Shown piece after piece: positions 1 to 55,732 of a stretch of 55,732 nucleotides of DNA. Every line of letters starts with the position of its first letter. Within the stretch, counting starts at the first letter, position 1. The notes beneath the pieces are model-generated. The model was given only the letters and a program-made list of their open reading frames with translations. It was not told where the DNA came from and searched no databases. Source of the DNA: an uncultured virus (IMG/VR IMGVR_UViG_3300028277_000001) (lineage: Duplodnaviria > Heunggongvirae > Uroviricota > Caudoviricetes); the IMG/VR virus record IMGVR_UViG_3300028277_000001, positions 62,001 to 117,732 of that record; one strand, given 5' to 3'. The translations under genes were made by a program, and so were the position numbers.

Positions 1-1
1 C

Positions 2-250
2 ATCAAGTTCATAAGCATAATGAATTAAATATCCTTTCAATTCAGGATCATCGACCAACATATTATCTTTATCATAAATTGCATAATCTACTAATTCCTG
101 AGTGTCTTTGTCAAGAGGCAAATGACTCGTAATCAAAACATCATACCCAAAAGATTTAAACTGTTTTATAAATTTATGACATACAGACTTTCTTTCTTCA
201 TCAGACAAATAAGCATGTATCAAAATTATTTCATTTGTTTTGTCTATCAT
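2..250 (-). CDS. Hypothetical protein, N-terminal part only (runs off the window edge); possibly glycosyltransferase-associated
   Basis: Own translation from ATG at 250: MIDKTNEIILIHAYLSDEERKSVCHKFIKQFKSFGYDVLITSHLPLDKDTQELVDYAIYDKDN..., open to the edge and starting 6 nt after the previous stop. Confidence 0.7.
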   Translation of the reverse strand, partial: MIDKTNEIILIHAYLSDEERKSVCHKFIKQFKSFGYDVLITSHLPLDKDTQELVDYAIYDKDNMLVDDPELKGYLIHYAYELD

Positions 251-255
251 ATGTT

Positions 256-726
256 TTAAATGTTATTTTGTTGCATTATCCACCCAACTAAAGAATATTT
301 TATTCCTTTTAAAACAGGCTTTACTCTATGTTCTAATTTCGAATCAAACCTAAGACAATCTCCCACACTCAATTCTATGGAATCACTGTCTTTAATTTCA
401 AAAGATCCTCCTCGATATTCAGCATTTAAAGGTATAACACATGTTTCTATTCTTTTACAAGTTGACCGAGCAGTATCAAAATCGTTATGCCAATGATAAT
501 AATTTAACTTAGAATATTCTGAAAACTGAAATACCATATTAGAACTATTAAATTTTTTTTCCAATTCAAAATCATTTAACCAAATAAAAACCTTAGATCT
601 TCTTTCATCAGAAAATTCACTATTTACAACTCTAGCAAAACGAACCTTTTTTCTACAAGATACGATAAGATCAAAACATTCTTCTTTTGTCAATAAGTTT
701 CTAATAATCTGTATTTTTTTGTCCAT
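256..726 (-). CDS. 2OG-Fe(II) oxygenase (prolyl-4-hydroxylase-like)
   Basis: HxD (WHND), YRGG, distal H in EHRVKPV, KYSLVGW C-terminal strand. Confidence 0.85.
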   Translation of the reverse strand: MDKKIQIIRNLLTKEECFDLIVSCRKKVRFARVVNSEFSDERRSKVFIWLNDFELEKKFNSSNMVFQFSEYSKLNYYHWHNDFDTARSTCKRIETCVIPLNAEYRGGSFEIKDSDSIELSVGDCLRFDSKLEHRVKPVLKGIKYSLVGWIMQQNNI

Positions 727-1256
727 TCTTCTGTTTTCATTGCAGGCGCAAAATCATGATTAAATAAACAAATTGAATGTTCCAATTCGTCTCTATTCCA
801 AGGATAAGACCAACACACTTTATCATAAATTTTATAATCTATTTCTCTGTAAATATATTCATCGATGCCTTTCCAATATTTTACTCTGCTATAATCTTCA
901 TCTTCATAAAATTTATCATAAATATGAACATGATTTCCCTTCCACGACATTATTGAAGAGTTTAAAGGGGTATGAAGCGAATCTCTCCACCAGGCAGTAA
1001 GAAGAGTAAAATCGTCTTTAATTAAATGAGATATGGGACCCTTAATAATTATATCTAAATCGAAATATAAATAATTTACATCATTAACACATTCTTTAAA
1101 CATTTGCAATTTATCAAAAACAGCACCTTCTCCATCTCTTATTATATAAACGTTTTCATATTTCAATTTTCCATGTTCACGAATCATATGAAGAATATTA
1201 TCAACATACCACTCATCATATTTATTTCCCGTACATACGAGAACAACGGTTACCAT
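690..1256 (-). CDS. GT-A-fold glycosyltransferase-like protein
   Basis: VCTGNKY..YV N-terminus, YFDLD (DxD), NSSIMSW; paralog of 2480..3205. Confidence 0.7.
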   Translation of the reverse strand: MVTVVLVCTGNKYDEWYVDNILHMIREHGKLKYENVYIIRDGEGAVFDKLQMFKECVNDVNYLYFDLDIIIKGPISHLIKDDFTLLTAWWRDSLHTPLNSSIMSWKGNHVHIYDKFYEDEDYSRVKYWKGIDEYIYREIDYKIYDKVCWSYPWNRDELEHSICLFNHDFAPAMKTEEWTKKYRLLETY

Positions 1257-2104
1257 TTCCCTATCACCATAAATCTGTCATATAACGGTAAGGAGCGTTT
1301 TCCTTTATATAAAACATCTTTAATTTGATTTTTTTCAACCAACTCATTAACATCTTTTACACAATTTATATGATCATCTAACTCAAAATAATTATTTGAT
1401 TGTATTGCTATAGTAGGTTTTATTGGATAATCTTTATAGCAGTCTTTCATTAAAGCAATATCAGCCATATGTTCTGAAGAAGTGTTTATTATTAATTGCC
1501 GTCTTCTCAATTCTGTACGTTCAAAAAAATCTCCAAATTGTGCAATTTTAAATTTTTCATCAAAGTGATTTTTATACTGTGCAAATATTTTATGACAATT
1601 TTCATCCAAATCATATAAATCAATTTGAGATATGTTGAAATTTTTCGACAACATTTCAATTAATGGATATCCAAACCACGAACCGATTATATCAATATGA
1701 AGATCCCCCGAATATTGTATTTTTTTTAGTTCTTGAGAAAGCCACAATTTAGATTCATATTGACCTTGAGATACGGAATCATCAAAATTATTAGAATACG
1801 ACGGCAGATTATTATTAACCCACTGATTAACCCAATAATATGGAGTTTCTCGATTATCATTTTCACACATAGAAATTTTTTCTTTATGTTCTCCAATAGT
1901 ATCTCTAATCGAACCAATTTCTGTATTGTGTTCTCCAATAGTATCTCTAATCGAACCAATTTCTGTATTGTGTTTTCCGATTTCTGTATTGTGTTCTCCA
2001 ATAGTGTCTTTAATCAAACCAATTTGATCATTATAAGATCCTATTTCAATATTATGAAGACTTATATCGTTTTTATTTTTTCGCCAATTATAAATTTGTT
2101 CCAT
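1250..2104 (-). CDS. Class I SAM-dependent methyltransferase-like protein with N-terminal heptad repeats
   Basis: IDIIGSWFG (motif I-like), YDLDE, INTSSEHM, QSNNY; start moved to MEQIY (2104) to limit overlap. Confidence 0.65.
   Translation of the reverse strand: MEQIYNWRKNKNDISLHNIEIGSYNDQIGLIKDTIGEHNTEIGKHNTEIGSIRDTIGEHNTEIGSIRDTIGEHKEKISMCENDNRETPYYWVNQWVNNNLPSYSNNFDDSVSQGQYESKLWLSQELKKIQYSGDLHIDIIGSWFGYPLIEMLSKNFNISQIDLYDLDENCHKIFAQYKNHFDEKFKIAQFGDFFERTELRRRQLIINTSSEHMADIALMKDCYKDYPIKPTIAIQSNNYFELDDHINCVKDVNELVEKNQIKDVLYKGKRSLPLYDRFMVIGKW
1887..2025. repeat. Intragenic tandem repeat (21/42-bp period) encoding GEHNTEI/GSIRDTI heptads
   Basis: Two exact 42-bp copies tgttctccaatagtatctctaatcgaaccaatttctgtattg (1887-1928, 1929-1970), one 21-bp unit, then a diverged partial copy. 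Confidence 0.9.
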
Positions 2105-2507
2105 ATACACAATATTGTTTATATTTTTTATTTTTACATTGTATTTCGAATGAATCAAAAACTTCTGTTAATTCATTATCATCGACCAGTTTATTAATCG
2201 AACAAATAGGATTACAATCACCATTATGTTCTTTATCATCACCTTTTAAAATGAAAATTCCTTTATGCATTCGACCCACAGGATATGTTTTTTCACAATT
2301 ATAATGTAATACACAAGTATGCAATTTAACATCATCAAACACAAAATCATTACACCTAACATTTGACATATATCTAAAATTAATATCATAATTTATATTA
2401 TCAATTTCCATATCCAATCCCCTCAAAGTCTTGATAAACTTAAAATTGGGACAACATAATACAGATATTTTTTCGTGATTTACAGCCCAATAGAATAAGT
2501 TTTCCAT
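2088..2507 (-). CDS. Hypothetical protein, degenerate paralog of the adjacent methyltransferase-like C-terminal half
   Basis: HYNCEK..ILKGDD..DCNPICSINKLVDDN..YCVYG parallels NTSSEH..IQSNN..HINCVKDVNELVEKN..FMVIG. Confidence 0.5.
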   Translation of the reverse strand: MENLFYWAVNHEKISVLCCPNFKFIKTLRGLDMEIDNINYDINFRYMSNVRCNDFVFDDVKLHTCVLHYNCEKTYPVGRMHKGIFILKGDDKEHNGDCNPICSINKLVDDNELTEVFDSFEIQCKNKKYKQYCVYGTNL

Positions 2508-3205
2508 AATTCCTGTACAGGTGATTCATGTAATTCATAGTGTTTGATATCTTTCATATTTTTATTATTGAAAAGATGAGATGTATTGAACAATGTCACT
2601 TTATTTTTTAATTGATATTGTTCTTTATTATAGTTTGAAAATAGGTCTTTTTCCCACAAATTCAATTTATTATTTCTATGATGCTGATAAAACAAATATT
2701 TGTCTAAACTTTTATATGTCCATTTTATCTTTTCCCAATTATTTTTAGTATAAGTTAAAAGCCAAGAAGCTGTCCCTTTATCCCATGCAACAAATGATGA
2801 GTTTGTATGACAAGACACTCCGCGACCATAATTGAATAAACTAATTTTTTCATAATCATTCCAATAGTTCCATATAAATGTAATATTATGATGTTTTCTT
2901 GTTATCAATTCGGTTATATCTTCATGAACCAATACATCTAAATCTATCCAAATATTTTTATCATATTCGTCATTATCAATAAGAAATAATTTTTCATATG
3001 TAAAAACTCTCTTTGTATCATATGGCCTAAGTTCTTGTATATCCTTTGTTTCGATTCTAGAAGATATTCCTCTAGAATCATCAGTATAGCACACAAAATG
3101 AAATGGAACTCGACAATATTTCAACAATCCACCATACGTTCTATTAACATAATCAAAATTATATTTTGTACCCCACTTGAGACAATTAATTTTAATCTTA
3201 TTCAT
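2480..3205 (-). CDS. GT-A-fold glycosyltransferase-like protein
   Basis: CLKWGTKY..YVNR, FVCYTDD, WIDLD, NSSFVAW; start taken at MNKIK (3205), overlapping the upstream stop. Confidence 0.75.
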   Translation of the reverse strand: MNKIKINCLKWGTKYNFDYVNRTYGGLLKYCRVPFHFVCYTDDSRGISSRIETKDIQELRPYDTKRVFTYEKLFLIDNDEYDKNIWIDLDVLVHEDITELITRKHHNITFIWNYWNDYEKISLFNYGRGVSCHTNSSFVAWDKGTASWLLTYTKNNWEKIKWTYKSLDKYLFYQHHRNNKLNLWEKDLFSNYNKEQYQLKNKVTLFNTSHLFNNKNMKDIKHYELHESPVQELWKTYSIGL

Positions 3206-4031
3206 AGATAAACAATGGCTCCATTTTTTTGAACGACTCATCAGGATCATCATATGGCACGTCTTTGACAAACCAAGATTTATCAATTTTATTATACATT
3301 ATAACATCATAAACTAATTGGGCAAACTTCATGTTTTGTTCTGATGTCATGTGATTTAATAAAAAAATATCACTGTTGGACGCTTGACCAACTATATGCC
3401 CAATGGGAATTTTCACATAATCAAAATTACTCGAATCCAAAGAATCAAATATTAACGAATTCAATAATTTGGTAGAGGTTATATTAAAATTTTTATAATA
3501 ACTTATATAATGATCTAAACTAAAACAAGTGAAAACTATAAATCTAATATTTTTAAAGTTGTTAGCTATTAATCGCAAAAAAGAAATATTTTTTACATTT
3601 TCATACAAAAACATTGGTCCTAAAGATTGTGCAATAATTTTAATTTCATTACCAAGTTTTAAAATACTTTCGAAGTTCTGAGACGTGTTCCCCGCAACTT
3701 TTTTCATGAAATGAGCATCTCCCGCATAATCATCTTCTGCTATTTGAAAAATACCATAAGCCGAATCATTTTTATTTTTCAAAAACGAAAAGTTTAGTCT
3801 TTTTTGATCTGACAAAGCCACAAATACTGTATCATGCGGTTTAATAAGTTCTTCTTCTAATTGAAAAACAAGTTTTGTTAAGGCATCATTGGGACCCGAT
3901 CCGGCCTTCCCAAAACCCCGCACGTTTTCCTTTTTCAATACTGACAATCGATGAGGCCAACAACATTTGTCTGTAACATTTTCACAAATACAAGCAAAAC
4001 TATCTCCAAAAATATGAATTGTCATTTCCAC
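3198..4031 (-). CDS. SGNH/GDSL hydrolase-like protein
   Basis: IFGDSF block I, GSGP block II, C-terminal NH. Confidence 0.65.
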   Translation of the reverse strand: MEMTIHIFGDSFACICENVTDKCCWPHRLSVLKKENVRGFGKAGSGPNDALTKLVFQLEEELIKPHDTVFVALSDQKRLNFSFLKNKNDSAYGIFQIAEDDYAGDAHFMKKVAGNTSQNFESILKLGNEIKIIAQSLGPMFLYENVKNISFLRLIANNFKNIRFIVFTCFSLDHYISYYKNFNITSTKLLNSLIFDSLDSSNFDYVKIPIGHIVGQASNSDIFLLNHMTSEQNMKFAQLVYDVIMYNKIDKSWFVKDVPYDDPDESFKKMEPLFIYE

Positions 4032-5062
4032 TGATCTCCAAATGTATCAAACCCTGTACCGCATTTTTCTGCACACACTATTGATTTTCCCTGTGAACAA
4101 GAACTCATATTCCAAGACTGTTCTATTTTTCTGAAAAAACTTCCTTCTATTATTTCATTTAATGGTTTATATAAAGCATTAATGTTTTTAATATCATCTA
4201 GATAATACCATATCTGGTTCTGTCCTAATTGTTCATATAATTTATATAATTTTCCAGCAGTCCAACAACAGGGGGTAACCAATCCCTCTGCTGAAATATA
4301 AATTTCTCTTGACTTTAAAGATTTACATTCTATTCCAGTACTGTCTAAATAATTTTGAAAAGTGCCGTGATAGTTAAGCAGTTTATCATATTCGTTTACA
4401 CTTTTATTTTGATGTTCTTTTTTGATTGGAGGCTTAATTTCATTTCCTTTAATAGTTGTTTTTTTGAATATTTTATCATCTTTATAGCTTTGAACCCATC
4501 TACCAGTTTTTTTCTTTATAAAATCAAGACCGAATAATTTAGCCATACGTTCTGCTTCTTCCACTTGATGCTCATTGTGTTCAAATATCAAAAACACCCA
4601 AACACCTTTTCCGCCTGCTTGCGTAAACACATCCATTGAATTTTCAACTCGGGCCCAATCAACATTTACTCGATATAAATGATTCGTATCATCCAAACCA
4701 TCTACCGAAAAAGACACTCTACCGTGATGTCCAAAAATTCCTGCAAGTCTTTTCCACCAATCATCTGATCGTCCTCCAGCATTTGTAGTCATATGAAGAT
4801 ATAAGTCTTTATTATTATATCGCAACCATTCATATATGTCAAGGGAGTCTTTTGCCGCCAGGGGGTCTCCATGATTGCCACACATGAGAAAACTAGTCAA
4901 TTGTTGTGCTAAACTAACATCGATAATTTGTTTAAATTGATCAATAGAAATTTCAGCATTCTTTATGTGTGGATTATTGGTTCTATCACACATAGGACAC
5001 ATTGCTTGACATTTTTGTGTAGGCTCAAAATGTATATGTCTTATATCATTAAGTCTGTACAT
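4022..5062 (-). CDS. Radical SAM protein with C-terminal twitch/SPASM domain (type A)
   Basis: CQAMCPMC; CGNHGDP; SVDG; PCCW...CAEKC. Confidence 0.9.
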   Translation of the reverse strand: MYRLNDIRHIHFEPTQKCQAMCPMCDRTNNPHIKNAEISIDQFKQIIDVSLAQQLTSFLMCGNHGDPLAAKDSLDIYEWLRYNNKDLYLHMTTNAGGRSDDWWKRLAGIFGHHGRVSFSVDGLDDTNHLYRVNVDWARVENSMDVFTQAGGKGVWVFLIFEHNEHQVEEAERMAKLFGLDFIKKKTGRWVQSYKDDKIFKKTTIKGNEIKPPIKKEHQNKSVNEYDKLLNYHGTFQNYLDSTGIECKSLKSREIYISAEGLVTPCCWTAGKLYKLYEQLGQNQIWYYLDDIKNINALYKPLNEIIEGSFFRKIEQSWNMSSCSQGKSIVCAEKCGTGFDTFGDQWK

Positions 5063-5844
5063 AAATCTTTCGCTTTTTCTAAACAGCTATCAAATCTAGG
5101 AGAACTAAAGTGCCCCTGATTATTAATCTCTTCATTGATATCTATATTTGTGGTATGTGCTATAGTATCAATATTCATTGCTCTAGATAAATGAGTCCAC
5201 ATTCCTTCTGTAGCAAAAATAAAATCAGACATTTGTAATATTTCTACATTTCTAGAATAGTTAAAATCCTCTAAAGGAAAAAATGTTATTTCTGGAAACT
5301 TTCTAATCAAAAAGTCTATCTTCATTCTTTGTTTTTTAGTTACTATATCTTGATTTTTATCATACACCAGATAACAAACTTTTTTTCTTTTTTCTCTAAT
5401 ATCAAAATCAATAGGCCAATACGATCCATCAGTCCATATTTTATTGTACAGCATATTAAAAGTATTATTATAGTAATTACACCCTGTCGGAAGAGATATT
5501 TTTTTAAAATCTTTATCGTAAGTATTCTCGTAGGTATTTTCAATCATTACATGAGCGTCTTGCCATGATATTTTTTTCTTTAAATGCACAGTTGTAATTT
5601 TATTTTTAGGTCTTTTAAACTGAAAAAAATCAATTATTTGATAAAAATCTTCACATAAAAGTTTCTTTGGCTTTGGATGAACGTCCAGTGATTCACACAT
5701 ATAAACGACACTATCACGTTCAAAATAATCCATTACACTTAGAAATGCAGAAACATATACGAACCTATCTCCAAGCCCCCCGTCATTCGGGACAAAATAA
5801 AAAGTTAAAGGATCAGACAAAGAGGATTTATGGAAAACATTCAT
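5041..5844 (-). CDS. Hypothetical protein, GT-B glycosyltransferase-like (GT9/GT11-like motifs)
   Basis: GGLGDR near the N-terminus; SDFIFATEGMWTHLSRAM resembles the GT9 C-terminal motif. Confidence 0.45.
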   Translation of the reverse strand: MNVFHKSSLSDPLTFYFVPNDGGLGDRFVYVSAFLSVMDYFERDSVVYMCESLDVHPKPKKLLCEDFYQIIDFFQFKRPKNKITTVHLKKKISWQDAHVMIENTYENTYDKDFKKISLPTGCNYYNNTFNMLYNKIWTDGSYWPIDFDIREKRKKVCYLVYDKNQDIVTKKQRMKIDFLIRKFPEITFFPLEDFNYSRNVEILQMSDFIFATEGMWTHLSRAMNIDTIAHTTNIDINEEINNQGHFSSPRFDSCLEKAKDLCTDLMI

Positions 5845-6022
5845 ATTTTTTTACATACCATTTAATAACATTTTTATAAAATTGCTGGCTATCATGATCT
5901 GCTTTGAATTGTTTTATGAAGGCACTTGTTGCATTATGATTTGATAATATTATTGAAGAAATGTTTTGCAATTCTCGTAAAGAATAATCTTGTATGATAT
6001 TATCGATTATTTTTTCGTTCAT
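5828..6022 (-). CDS. Small hypothetical protein (64 aa)
   Basis: Fills the gap between coupled minus-strand genes. Confidence 0.6.
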   Translation of the reverse strand: MNEKIIDNIIQDYSLRELQNISSIILSNHNATSAFIKQFKADHDSQQFYKNVIKWYVKKYECFP

Positions 6023-6038
6023 AATTTTCTAAAACAAT

Positions 6039-7112
6039 TTATGAGCATTTCCATAAAGGCAATGAGCAATTTAATTTCTTTTTTGGAATTTTGCTATCTG
6101 CAGAACTCACACACGCATCCGTAATACAAGGTTTTACATCATTAAATAATTTAAATCCTGTTTCAATATTTCCTAAAGGAACATCTCTGCAAGAATAAGA
6201 TCGCTTAATGCTCCCATCAGGCTCACGAATAATACAACTACGATAGCCAGAAGAACACATCCATTCTTTGAAATTATTAAAATTAAACGCATTGAACCTT
6301 TCAGATTGATCAAGATACCATTCATTTCCCTCATCATCATTCATCACAATTTCAAATTCTTGACGAATATTTTTGAGTTTTTTTGATTTAACTTCCATAT
6401 TTGTAATCTGAGGCATTCCATTATGTAGTATATGTATTTGTTCTTTTGTATATCCATCAACAACAAACGTTGCGGTAGGATCACTCTGGGGTTTAAGCGT
6501 TACGTTTATACCTCGTTCATAAAAATAAAGCAGATTTTTATATGTTTCATCAAAAGTTTCTGGTATCATAACAGAATTAATTGTGACACGCACACCATTA
6601 CGTTGACAAAATTCAAGTTTATCAGCAAAACCCTCAAACTTGTCCAGATCAAGATATTCACGATGAAATGATGCGGTAATAGATGCTCTTGTAAATTTTT
6701 TAGCGGATTCGACATATCGTTCAAACCATTTCATAGGCCGAGAACAATTTGATGTCATATGTATAGAAGAATAATTAGTATTATGTACATCATCAGAAAG
6801 ATGCTTAAGTATGTCTAAATATCCTGGATGAAAAGTGGGTTCACCCCCAGATAAGCTAAAATGAAAACTATTAAACCCTCTCTGTCTCGCCTGTAATTTA
6901 ATTTCATCGATTGTTTCAAGACACAACTTAGTGGGCCTATGATCTTTCGTATTGCTTCTAGCATATGGCCAACAATACGAACATCTATAATTACAAAATC
7001 GACCTAACAGCCAGGACACTGTAAATAAGTCAGTATCCAACATTTTCCAGGTCCCAACTCGTTCAATTCTATCCCAAGGTATCTTGGTAAAATCATATTC
7101 ACTTAATTTCAT
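6039..7112 (-). CDS. Radical SAM protein with C-terminal Cys-rich domain (type C)
   Basis: WLLGRFCNYRCSYC; SGGEPT; C-terminal WMC..SC..PC..ACVSSAD. Confidence 0.9.
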   Translation of the reverse strand: MKLSEYDFTKIPWDRIERVGTWKMLDTDLFTVSWLLGRFCNYRCSYCWPYARSNTKDHRPTKLCLETIDEIKLQARQRGFNSFHFSLSGGEPTFHPGYLDILKHLSDDVHNTNYSSIHMTSNCSRPMKWFERYVESAKKFTRASITASFHREYLDLDKFEGFADKLEFCQRNGVRVTINSVMIPETFDETYKNLLYFYERGINVTLKPQSDPTATFVVDGYTKEQIHILHNGMPQITNMEVKSKKLKNIRQEFEIVMNDDEGNEWYLDQSERFNAFNFNNFKEWMCSSGYRSCIIREPDGSIKRSYSCRDVPLGNIETGFKLFNDVKPCITDACVSSADSKIPKKKLNCSLPLWKCS

Positions 7113-8461
7113 TTAACTCTTACTAATTCATTATTTTCAATTTGATAATTGTCATAATAATCATTAAAATTCTGACCCCAAATTTCATCTGATTTTTTTC
7201 GATATATCAAAAATCTATTAAAATTATTATAAGAAAGTTTTGTGTTTTTCACATAATGCACAATATAGTCGAGCCATATTTTTGCTTGTCTCTCATATAA
7301 TATATTACCCGTCATGTCTTTTTTTTCTATAAGTTCATAAGTTTTTTTAATATCGTGTTCTGTTTCTTCTGCAAAATCATACATGATCAAAGACGGATTT
7401 ATATACTTCGGAGTTTGCACAATAGACGCATTAAATTGTATTTCAGAATTTGGTTTATCAGTGGGAGGATATAAATCAAGTATTGAATCAAAAATATCAT
7501 ACAGATCTAGCATTTGATATATTGAAGTGGTTATTGATGCGCTTAAATAAGTATGTTTATTTTCTTTTTTAAAATTATATATATTTTGTTTCAGTTTTTC
7601 CCAATCACCACCATTTCTAAAATAAGGATACATTTTTCTTCCAGCATCAATAGATATGATTATAGACGAAGATTTAAAAGGAGCTAAAAGTTCTGATAAT
7701 TTTAAAACGTCTAAATTAGGAGAATTAAAATTTGAATGAAAACTAATATTCATATTTTTAGCATTAGGATGTTCGGCTAATCCTTTAAGCGTAGGAAAAA
7801 ACTGTTTTTGATATAACAATTCTCCTCCAGAAAAATCAATATACTCCAAATAGGGAAAATTTTCATTCAAATCATCAATGATTTTCAAAGCATCTTCTGT
7901 CGAAAGGCTCATTTCATTTTTATCATTCGGACCATGTCGATGTTCTGTTCCCAATAATTGTCTTAAATCATATTGATGCACTTCTTTATCAGGTTTATAA
8001 TTTAATAGTTTAGTAATCCACCCAGAAGAATAAACCTTAGAACAATGCAAACATGCAAAATTACATGCTGTGCTAAATCTTAATTCTAAATGCCTTAATC
8101 CCTTAAAATCAGTTTTATGATTATTTTTATCATAACATTTTAATAATGGAGTGTTACAACTTTCGCGGTTCAGCTCAGTTGTACCCCCGTGGCTTTTATG
8201 GAACCAACCATCTATCGGCAAATAATCTTTTCTCATAGAAATTAAATTATCTCGTTCCATATCTTCACATGTATCACAGCCTGACGGCCACTTGTCTTGA
8301 TATAGAAGTTCTCTGAGATTTCTAAAATTTTGATGATTAAATATTTCAGAAGGCAAAACAGTTTCATGTGTATAGACCAATTGATCTGATTGTCTAGGAC
8401 ATGTTGTAATCACGCCATTCTTATAATTTATTCCACCCAAAGCATAATAGCATTTTAACAT
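7109..8461 (-). CDS. Radical SAM protein with N-terminal twitch/SPASM domain (type B)
   Basis: N-terminal C..TTC..CDTC; CNFACLHC; SGGE; SIDA. Confidence 0.9.
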   Translation of the reverse strand: MLKCYYALGGINYKNGVITTCPRQSDQLVYTHETVLPSEIFNHQNFRNLRELLYQDKWPSGCDTCEDMERDNLISMRKDYLPIDGWFHKSHGGTTELNRESCNTPLLKCYDKNNHKTDFKGLRHLELRFSTACNFACLHCSKVYSSGWITKLLNYKPDKEVHQYDLRQLLGTEHRHGPNDKNEMSLSTEDALKIIDDLNENFPYLEYIDFSGGELLYQKQFFPTLKGLAEHPNAKNMNISFHSNFNSPNLDVLKLSELLAPFKSSSIIISIDAGRKMYPYFRNGGDWEKLKQNIYNFKKENKHTYLSASITTSIYQMLDLYDIFDSILDLYPPTDKPNSEIQFNASIVQTPKYINPSLIMYDFAEETEHDIKKTYELIEKKDMTGNILYERQAKIWLDYIVHYVKNTKLSYNNFNRFLIYRKKSDEIWGQNFNDYYDNYQIENNELVRVK

Positions 8462-9399
8462 TAAAATTCTTCATCTATAAATACATCTTGATTAGATTGC
8501 TTGCACGTAGTCCAACATTTTTCCATCGGATTTTTGTTCCAAGAGTTTATTACATAATCATATAATTCTCCCGTCATTACTTCATCAGGAGTATTATATT
8601 TTAAATTAATTTCAAGAGGCCCTCCCAATTCTTGATACTTTTTCATAAATCTAGTTTCTATTTCGTTACCACCATAGACCTGTAAATATTCAGAATTAAA
8701 AAAACAACATGGCAATAATGCTCCAGTATGACTTAAAAAAATTCTTTTTTGATTTCCATATTTACACACTATTTTATGTTCCATCTTTCTAGTTTTAGTC
8801 TTTGATTCTTTATTATCATTTCTATGGGAATATATCAATCTGAAATTTTCAAATCCTTCTTCTTTTGCTATTCGTTTTGCATCATCTATCAAATGCTCAT
8901 TATGTTCAAATGCTATAAATTGCCAAGTCGCATGTCCTCCTGCTTTTATAAATTCTTTCCAATTTTCTTGGATTTTTTTATAATTAGAACCTATTCTATA
9001 TTTTTCTAATGATTTTTGATCAACCCCGTCGATACCAAAAAATATAGATATTCTTCTTTCTCCTAAATTTTTCCAAAATTTCTTAGTTTTGGTTGAACCA
9101 TTAGTTGATATGTTTATATTTACATCATCTAAATAATCTAAAATTTCTAATAATTCAGGATGCAATGTTGGTTCATCTATTGATCCACAAAAATTTATCA
9201 ACTTGCAATTAGGAAAAGTTTTCTTTGTAATCCATTTTTTAATTTGTTTGAGTGATATTACATCTTTATTTAAAACACTGTTTACTTTGTTTCTTTTAAT
9301 TTGACGAAAACATCCAGGACAATCAATATTACAATATGATGTCAATTCTATATCAATCCACTCAATCGTGTCTCTAGACCACATAAACTCTCTTTCCAA
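8461..9399 (-). CDS. Radical SAM protein with C-terminal twitch/SPASM (type A)
   Basis: CNIDCPGC; CGSIDEP; TNG; GIDG; PCCF..CWTTC. Confidence 0.9.
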   Translation of the reverse strand: MEREFMWSRDTIEWIDIELTSYCNIDCPGCFRQIKRNKVNSVLNKDVISLKQIKKWITKKTFPNCKLINFCGSIDEPTLHPELLEILDYLDDVNINISTNGSTKTKKFWKNLGERRISIFFGIDGVDQKSLEKYRIGSNYKKIQENWKEFIKAGGHATWQFIAFEHNEHLIDDAKRIAKEEGFENFRLIYSHRNDNKESKTKTRKMEHKIVCKYGNQKRIFLSHTGALLPCCFFNSEYLQVYGGNEIETRFMKKYQELGGPLEINLKYNTPDEVMTGELYDYVINSWNKNPMEKCWTTCKQSNQDVFIDEEF

Positions 9400-10622
9400 T
9401 TAGTATTTCTTGCTTTATCTAGATCATTAAGATAATTTATCAATATATCGCCATTATCTGACCAACCATCTTTTTCAAACATATAATTTATATAAAAAGG
9501 CAAAACTTCTTTTGCTTTTTCGGTAAACATATATGAATCAATATTTTTTTTGATTTCATTTTTTAGTTCAATGGGCAAATTTTGTGCCGACAGGTGATAC
9601 GGTTCTGTGACATGGTTTTCAAATAAAAATCTTATGTTTGGAAAATTTTCACGCAAAAAATCATATGTATCAATAAGATAAAACATACTCACATTACTAC
9701 ACGTCCATTGAAATGATACATCAAAATTCGAAGGAAATTCTTTTAGATTATTACACCATTCATCCCACTTCAAACCATATCTAAAATACTCTCCAGCCCG
9801 TTCAACACAATCAACCGAAAGCCTAAGTCTCACTTTTTTAAAATTCTCCATATTTTCAAATTTTAAAGAACCATTACTCACATATGATATTTCCACATTC
9901 TTAGCATATGAACTTCCATTCAACCGCTTAATAAATTCATTATGTCGTTTATTCCAAAAACTTTCGCCGCCTAGAAAATTATATCTTTTTATTTGACTTA
10001 TATCTAAATTATCCCAAAACGCACTATCTTGCGATATCCAAGCATTAGTATCATACCCAGTTCTATGAATATAATTATATTTTTCTATTAGTGTTCTATC
10101 TTCGAGCCATCTCGAACTAACGGCAGGATTACAATGAATGCATTTAAAATTACAAATTGTACCTGTACGAACATCTATATGAAAAGGATGAACGTTTACA
10201 TCACCATCATCCATTGTATGTGAGATTAAATGTTCATATTTATCAAACCACATGTGATTTTCATCCATGCGTTTACTCACGCCGTTCAATTCTTCAACGT
10301 GCTTACATCTATTACAGTTTTCAGGCCATTCATTATTTAAAAATGATTTGCGTATTTCTTTAAAATATAAACCATTCCATTGATCTTCTATACTACTGTT
10401 ATCTAATTTGTTAACCCATTTCAGATATTCTTCGCCGAACTCCTTATTCAATGAATTAAAACTCCCCTCAGGAGGATTTTCAGATAGAGTGGGAATCCAA
10501 TCAATATCTCGTTTACGAAACATTTGTTTCCATTGTTTTTCGATATCACTATAACCACACACTCTAGGTCTACCTGAAAGATTAGTTCCGAAATTAATCC
10601 AGGGTAAAATACAGGGCGTCAT
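9348..10622 (-). CDS. Radical SAM protein with N-terminal twitch/SPASM (type B)
   Basis: CILPW..RVC..CNRC; CNFKCIHC; LGGE. Confidence 0.9.
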   Translation of the reverse strand: MTPCILPWINFGTNLSGRPRVCGYSDIEKQWKQMFRKRDIDWIPTLSENPPEGSFNSLNKEFGEEYLKWVNKLDNSSIEDQWNGLYFKEIRKSFLNNEWPENCNRCKHVEELNGVSKRMDENHMWFDKYEHLISHTMDDGDVNVHPFHIDVRTGTICNFKCIHCNPAVSSRWLEDRTLIEKYNYIHRTGYDTNAWISQDSAFWDNLDISQIKRYNFLGGESFWNKRHNEFIKRLNGSSYAKNVEISYVSNGSLKFENMENFKKVRLRLSVDCVERAGEYFRYGLKWDEWCNNLKEFPSNFDVSFQWTCSNVSMFYLIDTYDFLRENFPNIRFLFENHVTEPYHLSAQNLPIELKNEIKKNIDSYMFTEKAKEVLPFYINYMFEKDGWSDNGDILINYLNDLDKARNTNWKESLCGLETRLSGLI

Positions 10623-11455
10623 AATGACCTCAATAACGGTCTAATCCCTACAGGCTTATCATCATCCAATGCCAAATGAATTGTTTTTGTGGGTTTTAAA
10701 TTAAAATCTTCACAAATTTTAAAATAGTTTTTTTCATATTTTCTCCAGAAATATTCTGGACCAAATTCCTCCATAAAACGAATTCCTAGATACATTAAAG
10801 GATGTTGATTCATATTAAAATTATTCATCAGTGTAATAGATCCTTCGGGTTCTTCACGAGCAAATCTTACACCAATTCTATTACCCCCAATACCAGCTTT
10901 ACTCAAACTGACCGCAAATGTTTTAATCGCAGGATGATCGAAATTAAATTCAATATCACGAATACACCCAATCCAAGCAGAATCAACATGCACCGATATG
11001 TTTAATTCATGACATTTATCTAAAATTTCATACATATTTGGATGCATATCACCATAATAAGGAAACGGCATAGCAATTAACAATTCTTTATTTGAATTTA
11101 ATGTATCTATTGTAGCATATTTTATATTATTATTCAACCTCCAATGGTATTTGTAATCTTTTTCAAAAGTTTGTATGTCTCCACATCTTTGATATAAATC
11201 ATCAATAAAATGAGTACATCCTTGTATTACATGTTTCACAGGAAAAGCATTAATACCGCTAAACGTACTAAATTTATGATGTTTTAACCAATCAACAAGG
11301 GTATCTATAAAATAATCATCTAAACTCCCTTGTTGTGTTGGGCTATCTCTAAAAACACCAGCATAAAATTCGTTTATACTTTCATCAAACATTGGTTGCT
11401 GACGTTCATATTGCAACCATTCTCTTTTATATTCTCTATTTGGATTATCTCTCAT
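10619..11455 (-). CDS. PLP-dependent transferase-fold protein (aminotransferase-like)
   Basis: VHVDSAW (PLP Asp), SLSK (Schiff-base Lys), RIGVR; paralog of 34037..34912. Confidence 0.65.
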   Translation of the reverse strand: MRDNPNREYKREWLQYERQQPMFDESINEFYAGVFRDSPTQQGSLDDYFIDTLVDWLKHHKFSTFSGINAFPVKHVIQGCTHFIDDLYQRCGDIQTFEKDYKYHWRLNNNIKYATIDTLNSNKELLIAMPFPYYGDMHPNMYEILDKCHELNISVHVDSAWIGCIRDIEFNFDHPAIKTFAVSLSKAGIGGNRIGVRFAREEPEGSITLMNNFNMNQHPLMYLGIRFMEEFGPEYFWRKYEKNYFKICEDFNLKPTKTIHLALDDDKPVGIRPLLRSL

Positions 11456-12487
11456 TTAAAAAAATAAATCTATATATTCTTCCATTTTTTCAGGAGGATT
11501 GTTAGTTAAAATTTTTTGTTTTATGATTTTAAAATTCTTTTCAGAATACGAATTTGAAGATAAAAATTTACTCAATGATCCTTTAAGAAATTCATCAAAC
11601 TCTCTATTGTGTTTTAAAATAAAAGATTTAATATGATTAGGTAAATATGAAATATTTAACCAAGCAGGCTCATTTAAAAAATCCCATGACCAATTACGCA
11701 TTTCTACTTTTGACCAATTGTATGTTTCTTGATAAAAAGGAGCATTCAAGGTATGCATAACAAAATGAGGTATTATAAAAACTTTAGGCCTTTTATCTAA
11801 ATGCCAATTATACCACTTATTCCAATTTTTTTCAAACTTGCTCCATTTGGTACCATATCTAACAAATTCTGCTATTTCTCCTATTCCATCAATGCTTATG
11901 TTGAGGTCTACGTGTTTAAAATCTAAAAGAAGATTTAAAAGTTCAGTATTGGGGAAAATAGAATTATTTGTAACCAACATCAAATTTATATTTTTTCTTG
12001 GGACATTTTTTAATAATTCAAAATTTCTTTTTTCTAAAAAGGGCTCGCCCCCAAGTAATTTTAAATGAATCAAATCATTAAAATTAGTAAACTCTGGTAA
12101 ATTATTTTTTAAAATTGGACCAAATTGATTCGAAAATCTAGGACCACAATCAATACATTTAAAATTACACTTATTGGATAATGAAACTTCTAACGTTTTA
12201 AATACTGGATTTTTGATATATTTTTTATCAAATTGAGCATTAAATTGATCTCTATATGATCTCCAAGATTTTCCTCCATGAGCTTCGTCTATATCACACT
12301 TTTCACACTCGGGCAGTTTTTCTCCACTTAACATCCTTTTTCGTATTTTTTGATTTTCTTCACTGTCAAAGGCGTCTTTAATATCATTATATTTTTTGTC
12401 AAATGGCTTATCAAACATACAACATGTTCTATATTGACCATCGGGATTATGAACCATATGCACGAATGGGGCCATGCAAAATGTCAT
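11456..12487 (-). CDS. Radical SAM protein with N-terminal twitch/SPASM (type B)
   Basis: CMAPF..RTCC..CEKC; CNFKCIDC; GGEP; SIDG. Confidence 0.9.
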   Translation of the reverse strand: MTFCMAPFVHMVHNPDGQYRTCCMFDKPFDKKYNDIKDAFDSEENQKIRKRMLSGEKLPECEKCDIDEAHGGKSWRSYRDQFNAQFDKKYIKNPVFKTLEVSLSNKCNFKCIDCGPRFSNQFGPILKNNLPEFTNFNDLIHLKLLGGEPFLEKRNFELLKNVPRKNINLMLVTNNSIFPNTELLNLLLDFKHVDLNISIDGIGEIAEFVRYGTKWSKFEKNWNKWYNWHLDKRPKVFIIPHFVMHTLNAPFYQETYNWSKVEMRNWSWDFLNEPAWLNISYLPNHIKSFILKHNREFDEFLKGSLSKFLSSNSYSEKNFKIIKQKILTNNPPEKMEEYIDLFF

Positions 12488-13449
12488 TTTATAACCTTTC
12501 TTTTAGCAAAATCCCCACATGACAAATAACATCTAGCCAAATGTAAAGGATGACTTTTATTCCAGGAATCAATTAAAATTTTATCATACCATTCTGATTG
12601 GATTATATCATAAAATTTCGATGTCCTTAAGTCATTTTTCAATCCAATAGTAGTTAATATATCAGTTTTTCCTGAAACCTGCTCATCATGTAAATGACAA
12701 CACGGCCACACTCTTCCTTCTGAAGTTATGAACAATTCATTTTCTATTTGATGTCTACATACAATATTCGCCGCATCATATACTCCCTGCCTTGCTCGGT
12801 TTTCTACTGTCTCATATACGTCACTATCAATCTTTAATGATTCGCTCGATTTAAATTTTGCGGAATTGGCAGTATTTCTCCAACTAACTCTTATTTTTAA
12901 TTCTACACCTAACTCTTCTGCTTTCTTTTTTGCTAATGGAATTTCATCTGCATTATAATCAAAATGAATATACTGCCATATTGCTTTACCACCAGCATCA
13001 TAATACGTGTGAAAATTTTCCCAAACTTTATCTATTGAAACATTTTCCCTATAATCATTTTTGGTAACACCATCTATTGACCAATGCACAAATAATTTTT
13101 TATTACTCAATTTCGATAATGTTGCTAACTCGGTCCAAAATTTTTTAGATCTAGTTCCCCCATTTGTCGATATTTCAATACTTTTAACTTTTTTTTCTAA
13201 AATAAGATATGAACAAATATCAATACAATCAGGATTTATGATAGGATCACCTAACACACCGCATAATTTTATTCTTGCATTTTTTAAATTTACACCATCA
13301 AACCAATCACATAACTCAGCTATCGTTATATTACCCTTATGATAATATGCACCTCTATTATCCAGCATCGTTCTTTGACACCCAGAACAAAGAGCATTAC
13401 ATAGAGAACTAATCTCCAATTCTAATCTAAACGGTTTCTGTAGGTCCAT
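12484..13449 (-). CDS. Radical SAM protein with C-terminal twitch/SPASM (type A)
   Basis: CNALCSGC; CGVLGDP; TNGG; PCCH..CYLSC. Confidence 0.9.
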   Translation of the reverse strand: MDLQKPFRLELEISSLCNALCSGCQRTMLDNRGAYYHKGNITIAELCDWFDGVNLKNARIKLCGVLGDPIINPDCIDICSYLILEKKVKSIEISTNGGTRSKKFWTELATLSKLSNKKLFVHWSIDGVTKNDYRENVSIDKVWENFHTYYDAGGKAIWQYIHFDYNADEIPLAKKKAEELGVELKIRVSWRNTANSAKFKSSESLKIDSDVYETVENRARQGVYDAANIVCRHQIENELFITSEGRVWPCCHLHDEQVSGKTDILTTIGLKNDLRTSKFYDIIQSEWYDKILIDSWNKSHPLHLARCYLSCGDFAKRKVIK

Positions 13450-14587
13450 CTAATTCCATAAAAATTCTTTTAGTTGTTATGTCAGTAATCCAATCACTCG
13501 TTTTTTGAGAAACATTTTCATAAGTTAATTCATCTATTGTGTGTTTATTAAATAAATCATCAATAGATGTTTTAGATTTTGTTACACACATCCCACAGCC
13601 ACAAAAAGTTTTCGGGCAAGTAATCATTGGAACTTTCTTTTGGTATAAACTATCAGCAAGATCATCTATAATTTTATCAAATTGAGAAATTTTACCAAGA
13701 GGAGCTACTTCTCCCAGTAAATTAACTCCACACGTTTGATGAGTATAAACAACATCAGCCTCCGAATTTAAAAAAAGAAAATACCAATTAACCATGCACT
13801 TCCAGCCTAAAAAATTAGTGGACGGAAGAAAAAAAGAATCTGCATCGTTTGCTTTGAAACTCCTTCCACCACAACAGGGTCTTCCAAGTCCCCGTTGGGT
13901 GTTTCCTGTTTCAGTGACGCTTTGGCCTTTATATTTCCAATAATCACGAAACCATTTCATTTGATTTCTATCGTACTTATGAGTATACCCCAATTCAATA
14001 GATTTTTTATCATCAGGATGATCGTCTCCTATAATTCTTGGTACAAAATCTACACTATTTTTTTCTAATGTTTCACACACATCTACACATTCCCAAAAAT
14101 AATCTTTATGAAACATCACATTAACTTTATACGTCTGTCTTAATTGTATTGCATTTGATACGACTTGTTCTTTTTGCTGTTTTGTTGCTTCACAATGATA
14201 AGACAACGACCCCCCGGTAGTCAATGATAAAATTTTATCTAGAACAGTATTACTAAACCACCCATTAGTGGTTAATCCTCTACTAAAATCGGGATATTCA
14301 TTTTTTACATATTTTAAAAATTTAAAAAAATCAGAATGCACTGTGGGCTCGCCTCCAGTAAAACTCAATTTTTTAAGAGCGGGCTTCTTTCTAAACCGGT
14401 CATACAATAATGCATATTCTGCAACATTATCAACAGTTTTGCATAATTTATCATAATCTAAAAGCGGAGACCATTTATTATTTCGATGCGGGGGGCAATA
14501 TGTACACGCATAAGAACATCTTCTACCTAAATCCCAAATAATTTGATACCGATTTGATTTATCCTCTATAGTTTCTATACTATTCAT
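13427..14587 (-). CDS. Radical SAM protein with C-terminal Cys-rich domain (type C)
   Basis: WDLGRRCSYACTYC; TGGEPT; PCCGG; CPKTFCGCGMC. Confidence 0.9.
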   Translation of the reverse strand: MNSIETIEDKSNRYQIIWDLGRRCSYACTYCPPHRNNKWSPLLDYDKLCKTVDNVAEYALLYDRFRKKPALKKLSFTGGEPTVHSDFFKFLKYVKNEYPDFSRGLTTNGWFSNTVLDKILSLTTGGSLSYHCEATKQQKEQVVSNAIQLRQTYKVNVMFHKDYFWECVDVCETLEKNSVDFVPRIIGDDHPDDKKSIELGYTHKYDRNQMKWFRDYWKYKGQSVTETGNTQRGLGRPCCGGRSFKANDADSFFLPSTNFLGWKCMVNWYFLFLNSEADVVYTHQTCGVNLLGEVAPLGKISQFDKIIDDLADSLYQKKVPMITCPKTFCGCGMCVTKSKTSIDDLFNKHTIDELTYENVSQKTSDWITDITTKRIFMELDGPTETV

Positions 14588-16013
14588 ACCACTGCAACCA
14601 TTCTAAATCAGGAAAAATTTTTATAAAATTTAAGTTTCTTTTGCTGGCAATCGTAAAACACCATTCAGCAGTTTCGGGCAATCTCTCAGACCAATCTTCA
14701 GAATTCATAAAAGACACAAGTCCTTCAAGTCTTTTTATACCATACGGCAATTCTCTCCATTGTTTAAAGTCAATATTTTCATCTTTAACTCCATTACATT
14801 TTTTCCAATTTTCTTCAAGCCACGGATAAAATTCTTCAAATTTATCAGATATTTCTTGTTTAAACCATTTAGGTAATACTTTACAATTTAATTGGGGGGG
14901 CCAATACGCAAGATGTAAATCAATCATACCCGCTCCAGCAGGAAATTTATTAAGCAATTTCCAATCTTCGTTCAATTTCCAAATTATAAATTCCGGAAGA
15001 TAAAAAATATTAAGAGCAGTAATTGTAGTTGCTGTAGTCAGTCTAAGATTACCATGAGGATAATTGTCTAATACACGCATTTGAGATGTAATATCATTCC
15101 AACGAGAAGGATAACGAATAAAATGATTTTTATCCTCGTATGAATCAACGCTAAAATGAAAAATTACATTCTTAAACTCTTTCCACAAATCAAACAAACA
15201 CGATTCCCATTCCAGACCATTCGAATTATATCTAAGTTCAATATCTTTTGCATACCCCATATCAACAATTTTTTCAAGCACCATATAATGCTCTTTCATG
15301 ATTAATGCTTCACCACCCGCCCAATATAACTGTTTAAGTGTTGGAACTTGAGTATAGAATTCTGTCCAAAAAGTTGGATTCGATTTATGCCAAGCATATG
15401 ATCCCCCAGACCAAGCCAGCTTACCGGATTCTTTTTCCCATAATTGCGAAGTTTTTAATCTAGGATTTTTTATATTTGGATATATTTCTTTATATTCCTT
15501 TACCCATTTAGAAGAATCATGAGGACTACACATAACACAGGCAAGTTGACATTTGCTACCAAGCCGAAGATCAATATATCGCACTTTAGGAGGAACAGTT
15601 CCTTCTTCTGTGGTTTCACCAATAATTTCTTCAAGCCCGATTTCATTAACCCATTTCGCAGTTTCCCATTGTCGTTTCGACCTATGACCAGCATCTTCTT
15701 CTTTAAAACATTTTAAGCAAGAGGATGGACGTTCTCCTCTAAGCATCATTTTTCGCACGGTCTTCATGTATTCATTGTTCCATGCATCTAACAAGCTCGT
15801 TGTTGCTAAATTAGCAGGCTTCCCATCATCTCTTTTAAGAACACCCGCTTCCGAAACTGTTTTATTTGTTGAATCTTTATCCTGAACCGAAGAAGCATTT
15901 GCAGTACAGCATACACGCATATGACCGTTTGGTCTAGTGGAAATATGCATCCAGGGCAATGCACAAAAAGTTTTTGATGGCAAATTTTTAGGATCGTTAT
16001 CAATCACAAACAT
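14580..16013 (-). CDS. Twitch-domain radical SAM protein (type B)
   Basis: FCALPW..RVCC..CLKC; CQLACVMC; AGGE. Confidence 0.92.
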   Translation of the reverse strand: MFVIDNDPKNLPSKTFCALPWMHISTRPNGHMRVCCTANASSVQDKDSTNKTVSEAGVLKRDDGKPANLATTSLLDAWNNEYMKTVRKMMLRGERPSSCLKCFKEEDAGHRSKRQWETAKWVNEIGLEEIIGETTEEGTVPPKVRYIDLRLGSKCQLACVMCSPHDSSKWVKEYKEIYPNIKNPRLKTSQLWEKESGKLAWSGGSYAWHKSNPTFWTEFYTQVPTLKQLYWAGGEALIMKEHYMVLEKIVDMGYAKDIELRYNSNGLEWESCLFDLWKEFKNVIFHFSVDSYEDKNHFIRYPSRWNDITSQMRVLDNYPHGNLRLTTATTITALNIFYLPEFIIWKLNEDWKLLNKFPAGAGMIDLHLAYWPPQLNCKVLPKWFKQEISDKFEEFYPWLEENWKKCNGVKDENIDFKQWRELPYGIKRLEGLVSFMNSEDWSERLPETAEWCFTIASKRNLNFIKIFPDLEWLQWYE

Positions 16014-16027
16014 GTTATAATTAAATA

Positions 16028-16645
16028 TTAAATATAGTTAACCGATATATTTTTATTAAAAGAAGGAATCATATCATGAGTAATATGATGTTGACGGCGA
16101 TTTAATGTTTCATCTTTAATTCCGACACCCATAAGCACTATTGGCTCATCATCGGTTTTTAGAATACTTTTGATTTTTTCACCATCAAAACAAGCACAAC
16201 AGCCCGTTTGATACCCCAATAAAGATGCAGTCAAATTAACCATACCAGCGGCAACACCTATAGACTGATGCAAATCTTTATCTAATGTGGCTTGATTTGC
16301 TTCTGTATCTTTCCCATGCATTTTATTATAAGTTTCTTGATTGGCATCGGTTCTTAAGTCATTTTTTGTAAATGCTAAAAGCAAATTTGCTAATACTTGA
16401 GGATTAGTTCTTCCCGAACCCTCGCCATAATCATTTTCAAAAAAAGTAACATCATGTATATCTTCAATTATTTCTCTATTTTGAATCACATGAACATTAT
16501 AAAAACATATGTTTTGTTTAGAAGGACATTCCGTTGCGGCAATTACTATTGTTTTTAAATCAGCCTCTGGAATAGTTTTCTCAAGATTCCAATTTCTTTG
16601 ACATCTTTGCGATTTTTTAATCGAAACTTCTATTTGGTTATTCAT
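16028..16645 (-). CDS. Nitroreductase-family flavoprotein
   Basis: SQRCQRNW, CPSKQN, IGVAAG..LGYQTGCCAC; paralog of 30794..31477. Confidence 0.85.
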   Translation of the reverse strand: MNNQIEVSIKKSQRCQRNWNLEKTIPEADLKTIVIAATECPSKQNICFYNVHVIQNREIIEDIHDVTFFENDYGEGSGRTNPQVLANLLLAFTKNDLRTDANQETYNKMHGKDTEANQATLDKDLHQSIGVAAGMVNLTASLLGYQTGCCACFDGEKIKSILKTDDEPIVLMGVGIKDETLNRRQHHITHDMIPSFNKNISVNYI

Positions 16646-17351
16646 ACTTTAAAATCTCCTGAAAAAGTAAATTCGTGGATGCCGGAATTTTTTTTCCGGT
16701 AAGATTATTTACACCTTCAACTATTTTTTTAGTATAATCGGGGCTCCACTCTTTACTATATATGTATTCTTTAAAATTTTCTATTTTTATTGTTTTTTTA
16801 ACTTCGGGGTGCAACGTTGCAATATCAAGAAACCCTTGCTGAAATATTATTTCATGGGGATTCAAATCTAACATATTTATATTATTAATGTCAAACACAT
16901 TAAGTATAGAAATATTAGTTTTCCATGACACTTTATGAGATTTCCATTTTTCCAAATTATCATAATAAACTTTCCAATCAAATCCGACCCATGCCACAAA
17001 TTCAGCAACATCTTTTACGCCATTACAGGCAACAGAAATATCCCATTCTGGCTTTAAATAATTTGGATATTTGCAACCATTAGTATGAATTAATACCTTT
17101 GTATGGGGTTTTATATTAGAAAGAAACTCTTCTGTTCGCTTGTCTTGAAAAGGATCTCCTCCTGACAATTCTAAATATTCCAACGAATCAAAATCTATTT
17201 CATAATCCTTCAACATCTCTCTATAACCCAAAAACCTATTACTATATTCGGGTCCACAAATACGACATTTTAAATTACAAATATTACTAAGGCGGACTTT
17301 TAAAAATCGCTTATCAATTGGCGTATTTTTCCAGCTATATTCCTCAATCAT
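16638..17351 (-). CDS. Short radical SAM protein (type B core lacking the N-terminal twitch domain)
   Basis: LSNICNLKCRIC; SGGDP; HTNG. Confidence 0.8.
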   Translation of the reverse strand: MIEEYSWKNTPIDKRFLKVRLSNICNLKCRICGPEYSNRFLGYREMLKDYEIDFDSLEYLELSGGDPFQDKRTEEFLSNIKPHTKVLIHTNGCKYPNYLKPEWDISVACNGVKDVAEFVAWVGFDWKVYYDNLEKWKSHKVSWKTNISILNVFDINNINMLDLNPHEIIFQQGFLDIATLHPEVKKTIKIENFKEYIYSKEWSPDYTKKIVEGVNNLTGKKIPASTNLLFQEILKYE

Positions 17352-18144
17352 AAATAAATTCTTGTGGAGGGTTATCTAAAAAACCAAAAGCCCACATTCT
17401 TTCTTCACACCACCAACATTTACCACAATGAAACGTATAATTTCCTGATTCATAATCAGACCCCTCACAGCTTCTAGTGATCGGGAAAAGACTATATGTC
17501 AAATTATACTTATCATATAATTTTTTTATATCTTTTTTATTAATTTTAAAAAATGGATTTATATAATGAGCAAACCCACTCCATGATTCCAATGGCCTAT
17601 CAGCAGATTCGTCTCTAACGTGTTCTTTATTTCTAGAAATTGTTTTGTCGTTTTTTGGGGGATTGCTTGTTATACCACTATATAATATATCAATATCTCC
17701 AGAACCAAAATTATCCATATCTCTCTCTTTAAATTCTTTTATTTCTCTCTGATATGGATCATTTATATCGGGATAATATACAATATGATCATTCATTTTA
17801 AAATCCAATGCTTCTTCAATAAAATCTATAACATATCCAGCATATATCGGATTCCAACCCCTACCTCTCCTCACGGATAATGGTTGAAATTTTATATCAA
17901 GATTTTCATCTTTTATTTTTTTACATAACATATATGCAAGAATTGAGCTGTCTGCACCCCCGGACATCCATTGTCCTATAGTTTTTGTAGTTTTTATGTC
18001 AAATTTTTCTTTGACATGATCTATTAAATGATTATTATTCTCTATCTCGTCAACATCATCAAAATATCCTATTTCAGTTAATTTTTTCATAACCGAAGAA
18101 GTATAACGCTTAACCGTTTTAGGTATTGATAGTTCAATGTTCAT
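17344..18144 (-). CDS. QueC-like PP-loop ATP pyrophosphatase
   Basis: MSGGADSS PP-loop; TRSC...CGKCWWCEER zinc motif. Confidence 0.8.
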   Translation of the reverse strand: MNIELSIPKTVKRYTSSVMKKLTEIGYFDDVDEIENNNHLIDHVKEKFDIKTTKTIGQWMSGGADSSILAYMLCKKIKDENLDIKFQPLSVRRGRGWNPIYAGYVIDFIEEALDFKMNDHIVYYPDINDPYQREIKEFKERDMDNFGSGDIDILYSGITSNPPKNDKTISRNKEHVRDESADRPLESWSGFAHYINPFFKINKKDIKKLYDKYNLTYSLFPITRSCEGSDYESGNYTFHCGKCWWCEERMWAFGFLDNPPQEFIYD

Positions 18145-19183
18145 TTATTATGTTCCAAATTTCAGGATTTACATCTTTGAAGTTTATTCCTTGATGCTTA
18201 TCACATGTTAATAAAAAATCTTTTATTTTTTTATATTCTAAATCAACTGCAACATTGCTATAAATTATATTATTAAAATCATTATTTTCAGTTAATTCTG
18301 TTATTCCCCAGTTTTTTCTATGCTCTAACGAGACTTGTTCAAGTCGTAAAAAATTTGGATTAAATAAAGGATTCATTCTACTTCGACCTCCATGATATTC
18401 ATCTCCCCCCGCAAAATCATAAACTTCATTCATTTTATTCACGTTTAGAACTGATATTGTAGAATATATATGCACACAATTCCAATAAGAAATGTGTTTC
18501 TTAATATTTGCTTCAACATCATTCCAATTTGTACCAAATCGAATACATTCTGCTAGTGGACCAACAGCATCGATACTCACATCAACATGTACATCTGAAA
18601 ATTTATCTAATTCCGTTAAAATCTTTTTATCAGGAAAAATACTTCCATTAGTATTAAATAAAATTTTTAACTTTTTTGGCAATTTACGTAAAAACCCCAA
18701 TAGTCGTTTTGAAAAAAATGGCTCTCCACCCACAATTCTAACTTCTTTTAATTCGCTTAAATCACTATAATTTAAAAATTTTTCTTGAGCAGGTCCAAAT
18801 GTTTTTCTATTTTTATCTTTATAGTAATGGTCTTTATCAAATCTAGACCAATCTTCATCCACAAAATCCCATTTAGAAGACAGTGCTGGTCTACAAATTC
18901 TACACATAAAATTACAAGTAAAATCAAGGGATATTTGCATTCCGTTTTTTATAGCGGTTTGTCTCATAGATTCATGTCCCTTTTTTTCATTAACTTCACA
19001 TATCGAACATTCTGGAATCCATCCTTTTTTAAGTCGTTCTCTCGCATCAACCCATTCACTTTCGACATCACCAGTATAAATATTTGATTTCCATCCATGT
19101 GAAGCATCAAAAAGACAGCATGGTGTTACTCTACCATCCGGCGAACATATATCGATGTGTCCATCTAATCTATTACATTTCAT
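18134..19183 (-). CDS. Radical SAM protein with N-terminal twitch/SPASM (type B)
   Basis: C..TPCC..CSIC; CNFMCRIC; GGEP; NTNG. Confidence 0.9.
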   Translation of the reverse strand: MKCNRLDGHIDICSPDGRVTPCCLFDASHGWKSNIYTGDVESEWVDARERLKKGWIPECSICEVNEKKGHESMRQTAIKNGMQISLDFTCNFMCRICRPALSSKWDFVDEDWSRFDKDHYYKDKNRKTFGPAQEKFLNYSDLSELKEVRIVGGEPFFSKRLLGFLRKLPKKLKILFNTNGSIFPDKKILTELDKFSDVHVDVSIDAVGPLAECIRFGTNWNDVEANIKKHISYWNCVHIYSTISVLNVNKMNEVYDFAGGDEYHGGRSRMNPLFNPNFLRLEQVSLEHRKNWGITELTENNDFNNIIYSNVAVDLEYKKIKDFLLTCDKHQGINFKDVNPEIWNIINEH

Positions 19184-19926
19184 AAAAAATTTGATTTGAA
19201 TTGTGATGGGTTTGGAACTATTTTATTAATAAAAAAATTCATTATTTGATCGGCTAATATTACATGATTTTCAAAAGATAAATGATTATTTCTTGTATCG
19301 TTTTCAAAAAAAATTACATCATTATTTTCGACTTTTCTTTTTTCACAATAAGAAATTAAATTTAAGCACCTAGAAACTATATGCACATTATTCGGAACTT
19401 CTAATGTATAATTATAATTTCGAAAAGGATAACCATTACCCGACGACGGCCATATTAGAATTTTTTTATATTTTTTATGTTTTGTAAAAATAAAACTTAC
19501 AAACAACACCTCTAAAATTCTATGCAATCCCGTTGAATAAAAAGACTCATAATCTTTAAAAATTTTATTTGATTGATCTGCTATTTCATCATCTATCATT
19601 TCAGGTAAATCAAAACTTTTTTTATTCATCACACTATAAATCATACTAGCATCTGACATCTTTTCTTCAGATAAATATTCTAACCATAATCGATTCATAT
19701 CAGGTAAACAGATCAACAAAAAATCGCTGAATTTTGTAAATCCCATAAATTTTTCTAAACACCATTGGGCACCAACACCATGTAACGAGGTGTTCTTTAC
19801 TTCAAAATTATATTTTTTTTCTAAAAGTTCCATCCACGAATCTGAAACATCAACTTTTGATTTCGGGCACGAAAAACTATCACCTAAAATATCAATTGAA
19901 TTCCCAATTGTCTTCATCGATTTCAT
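19180..19926 (-). CDS. SGNH/GDSL hydrolase-like protein
   Basis: ILGDSF; HGVG; RNNHLSFENH. Confidence 0.65.
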   Translation of the reverse strand: MKSMKTIGNSIDILGDSFSCPKSKVDVSDSWMELLEKKYNFEVKNTSLHGVGAQWCLEKFMGFTKFSDFLLICLPDMNRLWLEYLSEEKMSDASMIYSVMNKKSFDLPEMIDDEIADQSNKIFKDYESFYSTGLHRILEVLFVSFIFTKHKKYKKILIWPSSGNGYPFRNYNYTLEVPNNVHIVSRCLNLISYCEKRKVENNDVIFFENDTRNNHLSFENHVILADQIMNFFINKIVPNPSQFKSNFL

Positions 19927-20836
19927 TTCTTTTACATTTGATATTACAAATTTCCATTAATTTTAAATTTTTCCAAAGTTTTGAAAAAACTTCACTCTTA
20001 ATAATTTCATCAAAATCACTATATTTTAAATTATTTTCTAATAAATGATTAATCGTGTTTCCAAAAAAATTATAAAATTTTTGAATATAATAGGATGAAC
20101 CCATCCAACAACAAGGCCAAACTGTTCCATTTACATCAATAAAAAATGATTTTTCCAATTCTTCATTGAAGTAAGTTGCTTTACATTTTATAAAATCATG
20201 TGATATATTTTTTTTCTTTACTTCCACGACTTCATGATTCTCTCTTTCAGAATATTTTTCATTAAAAGCATAAAACTTTTCAATTTTTGATATTTTTTTT
20301 GCTTGAGATAATTGATGCTTATTATGTTCAAATATTATAAATTGCCAAATAGCTTTGCCCCCATGACGTATGAATGTTTTATAATTATCTTCTAATTTTG
20401 ACCAATTTACATTTTTTCTATAAATATGATTCGTATCTGATAACCCATCAATACCAAATACAACAACTGTATTATATTTCGCTAAGGTTTTCCAAAATTT
20501 TTTTGTTTTTGTACCACCATTTGTCGCAATCCAAATTTCTACATTTGGATATTTAAAATTAACATATTCACATATTAACAACAAATCAGGATTTAAAGTC
20601 GGTTCATCAATGTTTCCACAAAAATGTATTTTTTGTAAATTCTTAAAGTCATGGTTAATCCATTTTTTAAAATCGGTTAAACTTATAAATTTATCATTCA
20701 ATCGTCTAGAGTAGGGGTTTGTTAAGTCAACAGAATATTCATGTCTTTCACAAGAAGGGCATTTTGCATTGCAAAAAGAAGTAAGTTCTATTTGCAATCT
20801 AGTTATATCATTTAATGAAATTGGCCACTTAGACAT
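19892..20836 (-). CDS. Radical SAM protein with C-terminal twitch/SPASM (type A)
   Basis: CNAKCPSC; CGNIDEP; TNGG; GIDG; PCCW..CNIKC. Confidence 0.9.
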   Translation of the reverse strand: MSKWPISLNDITRLQIELTSFCNAKCPSCERHEYSVDLTNPYSRRLNDKFISLTDFKKWINHDFKNLQKIHFCGNIDEPTLNPDLLLICEYVNFKYPNVEIWIATNGGTKTKKFWKTLAKYNTVVVFGIDGLSDTNHIYRKNVNWSKLEDNYKTFIRHGGKAIWQFIIFEHNKHQLSQAKKISKIEKFYAFNEKYSERENHEVVEVKKKNISHDFIKCKATYFNEELEKSFFIDVNGTVWPCCWMGSSYYIQKFYNFFGNTINHLLENNLKYSDFDEIIKSEVFSKLWKNLKLMEICNIKCKRNEIDEDNWEFN

Positions 20837-21899
20837 ATTCTTTTAATTTTCTATAAACAAACAATGCTTCTTCAGGTGCTTTTTGAAATGTTTCAAGATA
20901 CTGTGTGTAAATTATAAACTGTCTGCAATAGTCAACATTATAATCACTAGTGTTTAATATATTTTGAATAAAGTCATCAGTTGGCAATTCTTTTTTAATT
21001 TCATCAGGTAAATATTCTGGACTTAAATACTTAGGAGAAAAACAATTTGTTTTCCTCATTTTAATATCCAATGATGTTAAATATTTTTCTGTATCATCAA
21101 CATTAAATATATTATAATTAGTCATAACAAAATTTGAACACACTCCACTTGTTAAATCCCCATAAGTATATTGTTTATGGTCTTTCAATAAATGCTTCCA
21201 CCTCAAAGCATTTTTTTCCCAAATATCCATTTTCAAACCCAATCTAACCCACTCGCCAACAGGACCAATTCCATCAATACTCACCATGATCATAACTCTT
21301 TTCAATTTCTTAATAAAATTCGACCATGAATTATGTACAAATTTTGTACAATTTGTATTCATCGAAAAAAACAATACATCATAATTTACATGTTGATCCA
21401 ACATTTTAAAAAATTCAGGCGAAAATTCTCTTTGAATTGTAGGTTCACCGCCTGTAAAAGACAAGTGTTTTAATTTACTAAAATCTACATTATCATAATT
21501 AGGTTTTATTTTATCGATCTTACCTTCACGATTTTCCCAAACAGTGCTTGATTCTGGTTTACATGTAACACAAGCAAAATTGCACTTATTACTAAAAGAA
21601 AGTTCCAAACCCTCAAGAAAAAAATCTTCACGATATGAATGTTCTTGATTGATAACTTGTCTTTGCGAAAGTTCTCCTACCGAATCATAATAATAGCAAG
21701 ATCCACATTCTTCAATATAATCTCTATTCAACATGCGTTCACGTAGAAGATTCATTTCTTCTCCCATAAAAGCATCTATGACATTTGTATATCGTTTTCT
21801 AATAGGGGAATGATAGCAACATGTCCGATAAGTTCCATCAGGACCACCGGTCATTCTGCTAAATGGCGCCATGCAAAATGTGGTCATAAGAATCGACAT
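20829..21899 (-). CDS. Radical SAM protein with N-terminal twitch/SPASM (type B)
   Basis: CMAPF..RTCC..CGSC; CNFACVTC; TGGEP; alternative start 21887. Confidence 0.9.
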   Translation of the reverse strand: MSILMTTFCMAPFSRMTGGPDGTYRTCCYHSPIRKRYTNVIDAFMGEEMNLLRERMLNRDYIEECGSCYYYDSVGELSQRQVINQEHSYREDFFLEGLELSFSNKCNFACVTCKPESSTVWENREGKIDKIKPNYDNVDFSKLKHLSFTGGEPTIQREFSPEFFKMLDQHVNYDVLFFSMNTNCTKFVHNSWSNFIKKLKRVMIMVSIDGIGPVGEWVRLGLKMDIWEKNALRWKHLLKDHKQYTYGDLTSGVCSNFVMTNYNIFNVDDTEKYLTSLDIKMRKTNCFSPKYLSPEYLPDEIKKELPTDDFIQNILNTSDYNVDYCRQFIIYTQYLETFQKAPEEALFVYRKLKEYV

Positions 21900-22608
21900 T
21901 AAGTGCTATGAAAAATTGATACACGTCATCTTTAAATGCGAAAGCATCGTGCCATTTCAAAGTGTTTATTAAATACAACCTACCAGGTTCAATATTTATC
22001 TCTGATCTGTATATCTCATGTTCTTGTTTAGTTTCATTCCACATACAAAAACCATCAGTTGTATCTTCTGTTTTAAATCGTAAATATACACCATCTGGAT
22101 TAGTTGTTCCCCATAACCTCAACCAGCGAACAGGGTGCCATGTGTCATAATGGGGTTTAAAATTCGCTCTCGTATCCCATTTTAAAATACAGCTTCTGAT
22201 CATATATTTTTTTATATCATTCAATGGATCAAGTGAAGGCATATTAAGTACAGGGGTAGGTTCTGTAAAATCAACCTCTAAGTCTAATTTATCAACATTA
22301 ACATTATTTTGTATGTCTTTATAGAAGTTAGTGAATTCTTCTGAGGTATCATTATATCCTAAATTTACAAAATTCCATCTATCGAGCGGCCAACACGCAG
22401 GTTCAGGAACATTATCTAATCTACCATTTTTATTAACTAACGGCAACCCAAATCTTGGCAAATCTGTAAATTTATCACCCCATTGTTTAAAAAACGAATC
22501 ATATTGATGTATGTCATTTAAAAAAGATTCAACATCTATGCGCATATTTAAGGGAACTAAATTTTGACTATGCAATTCATTATATTTTTTTTCAGAAATA
22601 AAGGTCAT
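21859..22608 (-). CDS. Hypothetical protein, cupin/Asp-Asn beta-hydroxylase-like oxygenase
   Basis: PHYD and distal WH (INTLKWHDAF) facial-triad pattern; start taken at MTFIS. Confidence 0.5.
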   Translation of the reverse strand: MTFISEKKYNELHSQNLVPLNMRIDVESFLNDIHQYDSFFKQWGDKFTDLPRFGLPLVNKNGRLDNVPEPACWPLDRWNFVNLGYNDTSEEFTNFYKDIQNNVNVDKLDLEVDFTEPTPVLNMPSLDPLNDIKKYMIRSCILKWDTRANFKPHYDTWHPVRWLRLWGTTNPDGVYLRFKTEDTTDGFCMWNETKQEHEIYRSEINIEPGRLYLINTLKWHDAFAFKDDVYQFFIALNVDSYDHILHGAI

Positions 22609-23074
22609 AATATGCCTTTTTAGCAGATGCACTAAATGGATCTAAACTCAAATTACATAAATGTTTAGATAATTCAAAACCCCTAAAAACACTTTCCCAA
22701 AAAGTATCATAAGGAAGCGGTGTATCGAAATTACTTATTTCCCAGCAAGATTTTTGAAATGAAATAGGAAAACAGGGCACTTCGTCAGAGTCTTCTTTCA
22801 ATTCCGAATTTTTAACCTTATAAAAATAATCAATCCGCTTGCTTAACCACTCTGAAAATAATTCATTTGTCGGTAGAGTGGCAGACAATAACATACCCCT
22901 TTTATCATTTAACAGTGTCAATTTTCTATATACACCATAATCAGAGGCTATCTGCAAAATAACTTTTTGATAATTGTGAGGTATAAACCCATCATGATCT
23001 ATACAAAAATCTATTGTATTGTTCCAAATTTTGTCAGGATATTTTTTACTTCGTATTTCAAATTGAAATTTCAT
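22592..23074 (-). CDS. Hypothetical protein (WxN paralog family)
   Basis: Coupled ORF; KIWNNTIDF motif shared with neighbours. Confidence 0.7.
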   Translation of the reverse strand: MKFQFEIRSKKYPDKIWNNTIDFCIDHDGFIPHNYQKVILQIASDYGVYRKLTLLNDKRGMLLSATLPTNELFSEWLSKRIDYFYKVKNSELKEDSDEVPCFPISFQKSCWEISNFDTPLPYDTFWESVFRGFELSKHLCNLSLDPFSASAKKAYYDLYF

Positions 23075-23699
23075 TGCTCATCACCAATTTAACTTTCCAA
23101 TCAACGGGAAATGGTTCGTTATAAAACTCAGTAACGAAATTATTGGCCCAACACGCTAAATCGGGACTCCAATGATCCATTACATCAACTGAGTTAGTTG
23201 CCCAAGTATTAAAGAAATCGTGTTTAATATAAGTTTCCATTGTACGGCCATTCCAAAAATTATCATTAGTTATTTGACCACCAGTCATTATGTCAACAAA
23301 CTCTCCAGTATCATATATCGGATGAAGAAAAGACGAAACATCCGTTCCAAAAACATTATGAACATGTATATGAGGAAAATTCCACTTACCACACATAAAT
23401 TTTTTATGTTCTTCTTGTATCCATTGCAATAACCATCTATAGGCTTCATCCTCCGTATTGAAACACAACACATGATTCACATAAATCCCATCTGACCATA
23501 TCAAAAATACAGGTAATGGCCAAATACCCTCGCCCTCTTTAAATTTATTTTGTGTATTTACAATTTCTCTACAGCAAGGATTTCTTGTACAGCCATCACG
23601 ATATTTGTCAATAACAATATGCCTCTCGGCAGAATATAATTCTTTTGAATTAGACCAAACACGTTTTTCAACATTTAATCTTAAATTATATGCATACAT
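23058..23699 (-). CDS. Hypothetical protein (WxN paralog family)
   Basis: Coupled ORF; RVWSNSKEL motif; Trp-rich. Confidence 0.7.
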   Translation of the reverse strand: MYAYNLRLNVEKRVWSNSKELYSAERHIVIDKYRDGCTRNPCCREIVNTQNKFKEGEGIWPLPVFLIWSDGIYVNHVLCFNTEDEAYRWLLQWIQEEHKKFMCGKWNFPHIHVHNVFGTDVSSFLHPIYDTGEFVDIMTGGQITNDNFWNGRTMETYIKHDFFNTWATNSVDVMDHWSPDLACWANNFVTEFYNEPFPVDWKVKLVMSNEISI

Positions 23700-24823
23700 T
23701 TATTATAAATGGTTAAAGATTCTTCAGGAATTTCATCTAAAATCATCAAATATTTCGTATATTCTATAAATTCCTTTATTCTGGTACTATTGTATATATT
23801 CGAATTAAATATTTTTTCTACAAATTCTCTATGAGTATCATTATAAAAAGGCATTTGCAATATATCATCTTTTACATTATCAGGTAAATACGCAACATTT
23901 AATTTTTCGGGAGAATAACAATTTCTTAAATCAAGAATAATATCATTTTCATCTGCCCATTTCATTGAATCATAAATGTTAAGAATATTGTAAGTTTGTA
24001 CAACAAACATTATTCTTAAGCCTGTAAGATGAGGAGGCCTTAACTTATAATCAGGGTTTCCATTTCTTTCAAATTTGCTCTGATCAAACCAGGTCTTCCA
24101 TTTTTTCAAATTAACACCAAACCTTTTCATAGTTAAACCTTTTCGGCAAAATTCTCCAACCTCGCCTATTCCATCTAAACTCAAATATATTAAAACATTA
24201 TCACATCTATCAATAAAATTAAAAAATTCTGATTTGGGAAATACAGAATTATTAGTAGCCATAGTGAAGAATTTTGTTTTCCTGTCTTTAAAAAAATCGC
24301 CGGAATACTCTTTCATAATCATCGGTTCACCCCCCGATATAGTAATAAGATCTAAATCATCAAGACCGTCAAGAAGATATATTTTTTGGGGTTTATCATC
24401 TATTATTTGTAAAGGCTCTTTTTCCCACATACTGCTGGCGCTTGAATTGCAAATAGTACATCTAAAATTGCATTTATTCGATGGATAAATTTCAATTTCT
24501 GTTAGTTTAGAAACAGGTGACGTATCATGACAAGAATTAATACTCTGGCGGAGACTCATTAAACCTAAAGACTCTAGATGATAACAATATCGACATCCAT
24601 CTAAAAATTTCCCGGTCAACATTTTTTGGCGAAGAGATTTCATTTCTTCGCCATCAAAGGCCGCTAATAAATTATCATATTTGTCTTTGGGAATAAAAAT
24701 TTGTTTTTCGGAACACGTTCCATCACCAGTTGTTTCATTATAATGAGTACATGTATTGAGATTACCATTCCACCATTGAGTCATTCTTACGAATGGACTC
24801 ATACAAAAAGTATTTGAATCCAT
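23681..24823 (-). CDS. Radical SAM protein with N-terminal twitch/SPASM (type B)
   Basis: FCMSPF..NTC..CRYC; CNFRCTIC; SGGEP; SLDG. Confidence 0.9.
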   Translation of the reverse strand: MDSNTFCMSPFVRMTQWWNGNLNTCTHYNETTGDGTCSEKQIFIPKDKYDNLLAAFDGEEMKSLRQKMLTGKFLDGCRYCYHLESLGLMSLRQSINSCHDTSPVSKLTEIEIYPSNKCNFRCTICNSSASSMWEKEPLQIIDDKPQKIYLLDGLDDLDLITISGGEPMIMKEYSGDFFKDRKTKFFTMATNNSVFPKSEFFNFIDRCDNVLIYLSLDGIGEVGEFCRKGLTMKRFGVNLKKWKTWFDQSKFERNGNPDYKLRPPHLTGLRIMFVVQTYNILNIYDSMKWADENDIILDLRNCYSPEKLNVAYLPDNVKDDILQMPFYNDTHREFVEKIFNSNIYNSTRIKEFIEYTKYLMILDEIPEESLTIYNKCMHII

Positions 24824-25566
24824 TATTCTAAGGACGTGTCATTTTCCATTATGAAAGTATTTTCGATTGCCCAATCAGAAACATTATTAACATCACTCAA
24901 ATAGTCATATACATAAGAACTTATCAAAGACCAATTCTTTTTATTATCAACATTAAAACAATGATGTATTTCACTCTCACCGAACGATTCTTTATCTTGA
25001 CAATTACAAACCATCTTTCTTGGATTAGAAATATTATCATAACTACTATCCAATTCAGCTAGATCGGCATATGTTATGTCATTTTTACTAGGAGCATCTT
25101 CCCCAAAAAGAGAAGTGTTATAGAAGTCATCTAATGGCGGGGAATAAAAATTAACTGGTCCATATTCTGCCCAAAACACTGAATATAGTCTTTTTAAAAG
25201 AATATCAGCATTAAAAACTTCCCTACTTCTCATTGAAACATCAGTAGACCAAGATAAATTATATTGATGAAACATTGTAAAATACAATTCTTTCGTTTGA
25301 TCATTCATATTTAACAAATCAAACGAAACGCCCTCATAAAACATTAAACAATTTATTTTAGTATTATCAGCAAAACAAAATAACCCAAGAGTCCCATTAA
25401 GATTAAATCCCTCTTCGTCAAGTTGCGTTGTTAAAAAGGGGGGGTATACATCATAATCAACTGACGGCTGATTATTAGATTCAAGCAACGTTAAATATTC
25501 ATCCGCATTATTCCATGTCCGAGAATCATCAGGTAAGTGAGTCAATTCAAATAAAATGCATTTCAT
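24823..25566 (-). CDS. Hypothetical acidic protein (WxN paralog family)
   Basis: Coupled ORF; RTWNNADEY motif. Confidence 0.7.
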   Translation of the reverse strand: MKCILFELTHLPDDSRTWNNADEYLTLLESNNQPSVDYDVYPPFLTTQLDEEGFNLNGTLGLFCFADNTKINCLMFYEGVSFDLLNMNDQTKELYFTMFHQYNLSWSTDVSMRSREVFNADILLKRLYSVFWAEYGPVNFYSPPLDDFYNTSLFGEDAPSKNDITYADLAELDSSYDNISNPRKMVCNCQDKESFGESEIHHCFNVDNKKNWSLISSYVYDYLSDVNNVSDWAIENTFIMENDTSLE

Positions 25567-25567
25567 A

Positions 25568-26668
25568 TTATCCTTTCTGTGTTAAAAAGCTTGAACATTC
25601 TTTTGGAACTTTTACAAATGTATTTAGGTATTTAGTATATTGTAAAAATTTCGCATGAATTAATTCAGATTCATCATTTTTTTCTAAAACATCCAAAACG
25701 AATTTTTTATGATTTTGATCATAAAATTCTGATTCGATTATTTCTTTCTTATATTTATTAGGCAAATATGCAGGACACAAATAGTCTGGTTCAAACGCAG
25801 TTGTTAACATCACACGATCTCTCATATTAAATGCATTTACATATCTAAGAGTATCGGTTAAATTAAAAACATTATAGTTGCTTAATACAAAATTTATCCA
25901 AGGACCATCATGTCTTGAAGTTTTATCATAAGTTCTGTTTGAAAAAAACTCTAACCATTTTAAAAAATTTTTACGCCATACTCTTTCTTTCCATCCCAAC
26001 CGACAAAATTCTCCAACCTCACCAACACCATCCAACGAAATACCTATGCAAACATGTTTTAATCCTGATAAAAATTCCATCCATCGTTCATTTGGATACG
26101 ATGAACAATTGGTAATCATTTGAAACCACGTATCATTATTGGTTTTACTCTCTATCAAATCCCAAAATTCATCTGTATAATACGGTTCTAAAGTTGGCTC
26201 GCCCCCCATTATCGTTAGTTGTATTAAATTATCAACACCATCCAACTCTATTGGTAATTTGTGTAAAATTTGACTATCAATAAATCTAAATTCTTTATTT
26301 CTAGACTCCCAACCCGAAGATGCAGATTCGTTACATGTTACGCATATAAAATTACATTTATTTGAAGCCGCAAAATCAAGCTCCCTCAACAAAGTAGATG
26401 GTGGGGGATCTGGATATCTTTCATTTATATCTTGTCGGCAAGAATATTGATTTGAATCATCATAAAAATAACACCATTCACACTCTGTTCTTCGTTTTCC
26501 TTCTAACATTTCTTGACGAATAACTTCCATTTCGTCACTTAAAAATGCATTTTGTATAGTTTTATAATTATTTTTTAATGGAGGATGATAAACACATGTT
26601 CTTAAATCACCATTTGGTGATCTTGTCATTCTTGTAAACGGTGATGCACAAAAATATTTGGTATTCAT
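25568..26668 (-). CDS. Radical SAM protein with N-terminal twitch/SPASM (type B)
   Basis: FCASPF..RTC..CEWC; CNFICVTC; GGEP; SLDG. Confidence 0.9.
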   Translation of the reverse strand: MNTKYFCASPFTRMTRSPNGDLRTCVYHPPLKNNYKTIQNAFLSDEMEVIRQEMLEGKRRTECEWCYFYDDSNQYSCRQDINERYPDPPPSTLLRELDFAASNKCNFICVTCNESASSGWESRNKEFRFIDSQILHKLPIELDGVDNLIQLTIMGGEPTLEPYYTDEFWDLIESKTNNDTWFQMITNCSSYPNERWMEFLSGLKHVCIGISLDGVGEVGEFCRLGWKERVWRKNFLKWLEFFSNRTYDKTSRHDGPWINFVLSNYNVFNLTDTLRYVNAFNMRDRVMLTTAFEPDYLCPAYLPNKYKKEIIESEFYDQNHKKFVLDVLEKNDESELIHAKFLQYTKYLNTFVKVPKECSSFLTQKG

Positions 26669-27192
26669 TCAAAAACCAAATCTAATTTTATTTTCCATTT
26701 TTCAGTCATTATTTTACAATTTACAATATCAATATCCCAAATTATTTGGTTTTCTCCATAAATCGATATAACCTCCCTATAGGTCATCCAACCTTTATTA
26801 CTTTTTTTCATAATATTAGATATTCTCGAATCAGCATTTGTAGTAATTACAATATTTTTAGTGTTATCAATTTCTTGACAATGATCAATAGATAAGCCAG
26901 CCATCACATTTGAAAAAAATCGTTCTTCAATCGTTGGACCCCAACATCTTGGGCTATATTTTGTTGTTATTGCTCTTGTTAAAATTCTATAAGTATTTGG
27001 TACAAATTCACTAATATCATCTATTCCCGATAACATGGCTAATTTATCATTTTTAAAAAATAAAAAACATTTAAGCATTTTTTCAATATTTAAATATTTA
27101 ATATCATAATTTAATTTTCGTTTTTTCCAATCTAATATAAATTTTTGCAATAATTTTAAATCTGTATATCTAAAATCTCTAACAATTATCAT
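26665..27192 (-). CDS. Hypothetical protein, possible GNAT-fold acyltransferase
   Basis: N-terminal IIVRDF..DL helix, FLFFKNDKLAMLSG beta hairpin and YRILTR resemble GNAT topology; weak. Confidence 0.4.
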   Translation of the reverse strand: MIIVRDFRYTDLKLLQKFILDWKKRKLNYDIKYLNIEKMLKCFLFFKNDKLAMLSGIDDISEFVPNTYRILTRAITTKYSPRCWGPTIEERFFSNVMAGLSIDHCQEIDNTKNIVITTNADSRISNIMKKSNKGWMTYREVISIYGENQIIWDIDIVNCKIMTEKWKIKLDLVFE

Positions 27193-28126
27193 AAGTTTCA
27201 GTTCTGACCAGCTTATTCATCTCATTCACTTTTATTTTTTCAACTCTTCTCACATTAACAGAAGAATCCTTATACCATTCTTGAACCTTTTCTTTAACTA
27301 TTAAAGCCTCTTCGTCTCCATCATAAAACATCCAAACTTTGTCATTTTTTATGGTTAACATACATCGATTAACAGAGGTATTGTCTAAAACATGTTTTTC
27401 AATTGTTTCGGGATGAATACGTGAACAGTTTAAAGCTAATATATTTTTCGTTCTACCAATAAATTTTAATTCATCATCAACGATATCACCCGATGCCCAA
27501 TAAGAATCTTGTATTTTCCATTTTATAAACAATTCATTATCATTCACATAATAGTCTATTAAAGATGAAAGATTTTGTCCTATTTGCTGTTCATCTTCTG
27601 AATCAGAAATAGCAGGCGGTACTTCTGTTGAACCATACAAATGATGAAATTTTTTAGCTCCCTTAGAAAGCACATCTTCTTTAAAACCAACAGGAACAAT
27701 ATCTGCACCGCATGAAACCGTCATATCTGTAAAATTAAAATTTTTCCATTTATCAGTTCTTTTCAATACTCTATAAACTGCGGGTAAAATAAAAGCATGG
27801 GTTGCATTTTGAATTTCGTCCAAATAATCATTTGGGCGAAATGCTATTACTTTCAAATTACAATTTGTCATCAAAGCAGGCAAAACTGAAAGAACTGGAT
27901 ACCCTATCGAGGTGGCAGGTAATGACATATTAACAATATAATCATTATTCGTATAATTATTATATCTACAATTTTCTTCAGCAACCATTTTCATAAGCTC
28001 ATAGGAATGAACTATTTTTTTAGGTTTTCCAGTAGACCCTGAAGTAAAATAAACAAAATCCTCTTTTCTTTGAAATCTTCTTATAATGTCTTCAGTTTCT
28101 TCTTTATAATTTACACAATCAATCAT
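27179..28126 (-). CDS. Compact adenylate-forming (AMP-binding, acyl-CoA ligase-like) enzyme
   Basis: YFTSGSTGKPK (A3), YGSTE (A5), SGD (A7), GR (A8), NEMNKL (A10). Confidence 0.85.
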   Translation of the reverse strand: MIDCVNYKEETEDIIRRFQRKEDFVYFTSGSTGKPKKIVHSYELMKMVAEENCRYNNYTNNDYIVNMSLPATSIGYPVLSVLPALMTNCNLKVIAFRPNDYLDEIQNATHAFILPAVYRVLKRTDKWKNFNFTDMTVSCGADIVPVGFKEDVLSKGAKKFHHLYGSTEVPPAISDSEDEQQIGQNLSSLIDYYVNDNELFIKWKIQDSYWASGDIVDDELKFIGRTKNILALNCSRIHPETIEKHVLDNTSVNRCMLTIKNDKVWMFYDGDEEALIVKEKVQEWYKDSSVNVRRVEKIKVNEMNKLVRTETYDNC

Positions 28127-28136
28127 AATAATCTAC

Positions 28137-29393
28137 TTAATGGTTTAATTGTTTTTTAGGTGCATAATTTTTCATTTGATTTAAATATATCCCCAATTGA
28201 CACCAAATACCATCTGGAAACACCCACTGATAAGAACCAGTATATTTTTGATAATTATCCCAAATGAAATTACTACCGGAAATACTATTTGCCCCTTTCT
28301 GAGAATCAAGCCAAAATCGAGTATCATTTCTACTGCTTAATACATAATGAGCTAACTGAAATCTAAGACCATCATTCCATATTCTTCTCATTATACGATT
28401 ATATGATTTCTTGCTATAACCCCTTTTTATCGTATTCACTAATTGTGTAATACCACTTTGAGTCATAAACAAAGCCGTCGCCTCAAGTGGATCAACAAAA
28501 CCAGAAGATGTTCCAATAGCAACCACATTATCAGACCAAGGATTCTGTAAAATCATCGGATCCCACTGAATAAACCGTTCTTCTTTTTGTGAAGACAGGG
28601 GAGTTCTATCGAGGGCCTCATAAATTTCTCGAAATTCTTTAAGTGCTTCTTCTTTATTCACATAACGAGATGCAAATATATAACCCATACCCACACGATT
28701 TTGTAAACTAACTTCAAATGTCCAACCATACTTCCTGGCAATTGATTTAGTCACATCTGAATCATTGGGCGAATTTTCCATAGGACACACCCATGCAGAA
28801 TCAACAAAATGAAAATCTGAAATATTCATTTTAGTAAAATCTCGTATAAATTTTCTACCAAAACCCGTTGCATCAATATAAAGATCAAACCCCTTAGGTA
28901 ACTCTGAAAGTTCTTCCTCGATTAAAACAGTTTTTTTGCAATGATTTTTTACTATATCAGCAGAAGCCTCCGCACAGACATGATAAGCATAATCAGATCT
29001 TGAATCTGGATTATCAAATTCTCTATAAAAATTTTCCTCAATTATTTTCCCAGCAACATCAAAGTTGGTAGGATCAGCCATCATTTGATCAAATTTATTA
29101 TTATCATTAAACCAAAATCTTGTGACAAATGGTTTATCAAATTCTGGCGCATTCCACCCCTCTTTATAATTTCCATATTTTAAAACGGCATCAGAATTTT
29201 TTACCCAATCCTTTTCTTCGATACCCAATTCCTCCCACCACCATTTAAGTTGAGGCAAGGTTGATTCCCCAACACCCATTGATGGAATATCAGGAGCATC
29301 ATAAATTGTAATTTCCCAATCTGGTAAATGTTTTTCAAAATAACCCGCGGCCCACCATCCTGCAGTACTGCCGCCTACTATGCAAAGTTTCAT
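28137..29393 (-). CDS. Flavin-dependent halogenase (tryptophan halogenase family)
   Basis: IVGGSTAGW, GVGEST, VLKYG..EGW (catalytic Lys position), IDATGF, GFVDPLEAT. Confidence 0.85.
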   Translation of the reverse strand: MKLCIVGGSTAGWWAAGYFEKHLPDWEITIYDAPDIPSMGVGESTLPQLKWWWEELGIEEKDWVKNSDAVLKYGNYKEGWNAPEFDKPFVTRFWFNDNNKFDQMMADPTNFDVAGKIIEENFYREFDNPDSRSDYAYHVCAEASADIVKNHCKKTVLIEEELSELPKGFDLYIDATGFGRKFIRDFTKMNISDFHFVDSAWVCPMENSPNDSDVTKSIARKYGWTFEVSLQNRVGMGYIFASRYVNKEEALKEFREIYEALDRTPLSSQKEERFIQWDPMILQNPWSDNVVAIGTSSGFVDPLEATALFMTQSGITQLVNTIKRGYSKKSYNRIMRRIWNDGLRFQLAHYVLSSRNDTRFWLDSQKGANSISGSNFIWDNYQKYTGSYQWVFPDGIWCQLGIYLNQMKNYAPKKQLNH

Positions 29394-29698
29394 GTTTCTA
29401 CCTCTATAGGATCGCTTACTTTATAATAATATACAATTTTAGTTAATTGGTGGATAACATCTTTTCGTAAAAGTTCAGAATCAAAATATAATTTTTTCGT
29501 AGGATATCGTTGTGTTAAAACAACCAAATTAGGCAGGATAAACGTCATAGAAAACAGATGTTCACCAAATTCATCTGCTATTTTTTGATTATATTTTCTA
29601 AACGGATGAAATTCTATAAAACTATACAAATAACGTTTAATTTCTTGCTTAGATTTGAAATCACATTTTGTTTTAATAACTGAATTTATCAATATCAT
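29390..29698 (-). CDS. Hypothetical protein (possible distant WxN-family member)
   Basis: Coupled ORF overlapping both neighbours. Confidence 0.6.
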   Translation of the reverse strand: MILINSVIKTKCDFKSKQEIKRYLYSFIEFHPFRKYNQKIADEFGEHLFSMTFILPNLVVLTQRYPTKKLYFDSELLRKDVIHQLTKIVYYYKVSDPIEVET

Positions 29699-30782
29699 TT
29701 ATCAACTCCAAAAAATTATCCATAATATCAGTATTTTCTATTTCTATAGAACCATTAAAATCTATATGCCAAATAAATCGAAAAAAATCGCCATATTTGG
29801 CATATATTTCCATTGTTCTATTAAAATTATGCTGTGCTTTTAAGTCCACATCAAAATCAGACAAAATCCCAATATCATCGCACAAATCACTTACCATATT
29901 AAAACATGATTTATATCGTTTTTTTAATGATGGACCATCATATATATTAAAATAATTAATAAATCCTTGCTGTTCTAAAAACTTGTAAATACCAGAATTA
30001 CTCAAAACAATAAAGGGCTTTTTCCAAATCAAATTTTTAACTATTTTTTCCGTAAAAGATAATCCAAACGTAAGAGTTGATTCTTGATAATAATCTACAT
30101 AACTCTGAAAATATTCAACGGGGGGGAATATGCATTCTGGAAAAAACGTATTGTGATATTTTTTCCCTATAACCCGTCTAGCATTCTTTGTTATATCTTC
30201 AGACAAACGTATGCGGTCTATTTTAAAACCCCTAACCACAACATCATCTTCGGGCTTTAATGAGACCTCATCATTTATAATCACACGATTTTTATTCAAA
30301 TATATCGTTTTAATATCTATATTATTTCTCATATGGTCATTCGTATAACTCATATGATCTTCATTATACGGATATAAAGAATATACAATATTTTTCAACT
30401 GCATTACGTCCCCGACAGATAAAACTCTAAGAGCCGCAGGCCGTCTATTTAAATGACATACATGATATTTTTTTTCGAAATTATCATCTAAAGAAAAATC
30501 TCTCGACAAATGTTGTACATGCTGACAAATGACTTTCCAAGGAAATCCATAATAATTTTTATTGTGATCTATAGAAGTAACATCAGAATCTATTATATAA
30601 ATATTGTCTTGTAAAGGCAATAATTGCTTAGGCGAAGAACTTGGACCAGAATCCGACTCAATTACAAATAGTCTATCCGAATCTTTTAATTTTTTTAAAT
30701 AACTATCATATGAACTATGTAATCTCTGTATACCAGGAGATATTTCATTATCTTTATCTAACGTAGTAACAATATAATCCAT
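29673..30782 (-). CDS. Hypothetical protein, glycosyltransferase-like (TEK-motif family)
   Basis: LNRRP..R; ES..FTEKIVK..KKPFI, shared with 38447 and 39688. Confidence 0.5.
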   Translation of the reverse strand: MDYIVTTLDKDNEISPGIQRLHSSYDSYLKKLKDSDRLFVIESDSGPSSSPKQLLPLQDNIYIIDSDVTSIDHNKNYYGFPWKVICQHVQHLSRDFSLDDNFEKKYHVCHLNRRPAALRVLSVGDVMQLKNIVYSLYPYNEDHMSYTNDHMRNNIDIKTIYLNKNRVIINDEVSLKPEDDVVVRGFKIDRIRLSEDITKNARRVIGKKYHNTFFPECIFPPVEYFQSYVDYYQESTLTFGLSFTEKIVKNLIWKKPFIVLSNSGIYKFLEQQGFINYFNIYDGPSLKKRYKSCFNMVSDLCDDIGILSDFDVDLKAQHNFNRTMEIYAKYGDFFRFIWHIDFNGSIEIENTDIMDNFLELINDIDKFSY

Positions 30783-30793
30783 TATTATAAATT

Positions 30794-31477
30794 CTAAGAA
30801 TGGGTTATAACCTCAATATTTTTCATTTTTTTCAAGGTTGGAAATTTAAAATTTTCATAATGATGTTGTCTCCTATCTTTAGATAAATCTGCACAGCCCA
30901 CTCCCATTAATAATACAGGAACTTCTCCCAAAATATCAGCTATAGCACTAGAGTCCATACACTTACAACATCCTGTAGCATATCCTAATTGAGTAGCTAC
31001 GATATTTACATATCCTGCGGCTATACCAATTGCAATAGAACGGTCTTCTGCCCATTCATCATCATATTGAACATTAGGTACATATGTATCCTGCCGTTTC
31101 AATAACGGATTTTCATTTTCAGTAAACACTAACAATAATTGACCAAGCACTTGTGGATTAGTATAATATTTACCCTCTTCTGTTGTTTTTTCGTCAAATG
31201 AATTTTCTTTTCTTAATTCAGAATCATAATCTGAATAAATTGGACCAAATCCAACAGTTTTTTTATGAATTTCTTCTATCATGTCCCGGTCTTCTATGAC
31301 ATGTAACCGATAATAATTCAAATTTTGTTTAGAAGGACAATTTGTCGCTGACTCTATTAATAGCTGTTTGTCTTCTTCGGGTATAGATTTACTTAAATCC
31401 CAATTTCGCTGACATTTTTGCGATTCGTGTATTGTTTCTCGTATCATTTTGCGATACGAACCATGAGTTATTGCCAT
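30794..31477 (-). CDS. Nitroreductase-family flavoprotein
   Basis: SQKCQRNW, CPSKQN, NPQVL, LGYATGCCKC; GGAG RBS upstream. Confidence 0.85.
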   Translation of the reverse strand: MAITHGSYRKMIRETIHESQKCQRNWDLSKSIPEEDKQLLIESATNCPSKQNLNYYRLHVIEDRDMIEEIHKKTVGFGPIYSDYDSELRKENSFDEKTTEEGKYYTNPQVLGQLLLVFTENENPLLKRQDTYVPNVQYDDEWAEDRSIAIGIAAGYVNIVATQLGYATGCCKCMDSSAIADILGEVPVLLMGVGCADLSKDRRQHHYENFKFPTLKKMKNIEVITHS

Positions 31478-31498
31478 TATTATGCTCCAAAATTTAAA

Positions 31499-31506
31499 TA
31501 TTTATG
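31499..31506 (-). promoter_or_regulatory. Possible T4-type late promoter variant (CATAAATA) upstream of nitroreductase 2
   Basis: Minus strand taaCATAAATAtttaaattttGGAGcataataATG in one of the few intergenic gaps; AT-rich background weakens it. Confidence 0.3.
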
Positions 31507-32268
31507 TTATATTAATCTATAATAATTATTAATATTATAGTAATCTTTTTGTCTCCAAACCTTACCTGCACTTTTTAATAATCCATCTGTCAAAATTTCT
31601 TCGTTATAATTAGAATATGAGCATCCTCTAAAATCAAAAGAAATACGTGTATTGATAGAAGAATTATGAGGTATAGATCCATGTAAAATTTTACATCCAT
31701 AAAATTTTACAAATTGACCGTATTTTATATTTACAGGATATAAAATATTATCAGAATGTAATATATACAGGGTATTATGATCATCTACATCCATTAACGG
31801 CATCCAAAAATTCTCTTCAAATTCAGGATGAAGTGCTATTTCATTATCAGTATGAAGACTATAATCAATACCGTTTTTATTTATCAAATCATTATCACAA
31901 TATTTCACTGTACTTTTAGAGGGTACTATTTTAATTGAAGGCAACCGTTGCATTACAATAACGTTTTTGTTTAACATAGTAAACTCGCCAGGAGAAACAT
32001 TTAACGCAAGTTTTAATATATTTTCACAAAAAGATTTCCATAATAAATTAAAATCAGCATCATTACGAAAATAAGAATATATTGTATGTATTAAATCACC
32101 ATACGTGCTTTTTGGTTGTACATCACTAACCCAATTCCATGCATCTTCTGAAACATATTTCAAATGCAAGTTTTCAAGAGAACACTTCAGCAAATTTTCT
32201 AATAATTGCTTCCAATTATAAACACTTGTGTCATATTCATAGATTACACCAAACTTTTCTTCCATCAT
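31507..32268 (-). CDS. Fe(II)/2OG dioxygenase-like protein (StrG/PhyH-like)
   Basis: LHTD..HP..ENFWMPL..LHG..NTRISFDFR. Confidence 0.6.
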   Translation of the reverse strand: MMEEKFGVIYEYDTSVYNWKQLLENLLKCSLENLHLKYVSEDAWNWVSDVQPKSTYGDLIHTIYSYFRNDADFNLLWKSFCENILKLALNVSPGEFTMLNKNVIVMQRLPSIKIVPSKSTVKYCDNDLINKNGIDYSLHTDNEIALHPEFEENFWMPLMDVDDHNTLYILHSDNILYPVNIKYGQFVKFYGCKILHGSIPHNSSINTRISFDFRGCSYSNYNEEILTDGLLKSAGKVWRQKDYYNINNYYRLI

Positions 32269-33632
32269 TAAAAAATCTCCATCCCCTCAAACGGCATATT
32301 ATTATTTTTTTTATCCATCATAGGTTCTCCTTTAATATTCAATGACGTATTGAGTAACATTGGACAACCAGACTCTTGTTTCCATTCTTGCAATAATTGT
32401 TTATGCTCATCAGTTTCAACAATTTGGACTCTAGAAGTACCATCTAAATGAACTATACCAGGATACATTTTTCTAGTATGATTCAATGCAGTGAATGTTG
32501 TGTTCATATAAGGCGAATAAATATTATTTTTAAAATATGATGTCAAGTCTTCTTTTAAGATCATGGGGGCAAAGGGTCTAAAATTATCCCGGCCTTTTAT
32601 TTTATTCACTCTATCTTTTATATTTATAATAGAAGGATCGGCTAAAATTGATCTATTACCCAAAGCTCTGGGTCCAAATTCAGCCTTACCAGAAATCACT
32701 CCCGCAATACCATTGGTCTTGAGTTCTTTGATCAAATTTTCTACAGGATATTTTCCAACAACGTCATATCCCAAATACGGAGAAGGGTCTATTTTTGTTT
32801 TAGTTCTTGCAAGAACACATCCTATGGCTGAACCACCGTCTCCTGGATTGCATGGTATATGAACATTACTAAATTTTTTATACAACAATCGATTGGCAGA
32901 AACATTTAAAGCACATCCTCCAACAACTATTAAATTATCATCTTCAATTTCCGAAATAATATCATCAAACACTTCTTCATATACTTGCTGTGTAGCGGAA
33001 GCTATTTCAAATTTATCCATAGTCAAATCTATTCCACGATGAAAATTAGTACCGTTGTCCCACAAATTTCGTATAATAGAATAATTTTCAAAAGTCGAAT
33101 TACGATTTACTCCAGCCGCACCCATCAAAATATATTCTTCTTCGTTTGGTTTCCATCCAGCCGATTGTGTCATTGCTGAATAAAATAATCCTATTGATTT
33201 AGGATAGTTCCACTGTTTTATTATTTTAAATTCACCATAAATAACTTTCCACTGGGTCATTGTGGCCCATTCACCTATAGCATCTATTACTAATACTGTA
33301 CAATTTTCAAATGACGATGTATAATACCCATAACACGCATGAGAATAATGATGTTCTGTGGGTATAGTATCATATTTAAATTCAAAAGGGGTTATCAGTT
33401 TTTGCCCCGCTAACTCTCTCCTTCTATTTTTTATTCGTATATCTTCATAAAAATATACTTTATTTGGAACACCCCAGTGTTCTTCCGCGAATTTGATAAG
33501 ATTATCTGGTATTATAGAATCATTTTTCTTACGTGACCAACGTTCTGCATCAGATGCAAATACGAGTTTAGTATCTTCAAACACGGCCAAAGCCCCATCA
33601 TGTGAACCAAAAGTGGTTCCCCAGCTAATCAT
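32268..33632 (-). CDS. O-carbamoyltransferase (NodU/CmcH/TobZ family)
   Basis: SHDGA, ERWSRKK, HHYSHA, DAIGE, EFGPRALGNRSIL, FRPFAP, LLNTSLN. Confidence 0.92.
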   Translation of the reverse strand: MISWGTTFGSHDGALAVFEDTKLVFASDAERWSRKKNDSIIPDNLIKFAEEHWGVPNKVYFYEDIRIKNRRRELAGQKLITPFEFKYDTIPTEHHYSHACYGYYTSSFENCTVLVIDAIGEWATMTQWKVIYGEFKIIKQWNYPKSIGLFYSAMTQSAGWKPNEEEYILMGAAGVNRNSTFENYSIIRNLWDNGTNFHRGIDLTMDKFEIASATQQVYEEVFDDIISEIEDDNLIVVGGCALNVSANRLLYKKFSNVHIPCNPGDGGSAIGCVLARTKTKIDPSPYLGYDVVGKYPVENLIKELKTNGIAGVISGKAEFGPRALGNRSILADPSIINIKDRVNKIKGRDNFRPFAPMILKEDLTSYFKNNIYSPYMNTTFTALNHTRKMYPGIVHLDGTSRVQIVETDEHKQLLQEWKQESGCPMLLNTSLNIKGEPMMDKKNNNMPFEGMEIF

Positions 33633-34113
33633 TATATAACCCCGATAACTGTAAAGTTAATTTATCATATTTACTAAAATTTATTGCAAAATGTTCTATT
33701 GTGCTGTCCCAACAAGTTGCTTCTCCTATACTCCATCTGGAAATAGTTTTGTTAGAGCATTCTACTAATTGACCAAAATACCATTTGCTCAAAAAAACAT
33801 TAATTCTCACTTTAATTTTATTTGTTGGAATATCATTTAATGGCCAAAATTTATCATAATGTGATGCATTCACTGAACCCGGTTTTTGTAAAATCAAAGT
33901 AGCATATTTAATGTCAACATTTAACTGATGATTTAATTGATTCAAATTAGATATATCATCTAAATCAATAAATTGCTGTAATATATTACAGTTCAAATCT
34001 GCATATCCTAATGCATTTGTTGACGTGCATGAGGTATCAACTAACCGAAAGTTGTCTTGAAATTTCTCCTGAAAGACATAATCGATTGACACCTGATCTA
34101 TTATATGCATCAT
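33625..34113 (-). CDS. Small cupin/2OG-oxygenase-like protein
   Basis: QKPG....HYD; WD...EH..N....KLTLQLSG. Confidence 0.5.
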   Translation of the reverse strand: MMHIIDQVSIDYVFQEKFQDNFRLVDTSCTSTNALGYADLNCNILQQFIDLDDISNLNQLNHQLNVDIKYATLILQKPGSVNASHYDKFWPLNDIPTNKIKVRINVFLSKWYFGQLVECSNKTISRWSIGEATCWDSTIEHFAINFSKYDKLTLQLSGLYND

Positions 34114-34912
34114 ATTGTTTATTTCCTATTCCCATAAGTATATTATCAGTATATTCAAGCTGTAACTGATCACATATTTTTTTATAAATTGCGCCATAGT
34201 TTAGCCAATTGAAATCAAAAGGATATTTTAATATTAATTCATTCGCAACACCTATACTCAACAAATTTAGCATTTGTATTCCTTTTGAATTTAAAATATC
34301 AATACCATCATCCGAATTTTCTCTCTGTAACCGGATCCCCACTCTCAAATGTTCTGCCCCATAAAAGGATTTTGAAATACTAAATGCTAAAGTATCTATG
34401 CACGAATAATTATCAAAATCTATATTTATATTTTTAGACACGGTAGCATGACAAAAATCCAATAAAACAGGAATATTATATTTTTCGCATACATCTAACC
34501 AATAAAAAAATTCTGTGTGGATTTTACCATATCCCGTAAAAGGTACACTCATAATAAATGCATTATTTTTGGTCGTCTTTAAAGTCTCATCAACACGGCC
34601 AAAATTATAATTATTTTTCAAAGCGGCTCGATGATACATGAATTCACCATCGAACAATCTAAACGTTTTATTTTTATGCTTTATATAAAAATGATCAAAA
34701 ATATGAACACTTCCATTAGTAATTTGGACATTATTAAACGAGGTTATATTTAAAAAATTGTTTAACTTAGAAGAAGAAATCCATTCCACAAAATTTTGTT
34801 TAAACGTGTTTATCAAATCCAAATCATATAAAAAGTTCATAGAATCTATCGACATTATGAACTTTTTAACTTCCGGATCTTTAATAGCTGTTAAATTTTT
34901 AAAATCATGCAT
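34037..34912 (-). CDS. PLP-dependent transferase-fold protein
   Basis: VLLDFCH, FSISK, LRVGIR. Confidence 0.65.
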   Translation of the reverse strand: MHDFKNLTAIKDPEVKKFIMSIDSMNFLYDLDLINTFKQNFVEWISSSKLNNFLNITSFNNVQITNGSVHIFDHFYIKHKNKTFRLFDGEFMYHRAALKNNYNFGRVDETLKTTKNNAFIMSVPFTGYGKIHTEFFYWLDVCEKYNIPVLLDFCHATVSKNINIDFDNYSCIDTLAFSISKSFYGAEHLRVGIRLQRENSDDGIDILNSKGIQMLNLLSIGVANELILKYPFDFNWLNYGAIYKKICDQLQLEYTDNILMGIGNKQYDAYNRSGVNRLCLSGEISRQLSVS

Positions 34913-34927
34913 ATTCTAACAATCCAT

Positions 34928-35650
34928 TCATTCTTCCCATAATTTAAAATGAGTATATTCATTGCTCGCATAAACACTTTTATGCGGCATATCATCTTTG
35001 TTATAAGTACTGTTACTCAAATAATAAAAAAAACGTATTGCACACCGACTAATTTTATTTGGACTATTTACGGTTCTAACAGAATGCCAATCTTTTATTT
35101 TACCCGTAACATTTTCTTTAACAATAAGTCTATTAAACAATGGAGCTACATCATATAATAATTTTGAATTAGTATTATTGTCTATATTATCAGACCAACA
35201 TTCATGGTGCCCACCCCATTCCTCAGACCAATCAGGAGTTAAAAATAATATTGAGGACAAAGTCCGATGTAATCTTAATCGATCATTCCAATTAAAATCA
35301 TAATGACATTTTAAACTATCTCCAGGCCGTATTATAGAAAACCCCGCACCAACTATATGAGGATCAGGCAACAATCCAACTATTCCCGTCATCTGTTCCA
35401 AGTCATATATCATTTCACCCGAATGCATCAAATCATATGTGATATTATGAGCAATAGGTGTATATATCAAATCACGATATTCTTCCATCCTAGATCCGGA
35501 TCTAGTAAACACAGTCCAACCACCCCTTGGAGCTGAAACACATTCTTCATATAGTTTTATACACGTAGCTTCGTCTAAAAAATTATCAAACACTGCATGG
35601 GGTATACCAGATTTTTTATTACATTCCCACTCATTTTTTTTATTCAACAT
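34928..35650 (-). CDS. 2OG-Fe(II) oxygenase
   Basis: FDNFLD, DPH..GAG, HYDFN, EWGG, WH..R. Confidence 0.85.
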   Translation of the reverse strand: MLNKKNEWECNKKSGIPHAVFDNFLDEATCIKLYEECVSAPRGGWTVFTRSGSRMEEYRDLIYTPIAHNITYDLMHSGEMIYDLEQMTGIVGLLPDPHIVGAGFSIIRPGDSLKCHYDFNWNDRLRLHRTLSSILFLTPDWSEEWGGHHECWSDNIDNNTNSKLLYDVAPLFNRLIVKENVTGKIKDWHSVRTVNSPNKISRCAIRFFYYLSNSTYNKDDMPHKSVYASNEYTHFKLWEE

Positions 35651-35674
35651 ATTTTAAACCACCAAAAAATAAAT

Positions 35675-37483
35675 TTAACAAAAAAATTTTTCCGATCTCC
35701 TACCCCACCATATACACTCTCTAGCCCACTTTTCTAAATCTCCATCATATTCAATATAAGGATCTTTCATTTTATGATACTGTTCGTTTATTAATGAAGA
35801 ATCAAGATTATATTGTTTTTTTATAAAAACACATATTTCATCATAAAATCTACGTTTTTCTTTAACTAAATGAATAATAGTAGCTTCCTCATACTCCCAA
35901 TATATATTTGAAACGTCTAATACTTTTCTACCCCAAGGTATTTTTTGTTCAAATACTTTTTTTAACAGCCTCTTTGTTATATAATATTCTTTATAAAGAA
36001 ATGTTGTATCATTATTGATAAACCACATAAAAAGATCATCATAAAATTGCCTCAATGTTATTTTATATTCCTTTTTTAATTTCAGTGCAAGTATTCTTAA
36101 CCACCCCAAAAAATGAAAAGAAATCATATACCATTTCCAAAGAGTTGCTTCAATATAGTCGTCAAACGACATAACAGTTGAACCAACAACAACATTATTC
36201 ACATCTTTCATAAGCTCTTCTGAAGGATGATCATGATGAAAAAAAGCTGGAGTTGTTTGCCTAATTTTAATGCCGTATTTATTTAAATATTCTTTATCAC
36301 CAAAGGGAGTATTAGGTAAGGCCACCATCACATATATACCAATATAATTATGATAATCAACATCATCGATCAATTTATACAGCCCCTCCTTAAAACTAGT
36401 TAATGTTTCTTCGGGTAACCCTAAAATTGTTTCTATGTAAGCAGGCATTCCTATTGTTTTGAGTTTTGATATGACTTGAACTAAATTAGTATTTTCATTT
36501 GTTCTTCCTATAGCCTTTAACGTTTTGTGATTTGTAGACTGTAACGCAATCGTCACACTCTTATTTAGACCAGCTTTCCACAAATCTTCAGCCATGTCAA
36601 AAAGATAGGGCTTTTTATGTTTTGCCCAAGTAATATTTAATGCGGTTGGAAATCCAATCGTTTTAAAGTTTTTTATCAATAAATCAGAAATAATCTTATG
36701 TTCTCTATACATGCCAAAATTATTAGCAATCAAATGCAAATATTCAATATTGTGTTCAGAAATCCAATTGATTTCTTTCAGCATCTTATCATAATCTTGT
36801 TTGATAATTTTTGTCCAATGTCTATCGCCAACCTCACAAAAAGAACACGTATAAGGACAACCTCTCTCTATTTCTATAAGACTTTCCCATTCATAATTAT
36901 GATCTTTAACAGAAATAAGATCGTCAAAAAGACCATTAAGGTATGGGCTAGGTAGTTTAGATATGTTTTTTATTCGTTCTTCTAAAGGAGTTTGAAATTG
37001 ATGTGTCGTAATACCTTTAACTGATCTTATATTAAATCCATGAATAATTGTTTTCAATATATTTTTAAAAACAATTTCGCCCTCATTATGCACAATAACA
37101 TCAATAAACGGTCTTTCATCTAAAAATTCTCTGCACCTTCCGTGTTTAGGAGTACCTAGACCACCATACACTATCAAACAGTTGGGATTTATTTTTTTAA
37201 TTTCAGCACATACTCTATCGCTTACATAAGTGTTCCAAACAAAATAGGAAACACCCACAACATCACATTGGGCCAATTTTTGAGCAGTTGATAAAACATC
37301 GAAAGACCCGTCAAGCACATAATGCCAATCAGCAACATTAAAAGAAAAATTATTTAATATTTCATCGTCTGATCTACAATAACTCCACACACATCCTGTA
37401 GAATACGGTAATTTAATTTGATTGGTAAAAATGTGGGACAGCTCTAAAAAGCCTATCCTCTTCTTAAATCCAGCGTTACACAA
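35675..37483 (-). CDS. Cobalamin-binding (class B) radical SAM protein
   Basis: N-terminal B12-binding-like region (SYFVWN, IVYGG, HNEGE); RGCPYTCSFC; ILGLPEET; TTG start preceded by GGAGG. Confidence 0.88.
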   Translation of the reverse strand: MCNAGFKKRIGFLELSHIFTNQIKLPYSTGCVWSYCRSDDEILNNFSFNVADWHYVLDGSFDVLSTAQKLAQCDVVGVSYFVWNTYVSDRVCAEIKKINPNCLIVYGGLGTPKHGRCREFLDERPFIDVIVHNEGEIVFKNILKTIIHGFNIRSVKGITTHQFQTPLEERIKNISKLPSPYLNGLFDDLISVKDHNYEWESLIEIERGCPYTCSFCEVGDRHWTKIIKQDYDKMLKEINWISEHNIEYLHLIANNFGMYREHKIISDLLIKNFKTIGFPTALNITWAKHKKPYLFDMAEDLWKAGLNKSVTIALQSTNHKTLKAIGRTNENTNLVQVISKLKTIGMPAYIETILGLPEETLTSFKEGLYKLIDDVDYHNYIGIYVMVALPNTPFGDKEYLNKYGIKIRQTTPAFFHHDHPSEELMKDVNNVVVGSTVMSFDDYIEATLWKWYMISFHFLGWLRILALKLKKEYKITLRQFYDDLFMWFINNDTTFLYKEYYITKRLLKKVFEQKIPWGRKVLDVSNIYWEYEEATIIHLVKEKRRFYDEICVFIKKQYNLDSSLINEQYHKMKDPYIEYDGDLEKWARECIWWGRRSEKFFC

Positions 37484-38466
37484 TGAAATCCCCCTCCCAA
37501 AGTTCTAGAATGCCTCAAATACAATGGAATACTATCAATTCCATATTGACTCAATAGTTTTATCAAAGCTATTTGATTTCCATCAACAATAACTAAATCA
37601 TTATTAACACTTAACAAATTAAGACCTATAGAATCACTTGATATTCCATAATCTATAATATCAGTTGAAACAATATCACTAAAAAATATTTTTTCCCAAT
37701 CTTTGAAAAATTTAGGATAATTGTCTTGATCACATCTTAATCCATTTAATAATACAAGCCCCTCTCTTAATGGAATTACCGTACTATCAAAATGTGCGCC
37801 TGAATATGCATCACGTTCAATATGAATTTTATAATCAGGAAACATTCGTTGCAACCATTCTGCTCCTTTTTCGTTTCCACTATTGCTTATTTGAAAAATC
37901 AAATCATTATCAATCCTTACTACATTTGGTGCATCGAAAAGTATTTCTTTATTCATTAATGTTGATTGTGATAAATCAGAAAAATCAAAACTTACGTCTT
38001 CAACAATTTGTTTTGGAGCGGAAAACCAATTTGTACCATCATCAAATGCTTCATGCAAAATTTTATTATAAGACCAAGTTTCAAACATCCTGCTTCTCAT
38101 TACGCTAGGTACTTCAACAATATTATTACCCAAAACTAAAAAAATGTCTCTAGGACAATAATTATACCAACCAGTAGTTTTCCATTTTGGAGTCTGAATT
38201 AGATGACGATGTTGTATTTTTTCTGGCCTATGAACTATCACACCACAGTCTTCCAACACTTCAGATAAAATATCAAGATCTTCACTTGTCTCTTCAAGAA
38301 CCTCTTGATCATATGGACCAACATATTTTTTTATTTCTTCAATTGTTAAATTTGCATACATGAAATTTTTCATCGAAGAATCTACTGGAGGAATATGTGC
38401 AAAATCTGCACGTCCTACAATTATCTCATGAAGAGGATCATAATCATTAGTCGAGTGTATTAACAT
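37453..38466 (-). CDS. Amidinotransferase (glycine/inosamine-phosphate amidinotransferase family)
   Basis: PLHEIIVG, CPRD, FDA, HFDST, GGGFHCVT (Asp-His-Cys triad). Confidence 0.9.
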   Translation of the reverse strand: MLIHSTNDYDPLHEIIVGRADFAHIPPVDSSMKNFMYANLTIEEIKKYVGPYDQEVLEETSEDLDILSEVLEDCGVIVHRPEKIQHRHLIQTPKWKTTGWYNYCPRDIFLVLGNNIVEVPSVMRSRMFETWSYNKILHEAFDDGTNWFSAPKQIVEDVSFDFSDLSQSTLMNKEILFDAPNVVRIDNDLIFQISNSGNEKGAEWLQRMFPDYKIHIERDAYSGAHFDSTVIPLREGLVLLNGLRCDQDNYPKFFKDWEKIFFSDIVSTDIIDYGISSDSIGLNLLSVNNDLVIVDGNQIALIKLLSQYGIDSIPLYLRHSRTLGGGFHCVTLDLRRG

Positions 38467-39679
38467 AATTCTCTATTTCATCTTGAAAGACTTGATACTT
38501 ATCATCATCGCAACCTCTAAATAATTTATAAGAAATATCACTACATATTTGATAATTATGATTTAATTTATATTTAAGCGTACTTATAATACTCATTAGA
38601 CCATTTAAATCCATTTGTAATATTTTTTCACACTCGATCATATACGCTTTTAATCTTTTTCCATATTGCCCAATACCATCAAACGAATAATCAAACAATT
38701 CATCATAAAGCACAAATCCGTGATCCGTTAAAAATTTATAATAATTCTTAGAAGCAAAGGTTAAAAATGGTTTTTTATAAAAAAAATTTTTGACTGTTTT
38801 TTCTGTAATATGTGTAGCACAATCTGTTTGAGTTTCACAAACAAAATTCACCGCAGATTTCAAATATTCATCAGGAACAATATTATACAAATACCAAGGA
38901 CAAGTCTGATATTCTTTTTCTAAATCCACATCGGAATAATCTGCGGAATATTCTGTGTTTAAAGATCTATTCAACATAACACGGGCGGGATTTTTTAATT
39001 TTTTTAAATCTGGACTAAAATATATTTTTTTGGATGAGTTGAAATTATTAAAACCAAATAAGTAATTTAGTGAAGTTTCATCACCCGATATTTTATCAGT
39101 ATTGTGCGTATGTGAACAATAATCATAATAAGAAATATTAAAACAATCATCAAGCAAATCATATTTAATAACTTTTCGGCGAGCCACTTGATCGATCATA
39201 TCAATATAACCTAAATTCGAATATATAAAAGTATCATATTTACTCAATTCTGACATTATATAATCTCTACAAAATCTTCTTCCCCCAGATAAAAATATAG
39301 CATTGTGTTCTATACGAGGCTGAACATTATCTTTCAAAATATAAGTACCAATTTCTCCAGGAAAAAAATATTCATAAACAAAAAACCAAGGAAATGAAAC
39401 AATTTTTAAATTTAAACTTGATTTTACTGATTGTTTTACTTTTTCATAATTTTGCTTAAGATGAATATCCGCGCCGACAAATGTAATATTAAACGTGTCG
39501 TCAAATTCATTGAGTAAATGATAAAAAAGCGCCCTAGTATTTCGCTTATGATATCCCCCCACGTTCAAATACGGGAACAAAGAATATGGTTCTGCATAAT
39601 TATAAAGAATTACTGTTTTTTCAGCTCTTATTTCATTTAATATTTTTTTTGAAATATGCTCGCAGTGCAAAAATTTCAT
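38447..39679 (-). CDS. Hypothetical protein, glycosyltransferase-like (TEK-motif family)
   Basis: ET..ITEKTVK..KKPF..YDELFDYSFD. Confidence 0.55.
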   Translation of the reverse strand: MKFLHCEHISKKILNEIRAEKTVILYNYAEPYSLFPYLNVGGYHKRNTRALFYHLLNEFDDTFNITFVGADIHLKQNYEKVKQSVKSSLNLKIVSFPWFFVYEYFFPGEIGTYILKDNVQPRIEHNAIFLSGGRRFCRDYIMSELSKYDTFIYSNLGYIDMIDQVARRKVIKYDLLDDCFNISYYDYCSHTHNTDKISGDETSLNYLFGFNNFNSSKKIYFSPDLKKLKNPARVMLNRSLNTEYSADYSDVDLEKEYQTCPWYLYNIVPDEYLKSAVNFVCETQTDCATHITEKTVKNFFYKKPFLTFASKNYYKFLTDHGFVLYDELFDYSFDGIGQYGKRLKAYMIECEKILQMDLNGLMSIISTLKYKLNHNYQICSDISYKLFRGCDDDKYQVFQDEIENYVNTLD

Positions 39680-39687
39680 CTAATCCC

Positions 39688-40890
39688 CTAAACAAACGCT
39701 TTTTGTTCATTTATCATAAATTTCAAATAGTTAAAATCATCTAATTCAGAAGCAATATACCATATTTGCTTCTGATTCGCCACATGAAAACAATTATACT
39801 GTATTTTTTCTCTAAATGTTTCTATTTTAGCAGTTAAGTGGTGAGTAGACATAGCTAAAATTGGTTTTATCTGTTTCATAATAGAATCAAATCTTTGATC
39901 AAATGATTTATCATCGAATGAATAATCAAACAATTCTTCATATAGATAAAACCCCGCTTTTTTCAAAAACTGATGCGAATTTCTTGCGCTTAATAATATA
40001 AAAGGTTTATTTAATGAAATAGGTTTAAAAGTTTTTTCTGTTAATGCAATGCTTTCATCAACATATGATTCTGTCACAAGGTCTATACAGCTCTGAATAT
40101 ATTCTAAAGGAACACATCTTTGAAAAGCATCATGCTTTGAAGCAAAAGTTTTTGATATATCTTTCTTTGATCGAAAATTTAGTGGAACTTCACTTTTTTT
40201 CATAAAAAGTAAGGGATCATATATTTCATTTAATTCTGTTAATTCATTTAATAATTCATTATCTTCATCATTATCAAAAACATCTTCCATTTGTTGAGGA
40301 TCTTCAAATGGATAATACGAATACATAAAATTTTCTATGCCACGCAGTGCTTTGATTGTTTTTATTCTCTGATGTTTTTTTGTACTGTTTAATGAAATAA
40401 CATTATATTTTGGTTCATACTCTATTTTTTTATCATCAACAGTTAAACTAAAATTGTTAATATTAACGCATCCTATCTTCGCATTTGAATGGGGTAATTC
40501 AGTTTGCGAAGCACTGGAGGATTCAATCTCATAATCATTAAAAAAACCATACATATAAGGATTAATTAATGGAATAATATCTGTTTTTATTTCATTACAA
40601 GAAATTATTTTTTTTAATCGGTTTAAATTAGACCATATGTTAAAATCTGAAGTGACATAATATACATTTTTATCTTTAAAATCCAGAGTTAAAATATTAT
40701 ATAAGGTATAATCATCAAACTCATCTAATGGAGCAAGTCTATCAGCTTCTGAATCAATGAAAATCACATTTTCGTCATCTGTTTGCAACACTTCATCTAT
40801 AATTGTCTGATCAGCCGAAACACATTTCAATGTTTCTATAACATTTTGTATCGGTACTGTATCAATACACTGGTCAACATGTATTCTCAT
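39688..40890 (-). CDS. Hypothetical protein, glycosyltransferase-like (TEK-motif family)
   Basis: VTES..LTEKTFKP..KPFI..YEELFDYSFD. Confidence 0.55.
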   Translation of the reverse strand: MRIHVDQCIDTVPIQNVIETLKCVSADQTIIDEVLQTDDENVIFIDSEADRLAPLDEFDDYTLYNILTLDFKDKNVYYVTSDFNIWSNLNRLKKIISCNEIKTDIIPLINPYMYGFFNDYEIESSSASQTELPHSNAKIGCVNINNFSLTVDDKKIEYEPKYNVISLNSTKKHQRIKTIKALRGIENFMYSYYPFEDPQQMEDVFDNDEDNELLNELTELNEIYDPLLFMKKSEVPLNFRSKKDISKTFASKHDAFQRCVPLEYIQSCIDLVTESYVDESIALTEKTFKPISLNKPFILLSARNSHQFLKKAGFYLYEELFDYSFDDKSFDQRFDSIMKQIKPILAMSTHHLTAKIETFREKIQYNCFHVANQKQIWYIASELDDFNYLKFMINEQKAFV

Positions 40891-42065
40891 AATAAAAGTT
40901 TTTTTCCATAATGAATTATTTTTAGTGGGACAAGATGTTTATTGGTTTTAAATTCTCTCCAGGGATCCACAACTATACTATCTTTATTAAAATTAAAATC
41001 ATAATGACATCCTCTATGGGCAAGTAAATATGTGCATGGAACATCATTCATATTTTCATCAAAACCCAGTTCAAAATTCGACAATTCATTTACATAATAT
41101 CCCACTAATAACGCATATGAACCATCAGTATAACTTATTTTTGGCTTAAACGACTTTCCCAATATAACAATCGGTAATTTGAAACTCACTAATTTTTCAG
41201 CCAATCTCTTTGCTTGAACCTCTCTAGAAGTCATAATTGCATCAAATAAATCATACCCTAAGTCTAATTTATTTACAAGAAATCTTAAAGCAATATTATC
41301 TCTGGGATGACAGGGACCACCATCTCCCATACCAGGCTTCATATATAATTTACTTATAATCCTCTGTGATGAATTTGACAACGCATTAGCAACTACATCA
41401 CAATCTACATTACCGTTTAGTTCTGCTACATCTTGTATCATATTAACTAAACTAACTTTAGCAGATATAAACGTATTATAAAATATTTTAATACATTCTG
41501 CTTCATCTAGGGTAACCAATTCAAATCTAGTTTTTTTCTTCTGTAAAATTTTTATATAAAACATTTTAAGATCATAAACAATACTTTGAAGTACATTATT
41601 CGATCCCATTATAATCATTTCAGGATTCAGCATATCCCAAGTTGTTGTACCCATAGCAATCAAATATGGATTGTATATAAAATTCACTCCTTTTTTGATT
41701 ATTGGCAAAAAGTCTTTTCTACAGGTTCCAGGTAAAACTGTACTAATTAATACAATAGTCTGACCCTCTCTAATATATTCGTTTATTTGAAGTAAAGCAT
41801 TGATTACGAATTCATACTGAAAATCTTTGGGATCTAAATGCGAGGAAGGCTTGGTTCCATCATAATCTTCATGATGAGGAGTTTCAACCGCTAAAAATAT
41901 AAAGTTGTTATATTGTATTGCATCTTTTATATTTTTATGAATAATAATTTTATTGCTTTTTTTCTCACGCAAATCAAAACCATGCACACAAATATCATCT
42001 TGGGCCATTGCTTCTGCACATTCTAATCCTAATTTACCCAATCCTATAAAACCAACATCAGTCAT
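40887..42065 (-). CDS. UDP-glucose/GDP-mannose dehydrogenase family protein
   Basis: GFIGLGKLG Rossmann motif, AVETP, STVLPGT, KIFYNT, GGPCHPRD; true start MTDVG at 42065. Confidence 0.9.
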   Translation of the reverse strand: MTDVGFIGLGKLGLECAEAMAQDDICVHGFDLREKKSNKIIIHKNIKDAIQYNNFIFLAVETPHHEDYDGTKPSSHLDPKDFQYEFVINALLQINEYIREGQTIVLISTVLPGTCRKDFLPIIKKGVNFIYNPYLIAMGTTTWDMLNPEMIIMGSNNVLQSIVYDLKMFYIKILQKKKTRFELVTLDEAECIKIFYNTFISAKVSLVNMIQDVAELNGNVDCDVVANALSNSSQRIISKLYMKPGMGDGGPCHPRDNIALRFLVNKLDLGYDLFDAIMTSREVQAKRLAEKLVSFKLPIVILGKSFKPKISYTDGSYALLVGYYVNELSNFELGFDENMNDVPCTYLLAHRGCHYDFNFNKDSIVVDPWREFKTNKHLVPLKIIHYGKKLLL

Positions 42066-42280
42066 AGATAAATTTTTCAAGTTTTTCTCCTTCGGTTTTA
42101 TATAGATTTTTATGAAAGGTTTCAGTGAGAGTGGTATCGTAGAAAAAATTTGATAATTTATTAAGCAGAACATCTACTTTTATTTACAACTGGTTATTCT
42201 ATCATATCAAACCACGCACGATAAAATAATGGATTACTCAGCTCATCGCCATAACTATCTCCAAAAATATAAACGATCAT
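42058..42280 (-). pseudogene. Internally deleted SGNH-like pseudogene
   Basis: ATG 42280: MIVYIFGDSYGDELSNPLFYRAWFDMIE*PVVNKSRCSA*; a second frame gives NKLSNFFYDTTLTETFHKNLYKTEGEKLEKFIYD* ending 42058; these match the N- and C-termini of the adjacent SGNH paralogs. Confidence 0.8.
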
Positions 42281-42281
42281 A

Positions 42282-43058
42282 TCATTCGTATATAAAATGG
42301 TCTCTGCCTAAAGAAGGATCATTCCAAGTTGTTAAAATATGTTTATTCCAGATATCATCCAATACAACAGAGTCTGTAGTGAAAAAATTCAAAAGTATAT
42401 TAGTTAAAATTCTATGATTACAAAAAGACAAATGATTAGCCCTGTAATTATGTTTATTGTCGTAATCTTTAAAATTAACAGATTCTTCTATGCTCACATG
42501 ATATAGTGGTTTGATATGAATATTAAAATATTCATCATTTAATTTGCTCAATTCATAAATTTCTTTAACATTAACATAATCATGAACCCCTGTCCTATTA
42601 AATCCAAAACATAAAAAAACCATGATCTTAATTTTTTTTAACTGCGATAATACCTTTAAAAAATAAATGTTTTTTATATTTGCTCTAAAAATTTCTTCTT
42701 TTAAAATTTTATGAGTAAATAAAATTTCATATTCTAAAGATTTTAAAACAGTATCTTTATCTCCTCTTAATACATCCAAACAAATGGGTTGATTATATAA
42801 ATCTATCGGTAGTCTATATTGACAAGATAAAAAAAATATTACTTTATCGGTTATTTTTTTAGTTTCAAAACATTCATAAAAATCTTCAAATATCGTATAT
42901 GGCCCCAACCCACCTTCTGCAAAAGTATGAACTTTTTCTCCTGTTTCGTTCTCCAAAATATCATACCACAAATCTCCTGTTTTCCCATTGAAATAATGGG
43001 GATCTTTTGGAGACCCATCTATTGTCGCAAAACTATCACCGAAAATAAAATAAGTCAT
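42282..43058 (-). CDS. SGNH/GDSL hydrolase-like protein
   Basis: IFGDSF; GGLGP; RANHLSFCNH; ends FIYE. Confidence 0.7.
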   Translation of the reverse strand: MTYFIFGDSFATIDGSPKDPHYFNGKTGDLWYDILENETGEKVHTFAEGGLGPYTIFEDFYECFETKKITDKVIFFLSCQYRLPIDLYNQPICLDVLRGDKDTVLKSLEYEILFTHKILKEEIFRANIKNIYFLKVLSQLKKIKIMVFLCFGFNRTGVHDYVNVKEIYELSKLNDEYFNIHIKPLYHVSIEESVNFKDYDNKHNYRANHLSFCNHRILTNILLNFFTTDSVVLDDIWNKHILTTWNDPSLGRDHFIYE

Positions 43059-43882
43059 TCGTAAATATAATCCACCTTTTTAGTTAATTCATGATATTCA
43101 TCTAAAAAATTAGACTTAAATTCTACCTTTGACCTTAAACCTTTTTCAAAAAAATCGATCATTGCTTTAGCTATTTTATTATGATTCACCTCACTAAAAT
43201 GATTTAATCTGATATCGTTCATATAAATTTTTTCACCTTTTACAAACTTATATGTTACGGGTTCATCAAAATGACATTCTTCATGGTCATAAAATTCTTC
43301 TATTGTCAAAATATTAAAAGGATATTCGAAATAATAGAAATTTTTTGAATTTAAAATATTCAATTGATTATCATCATTAATAAATCCACCATTTGCTTCT
43401 TCAACCTTATCTATACCAAAAGTTAGAGCAACAAAAAATTTAGAATCTGGTAAAAAAAATTCAGACAAACAATATAATAAAAATAAATTTTTATAATTAG
43501 TTAGTCTCATTTCATTAGAATATGTTTTATAAAAAAAATCAACCCTTTTTTTATTCTCTTCTGATAAACTATCTGAGTACAAATACTGTAATCCCATATG
43601 CTTATCCTCTTCTGAAAGAAAATCAAAATCTATTCTTTCTGGGGCAGATAAAAGAAAAATAAATTTATCACCATTTAAATTGAACAACCCCTTTTTATCA
43701 CCGCATAATTGCATAAATTTTTTAAACGTATAATCAGGACCCGAACCAGCTCGAGCAAAATTTACCAACTCTTCATCAAAATACTTCGAAACCTGACGAT
43801 AATAAAGATACTCTGTTTCTTTATAACCCTTTCCGGTAGGTGCTGATCCAAAACTATCTCCAAATAGATATATCATGTTCAA
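43055..43882 (-). CDS. SGNH/GDSL hydrolase-like protein
   Basis: LFGDSF; AGSGP; RLNHFSEVNH; ends YIYE. Confidence 0.7.
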   Translation of the reverse strand: MNMIYLFGDSFGSAPTGKGYKETEYLYYRQVSKYFDEELVNFARAGSGPDYTFKKFMQLCGDKKGLFNLNGDKFIFLLSAPERIDFDFLSEEDKHMGLQYLYSDSLSEENKKRVDFFYKTYSNEMRLTNYKNLFLLYCLSEFFLPDSKFFVALTFGIDKVEEANGGFINDDNQLNILNSKNFYYFEYPFNILTIEEFYDHEECHFDEPVTYKFVKGEKIYMNDIRLNHFSEVNHNKIAKAMIDFFEKGLRSKVEFKSNFLDEYHELTKKVDYIYE

Positions 43883-44202
43883 TATTCATTATATTTTTGT
43901 AATAAGCATTGTTTTTTACAACATTGCGGAGTTGTTTCTAATTTTTGCCATTTCTCAACTGTAATATATTCTCTAAATGTTTTTATTATTTCGTCTATTG
44001 AATGATGTTTTAAAGAATTCCAATTCTTAGGTAATCCATCCAAATATTCATCATAAAAAGTTCCATCTAAAAAATGAAATGCATGAAGAGTGCAACAAGG
44101 ATATACGTGTAAATCACTAGAAATTTCTATTTCGGTCCAGTCATTAACAATAAGCCCTCGATCTCCATGGTTTATACAATACACTACTCTTTCCATGTGC
44201 AA
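43879..44202 (-). CDS. Stand-alone twitch/SPASM Fe-S domain protein
   Basis: VYC..ISSDLHVYPCC..NSLKHHSIDEII..CCKKQC matches the C-terminal domain of the type A enzymes. Confidence 0.75.
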   Translation of the reverse strand: MHMERVVYCINHGDRGLIVNDWTEIEISSDLHVYPCCTLHAFHFLDGTFYDEYLDGLPKNWNSLKHHSIDEIIKTFREYITVEKWQKLETTPQCCKKQCLLQKYNEY

Positions 44203-44468
44203 TTATCTTTACATAAAGGGGGACAGTTATCACTATTCCAAACATCTTCATTTAAAACCTCTTTAAATTGTTTTAAAATATTTTCTAACTTATTAGTTTT
44301 AAGCGAAGTATCAATATGAATTAATACAGTTTCATTTATAATTTTATCTAGACCAATGCCTAGTTTATTTAAATAAAAAAAACAACATGGATATATATTC
44401 AGACCCAAATCTATTTCATATTGTTTCCATTGTTTTAACTCATAATTATAGAAATCACAGTTTATCAT
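44184..44468 (-). CDS. Stand-alone twitch/SPASM Fe-S domain protein
   Basis: INC..IDLGLNIYPCC..SLKTNKLENIL..CPPLCKDNC. Confidence 0.75.
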   Translation of the reverse strand: MINCDFYNYELKQWKQYEIDLGLNIYPCCFFYLNKLGIGLDKIINETVLIHIDTSLKTNKLENILKQFKEVLNEDVWNSDNCPPLCKDNCTWKE

Positions 44469-45160
44469 AGATTAACATAGTTACATTGATGATCTTTTAC
44501 ATCATATTTGTTTAAAATATTTTTCAATTTAATTAAATTTTTTTCTGTTATTTTTAAACAATCTCTCTCATTAATTCTCACCTGCAATTTTATGTTTTTT
44601 TCTCTAGCTAATGCTATAACCTGTTCCACTTCTTGAAAATTATGATCAAATACTGTAAAATCCCATTTTGTAACACGTTGTTTGGCGGATTTAAACATAT
44701 TAGCAAAAGCAAGACTGGTATTAACACCTATTCTATATAATTTATTTGTTTCATGTGTTAAACCATCAATAGCAAACACTAAAAATAACTTTTTATTTTT
44801 TTGTAAAAAAGAATTAATCCATTCGGGAGTTTTTAATCCACCATTCGTATACAATTCTACTCGATCAAAAAAATTTGAAGCTGATATAACCAATTGATCT
44901 ATTTTCGGATGCAGTAAAGGATCACCCAATTCTCCGCAAAACTTCGCAACAATATTATCAGATAGTCTTATGTTTTTTAAATATTTTACATTTTCCCACA
45001 GAAAATTATCAAAATCATCTATTGACAAATGTTTTAATTTTAAATTTTTATCAATAGTTCTAAAACAACTTGGGCATTTAGCATTACAATATGATGTTAT
45101 TTCAAAATTAAATAAAATGAATCTTTGTGCTTTATATCCATCTACGTGTACAACCTCCAT
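44465..45160 (-). CDS. Radical SAM core (type A) without twitch domain
   Basis: EITSYCNAKCPSC; CGELGDP; TNGG; AIDG; FDHN. Confidence 0.88.
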   Translation of the reverse strand: MEVVHVDGYKAQRFILFNFEITSYCNAKCPSCFRTIDKNLKLKHLSIDDFDNFLWENVKYLKNIRLSDNIVAKFCGELGDPLLHPKIDQLVISASNFFDRVELYTNGGLKTPEWINSFLQKNKKLFLVFAIDGLTHETNKLYRIGVNTSLAFANMFKSAKQRVTKWDFTVFDHNFQEVEQVIALAREKNIKLQVRINERDCLKITEKNLIKLKNILNKYDVKDHQCNYVNL

Positions 45161-45879
45161 TAATTACCCAGAGTAAGAGTGCTTACTCCCCCCTCATGTT
45201 TATGTTTTTCGTATAAATAGGTAGCCATACGTTTTCGCTTTTCGTTTATAAGAAATTTTGGTCTTTGATTAAATTTTAAATGAATAGTTATATTATTAGT
45301 TTTCGCAAACGACAATGCATCAGGAATTTCGAAAAAATTATGATTAAAAATTAAAAATTGCCAATAAGTATTGACCCAACCGTTTTTTGTATTAGCAAAA
45401 GCGGCCATATTTGATAAAGCCCGTTCCGTCCTTACTCTTCTTCGATATATTTGATTAGTGTCATCTTTCATACCATCTATTGAAAAAATCATTTCTAAAT
45501 TTTTATACCGTGTACCGAGTTCTTTATAAAAATCAGATTTTCTATTTCCACCGTTTGTAACAATTTTTAAAGTTCCGAAAATAGAACATCCATAATCAAT
45601 AAATTTCATAACTTGAGGATGAACCATAGCATCACCCAATTCCCCCTCAAAAGTAACCACATATCCTTTAAAATTATGCATGTTTTTCTCAATAACCTCC
45701 TTAAAATCCTCAAATTTTATATGTAATTGTCTTAAACTGGGATGTAATTTTTGATTTGGATCCACAGATGAATCCAGAGGAATAGGATCAGAATATGTTC
45801 CATATCTTTTACAAGAAGGACATGCCGCATTACAATAACTTGAAATTGAAAAATCATAAATAATATTTTTATTAATCAT
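45160..45879 (-). CDS. Radical SAM core (type A) without twitch domain
   Basis: CNAACPSC; GELGD; TNGG; SIDG; WQFLIFNHN. Confidence 0.88.
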   Translation of the reverse strand: MINKNIIYDFSISSYCNAACPSCKRYGTYSDPIPLDSSVDPNQKLHPSLRQLHIKFEDFKEVIEKNMHNFKGYVVTFEGELGDAMVHPQVMKFIDYGCSIFGTLKIVTNGGNRKSDFYKELGTRYKNLEMIFSIDGMKDDTNQIYRRRVRTERALSNMAAFANTKNGWVNTYWQFLIFNHNFFEIPDALSFAKTNNITIHLKFNQRPKFLINEKRKRMATYLYEKHKHEGGVSTLTLGN

Positions 45880-45889
45880 ACAGTATATA

Positions 45890-46534
45890 TTATGAATAAT
45901 TATTTCTAAGCTCTATAAACTTATCAATCCAATTATCCCTATGTTCAATAAAAACTTGTGGCACGTCATCTGCTACAGCAATAATTATTGCAATATAGGG
46001 TATAGGTATACCCGACATTTCTTCCCACATAACAGAATAAGCAGAACATTGCATAAAATAATTATCAATCCATTCTTCTTTTTTGGGTTTACTAGAAGTC
46101 TTAAAATCGATTATGTGATTTTTTCCACGAAATTTACCAATACAATCAACTCTTCCAGCGGTTTTTAAATGATTTGAAAATAATGCACGTTCTTGCCCAT
46201 AAACCAATTCTATTTCATCAAGAATTGGTTGAATACTTTTAAACATAACAACATTATCAGGTGTACATTTGTCAAATGACAAATCATTATTTAAATAATT
46301 TTCACAAAGTTTATGGACTCTTGTTCCACGACGAGAAGCTTGAGTGGAAATTTTATTGGCTTCTTTTTCTCCAACACGCTTTCTCCATTTAATTATACCT
46401 TCTTTTTTATAATTAGAAAGTATAGTAGTGACGGAAGGATACTTTTCACCAGCAGGAGTAATATAATATCTTTTTCCGTTTTCATTTAACGTTTTTAAGT
46501 CTAAATCTCCAAAAACATTTTCATGTATAAACAT
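45890..46534 (-). CDS. PD-(D/E)XK exonuclease (Cas4-like fold, typical of T4-like phages)
   Basis: YPSVTTIL, RGT.VH..CE, GRVDC, IIDFKT, YFMQCSAY. Confidence 0.85.
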   Translation of the reverse strand: MFIHENVFGDLDLKTLNENGKRYYITPAGEKYPSVTTILSNYKKEGIIKWRKRVGEKEANKISTQASRRGTRVHKLCENYLNNDLSFDKCTPDNVVMFKSIQPILDEIELVYGQERALFSNHLKTAGRVDCIGKFRGKNHIIDFKTSSKPKKEEWIDNYFMQCSAYSVMWEEMSGIPIPYIAIIIAVADDVPQVFIEHRDNWIDKFIELRNNYS

Positions 46535-46821
46535 TATTCAATTACATTGAGGGTGCTACCATGATGTGCATTTTTTATTTCTTTTAACTTATCATTAAAA
46601 GAAGCATCTGGTTTATTGGGTCCTATATTATCATAAGCAAATCCTGGAGCAAAAATTCTCAGCTTAATATCACATTTTACACCACTTGAATGTGATGAAC
46701 CCTTTACCTTACATTCGGGATGAGGTTGAGAACGAATTAACGGCTCTTTTCTCATATCAATAGGTAAAAACTCTTCAAAGGTTAACCCGCATTTAACACA
46801 TTCGTAATCATACGTTGGCAT
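46534..46821 (-). CDS. FmdB-like zinc-ribbon protein
   Basis: MPTYDYECVKCG..FEE; AAGGA RBS. Confidence 0.75.
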   Translation of the reverse strand: MPTYDYECVKCGLTFEEFLPIDMRKEPLIRSQPHPECKVKGSSHSSGVKCDIKLRIFAPGFAYDNIGPNKPDASFNDKLKEIKNAHHGSTLNVIE

Positions 46822-46851
46822 AATATTATTCCTTATTAAAACACAAAATTA

Positions 46852-47568
46852 TCAAACGAATTCCATGTTTTTTGACATTGACATATATTGTTGTTTAGTA
46901 TTAATAAATTGAACTGAATCGTTATCTAATATCACACTAATATTATCAAGCTGTTTAGGAATAACATTATCAAATAAACACATATCTTTATTTCCGATTA
47001 CATTAAATATCATTGGATTTAAATAACACGCTCCTGATGTTGCTAAAAGCTGTTTATTCAATTTATATTCGGGCTTAACTATAATTTTTTCTATTTTATC
47101 AGAACCGTTTTTATATTTAATGAAATTTTTATATTTACCATCTTCCATGGTCATATGTGACAAAATAGAAATTATTTTTCCATTATTTTTATGAACATTA
47201 TAATAATTTTCTATATCAAAATTATATAAATTGTCACCATCCAAAAATAAAAAATCTCCTCCATCTAATTTATGACTTAATGATTTTAAAGTTTGAGCTG
47301 TTCCTACACATTTAGAAAGTTTATGTGTATTAATTTTTAAATCTGATGAAAACAATATTTCAATTTGATATTTATTTAATGCTAATTCAATTTGATTGTG
47401 ATGATATTTTGTCGCAACAATTACTTCATCAATATCATATTTTTGCAACCATTCAAGATTGTGAAATAGAATCGATTTCGTTTTTATTGACAATAAACAC
47501 TTTGGCATCATATCTGTAAAGGGCCGTAACTCTATATTCATGCCAGTACAATTCATCAATACTTTCAT
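46852..47568 (-). CDS. NDP-sugar pyrophosphorylase/nucleotidyltransferase-like protein with degenerate signature
   Basis: LRPFT..PKCLL, GTA, FLDGD; the GxGTRL loop reads CTGMNIEL. Confidence 0.75.
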   Translation of the reverse strand: MKVLMNCTGMNIELRPFTDMMPKCLLSIKTKSILFHNLEWLQKYDIDEVIVATKYHHNQIELALNKYQIEILFSSDLKINTHKLSKCVGTAQTLKSLSHKLDGGDFLFLDGDNLYNFDIENYYNVHKNNGKIISILSHMTMEDGKYKNFIKYKNGSDKIEKIIVKPEYKLNKQLLATSGACYLNPMIFNVIGNKDMCLFDNVIPKQLDNISVILDNDSVQFINTKQQYMSMSKNMEFV

Positions 47569-48113
47569 TTTTTAGATTTCTCATTATTCTTAGGTATTGA
47601 TTTTTCAGTTTTCGAAAAACGGCCCTGATTATCTCTTTCGGGTTCGGGACTGGGTTGTTGAACTCCCTCCGGGAAAGAGTTATAAGCCACACTATGAGTA
47701 ATTTTATCATATTTTTCTTGAAGTTTTTTATCCTTCATATACCAAAGATCATCAGCTTCAGAAGGATGCAACGAGCTAACTAATGAATGCCAAAGGGTTT
47801 CTCGCTTTAAGCTAGTCAAAGTTGGATGTCCGCCCTCGACAAATAAATACATTTTTCTTACTTCATAATTCAATGTAGCACCATCATCATTAGCTCCCAA
47901 ATTTGGGAAATAACTATTTTGCGGTTCAAAGTCTTCCGTTCTTAAAGTTGGTCGACCTTCAGGAAGAAGGAATTTTATATCTGAATTAAAATTACATATT
48001 AACAGTTGTCGTACTGCCTTAGTGTGGTGATGCCGTAAATAATTAATACGTTCTTCATCTGTAGATAACTCATTTGCATGAGAAAAAATCTCGCTTGTCA
48101 TTTGTGCAGTCAT
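47565..48113 (-). CDS. Conserved T4-like phage protein (DUF6433-like)
   Basis: FLLPEG, LKRETL, LHPSEA..KDKKL; position next to RNase H; GGAG RBS. Confidence 0.65.
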   Translation of the reverse strand: MTAQMTSEIFSHANELSTDEERINYLRHHHTKAVRQLLICNFNSDIKFLLPEGRPTLRTEDFEPQNSYFPNLGANDDGATLNYEVRKMYLFVEGGHPTLTSLKRETLWHSLVSSLHPSEADDLWYMKDKKLQEKYDKITHSVAYNSFPEGVQQPSPEPERDNQGRFSKTEKSIPKNNEKSKK

Positions 48114-48122
48114 AATATTCTC

Positions 48123-49028
48123 CTAAAATTCATTTATTTGCTCCATTAAGATTTTAAGTTTATGTTTTATAAAATAATTAAAAAGTTTAGATCTACCAAC
48201 TTCGGGTAAATTATCATATTCATCTACAATATTGGTTTGCAACCATTCAGGTATTTTAGTCAAATCTATCAACATTTCATTTCTACGATAATTACGTAAC
48301 TGTTCACCTTCGCAAAAAGCATCAGGGTCAAGTTCAGACCAAACTGATACTTTTTTCTTCAATATGGGGGTTTGTCTTTTATCGGTAACAAACGTGTCGT
48401 CGGAAGACATAAAATTAGGAACACCATCGGTTGCATCACCCCTCAATATATGCTCTCTTAAAAAATTAACCGGATTATCACTATTGAGATATTTTTTAGA
48501 GAGGGGCGAATATTGAGTTACATTTTCATATTTTTGTAATTGAATAAAATCTTTATCACTTGATAATATTAAAACGGGTTCTGGAACAAAAAATAATTCT
48601 TCAATAGATGTAACAACTGCATCAGAATCATGACCATCTTTCAATTTACTCGTTTTCTTTTCTCGAAACATTACAAGAGTAGCAATAATATCATCTGCCT
48701 CTGCTTTATCTATATATACAACTTTATAAGGAAAATTTTCACTTAACTCTTCTCGAATTTTATGTAATATTCTATACAATTCAGACCAATCAAAATCAGA
48801 TTTATCTTTTATTATTTTTCTATTAGCTTTATAATATTTAAATACATCTTTTCGCCAATTATTTCTCGCATCACAGCAAACAACTAAGTTACCGTATTCC
48901 TCGTTAAATTTATGATGATACATTCTTATAGTATTTAATACTGTATGTCTGACATAATCTTCAGACATTAGTTTTTTATTCATCATCACATTTGCAATAA
49001 CGATTTGCGAATAATCAAGTAATATCAT
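48123..49028 (-). CDS. rnh: T4-type RNase H / 5'-3' exonuclease
   Basis: MILLDYSQI, WRK..YKANR, EADDII, SSDKDFIQL, GD.TDGVPN, LIDL. Confidence 0.92.
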   Translation of the reverse strand: MILLDYSQIVIANVMMNKKLMSEDYVRHTVLNTIRMYHHKFNEEYGNLVVCCDARNNWRKDVFKYYKANRKIIKDKSDFDWSELYRILHKIREELSENFPYKVVYIDKAEADDIIATLVMFREKKTSKLKDGHDSDAVVTSIEELFFVPEPVLILSSDKDFIQLQKYENVTQYSPLSKKYLNSDNPVNFLREHILRGDATDGVPNFMSSDDTFVTDKRQTPILKKKVSVWSELDPDAFCEGEQLRNYRRNEMLIDLTKIPEWLQTNIVDEYDNLPEVGRSKLFNYFIKHKLKILMEQINEF

Positions 49029-50197
49029 TTTATAATTTTAAGAAGTATAGTTTCATTATTAATACGACCAGTTAAATCTTTTTCTTTAGACTTAATAGAA
49101 TCATATTGTCGTTTAATCACCAGTTTACTTCCAGAAAGTATCTTTGTTAATATACTTTCTGGTTTTCTTAATGTTTTACATTTAGAAAGGGTTAAATTGA
49201 ATCCTTGAATAGTGCTTCCTTTTACAGATAGACCAGCAGGCCCATCGGATTTATACATACCAAGTTTACGATACTTTGAATTAAATACATACAATTGATC
49301 AGCACCAATAATTTCAGAAGGATTAATTGATACTATTTTATACTCATCATCTTGTTTTTTATACTTCAATTTGGAAATTTGTTTAATAATTGAAACTTGT
49401 TTTTTCTTTCGTGGAAGTTTTTGACTGTTAACATTGGCGGAATATCGTTCACAGTCATTAATAATTGCGTGTATAAACTTACCATATTCAATAAATTGGT
49501 TCTTCGTCATGTTGGCATAAGATTCTGCTACATAGTCATCTGTTGATACCAATTCTAGTTCTTTTAAATACGGCTGAAATTCATTTGATATTTTTTTAGC
49601 AATTAATCCTTTAATTCCTTTCTTAACCAACCAATCATATGTGCTTATGGTCGACTCATAATTATTATCAATGAAGTCATCTATGGTACCTTCTAGTTCA
49701 GTAGCATAGTGAACTACTTGTTCTCTTATATGATCTTGTATTGATGGTTTGTTATCTCCATTAGTTTCTTTTTCTTCAACTTTTTTCTGAACAACAACAG
49801 AACCATTTCGCTTACAAAATTCTATATAAGATTTAATTGTTTTTACATATTTTTCTGGAAGAGTTTCAAAACCTCTCAATACCATTCTTCCAAGAAATCC
49901 AGCAGTTCTTAAATTAATAATTGTTGAACCTTCAATAAAAACACCAGACTTCCCCCAGGAAGAAAGTTTAACATGTAGAGTATCTTCTTTAGAATATCCA
50001 GCATGTTTCATATAATCAATCAACCAACGTTTAGCTTGGTCTGCTTCACAAAAATGCGAATACCAATTCAATCCAGTCGCAATATCAATCCACTTAGATT
50101 TATCATCGAAGACGGGTTCGGAATCCTTCTGTAATTTATCAAAAGCTTTTCTTGAACTAATAAAGGTATTAACTTTTTTTGATTTCTTTAGCGGCAT
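49025..50197 (-). CDS. Conserved phage hypothetical protein
   Basis: 390-aa coupled ORF; LNWY, GLSVKGSTI, KTLRKP and GRIN..TILL motifs I recall from T4-like phages. Confidence 0.7.
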   Translation of the reverse strand: MPLKKSKKVNTFISSRKAFDKLQKDSEPVFDDKSKWIDIATGLNWYSHFCEADQAKRWLIDYMKHAGYSKEDTLHVKLSSWGKSGVFIEGSTIINLRTAGFLGRMVLRGFETLPEKYVKTIKSYIEFCKRNGSVVVQKKVEEKETNGDNKPSIQDHIREQVVHYATELEGTIDDFIDNNYESTISTYDWLVKKGIKGLIAKKISNEFQPYLKELELVSTDDYVAESYANMTKNQFIEYGKFIHAIINDCERYSANVNSQKLPRKKKQVSIIKQISKLKYKKQDDEYKIVSINPSEIIGADQLYVFNSKYRKLGMYKSDGPAGLSVKGSTIQGFNLTLSKCKTLRKPESILTKILSGSKLVIKRQYDSIKSKEKDLTGRINNETILLKIIK

Positions 50198-51155
50198 AAT
50201 CTAAGTCATATGTTAAGTTATCGAGAAAATCAGTCCATTGGTCAATTCGCTTATCCCAACTATAATGAGTATGTGAATATTCCACTGCATTATCAAGATT
50301 TTTTTGAACATCTTTTGTCCAGTATATATCCATTACATCTTCAAGTTCATCAGCAAATTTTTCAGCATGTTTATTTTTATTTTCTGTATAATTATACATG
50401 TACGCAAACTCGCCACATGTTTCGGGTAAAGCGCCCCAATTAGAAGTAACAATTGCACAATGAGCAGACATTGCTTCCATGGCAACTCTGCATGAAGTTT
50501 CTTGCCAAGTAGACGGATAGGCCAATATATGCATATTTTTCCAGTGGTTTCTCATTTCATCGTAAGGAACTGCTCCATAATACGTCACTCTTGGGTCCGA
50601 TTCGCACTTTTCAAATAAATGTTTATAGGGTTCATCGTTTTGCTTCCATCCATACAAACTATAACTAGAAAAAACATGTAAATGAAAATCAGTCCTATCA
50701 ATTAAATCCAAGGAGGCCATAAGCACATCAAGACCTCGTTGAGGAGTTGATGCGTATACTAATTGAAGATCCTTTGTTTCAGATTTTTGGTGTTTAGGAA
50801 TAGGAACAATAGCATTTTTAATCACTTCACCACGTTCATATGGTATTTTTAATAATGTATTAAACTGCTGTTGTTGCCAGTGACTAACGAAAACTAATTT
50901 ATCAAACAGGTCTATTGATGGAGTTGTTAGTAAAGAATGAACGGGATCTAATGCAAGATCATGTAACCAATAAATCCTACGTTTATTTTCTTCTATATCA
51001 TTAACTCTTGAAACAATAAATTGAAATTTATCTTTATATTCTTGAGACAATCTGCGGAATAATTCCATTGAAAGAAGTTCTGTCCCGCCTAAAGAATTTT
51101 CAGCAAGATTCCCTTTTTCGTGTTGAGGTATTTTTACATCTACATTATCAAGCAT
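50169..51155 (-). CDS. Glycosyltransferase family 4-like protein
   Basis: GGTE, WLHD, FVSHWQ, YASTPQRGLD, ETSC..AMEAM (Ex7E), GALPET. Confidence 0.85.
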   Translation of the reverse strand: MLDNVDVKIPQHEKGNLAENSLGGTELLSMELFRRLSQEYKDKFQFIVSRVNDIEENKRRIYWLHDLALDPVHSLLTTPSIDLFDKLVFVSHWQQQQFNTLLKIPYERGEVIKNAIVPIPKHQKSETKDLQLVYASTPQRGLDVLMASLDLIDRTDFHLHVFSSYSLYGWKQNDEPYKHLFEKCESDPRVTYYGAVPYDEMRNHWKNMHILAYPSTWQETSCRVAMEAMSAHCAIVTSNWGALPETCGEFAYMYNYTENKNKHAEKFADELEDVMDIYWTKDVQKNLDNAVEYSHTHYSWDKRIDQWTDFLDNLTYDLDYAAKEIKKS

Positions 51156-51202
51156 AATTCACCTTTATATTCAAAACAATTGACCTTCCACAAACAAGAT
51201 CA

Positions 51203-51406
51203 TTAAATATTATTATTAAAACCTTCTTTTATTTGCAATAAACCTTTTGTTCCACAATGGGGACAATACATTGATTTTACTATTTTCTTATGCATTTCTT
51301 CTTTATTGTCAATAGTTTTTACATAACTCCACCATTTCTCGCATTTTCCACAATTAAAATGATATAACATTTCATAAACAAAAACATGTTCCCATTCATC
51401 GAGCAT
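51203..51406 (-). CDS. Small zinc-ribbon protein
   Basis: CGKC..WWS and CPHCG. Confidence 0.7.
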   Translation of the reverse strand: MLDEWEHVFVYEMLYHFNCGKCEKWWSYVKTIDNKEEMHKKIVKSMYCPHCGTKGLLQIKEGFNNNI

Positions 51407-51469
51407 AACAATTTCTTTCTATTGCGTAAATGTTTTGTCAAAAAAACCAAAGTAACATATAAGGATTCC

Positions 51470-51718
51470 TTAATTTAAATAGGGCGAGTCTACATCTTTA
51501 ACTTCGGGGCTTTTGGCAGACATTTTTTCACAAAAATCATGAAAATCATCTAAATTGTCTTCTTCGTGAAAATGAGCTTCATCATAACGTGTAAATAATT
51601 CTTTTGCTTCCCGCAACATTTCGACACGAAATTCGTGGATTGTGCCATCGGGCTCATGAGCCAATAAACAACCCTGTTCTTTTTTATAAAACAAATCTAT
51701 ACTTGTTATCGAAAACAT
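51470..51718 (-). CDS. Hypothetical protein
   Basis: Start more likely MFSITS (51718); the upstream GTG extension runs through a GC-rich hairpin. Confidence 0.6.
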   Translation of the reverse strand: MFSITSIDLFYKKEQGCLLAHEPDGTIHEFRVEMLREAKELFTRYDEAHFHEEDNLDDFHDFCEKMSAKSPEVKDVDSPYLN

Positions 51719-51736
51719 TATTATATTATGTTGAAG

Positions 51737-51816
51737 TCGAATGATTGAAAGGGGCGCGGCCTGGGTGGTGGGGGTGCAGATCCATTCTTCCACTCAGACC
51801 TCCCTGCGCCATTCGA
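51737..51816. ncRNA. Candidate structured RNA / long GC-rich hairpin
   Basis: tcgaatg/cattcga, gcgc/gcgc and ggcctgggtgg/ccactcagacc stems; 42 of 60 nt G+C in 51751-51810. Confidence 0.5.
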
Positions 51817-51820
51817 AAAA

Positions 51821-52009
51821 TTATTTATTATTTGATGTTTTTATATTTATAAAAACATATAAAAGAGCAAAAAACACACCTAAAATAATAAAAAGCTGAA
51901 GAGGTAAAAACACTGCACTCCAGCTCCATAAAATATTACCTGTTAATTTTAATATTATTAAAATTAACGTTATAACAAAAAATAATGGACCAATGGAAAC
52001 AATTTTCAT
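51821..52009 (-). CDS. Small two-helix membrane protein
   Basis: Hydrophobic; ILKLTG.I.WSW..VFLPL motif. Confidence 0.7.
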   Translation of the reverse strand: MKIVSIGPLFFVITLILIILKLTGNILWSWSAVFLPLQLFIILGVFFALLYVFINIKTSNNK

Positions 52010-52227
52010 CTAGTTGATTTCCCAACAATCCTTGTATAAAAATCTCGGTCCATTGAAACATTAATATTAGAACCCATTCTTTGATTTTCTGAAATCACGG
52101 GTTTAATTTGTTCTGGTACAATACATTCTAATTTTGTAATTTTACCACCTTTTTCTAAATATTCATCAATTTTAACATTTAAATTGCTTCTTGATATTTT
52201 AAATTTCTTTTTAGTCTTCTTAGCCAT
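52006..52227 (-). CDS. Hypothetical protein
   Basis: EYLEKGGKITK motif common in small phage proteins; GAG RBS. Confidence 0.7.
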   Translation of the reverse strand: MAKKTKKKFKISRSNLNVKIDEYLEKGGKITKLECIVPEQIKPVISENQRMGSNINVSMDRDFYTRIVGKSTR

Positions 52228-52270
52228 TTTTCTCGATTATAATAGGTTAATTATAAAAAAACAATTTTCG

Positions 52271-52314
52271 TATTTATTGTTTATTGAATACTTATTTATT
52301 GTTTATTGAATACT
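52271..52314. repeat. Exact 22-bp tandem duplication
   Basis: tatttattgtttattgaatact x2. Confidence 0.85.
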
Positions 52315-52388
52315 TACGAATAAGACATTCAATACCATCCTCAATTGCTGACCGATCTTTTACAAAGTTTCTCAGTCGTTTTACAATT

Positions 52389-52826
52389 TCAAGATATGTC
52401 ACGAATAAAAACAGAATTCAAATCCTCAAATCCATTCCAATCATAACGAAAGTCGCAACCTTTTTCGGACAAAGTATGTAGTTCAGTGCAATCCCAAGTA
52501 GCAACTTGCCATTCATTCTTTGAGGCAACCCAAACATAAACATATTCAAGATGTGAACTTTCTTTAATATATTCTTCAAATTCAAAATAGTTTTCATATG
52601 TTATTGGTTCGAGATCATTGCCCCGATCTGCATGAGAATCTTCAATCGATTTTTCTAAGGATGATGCGTAACCCAAAGACGTTGCCAGCTCATAGGCTTT
52701 TTCTTTATTATTATAGGTTTCTAACAACCGTTCACCAACACCTCTTATATAACCATCATAATGTATGTATGATGTAGTAACTTTCCAATCCTCATCCATA
52801 TATGCAACTAAACTGTTCGTACTCAT
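52389..52826 (-). CDS. Conserved phage hypothetical protein
   Basis: MSTNS..YIHYDGY..GVG..L..YN; AAGGAG RBS. Confidence 0.8.
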   Translation of the reverse strand: MSTNSLVAYMDEDWKVTTSYIHYDGYIRGVGERLLETYNNKEKAYELATSLGYASSLEKSIEDSHADRGNDLEPITYENYFEFEEYIKESSHLEYVYVWVASKNEWQVATWDCTELHTLSEKGCDFRYDWNGFEDLNSVFIRDIS

Positions 52827-52867
52827 AATATATCTCCTTTAGCCTATTATAATCACATTATCATAAA

Positions 52868-52954
52868 TTAAAAAGAATACATAATAATTATCGTCAAATA
52901 CATCATACCAAACAACAATAACGCTGTTGTAATTTCTTTAATCAACATAGTCAT
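52868..52954 (-). CDS. Small hydrophobic peptide (28 aa)
   Basis: MTMLIKEITTALLLFGMMYLTIIIMYSF*, directly behind a promoter and the GAGATTTGA leader. Confidence 0.5.
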   Translation of the reverse strand: MTMLIKEITTALLLFGMMYLTIIIMYSF

Positions 52955-53009
52955 AATCAAATCTCAGTTGAGTTAAAACAGAAAGGAATAATTCCTAACC
53001 TTCACTTAT

Positions 53010-53038
53010 ATTATCTCAAATATAGGATGAAGTGTCAA
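53010..53038 (-). promoter_or_regulatory. Sigma70-type early promoter
   Basis: TTGACA-N17-GATAAT with extended -10 TG. Confidence 0.75.
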
Positions 53039-53047
53039 GTCTTTTCT

Positions 53048-53452
53048 TCATTTGGTTCCAGTGTATGTGAAAGGCTTATCCCATTTTCCAATACCGGTAA
53101 AGACATAAAATGCCGTAGAAAAATAATCAGTCATCATATCTGAATCATCGTACCAATCTTTTCCCCCATCTTTTGCAGGAGCGGTTTTGGCAATCGTGTC
53201 AATTCGATCTAACAGTGTCTTTACTTCGTCTTTCGGAGTCATCCAAGGAGAAACTCTTCCGAACCCATATCCGTTCCCTTCGTTACAATCGTATTCTGGA
53301 TTGGCCTCTAAATTCCATTTAGTAGATGACAACAATTTAATATCTACACCAGAGTGGTGTCTGTTTTTCACTGAAAATTTCAGTGTTTTTCCGAACTCTT
53401 CTTTAAGAGCTTTACGGATTGATTTCGTTTCTTCTGAACTAAGATGGGCCAT
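53048..53452 (-). CDS. Hypothetical protein (LPD29-like)
   Basis: KSIRKALKEEF..LKFSV..DSDMMTDYF; start MAHLS at 53452. Confidence 0.65.
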   Translation of the reverse strand: MAHLSSEETKSIRKALKEEFGKTLKFSVKNRHHSGVDIKLLSSTKWNLEANPEYDCNEGNGYGFGRVSPWMTPKDEVKTLLDRIDTIAKTAPAKDGGKDWYDDSDMMTDYFSTAFYVFTGIGKWDKPFTYTGTK

Positions 53453-53501
53453 TTTCAAATCTCGTTTGGGTTAACTTAATCTTTACTCATTCTCTACTAC
53501 T

Positions 53502-53530
53502 ATGGTATCAAATCCAGCTGAAAGTGTCAA
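53502..53530 (-). promoter_or_regulatory. Sigma70-type early promoter
   Basis: TTGACA-N17-TACCAT with extended -10 TG; shares cTTGACActt...tttga with the 53010 promoter. Confidence 0.65.
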
Positions 53531-53549
53531 GCTAAACCATAATTATATA

Positions 53550-53624
53550 TGGTACTCCGTATGGGTTCTGCCCCCATCTGACTGCCTTGAAAGGACAGTG
53601 ACCACACTAGCCGTCCCACGGAGC
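53550..53624 (-). tRNA. trnE: tRNA-Glu(TTC), non-canonical D/T loops
   Basis: Acceptor gctccgt/acggagt + ACCA; anticodon arm ctgtc-ctTTCaa-ggcag; T arm atggg-GGCAGAA-cccat. Confidence 0.8.
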
Positions 53625-53625
53625 A

Positions 53626-53940
53626 TTATTTATAATCAAACCATCTAATGGGTTTGTTGTATCGTGTTAATAGTTCGTCTAAATTTATAATCAATTCATC
53701 AGACTTGAAGTCCCAAAGCCAATCGCTTAATGCGTTCCAATCTTCTGTTTGCATCACAGGAAGATGGATTTCCCAACCACGAGGATGGAAGTTTTCGTTT
53801 TCGGAATCACCACCTCTAATATCAATTCTACCACCTGACCATTCACCACCGTGTTTATCTGTCCATTCTCGACCCTTTTCTAACAGACACCATTCGGCAT
53901 CTATTGGCCCCATCCAGTTCGAACAATAATTATATTTCAT
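53626..53940 (-). CDS. Hypothetical protein
   Basis: 104-aa ORF with ATGA-type overlap. Confidence 0.7.
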   Translation of the reverse strand: MKYNYCSNWMGPIDAEWCLLEKGREWTDKHGGEWSGGRIDIRGGDSENENFHPRGWEIHLPVMQTEDWNALSDWLWDFKSDELIINLDELLTRYNKPIRWFDYK

Positions 53941-54233
53941 GGTACTTTTGGCCCTGTTATACCACCGTGTTTTTCACACACTTCATCCACCACTTCGATA
54001 GGAACCCATCCATAAACTGTCCCTGTCAATTCATCTTTGTTTTCAGCATAACTTTCTATCAACGATTCTGCTGAACTCGGAAAACCAATTTCAACGGTGT
54101 ATGGCCCACTGTAATGGTAATGACTATTCTGCACGCTCATAGAAAATCCATCTTTACATTCTACGACAGATACTAGCTCTGGCCGATATTTGAGGTGTCC
54201 TCTATATTTATTCATGTATGTTGATATATTCAT
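53937..54233 (-). CDS. Conserved phage hypothetical protein
   Basis: CKDGFSMSVQ..VEIGFPS..TVYGWVP..KHGG. Confidence 0.75.
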   Translation of the reverse strand: MNISTYMNKYRGHLKYRPELVSVVECKDGFSMSVQNSHYHYSGPYTVEIGFPSSAESLIESYAENKDELTGTVYGWVPIEVVDEVCEKHGGITGPKVP

Positions 54234-54520
54234 TCCAAATCCATGTTTAAGGTTTCTAAATCAGACATTTTAATTTCTTCCGTCATCATCAGTGTTAAAA
54301 AGCACGACCACGCATCGTCTTCTGTGCCAAAATCTTTATCGTATGAGGCAAACCCCTTTTCAGATAATCCTCTCACGGATACTCTAAATGTGAAGATTAC
54401 CGAATGTGGGGTGATGTCGCCATGATAAACTACGAGTGCCAATTCTTCACATTCACCATGAACGGAAGTTTGGTGAAATGACAAATCAGTTTTTTTATAT
54501 ATTTCAACTCTCGGTATCAT
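54230..54520 (-). CDS. Hypothetical protein
   Basis: 96-aa ORF between tRNA-Trp and the next gene, with ATGA overlap. Confidence 0.65.
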   Translation of the reverse strand: MIPRVEIYKKTDLSFHQTSVHGECEELALVVYHGDITPHSVIFTFRVSVRGLSEKGFASYDKDFGTEDDAWSCFLTLMMTEEIKMSDLETLNMDLE

Positions 54521-54531
54521 ATCATTTTCTC

Positions 54532-54605
54532 TGGCTGGTCATGTAGGAATCGAACCCACGTCTTCAAGTTTGGAATTTGAGGTTTTACCATTAAACTAAT
54601 GACCA
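54532..54605 (-). tRNA. trnW: tRNA-Trp(CCA)
   Basis: tggtcat/atgacca + GCCA; loop ttCCAaa; TTCGATT. Confidence 0.88.
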
Positions 54606-54612
54606 TTTAAAC

Positions 54613-54687
54613 TGGAGCCTCGTATTGGAATCGAACCAATATCTGAAGATTACAAATCATCTGTAATTGCCATTATACTAACAAGGC
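54613..54687 (-). tRNA. trnT: tRNA-Thr(TGT)
   Basis: gccttgt/acgaggc + TCCA; gatga-ttTGTaa-tcttc; TTCGATT. Confidence 0.85.
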
Positions 54688-54689
54688 GT

Positions 54690-54765
54690 TGGTAGGCGTG
54701 GGTGGATTTGAACCACCTTTGGAAGTATATAAGACTCCGAGCTTAACCAATTAGCAGACACGCCT
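54690..54765 (-). tRNA. trnI: tRNA-Ile(TAT)
   Basis: aggcgtg/cacgcct + ACCA; ggagt-ctTATat-acttc; ggtgg-TTCAAAT-ccacc. Confidence 0.85.
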
Positions 54766-54780
54766 ATTGTTACTAAAATA

Positions 54781-54854
54781 TGGCGGCCTTTGAGGTATTT
54801 GAAACCTCCCTAAATGCTTGACAAGCATTCGTGCTACCACTACACCAAAAGGCC
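54781..54854 (-). tRNA. trnD: tRNA-Asp(GTC)
   Basis: ggccttt/aaaggcc + GCCA; aatgc-ttGTCaa-gcatt. Confidence 0.9.
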
Positions 54855-54860
54855 AAATTG

Positions 54861-54937
54861 TGGTGGCGGAGGTGAGAATCGAACTCACTTTATACCTGCT
54901 TATGAGACAGGTCAAGATGCCTACCTTGCCCTCCGCT
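54861..54937 (-). tRNA. trnM: tRNA with CAT anticodon (Met/fMet-like; subtype uncertain)
   Basis: agcggag/ctccgcc + ACCA (A1:C72 mismatch); cctgt-ctCATaa-gcagg; TTCGATT. Confidence 0.8.
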
Positions 54938-54964
54938 ATTGTTAAAATAATCTTCTATGAAAAA

Positions 54965-55040
54965 TGGAGCGAGTAGAGGGATTCGAACCCCCACCAAAAG
55001 ATTGGAAATCTCTTGTGCTACCCTTGAACACCATACTCGC
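54965..55040 (-). tRNA. trnG: tRNA-Gly(TCC)
   Basis: gcgagta/tactcgc + TCCA; agaga-ttTCCaa-tcttt; TTCGAAT. Confidence 0.92.
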
Positions 55041-55052
55041 AGTCTATTATAG

Positions 55053-55322
55053 TTATTTTGCCAGAATAGTTAGTTTGTCAAGCTGTCCGATAGGATCATA
55101 TCCTGGCATAATGTCACACACTCTATTATCTTTCAAATGAGTTTGTAATCGATCACTAACGTGATCATATACACCTTCGTGTTGTTCCATCATATCAGCC
55201 ATCATTGAAATCAGATAACCAAACTCGTGATATATTCTATTAGGTTCTGATACATCATAATGAACAGAACTTTCCTCCAACATCTGTTTCACTGTTTCTT
55301 CATTCTTACGCCAAGTATTCAT
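55053..55322 (-). CDS. Hypothetical protein embedded in the tRNA array
   Basis: 89-aa ORF with AGGTG RBS. Confidence 0.7.
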   Translation of the reverse strand: MNTWRKNEETVKQMLEESSVHYDVSEPNRIYHEFGYLISMMADMMEQHEGVYDHVSDRLQTHLKDNRVCDIMPGYDPIGQLDKLTILAK

Positions 55323-55363
55323 TTATCACCTGTATCATATTAAATATTTATCATAATGTAAGT

Positions 55364-55488
55364 AAAGAGTAGATAGGAACATGAGCATGTCGCCCGTCTG
55401 TACACGCTCTTAGCGTGCCAACATTTATAATGAGACTCGATTACGGGATTTCTTGCGCTCCGCTTCCACATTCCTATCCACTCTTCAT
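55364..55488 (-). ncRNA. Candidate novel structured ncRNA (~125 nt)
   Basis: 19-bp terminal stem aagagtggataggaatgtg / catgttcctatctactctt (all three deviations are G-U); inner cccgt/acggg and gcacgct-aag-agcgtgt; starts at the predicted TSS of a consensus promoter. Confidence 0.7.
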
Positions 55489-55493
55489 ATACT

Positions 55494-55522
55494 ATTATAC
55501 AGTAAAGTAAACTGTTTGTCAA
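55494..55522 (-). promoter_or_regulatory. Perfect-consensus sigma70 promoter
   Basis: TTGACA-N17-TATAAT. Confidence 0.85.
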
Positions 55523-55544
55523 GTTATTTCTCAACTATTTTCAC

Positions 55545-55636
55545 TGGCAGAGCCGACAGGATTCGAACCTGTGGAAGTTTTATTAAACCCCTCTTCATTA
55601 GCAATGAAGTGCTTTAGGCCACTCAGCCACGACTCT
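55545..55636 (-). tRNA. trnS: tRNA-Ser(GCT)
   Basis: agagtcg/cggctct + GCCA; cttca-ttGCTaa-tgaag; long variable arm. Confidence 0.92.
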
Positions 55637-55644
55637 ATTAATTT

Positions 55645-55729
55645 TGGCGGAGGACACAGGATTCGAACCTGCAAAGTTTTTACGCCCGGCTGTTTTCAAA
55701 ACAGTTTCCTAACCACTCGGCTATCCTCC
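55645..55729 (-). tRNA. trnS: tRNA-Ser(TGA)
   Basis: ggaggat/gtcctcc + GCCA; loop ttTGAaa; long variable arm; TTCGAAT. Confidence 0.88.
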
Positions 55730-55732
55730 ATT

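Follow-up and report, generated by a model that had tools for sequence, protein, structure and literature searches.

A radical SAM-rich auxiliary island in an uncultured T4-like phage of marine origin, with a putative role in sugar tailoring and glycosylation

Introduction

T4-like phages rich in radical SAM (rSAM) genes are already in print, namely Campylobacter phage CP220, marine EVGs and pelagimyophages, and this richness was never explained there. CP220 carries six rSAMs, an amidinotransferase and two GT-A genes, and the annotation of cyanophage S-SCSM2R lists five glycosyltransferases (GTs), an aminotransferase, an rSAM, a 2OG oxygenase and an amidinotransferase. The window analysed here is a stretch of 55,732 nucleotides from an IMG/VR virus record, in which a sequence-only reading had placed a supercluster of tailoring enzymes at positions 1-45879.

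Results

The 18 rSAM genes of that reading were all recovered, the CxxxCxxC motif being present in 18 of the 60 minus-strand ORFs that reach 80 aa or more, against a mean of 0.25 (maximum 3) when each protein was shuffled 1000 times. A Pfam Radical_SAM match at E <= 0.001 was obtained for 17 of them, with 11 of these passing the gathering cut-off, and the 18th (45160-45879) gave a Radical_SAM E of 0.0029 and a partial NF033640 match. The 18 sort into four families (A-D). Apart from the B12-rSAM, there are nine of the N-terminal-twitch type (NF033640 N_Twi_rSAM, family A), six of the SPASM type and two that are BlsE/MoaA-like; seven ORFs exceed the NF033640 family cut-off of 170 bits. To our knowledge, the N_Twi family is without any characterised member, and its model resembles only generic SPASM/twitch rSAMs, RiPP maturases included, with SkfB as the top match (TM <= 0.4). 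Among solved folds, 6039-7112 comes closest to the nucleoside-sugar decarboxylase BlsE and to MoaA.

All genes in the window lie on the minus strand (Table 1), and 40 of the 52 junctions within 1-45879 overlap, with only two gaps of more than 30 nt, in keeping with the co-oriented, mostly overlapping arrangement described earlier. The T4 RNase H gene and a Cas4-like nuclease gene were likewise found directly upstream. The island spans about 56 kb, from window position 45879 to about 10.2 kb past position 1, where its continuation had been predicted. On the 81-kb parent contig it is flanked by rnh on one side and gp59/gp32 on the other, beyond which lie baseplate, tail-tube and head-completion genes. 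These T4-like flanks, together with a complete 177-kb relative carrying gp23 and 15 rSAM matches, confirmed the viral context. The source is an uncultured marine T4-like myovirus, and its auxiliary island is hypervariable and modular: 15 viral loci show a mosaic gene content, and the block at 31.5-43 kb of the window occupies a separate locus in the complete relative G001.

Relaxed selection or a lack of expression had been named as grounds for doubting the sequence-only reading. Purifying selection on the island genes is strong, with dN/dS values of 0.06-0.17 (33 of 41 pairs gave a value), and three studies contributed four marine RNA libraries in which contigs at least 99% identical cover 26-30 of 30 bins, with DNA carry-over possible. 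The low dN/dS and the presence in RNA libraries indicate that the genes are functional. A scan for hydrophobic segments (84 proteins in all) gave no island protein with two or more strong segments; the island proteins therefore all look soluble, which points to a cytoplasmic pathway.

Table 1. Position, strand and supporting matches of features in the window
Position	Strand	Feature	Support
2..250	-	5' part of 363-aa ORF running off left window end	no Pfam/PHROG match
256..726	-	2OG-Fe(II) oxygenase	PF13640 49 bits; phrog_61
690..1256	-	GT-A-like protein (weak)	phrog_1962 glycosyltransferase E 1e-5; D-x-D-like motif
1250..2158	-	N-terminal imperfect IGEHNTEIGSIRDT-like repeats, then MTase-like C-terminal domain (lead only)	
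2088..2507	-	Cys-rich 139-aa ORF	
2480..3286	-	GT-A-like protein (weak)	phrog_1962 E 1.7e-4
3198..4031	-	SGNH-like protein	GDS motif; paralog of 42282-43058 and 43055-43882; no HMM support
4022..5062	-	rSAM family B, C-terminal SPASM type	PF04055 36.9 bits
5041..5844	-	267-aa ORF	
5828..6022	-	64-aa small ORF	kept only within phage lineage; not precursor-like
6039..7112	-	rSAM family C	most conserved of three shared rSAMs, ~55-64% identity with Bdellovibrionota orthologs
7109..8461	-	N_Twi rSAM (family A)	NF033640 208.6 bits
8461..9399	-	rSAM family B	PF04055 42.5 bits; 25-29% identity to CP220 rSAMs
9348..10622	-	N_Twi rSAM (family A)	NF033640 263.8 bits
10619..11455	-	short fold-type-I PLP-like protein (weak)	41% identity to Bdellovibrio island homolog
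11456..12487	-	N_Twi rSAM (family A)	NF033640 211.6 bits
12484..13449	-	rSAM family B with SPASM domain	
13427..14587	-	rSAM family C	distant paralog of 6039-7112
14580..16013	-	N_Twi rSAM, best match in window	NF033640 389.5 bits
16028..16645	-	nitroreductase-family protein	PF00881
16638..17351	-	short N_Twi-type rSAM without N-terminal twitch domain	
17344..18144	-	QueC-like PP-loop ATPase (weak)	PF06508 26 bits, C-terminal part only; phrog_1550
18134..19183	-	N_Twi rSAM	NF033640 160.6 bits, slightly under family cut-off
19180..19926	-	248-aa ORF	
19892..20836	-	rSAM family B with SPASM domain	
20829..21899	-	N_Twi rSAM (family A)	NF033640 184.2 bits
21859..23699	-	three ORFs (257, 160, 213 aa)	61-80% conserved in L010 and L011
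23681..24823	-	N_Twi rSAM (family A)	NF033640 173.8 bits
24823..25566	-	247-aa ORF	
25568..26668	-	N_Twi rSAM (family A)	NF033640 177.3 bits
26665..27192	-	175-aa ORF	
27179..28126	-	adenylate-forming enzyme fragment (315 aa)	PF00501 45 bits, profile positions 166-349
28137..29393	-	flavin-dependent halogenase (Trp_halogenase family)	PF04820 206.8 bits; 25% identity to S-SCSM2R 'PrnA'
29390..30782	-	two ORFs (102, 369 aa)	
30794..31477	-	nitroreductase-family protein	PF00881
31507..32268	-	possible 2OG oxygenase	weak 'sporadic carbohydrate cluster' match TIGR04324, E 1e-5, short stretch
32268..33632	-	NodU/TobZ-type carbamoyltransferase	PF16861 162.8 bits; PF02543 99 bits
33625..34113	-	162-aa ORF, possibly cupin-like	only PF05118, E 0.021
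34037..34912	-	PLP-like paralog of 10619-11455 (weak)	
34928..35650	-	2OG-Fe(II) oxygenase	PF13640 46 bits
35675..37483	-	B12-binding rSAM, KedN5-like C-methyltransferase type (family D)	NF033712 206.7 bits (cut-off 700, not reached); PF04055, PF02310
37453..38466	-	StrB1-type inosamine-phosphate amidinotransferase homolog	PDB 1bwd, E 1.8e-84, 287 bits
38447..40890	-	two ORFs (410, 400 aa)	multi-copy in G001 second island
40887..42173	-	NDP-sugar dehydrogenase	TIGR03026 140.7 bits; PF00984, PF03721; 46% identity to Bdellovibrio island gene
42282..43882	-	two SGNH-like paralogs (258, 275 aa)	
43879..44468	-	pair of small Cys-rich paralogs (107, 94 aa), resembling detached SPASM/twitch modules	SPASM E 0.016
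44465..45879	-	pair of short rSAM cores of family B (231, 239 aa), without C-terminal SPASM	
45890..46821	-	upstream flank: Cas4-like PD-(D/E)XK nuclease and zinc-ribbon protein	syntenic in G001
46852..47568	-	sugar-1-phosphate nucleotidylyltransferase	PF00483 44.8 bits; NCBIfam matches
48123..49028	-	T4-type RNase H / flap endonuclease (backbone gene)	PF02739, PF09293; matches 1668 phage records
50169..51155	-	GT4 glycosyltransferase	PF00534 49 bits

The proposed tailoring families fared unevenly. Searches with HMMs or PDB sequences confirmed two nitroreductases, the halogenase, both domains (N and C) of the carbamoyltransferase, the AMP-binding fragment, two 2OG oxygenases, the NDP-sugar dehydrogenase, the B12-rSAM and the amidinotransferase and, more weakly, the QueC-like protein. 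The supposed PLP enzymes are weakly suggested by partial matches (E 5.6e-6 to 0.2), the GT-like ORFs within 1-45879 by their phrog_1962 matches, the SGNH-like ORFs by motif and paralogy, and the MTase-like domain by an Atlas lead. The abundance of GTs claimed for 1-45879 was overstated, the strong GTs being located at 50169-51155 and beyond position 1.

The latter include an 887-aa GT4+FkbM enzyme and an 1139-aa GT2+GT4+GT9 enzyme. The C-terminus of the second is a near full-length match to TibC, a cytoplasmic protein O-heptosyltransferase (229 bits, residues 40-386 of 406), and retains the Cys motif; no LPS heptosyltransferase is among the matches listed for this C-terminus at E <= 0.001. As two opposite-strand ORFs intervene, the giant GTs and the rSAM block may not form one operon. 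Only 4 of 50,697 phage records contain a TibC-like domain, and none was found in G001, so a protein acceptor cannot be generalised to the whole lineage. Such a domain is likewise present in Microcystis phage Mel-JY01, there fused to GT4 in a protein annotated as an FkbM methyltransferase, whose gene adjoins that of a 'structural protein' and lies 7 kb from the terminase.

In a Bdellovibrio isolate, an NDP-sugar/polysaccharide locus contains a homologous cellular island, where 11 CxxxCxxC ORFs fall within about 37 kb. This island has orthologs of the rSAMs 4022-5062 (38%), 6039-7112 (54%) and 14580-16013 (51%), together with an amidinotransferase (38%), an NDP-sugar dehydrogenase (46%) and a PLP-like protein (41%), all set among two UDPG/MGDP dehydrogenases, two epimerase/dehydratases, a DegT aminotransferase, GT2s and a polysaccharide lyase. 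Among the three rSAMs kept in Bdellovibrionota, 4022-5062 was seen at 45 cellular loci (identity up to 43%), and 14580-16013 is conserved at 78-90% among phage relatives, against about 50% for Bdellovibrionota. The C-terminal domain of 1250-2158 is common to Bdellovibrionota islands (27 cellular loci, ~32% identity), and homologs of the amidinotransferase occur in S-SCSM2R, CP220 and the Bdellovibrio island.

Discussion

A glycan product is the best supported of the options, given the giant multi-domain GTs just past position 1, the occurrence of the same rSAM core within the Bdellovibrio locus, and the mini-versions adjoining GTs in two cultured phages. Counted against it are the generic matches of the N_Twi model, the presence of GTs within +/-10 kb of the conserved rSAM at only 3 of 10 annotated cellular loci, and the fact that the island lies within the replication module rather than with the tail-fibre genes. 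With regard to other product classes, neither a precursor peptide, the absence of which had been correctly noted, nor an RRE domain nor DNA-base "handle" enzymes were found. The sequence-only reading had left the glycan on virion proteins, DNA or the host surface; its glycan part is supported, and from domain homology protein appears favoured as acceptor over DNA or the host surface. A modular cytoplasmic system for sugar tailoring and glycosylation, probably acting on proteins and with putative substrates, is the best reading, at slightly less than even odds (about 0.45).

In such a system, unusual sugars, most likely nucleotide-activated, would be made in a first stage. The nucleotidylyltransferase and NDP-sugar dehydrogenase would provide activation and oxidation, and the PLP-like proteins amination, with decoration through StrB1-like amidino transfer, NodU/TobZ-like O-carbamoylation, C-methylation by the B12-rSAM and hydroxylation by 2OG oxygenases; a halogenated acyl or aryl group might be added via the adenylating enzyme and halogenase. 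The other 17 rSAMs may each catalyse a distinct radical reaction on the sugar (e.g., oxidation, epimerisation, deoxygenation or C-C chemistry), an assignment that we infer along with the order of steps and the acceptor. In a second stage, for which there is partial support from homology, phage GTs would assemble the sugars into a glycan, and in this genotype the fusion of a TibC-type domain with GT2 and GT4 would make a protein the acceptor, most likely one of the phage's own structural or adhesin proteins. Cassette swapping among related phages would then make the glycan differ between strains.

If this is true, an uncultured marine phage builds an unusually decorated sugar chain and links it to proteins by chemistry that nobody has characterised. 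A sugar or glycan context was found independently in four settings, namely the phage's own contig, the Bdellovibrio isolate, S-SCSM2R and CP220, the last two being cultured phages with mini-versions of the island.

Radical-SAM Enzymes of the Island

The sequence-only reading had counted 18 open reading frames (ORFs) with CxxxCxxC motifs, and this count was upheld. The motif was found in 18 of the 60 minus-strand ORFs of the window, compared with 0.25 such ORFs on average, and never more than 3, when each protein was shuffled 1000 times, and 17 of the 18 matched Pfam Radical_SAM (PF04055) at E ≤ 0.001. Eleven of these scored above the PF04055 gathering score of 29.5 bits. Among the seven radical-SAM enzymes (rSAMs) below it, four exceeded the cut-off for NF033640, the N-terminal-twitch (N_Twi) rSAM family (170 bits, whole protein), and three had partial or sub-threshold matches only. 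The eighteenth ORF, 45160-45879, matched Radical_SAM at E 0.0029 and NF033640 in part.

An all-against-all comparison divided the 18 rSAMs into four families: nine N_Twi enzymes, six shorter SPASM-type enzymes, two BlsE/MoaA/viperin-like enzymes and one B12-binding enzyme (see the table). Seven ORFs scored 173.8-389.5 bits against NF033640 and 18134-19183 scored 160.6 bits, while 16638-17351 matched the core of the model only, its twitch domain being absent. Identity of the N_Twi paralogs to 14580-16013 was only 17-27%. In an alignment of eight paralogs, C17, C35, C99 and C102 were invariant, as were CxxxCxxC and a GGE motif; the N-terminal Cys set by which a putative auxiliary cluster is recognised is present ahead of the N_Twi rSAM core. 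Two of the six SPASM-type rSAMs, short cores at window 43879-45879, lacked a C-terminal SPASM domain and were followed by two paralogous small Cys-rich ORFs (94 and 107 aa) that look like detached SPASM/twitch modules, so the enzymes encoded there may be split. None of the rSAM families of the window has a characterised member. The 18 genes were the highest number among the phage sequences encountered; lower counts were those of the complete 177-kb relative G001 (15), a marine EVG (12) and CP220/CPt10 (11-12).

Selected island features, with homologs in 63 cellular loci
Feature	Window coordinates	Cellular loci with homolog	Best identity	Basis of class
Conserved rSAM (N_Twi)	14580-16013	62/63	55%	
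Conserved rSAM, BlsE/MoaA/viperin-like	6039-7112	45/63	61%	all-against-all comparison
Conserved rSAM	4022-5062	45/63	43%	
C-terminal domain of ORF	1250-2158	27/63	about 32%	
BlsE/MoaA/viperin-like rSAM	13427-14587			all-against-all comparison
B12-binding rSAM	35675-37483			all-against-all comparison

Gene Layout, Viral Context and Boundaries

The window has a G+C content of ~30%, all of its substantial ORFs lie on the minus strand, and 40 of 52 gene junctions overlap. Searches of Pfam, NCBIfam and the PDB confirmed most of the tailoring-enzyme families that had been named from the sequence, although the 'PLP', GT-like, SGNH-like and MTase-like assignments within 1-45879 proved weak or motif-level. 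The 108-nt gap preceding the sugar dehydrogenase gene on its upstream side contains a 28-aa ORF beginning MIVYIFGDSYGDE (42194-42280), which resembles what is left of the N-terminus of a further SGNH-like paralog.

Exact-match searches placed the window within an 81,410-bp IMG/VR contig. Upstream of the island are genes for a Cas4-like nuclease, a zinc-ribbon protein, a sugar-1-P nucleotidylyltransferase, DUF6433, T4 RNase H, phrog_11903 and a GT4 glycosyltransferase (GT). The cluster had been predicted to continue past position 1, and it does. The next five ORFs are unannotated, and two of these run on the opposite strand; they are followed by a GT4+FkbM-methyltransferase protein of 887 aa and a GT2+GT4+GT9 protein of 1139 aa, and then by gp59 (helicase loader), gp32 (SSB) and a 700-aa unknown protein. 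As island content continues up to gp59/gp32, its span was taken as about 56 kb. Further beyond gp32 lie genes for the baseplate hub, tail tube, DNA-end protector (gp2-like), head closure (gp4-like) and baseplate cap and wedge. With these and the T4-type rnh, gp59 and gp32 genes on the full contig, the viral context that had been proposed was borne out; the observation is real and its context is viral. The gene gp23 was absent from the genes seen on this incomplete contig and scored 478 bits in G001. On the T4 map rnh and 59 are near neighbours, and the island was therefore interpreted as an insertion in the replication module. RNase H was at most 45% identical to that of cultured phages (e.g. 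Methylophilales phage Melnitz and cyanophages), and megablast of two window stretches against cultured phages gave no match.

Two further features were observed. An eight-tRNA array (Trp, Thr, Ile-tat, Asp, Met, Gly, Ser-gct and Ser-tga) occupies window 54532-55729 (-) upstream of the island. About 2-2.7 kb beyond the right end of the window, the protein encoded by L090:3477-4142 scored 76 bits for the Pycsar-effector transmembrane domain PycTM; a class-3 lipase, an ORF resembling solute-binding proteins and a metallophosphoesterase are encoded next to it.

Variation, Selection and Presence in RNA Libraries

Orthologs of 14580-16013 were found at fifteen viral loci, where the surrounding gene content was mosaic. 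G001, with 15 Radical_SAM matches at E ≤ 0.001, shares the rnh-island-gp59/gp32 layout of the window's contig and keeps a collinear core of eight rSAMs at 45-78% identity to the window. Homologs of the 31.5-43 kb block of the window (carbamoyltransferase-side oxygenases, the B12-rSAM, the amidinotransferase and several unknowns) lie at a separate G001 locus, 122-135 kb. Two adjacent A-type Fe-S carrier genes were observed in the same genome (G001:C1:138071-138683), in line with a published association of Fe-S assembly genes of phages with T4-like marine genomes that are rich in rSAMs. On the gp59 side of the G001 island (L091:2214-6631) there are dCTP-deaminase-like, strong QueC-like, GTP cyclohydrolase I (FolE) and endonuclease genes, a 7-deazaguanine-type set alongside which TGT/DpdA was not detected. 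GT2 (PF00535) was over cut-off in none of four viral relatives; the giant GTs are therefore not constant in the lineage. A 64-aa helical ORF directly after 6039-7112 (window 5828-6022) was conserved in six phage-lineage loci and absent from the Bdellovibrionota loci.

The dN/dS ratio (NG86) was 0.061-0.167 in the 33 computable of 41 ortholog pairs (seven had saturated dS and one gave no value), and 0.167 for the flanking RNase H. Core-block sequence was partly present in 15 RNA-library runs from 12 studies; in six runs from three studies, 36-69% of its sampled words were found. Contigs at least 99% identical to window 4001-24000, recovered from four of these six runs, covered 29, 30, 28 and 26 of 30 bins, which indicates presence and is not proof of transcription, strand or level. 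Contigs from two of the runs (X1 and X5; depth 41 and 185) join window 9994 to 12375 with 24 other letters between. As both ends lie in N_Twi paralogs, this junction suggests either a strain without the 2.4-kb cassette or a recombinant between paralogs.

A Cellular Counterpart in Bdellovibrionota

A scan of GTDB genomes with alignment of 14580-16013 orthologs yielded 70 loci. Seven of these were contigs 55-87% identical, located in metagenome-assembled genomes (MAGs) of assorted phyla and sharing many island genes, and are probably misbinned phage contigs. Nearly all other loci belonged to Bdellovibrionales, Bacteriovoracaceae or Halobacteriovoraceae at about 50% identity, isolate and complete chromosomes included. 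The window proteins were compared with the 63 loci that remained after the seven phage-like contigs had been set aside (see the table). When 891 ORFs from 57 of these loci (L023-L079) were clustered, the three conserved rSAM families recurred, in 54, 40 and 42 loci, and the remainder was variable. Cellular loci contained at most 11 CxxxCxxC ORFs per 21 kb; the densest (L072), on a 1.27-Mb contig of a MAG labelled Candidatus Parcubacteria, had 11 in 21 kb and lies outside Bdellovibrionota. Pfam annotation of ten cellular loci covered 51 ORFs together with 133 of a further 152, leaving 16 ORFs of L040 and three small ORFs, and found GTs in three of the ten, as well as QueC-like, B12-rSAM, fatty-acid desaturase, Asp/Asn-hydroxylase, TauD, amine-oxidase and SIS genes.

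The counterpart is illustrated by a Bdellovibrio sp. isolate (G005), in which six of seven N_Twi genes lie within 37 kb, in an island with 11 CxxxCxxC ORFs. Identity to the window was 38%, 54% and 51% for the rSAM trio 4022-5062, 6039-7112 and 14580-16013, and 38% for the amidinotransferase, 46% for the NDP-sugar dehydrogenase and 41% for the PLP-like protein; an MTase-like domain was also common to both. These genes make the Bdellovibrionota island like that of the phage. It differs in being cellular and in its additional content: sugar-nucleotide enzymes of the classical type, a polysaccharide lyase, a membrane protein with multiple passes and a fibre-like protein of 1965 aa. Pfam annotation of 30 of its 47 ORFs identified two UDPG/MGDP dehydrogenases, two epimerase/dehydratases, DegT, a Glyco_transf_7C-type protein and the lyase, together with a fatty-acid hydroxylase and an S74 chaperone domain in the 1965-aa protein; four GT2s are present at the locus. 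Adjacency to a fibre protein was rejected as a general rule, S74-type fibre homologs being present in only three of the 57 cellular loci.

Distribution of the counterpart was patchy. The 6039-7112 family occurred in nine of 201 sampled Bdellovibrionota genomes, and N_Twi was over cut-off in none of 14 control genomes. On one complete Bdellovibrionales chromosome (L078), a lone N_Twi ortholog lies away from rSAM clusters, between an Eco57I/MmeI-type restriction-modification methylase and transposases. A literature search found no published description of an rSAM-rich Bdellovibrionota island.

A TibC-Like Domain at the End of a Giant Glycosyltransferase

The C-terminal 350 aa of the 1139-aa GT, encoded beyond the window at roughly 9.1-10.2 kb past position 1, aligned to residues 40-386 of the 406 of TibC (PDB 4rap) at 229 bits with the four Cys of the Cys-rich motif kept; no LPS heptosyltransferase was among the matches listed at E ≤ 0.001. 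TibC itself is cytoplasmic and attaches O-linked heptose to serine residues of beta-helical adhesins. By its alignment over nearly the full length of TibC, Cys motif included, the phage domain resembles the TibC/AAH autotransporter heptosyltransferases and may be regarded as a putative heptosyltransferase; unlike them it is phage-encoded, is fused to GT2 and GT4 domains and has no autotransporter substrate present. Such a domain was found in four of 50,697 phage records. One is that of Microcystis phage Mel-JY01, where it forms the end of a 1226-aa GT4/FkbM/TibC_1st/GT9 protein whose gene adjoins a 'structural protein', with a cytidylyltransferase-like gene and terminase nearby. Three uncultured phages of 636-735 kb (LR756501, LR756503 and LR756504) have TibC-like domains 33-41% identical to that of the window's contig. 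A literature search for autotransporter heptosyltransferases in connection with phages listed reviews only.

Glycosylation of capsid and tail occurs in mycobacteriophages. The multi-domain GT-MTase enzymes of chloroviruses and mimiviruses are likewise soluble, virus-encoded and independent of membrane export, a likeness of character. We know of no rSAM-based sugar tailoring in the virion glycosylation of chloroviruses, mimiviruses or mycobacteriophages.

Predicted Structures and Substrate Clues

The nearest folds to a model of 6039-7112 (pLDDT 79.3) were BlsE (E 1.5e-8) and MoaA (TM about 0.5), with peptide-modifying SPASM enzymes scoring close behind. For the model of 14580-16013 (pLDDT 78.8) the best Foldseek match was SkfB (E 4e-5). 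As its SPASM/twitch neighbours were generic only (TM ≤ 0.4), this structure gives no functional assignment. In the ESM Atlas, 6039-7112 and the 1250-2158 domain led only to unnamed viral clusters and a weak methyltransferase lead. PDB sequence searches identified 37453-38466 as a StrB1-type amidinotransferase (PDB 1bwd, E 1.8e-84) and gave nothing usable for 38447-39679, 39688-40890, 29673-30782, 1250-2158, the Bdellovibrio cluster-3 protein or the 887-aa GT. In a crude Kyte-Doolittle scan of 84 proteins, none from the island had two or more strong hydrophobic segments. ORF 1250-2158 contains imperfect tandem repeats (IGEHNTEIGSIRDT-like) at residues about 38-104, ahead of its MTase-like domain. 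Its weak matches to TigB (E 6.6e-4) and to filament-type proteins were attributed to these repeats, and the TigB match was rejected on that account.

Alternative Explanations

Four alternatives to cytoplasmic sugar tailoring and glycosylation were weighed. Modified sugars or glycan might be incorporated into host LPS, O-antigen or capsule, changing receptors and blocking superinfection by competitors. The pelagimyophage paper (PMC7029224), in its available text, gives this reading to hypervariable islands that are rich in GTs and contain rSAM cassettes, the 'LPS genes' of pelagimyophages and cyanophages are read likewise, and island variability is consistent with a cell-surface arms race. The Bdellovibrio counterpart, with its polysaccharide lyase and 7-segment hydrophobic protein, also resembles a polysaccharide locus. 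However, the membrane steps of O-antigen synthesis or seroconversion (Wzx/Wzy/WaaL, ABC transporter, GtrA/B/C) had no family match among the island ORFs, where there was no flippase, polymerase, ligase, ABC permease, polyprenyl-phosphate GT or GtrA/B/C-type protein. The island proteins all look soluble, the sole heptosyltransferase-type domain would be of the protein-modifying TibC type and not of the LPS type, and the phage is of the lytic T4 type; remodelling of the host surface was accordingly judged unlikely. A second possibility is a diffusible, aminoglycoside-like or nucleoside-like pseudo-oligosaccharide that inhibits competing phages or microbes or serves as a host-manipulating metabolite. 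By analogy, the StrB1-type amidinotransferase, TobZ/NodU-type carbamoyltransferase, B12-rSAM of C-methyltransferase type and twitch rSAMs would recall aminoglycoside pathways; an adenylating enzyme and a halogenase are present, and the available text of the 2025 paper on cyanophage S-SCSM2R (PMC12801897; record PQ898602) names its mini-cassette, an aminotransferase/rSAM/amidinotransferase trio, 'antibiotic synthesis genes'. Against a small molecule, no ORF matched a cyclitol-forming enzyme (2-deoxy-scyllo-inosose or inositol-phosphate synthase), an exporter or a self-resistance gene, the cellular counterpart is a polysaccharide-type locus, and the presence of at least seven GT domains, one of protein-glycosylating type, points to a polymer or protein-linked glycan, making this product improbable.

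The position of the island within the replication module, between rnh and gp59/gp32, and beside a Cas4-like nuclease, would suit the attachment of glycan or sugar units to phage DNA for evasion of host nucleases, in the style of the glucosyl-hmC of T4, glycan-hmC or modified thymidine. G001 has FolE, strong QueC-like and dCTP-deaminase-like genes at the gp59/gp32 junction, CP220, which has an rSAM/amidinotransferase module, is described in the available text as having fully dADG-substituted DNA, and a preprint, in its accessible part, describes virus GTs placing glycans on DNA. This explanation was nevertheless considered very improbable: ThyA-family hydroxymethylase (PF00303) and TGT/DpdA (PF01702) were each found in none of four genomes (G001 and three partial relatives), although divergent DpdA3/4 might escape this search and the genome of the window itself is incomplete; in Bdellovibrionota the counterpart is a sugar locus on the chromosome, and the TibC-type domain would target protein. 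Tet_JBP (PF12851) was likewise found in none of the four relatives, a result that is uninformative because control genomes were equally silent. The least credible of the proposals, with a very small chance of being correct, is that the SPASM/twitch rSAMs mature one or more ribosomal peptides (RiPPs). Enzymes of this kind are the classic RiPP maturase class, SkfB was the best Foldseek match of 14580-16013, the repeat region of 1250-2158 had its TigB-like match, and the 64-aa ORF after 6039-7112 is conserved. Yet the TigB match is caused by repeats, the rSAMs co-vary with sugar enzymes and GTs, and PqqD/RRE, a leader protease or a transporter was matched by no ORF in Pfam or NCBIfam. The sequence-only reading had seen no clear precursor peptide, and clustering of 13,463 small ORFs (from the window, 12 viral loci, 64 genome-contig loci and 60 kb of G001) agreed with it: no small ORF was common to phage and cellular clusters, and the single conserved, non-shadow family was confined to the phage lineage and not core-peptide-like, although very divergent precursors could be missed by this approach.

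Interpretation and Significance

The best-supported mechanism is that of cytoplasmic sugar tailoring followed by glycosylation, probably of proteins, in which the rSAM chemistry and the acceptor would be as we infer them. A broader proposal, which we offer tentatively and consider unlikely as a whole, is that the N_Twi family together with 4022-5062 and 6039-7112 may constitute an unrecognised, sugar-diversifying radical engine common to two kinds of bacterial predator, the T4-like phages and the Bdellovibrionota. Every paralog would introduce its own sugar modification, and the shuffling of cassettes between strains would vary a glycan code written in the cytoplasm directly onto proteins of the predator itself, whether for attachment or in the virion. 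For the phage studied here, synthesis of the glycan would begin with a protein heptosyltransferase of TibC type, the first phage use of that route.

If the rSAMs act on sugars, known radical carbohydrate chemistry would be greatly widened. A phage-encoded protein glycosyltransferase of the TibC type, if true, would open a new way for virion or host proteins to be glycosylated, bearing on host range, on the means by which abundant marine phages escape recognition and on their carriage of Fe-S assembly genes. As the island is now linked to cultivable Bdellovibrio and to the cultured phages S-SCSM2R, CP220 and Mel-JY01, a puzzle unexplained since 2010 has become testable.

Comparison with Known Systems

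Sugar tailoring of the aminoglycoside type is represented by StrB1, TobZ, BtrN and GenK. The island has amidinotransferase, carbamoyltransferase, twitch rSAM and B12-rSAM methyltransferase types that may be analogous to these; unlike aminoglycoside clusters, it has no cyclitol synthase, exporter or resistance gene and has many polymer-type GTs.

Among phages, the island is an extreme and informative case of a phenomenon that has been noted before and left unexplained. Timms et al. (2010; PMC2853527) described 11-12 rSAM proteins in CP220/CPt10, called them highly unusual and, in the text available, proposed a low-oxygen metabolic boost. Nishimura et al. (2017) reported, in the part of their paper available, a T4-like marine genome of 183 kb in which 12 rSAM genes occur together with Fe-S assembly genes, and Zaragoza-Solas et al. 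(2020; PMC7029224) rSAM cassettes in a pelagimyophage hypervariable island. The available text of these papers and of the 2025 paper assigns no function and contains no mention of the Bdellovibrionota counterpart or of a TibC-type enzyme, and literature searches brought up no other paper of that kind.

Like the phage studied here, CP220/CPt10 are T4-like and, according to the accessible description, have an interchangeable module of five rSAMs and an amidinotransferase beside two GT-A genes; in the CP220 cassette, six rSAMs were counted with the amidinotransferase and the two GT-A genes. The CP220 amidinotransferase is 29% identical to that of the window, and its rSAMs are 25-29% identical to the SPASM-type rSAMs (family B). 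The module is smaller, however, and matches only that rSAM family, with no match in CP220, at the cut-offs used, to the N_Twi rSAMs, carbamoyltransferase, halogenase or giant GTs. In the cultured cyanophage S-SCSM2R, five GTs and 2OG oxygenases surround an aminotransferase, an rSAM and an amidinotransferase of inosamine type (36% identical), with a PrnA-type halogenase nearby; this phage differs in having one rSAM, compared with 18 in the window, and the conserved rSAM trio was not detected in it. The pelagimyophage host recognition cluster, as described in the available text, is similarly a hypervariable island (~35-45 kb) of marine T4-like myoviruses with GTs and rSAM cassettes, but it lies between VrlC and gp14 with tail fibres inside, whereas the island described here extends from rnh to gp59/gp32, has no recognised tail fibre and, unlike the LPS-type clusters of pelagimyophages and cyanomyophages, is dominated by its 18 rSAMs.
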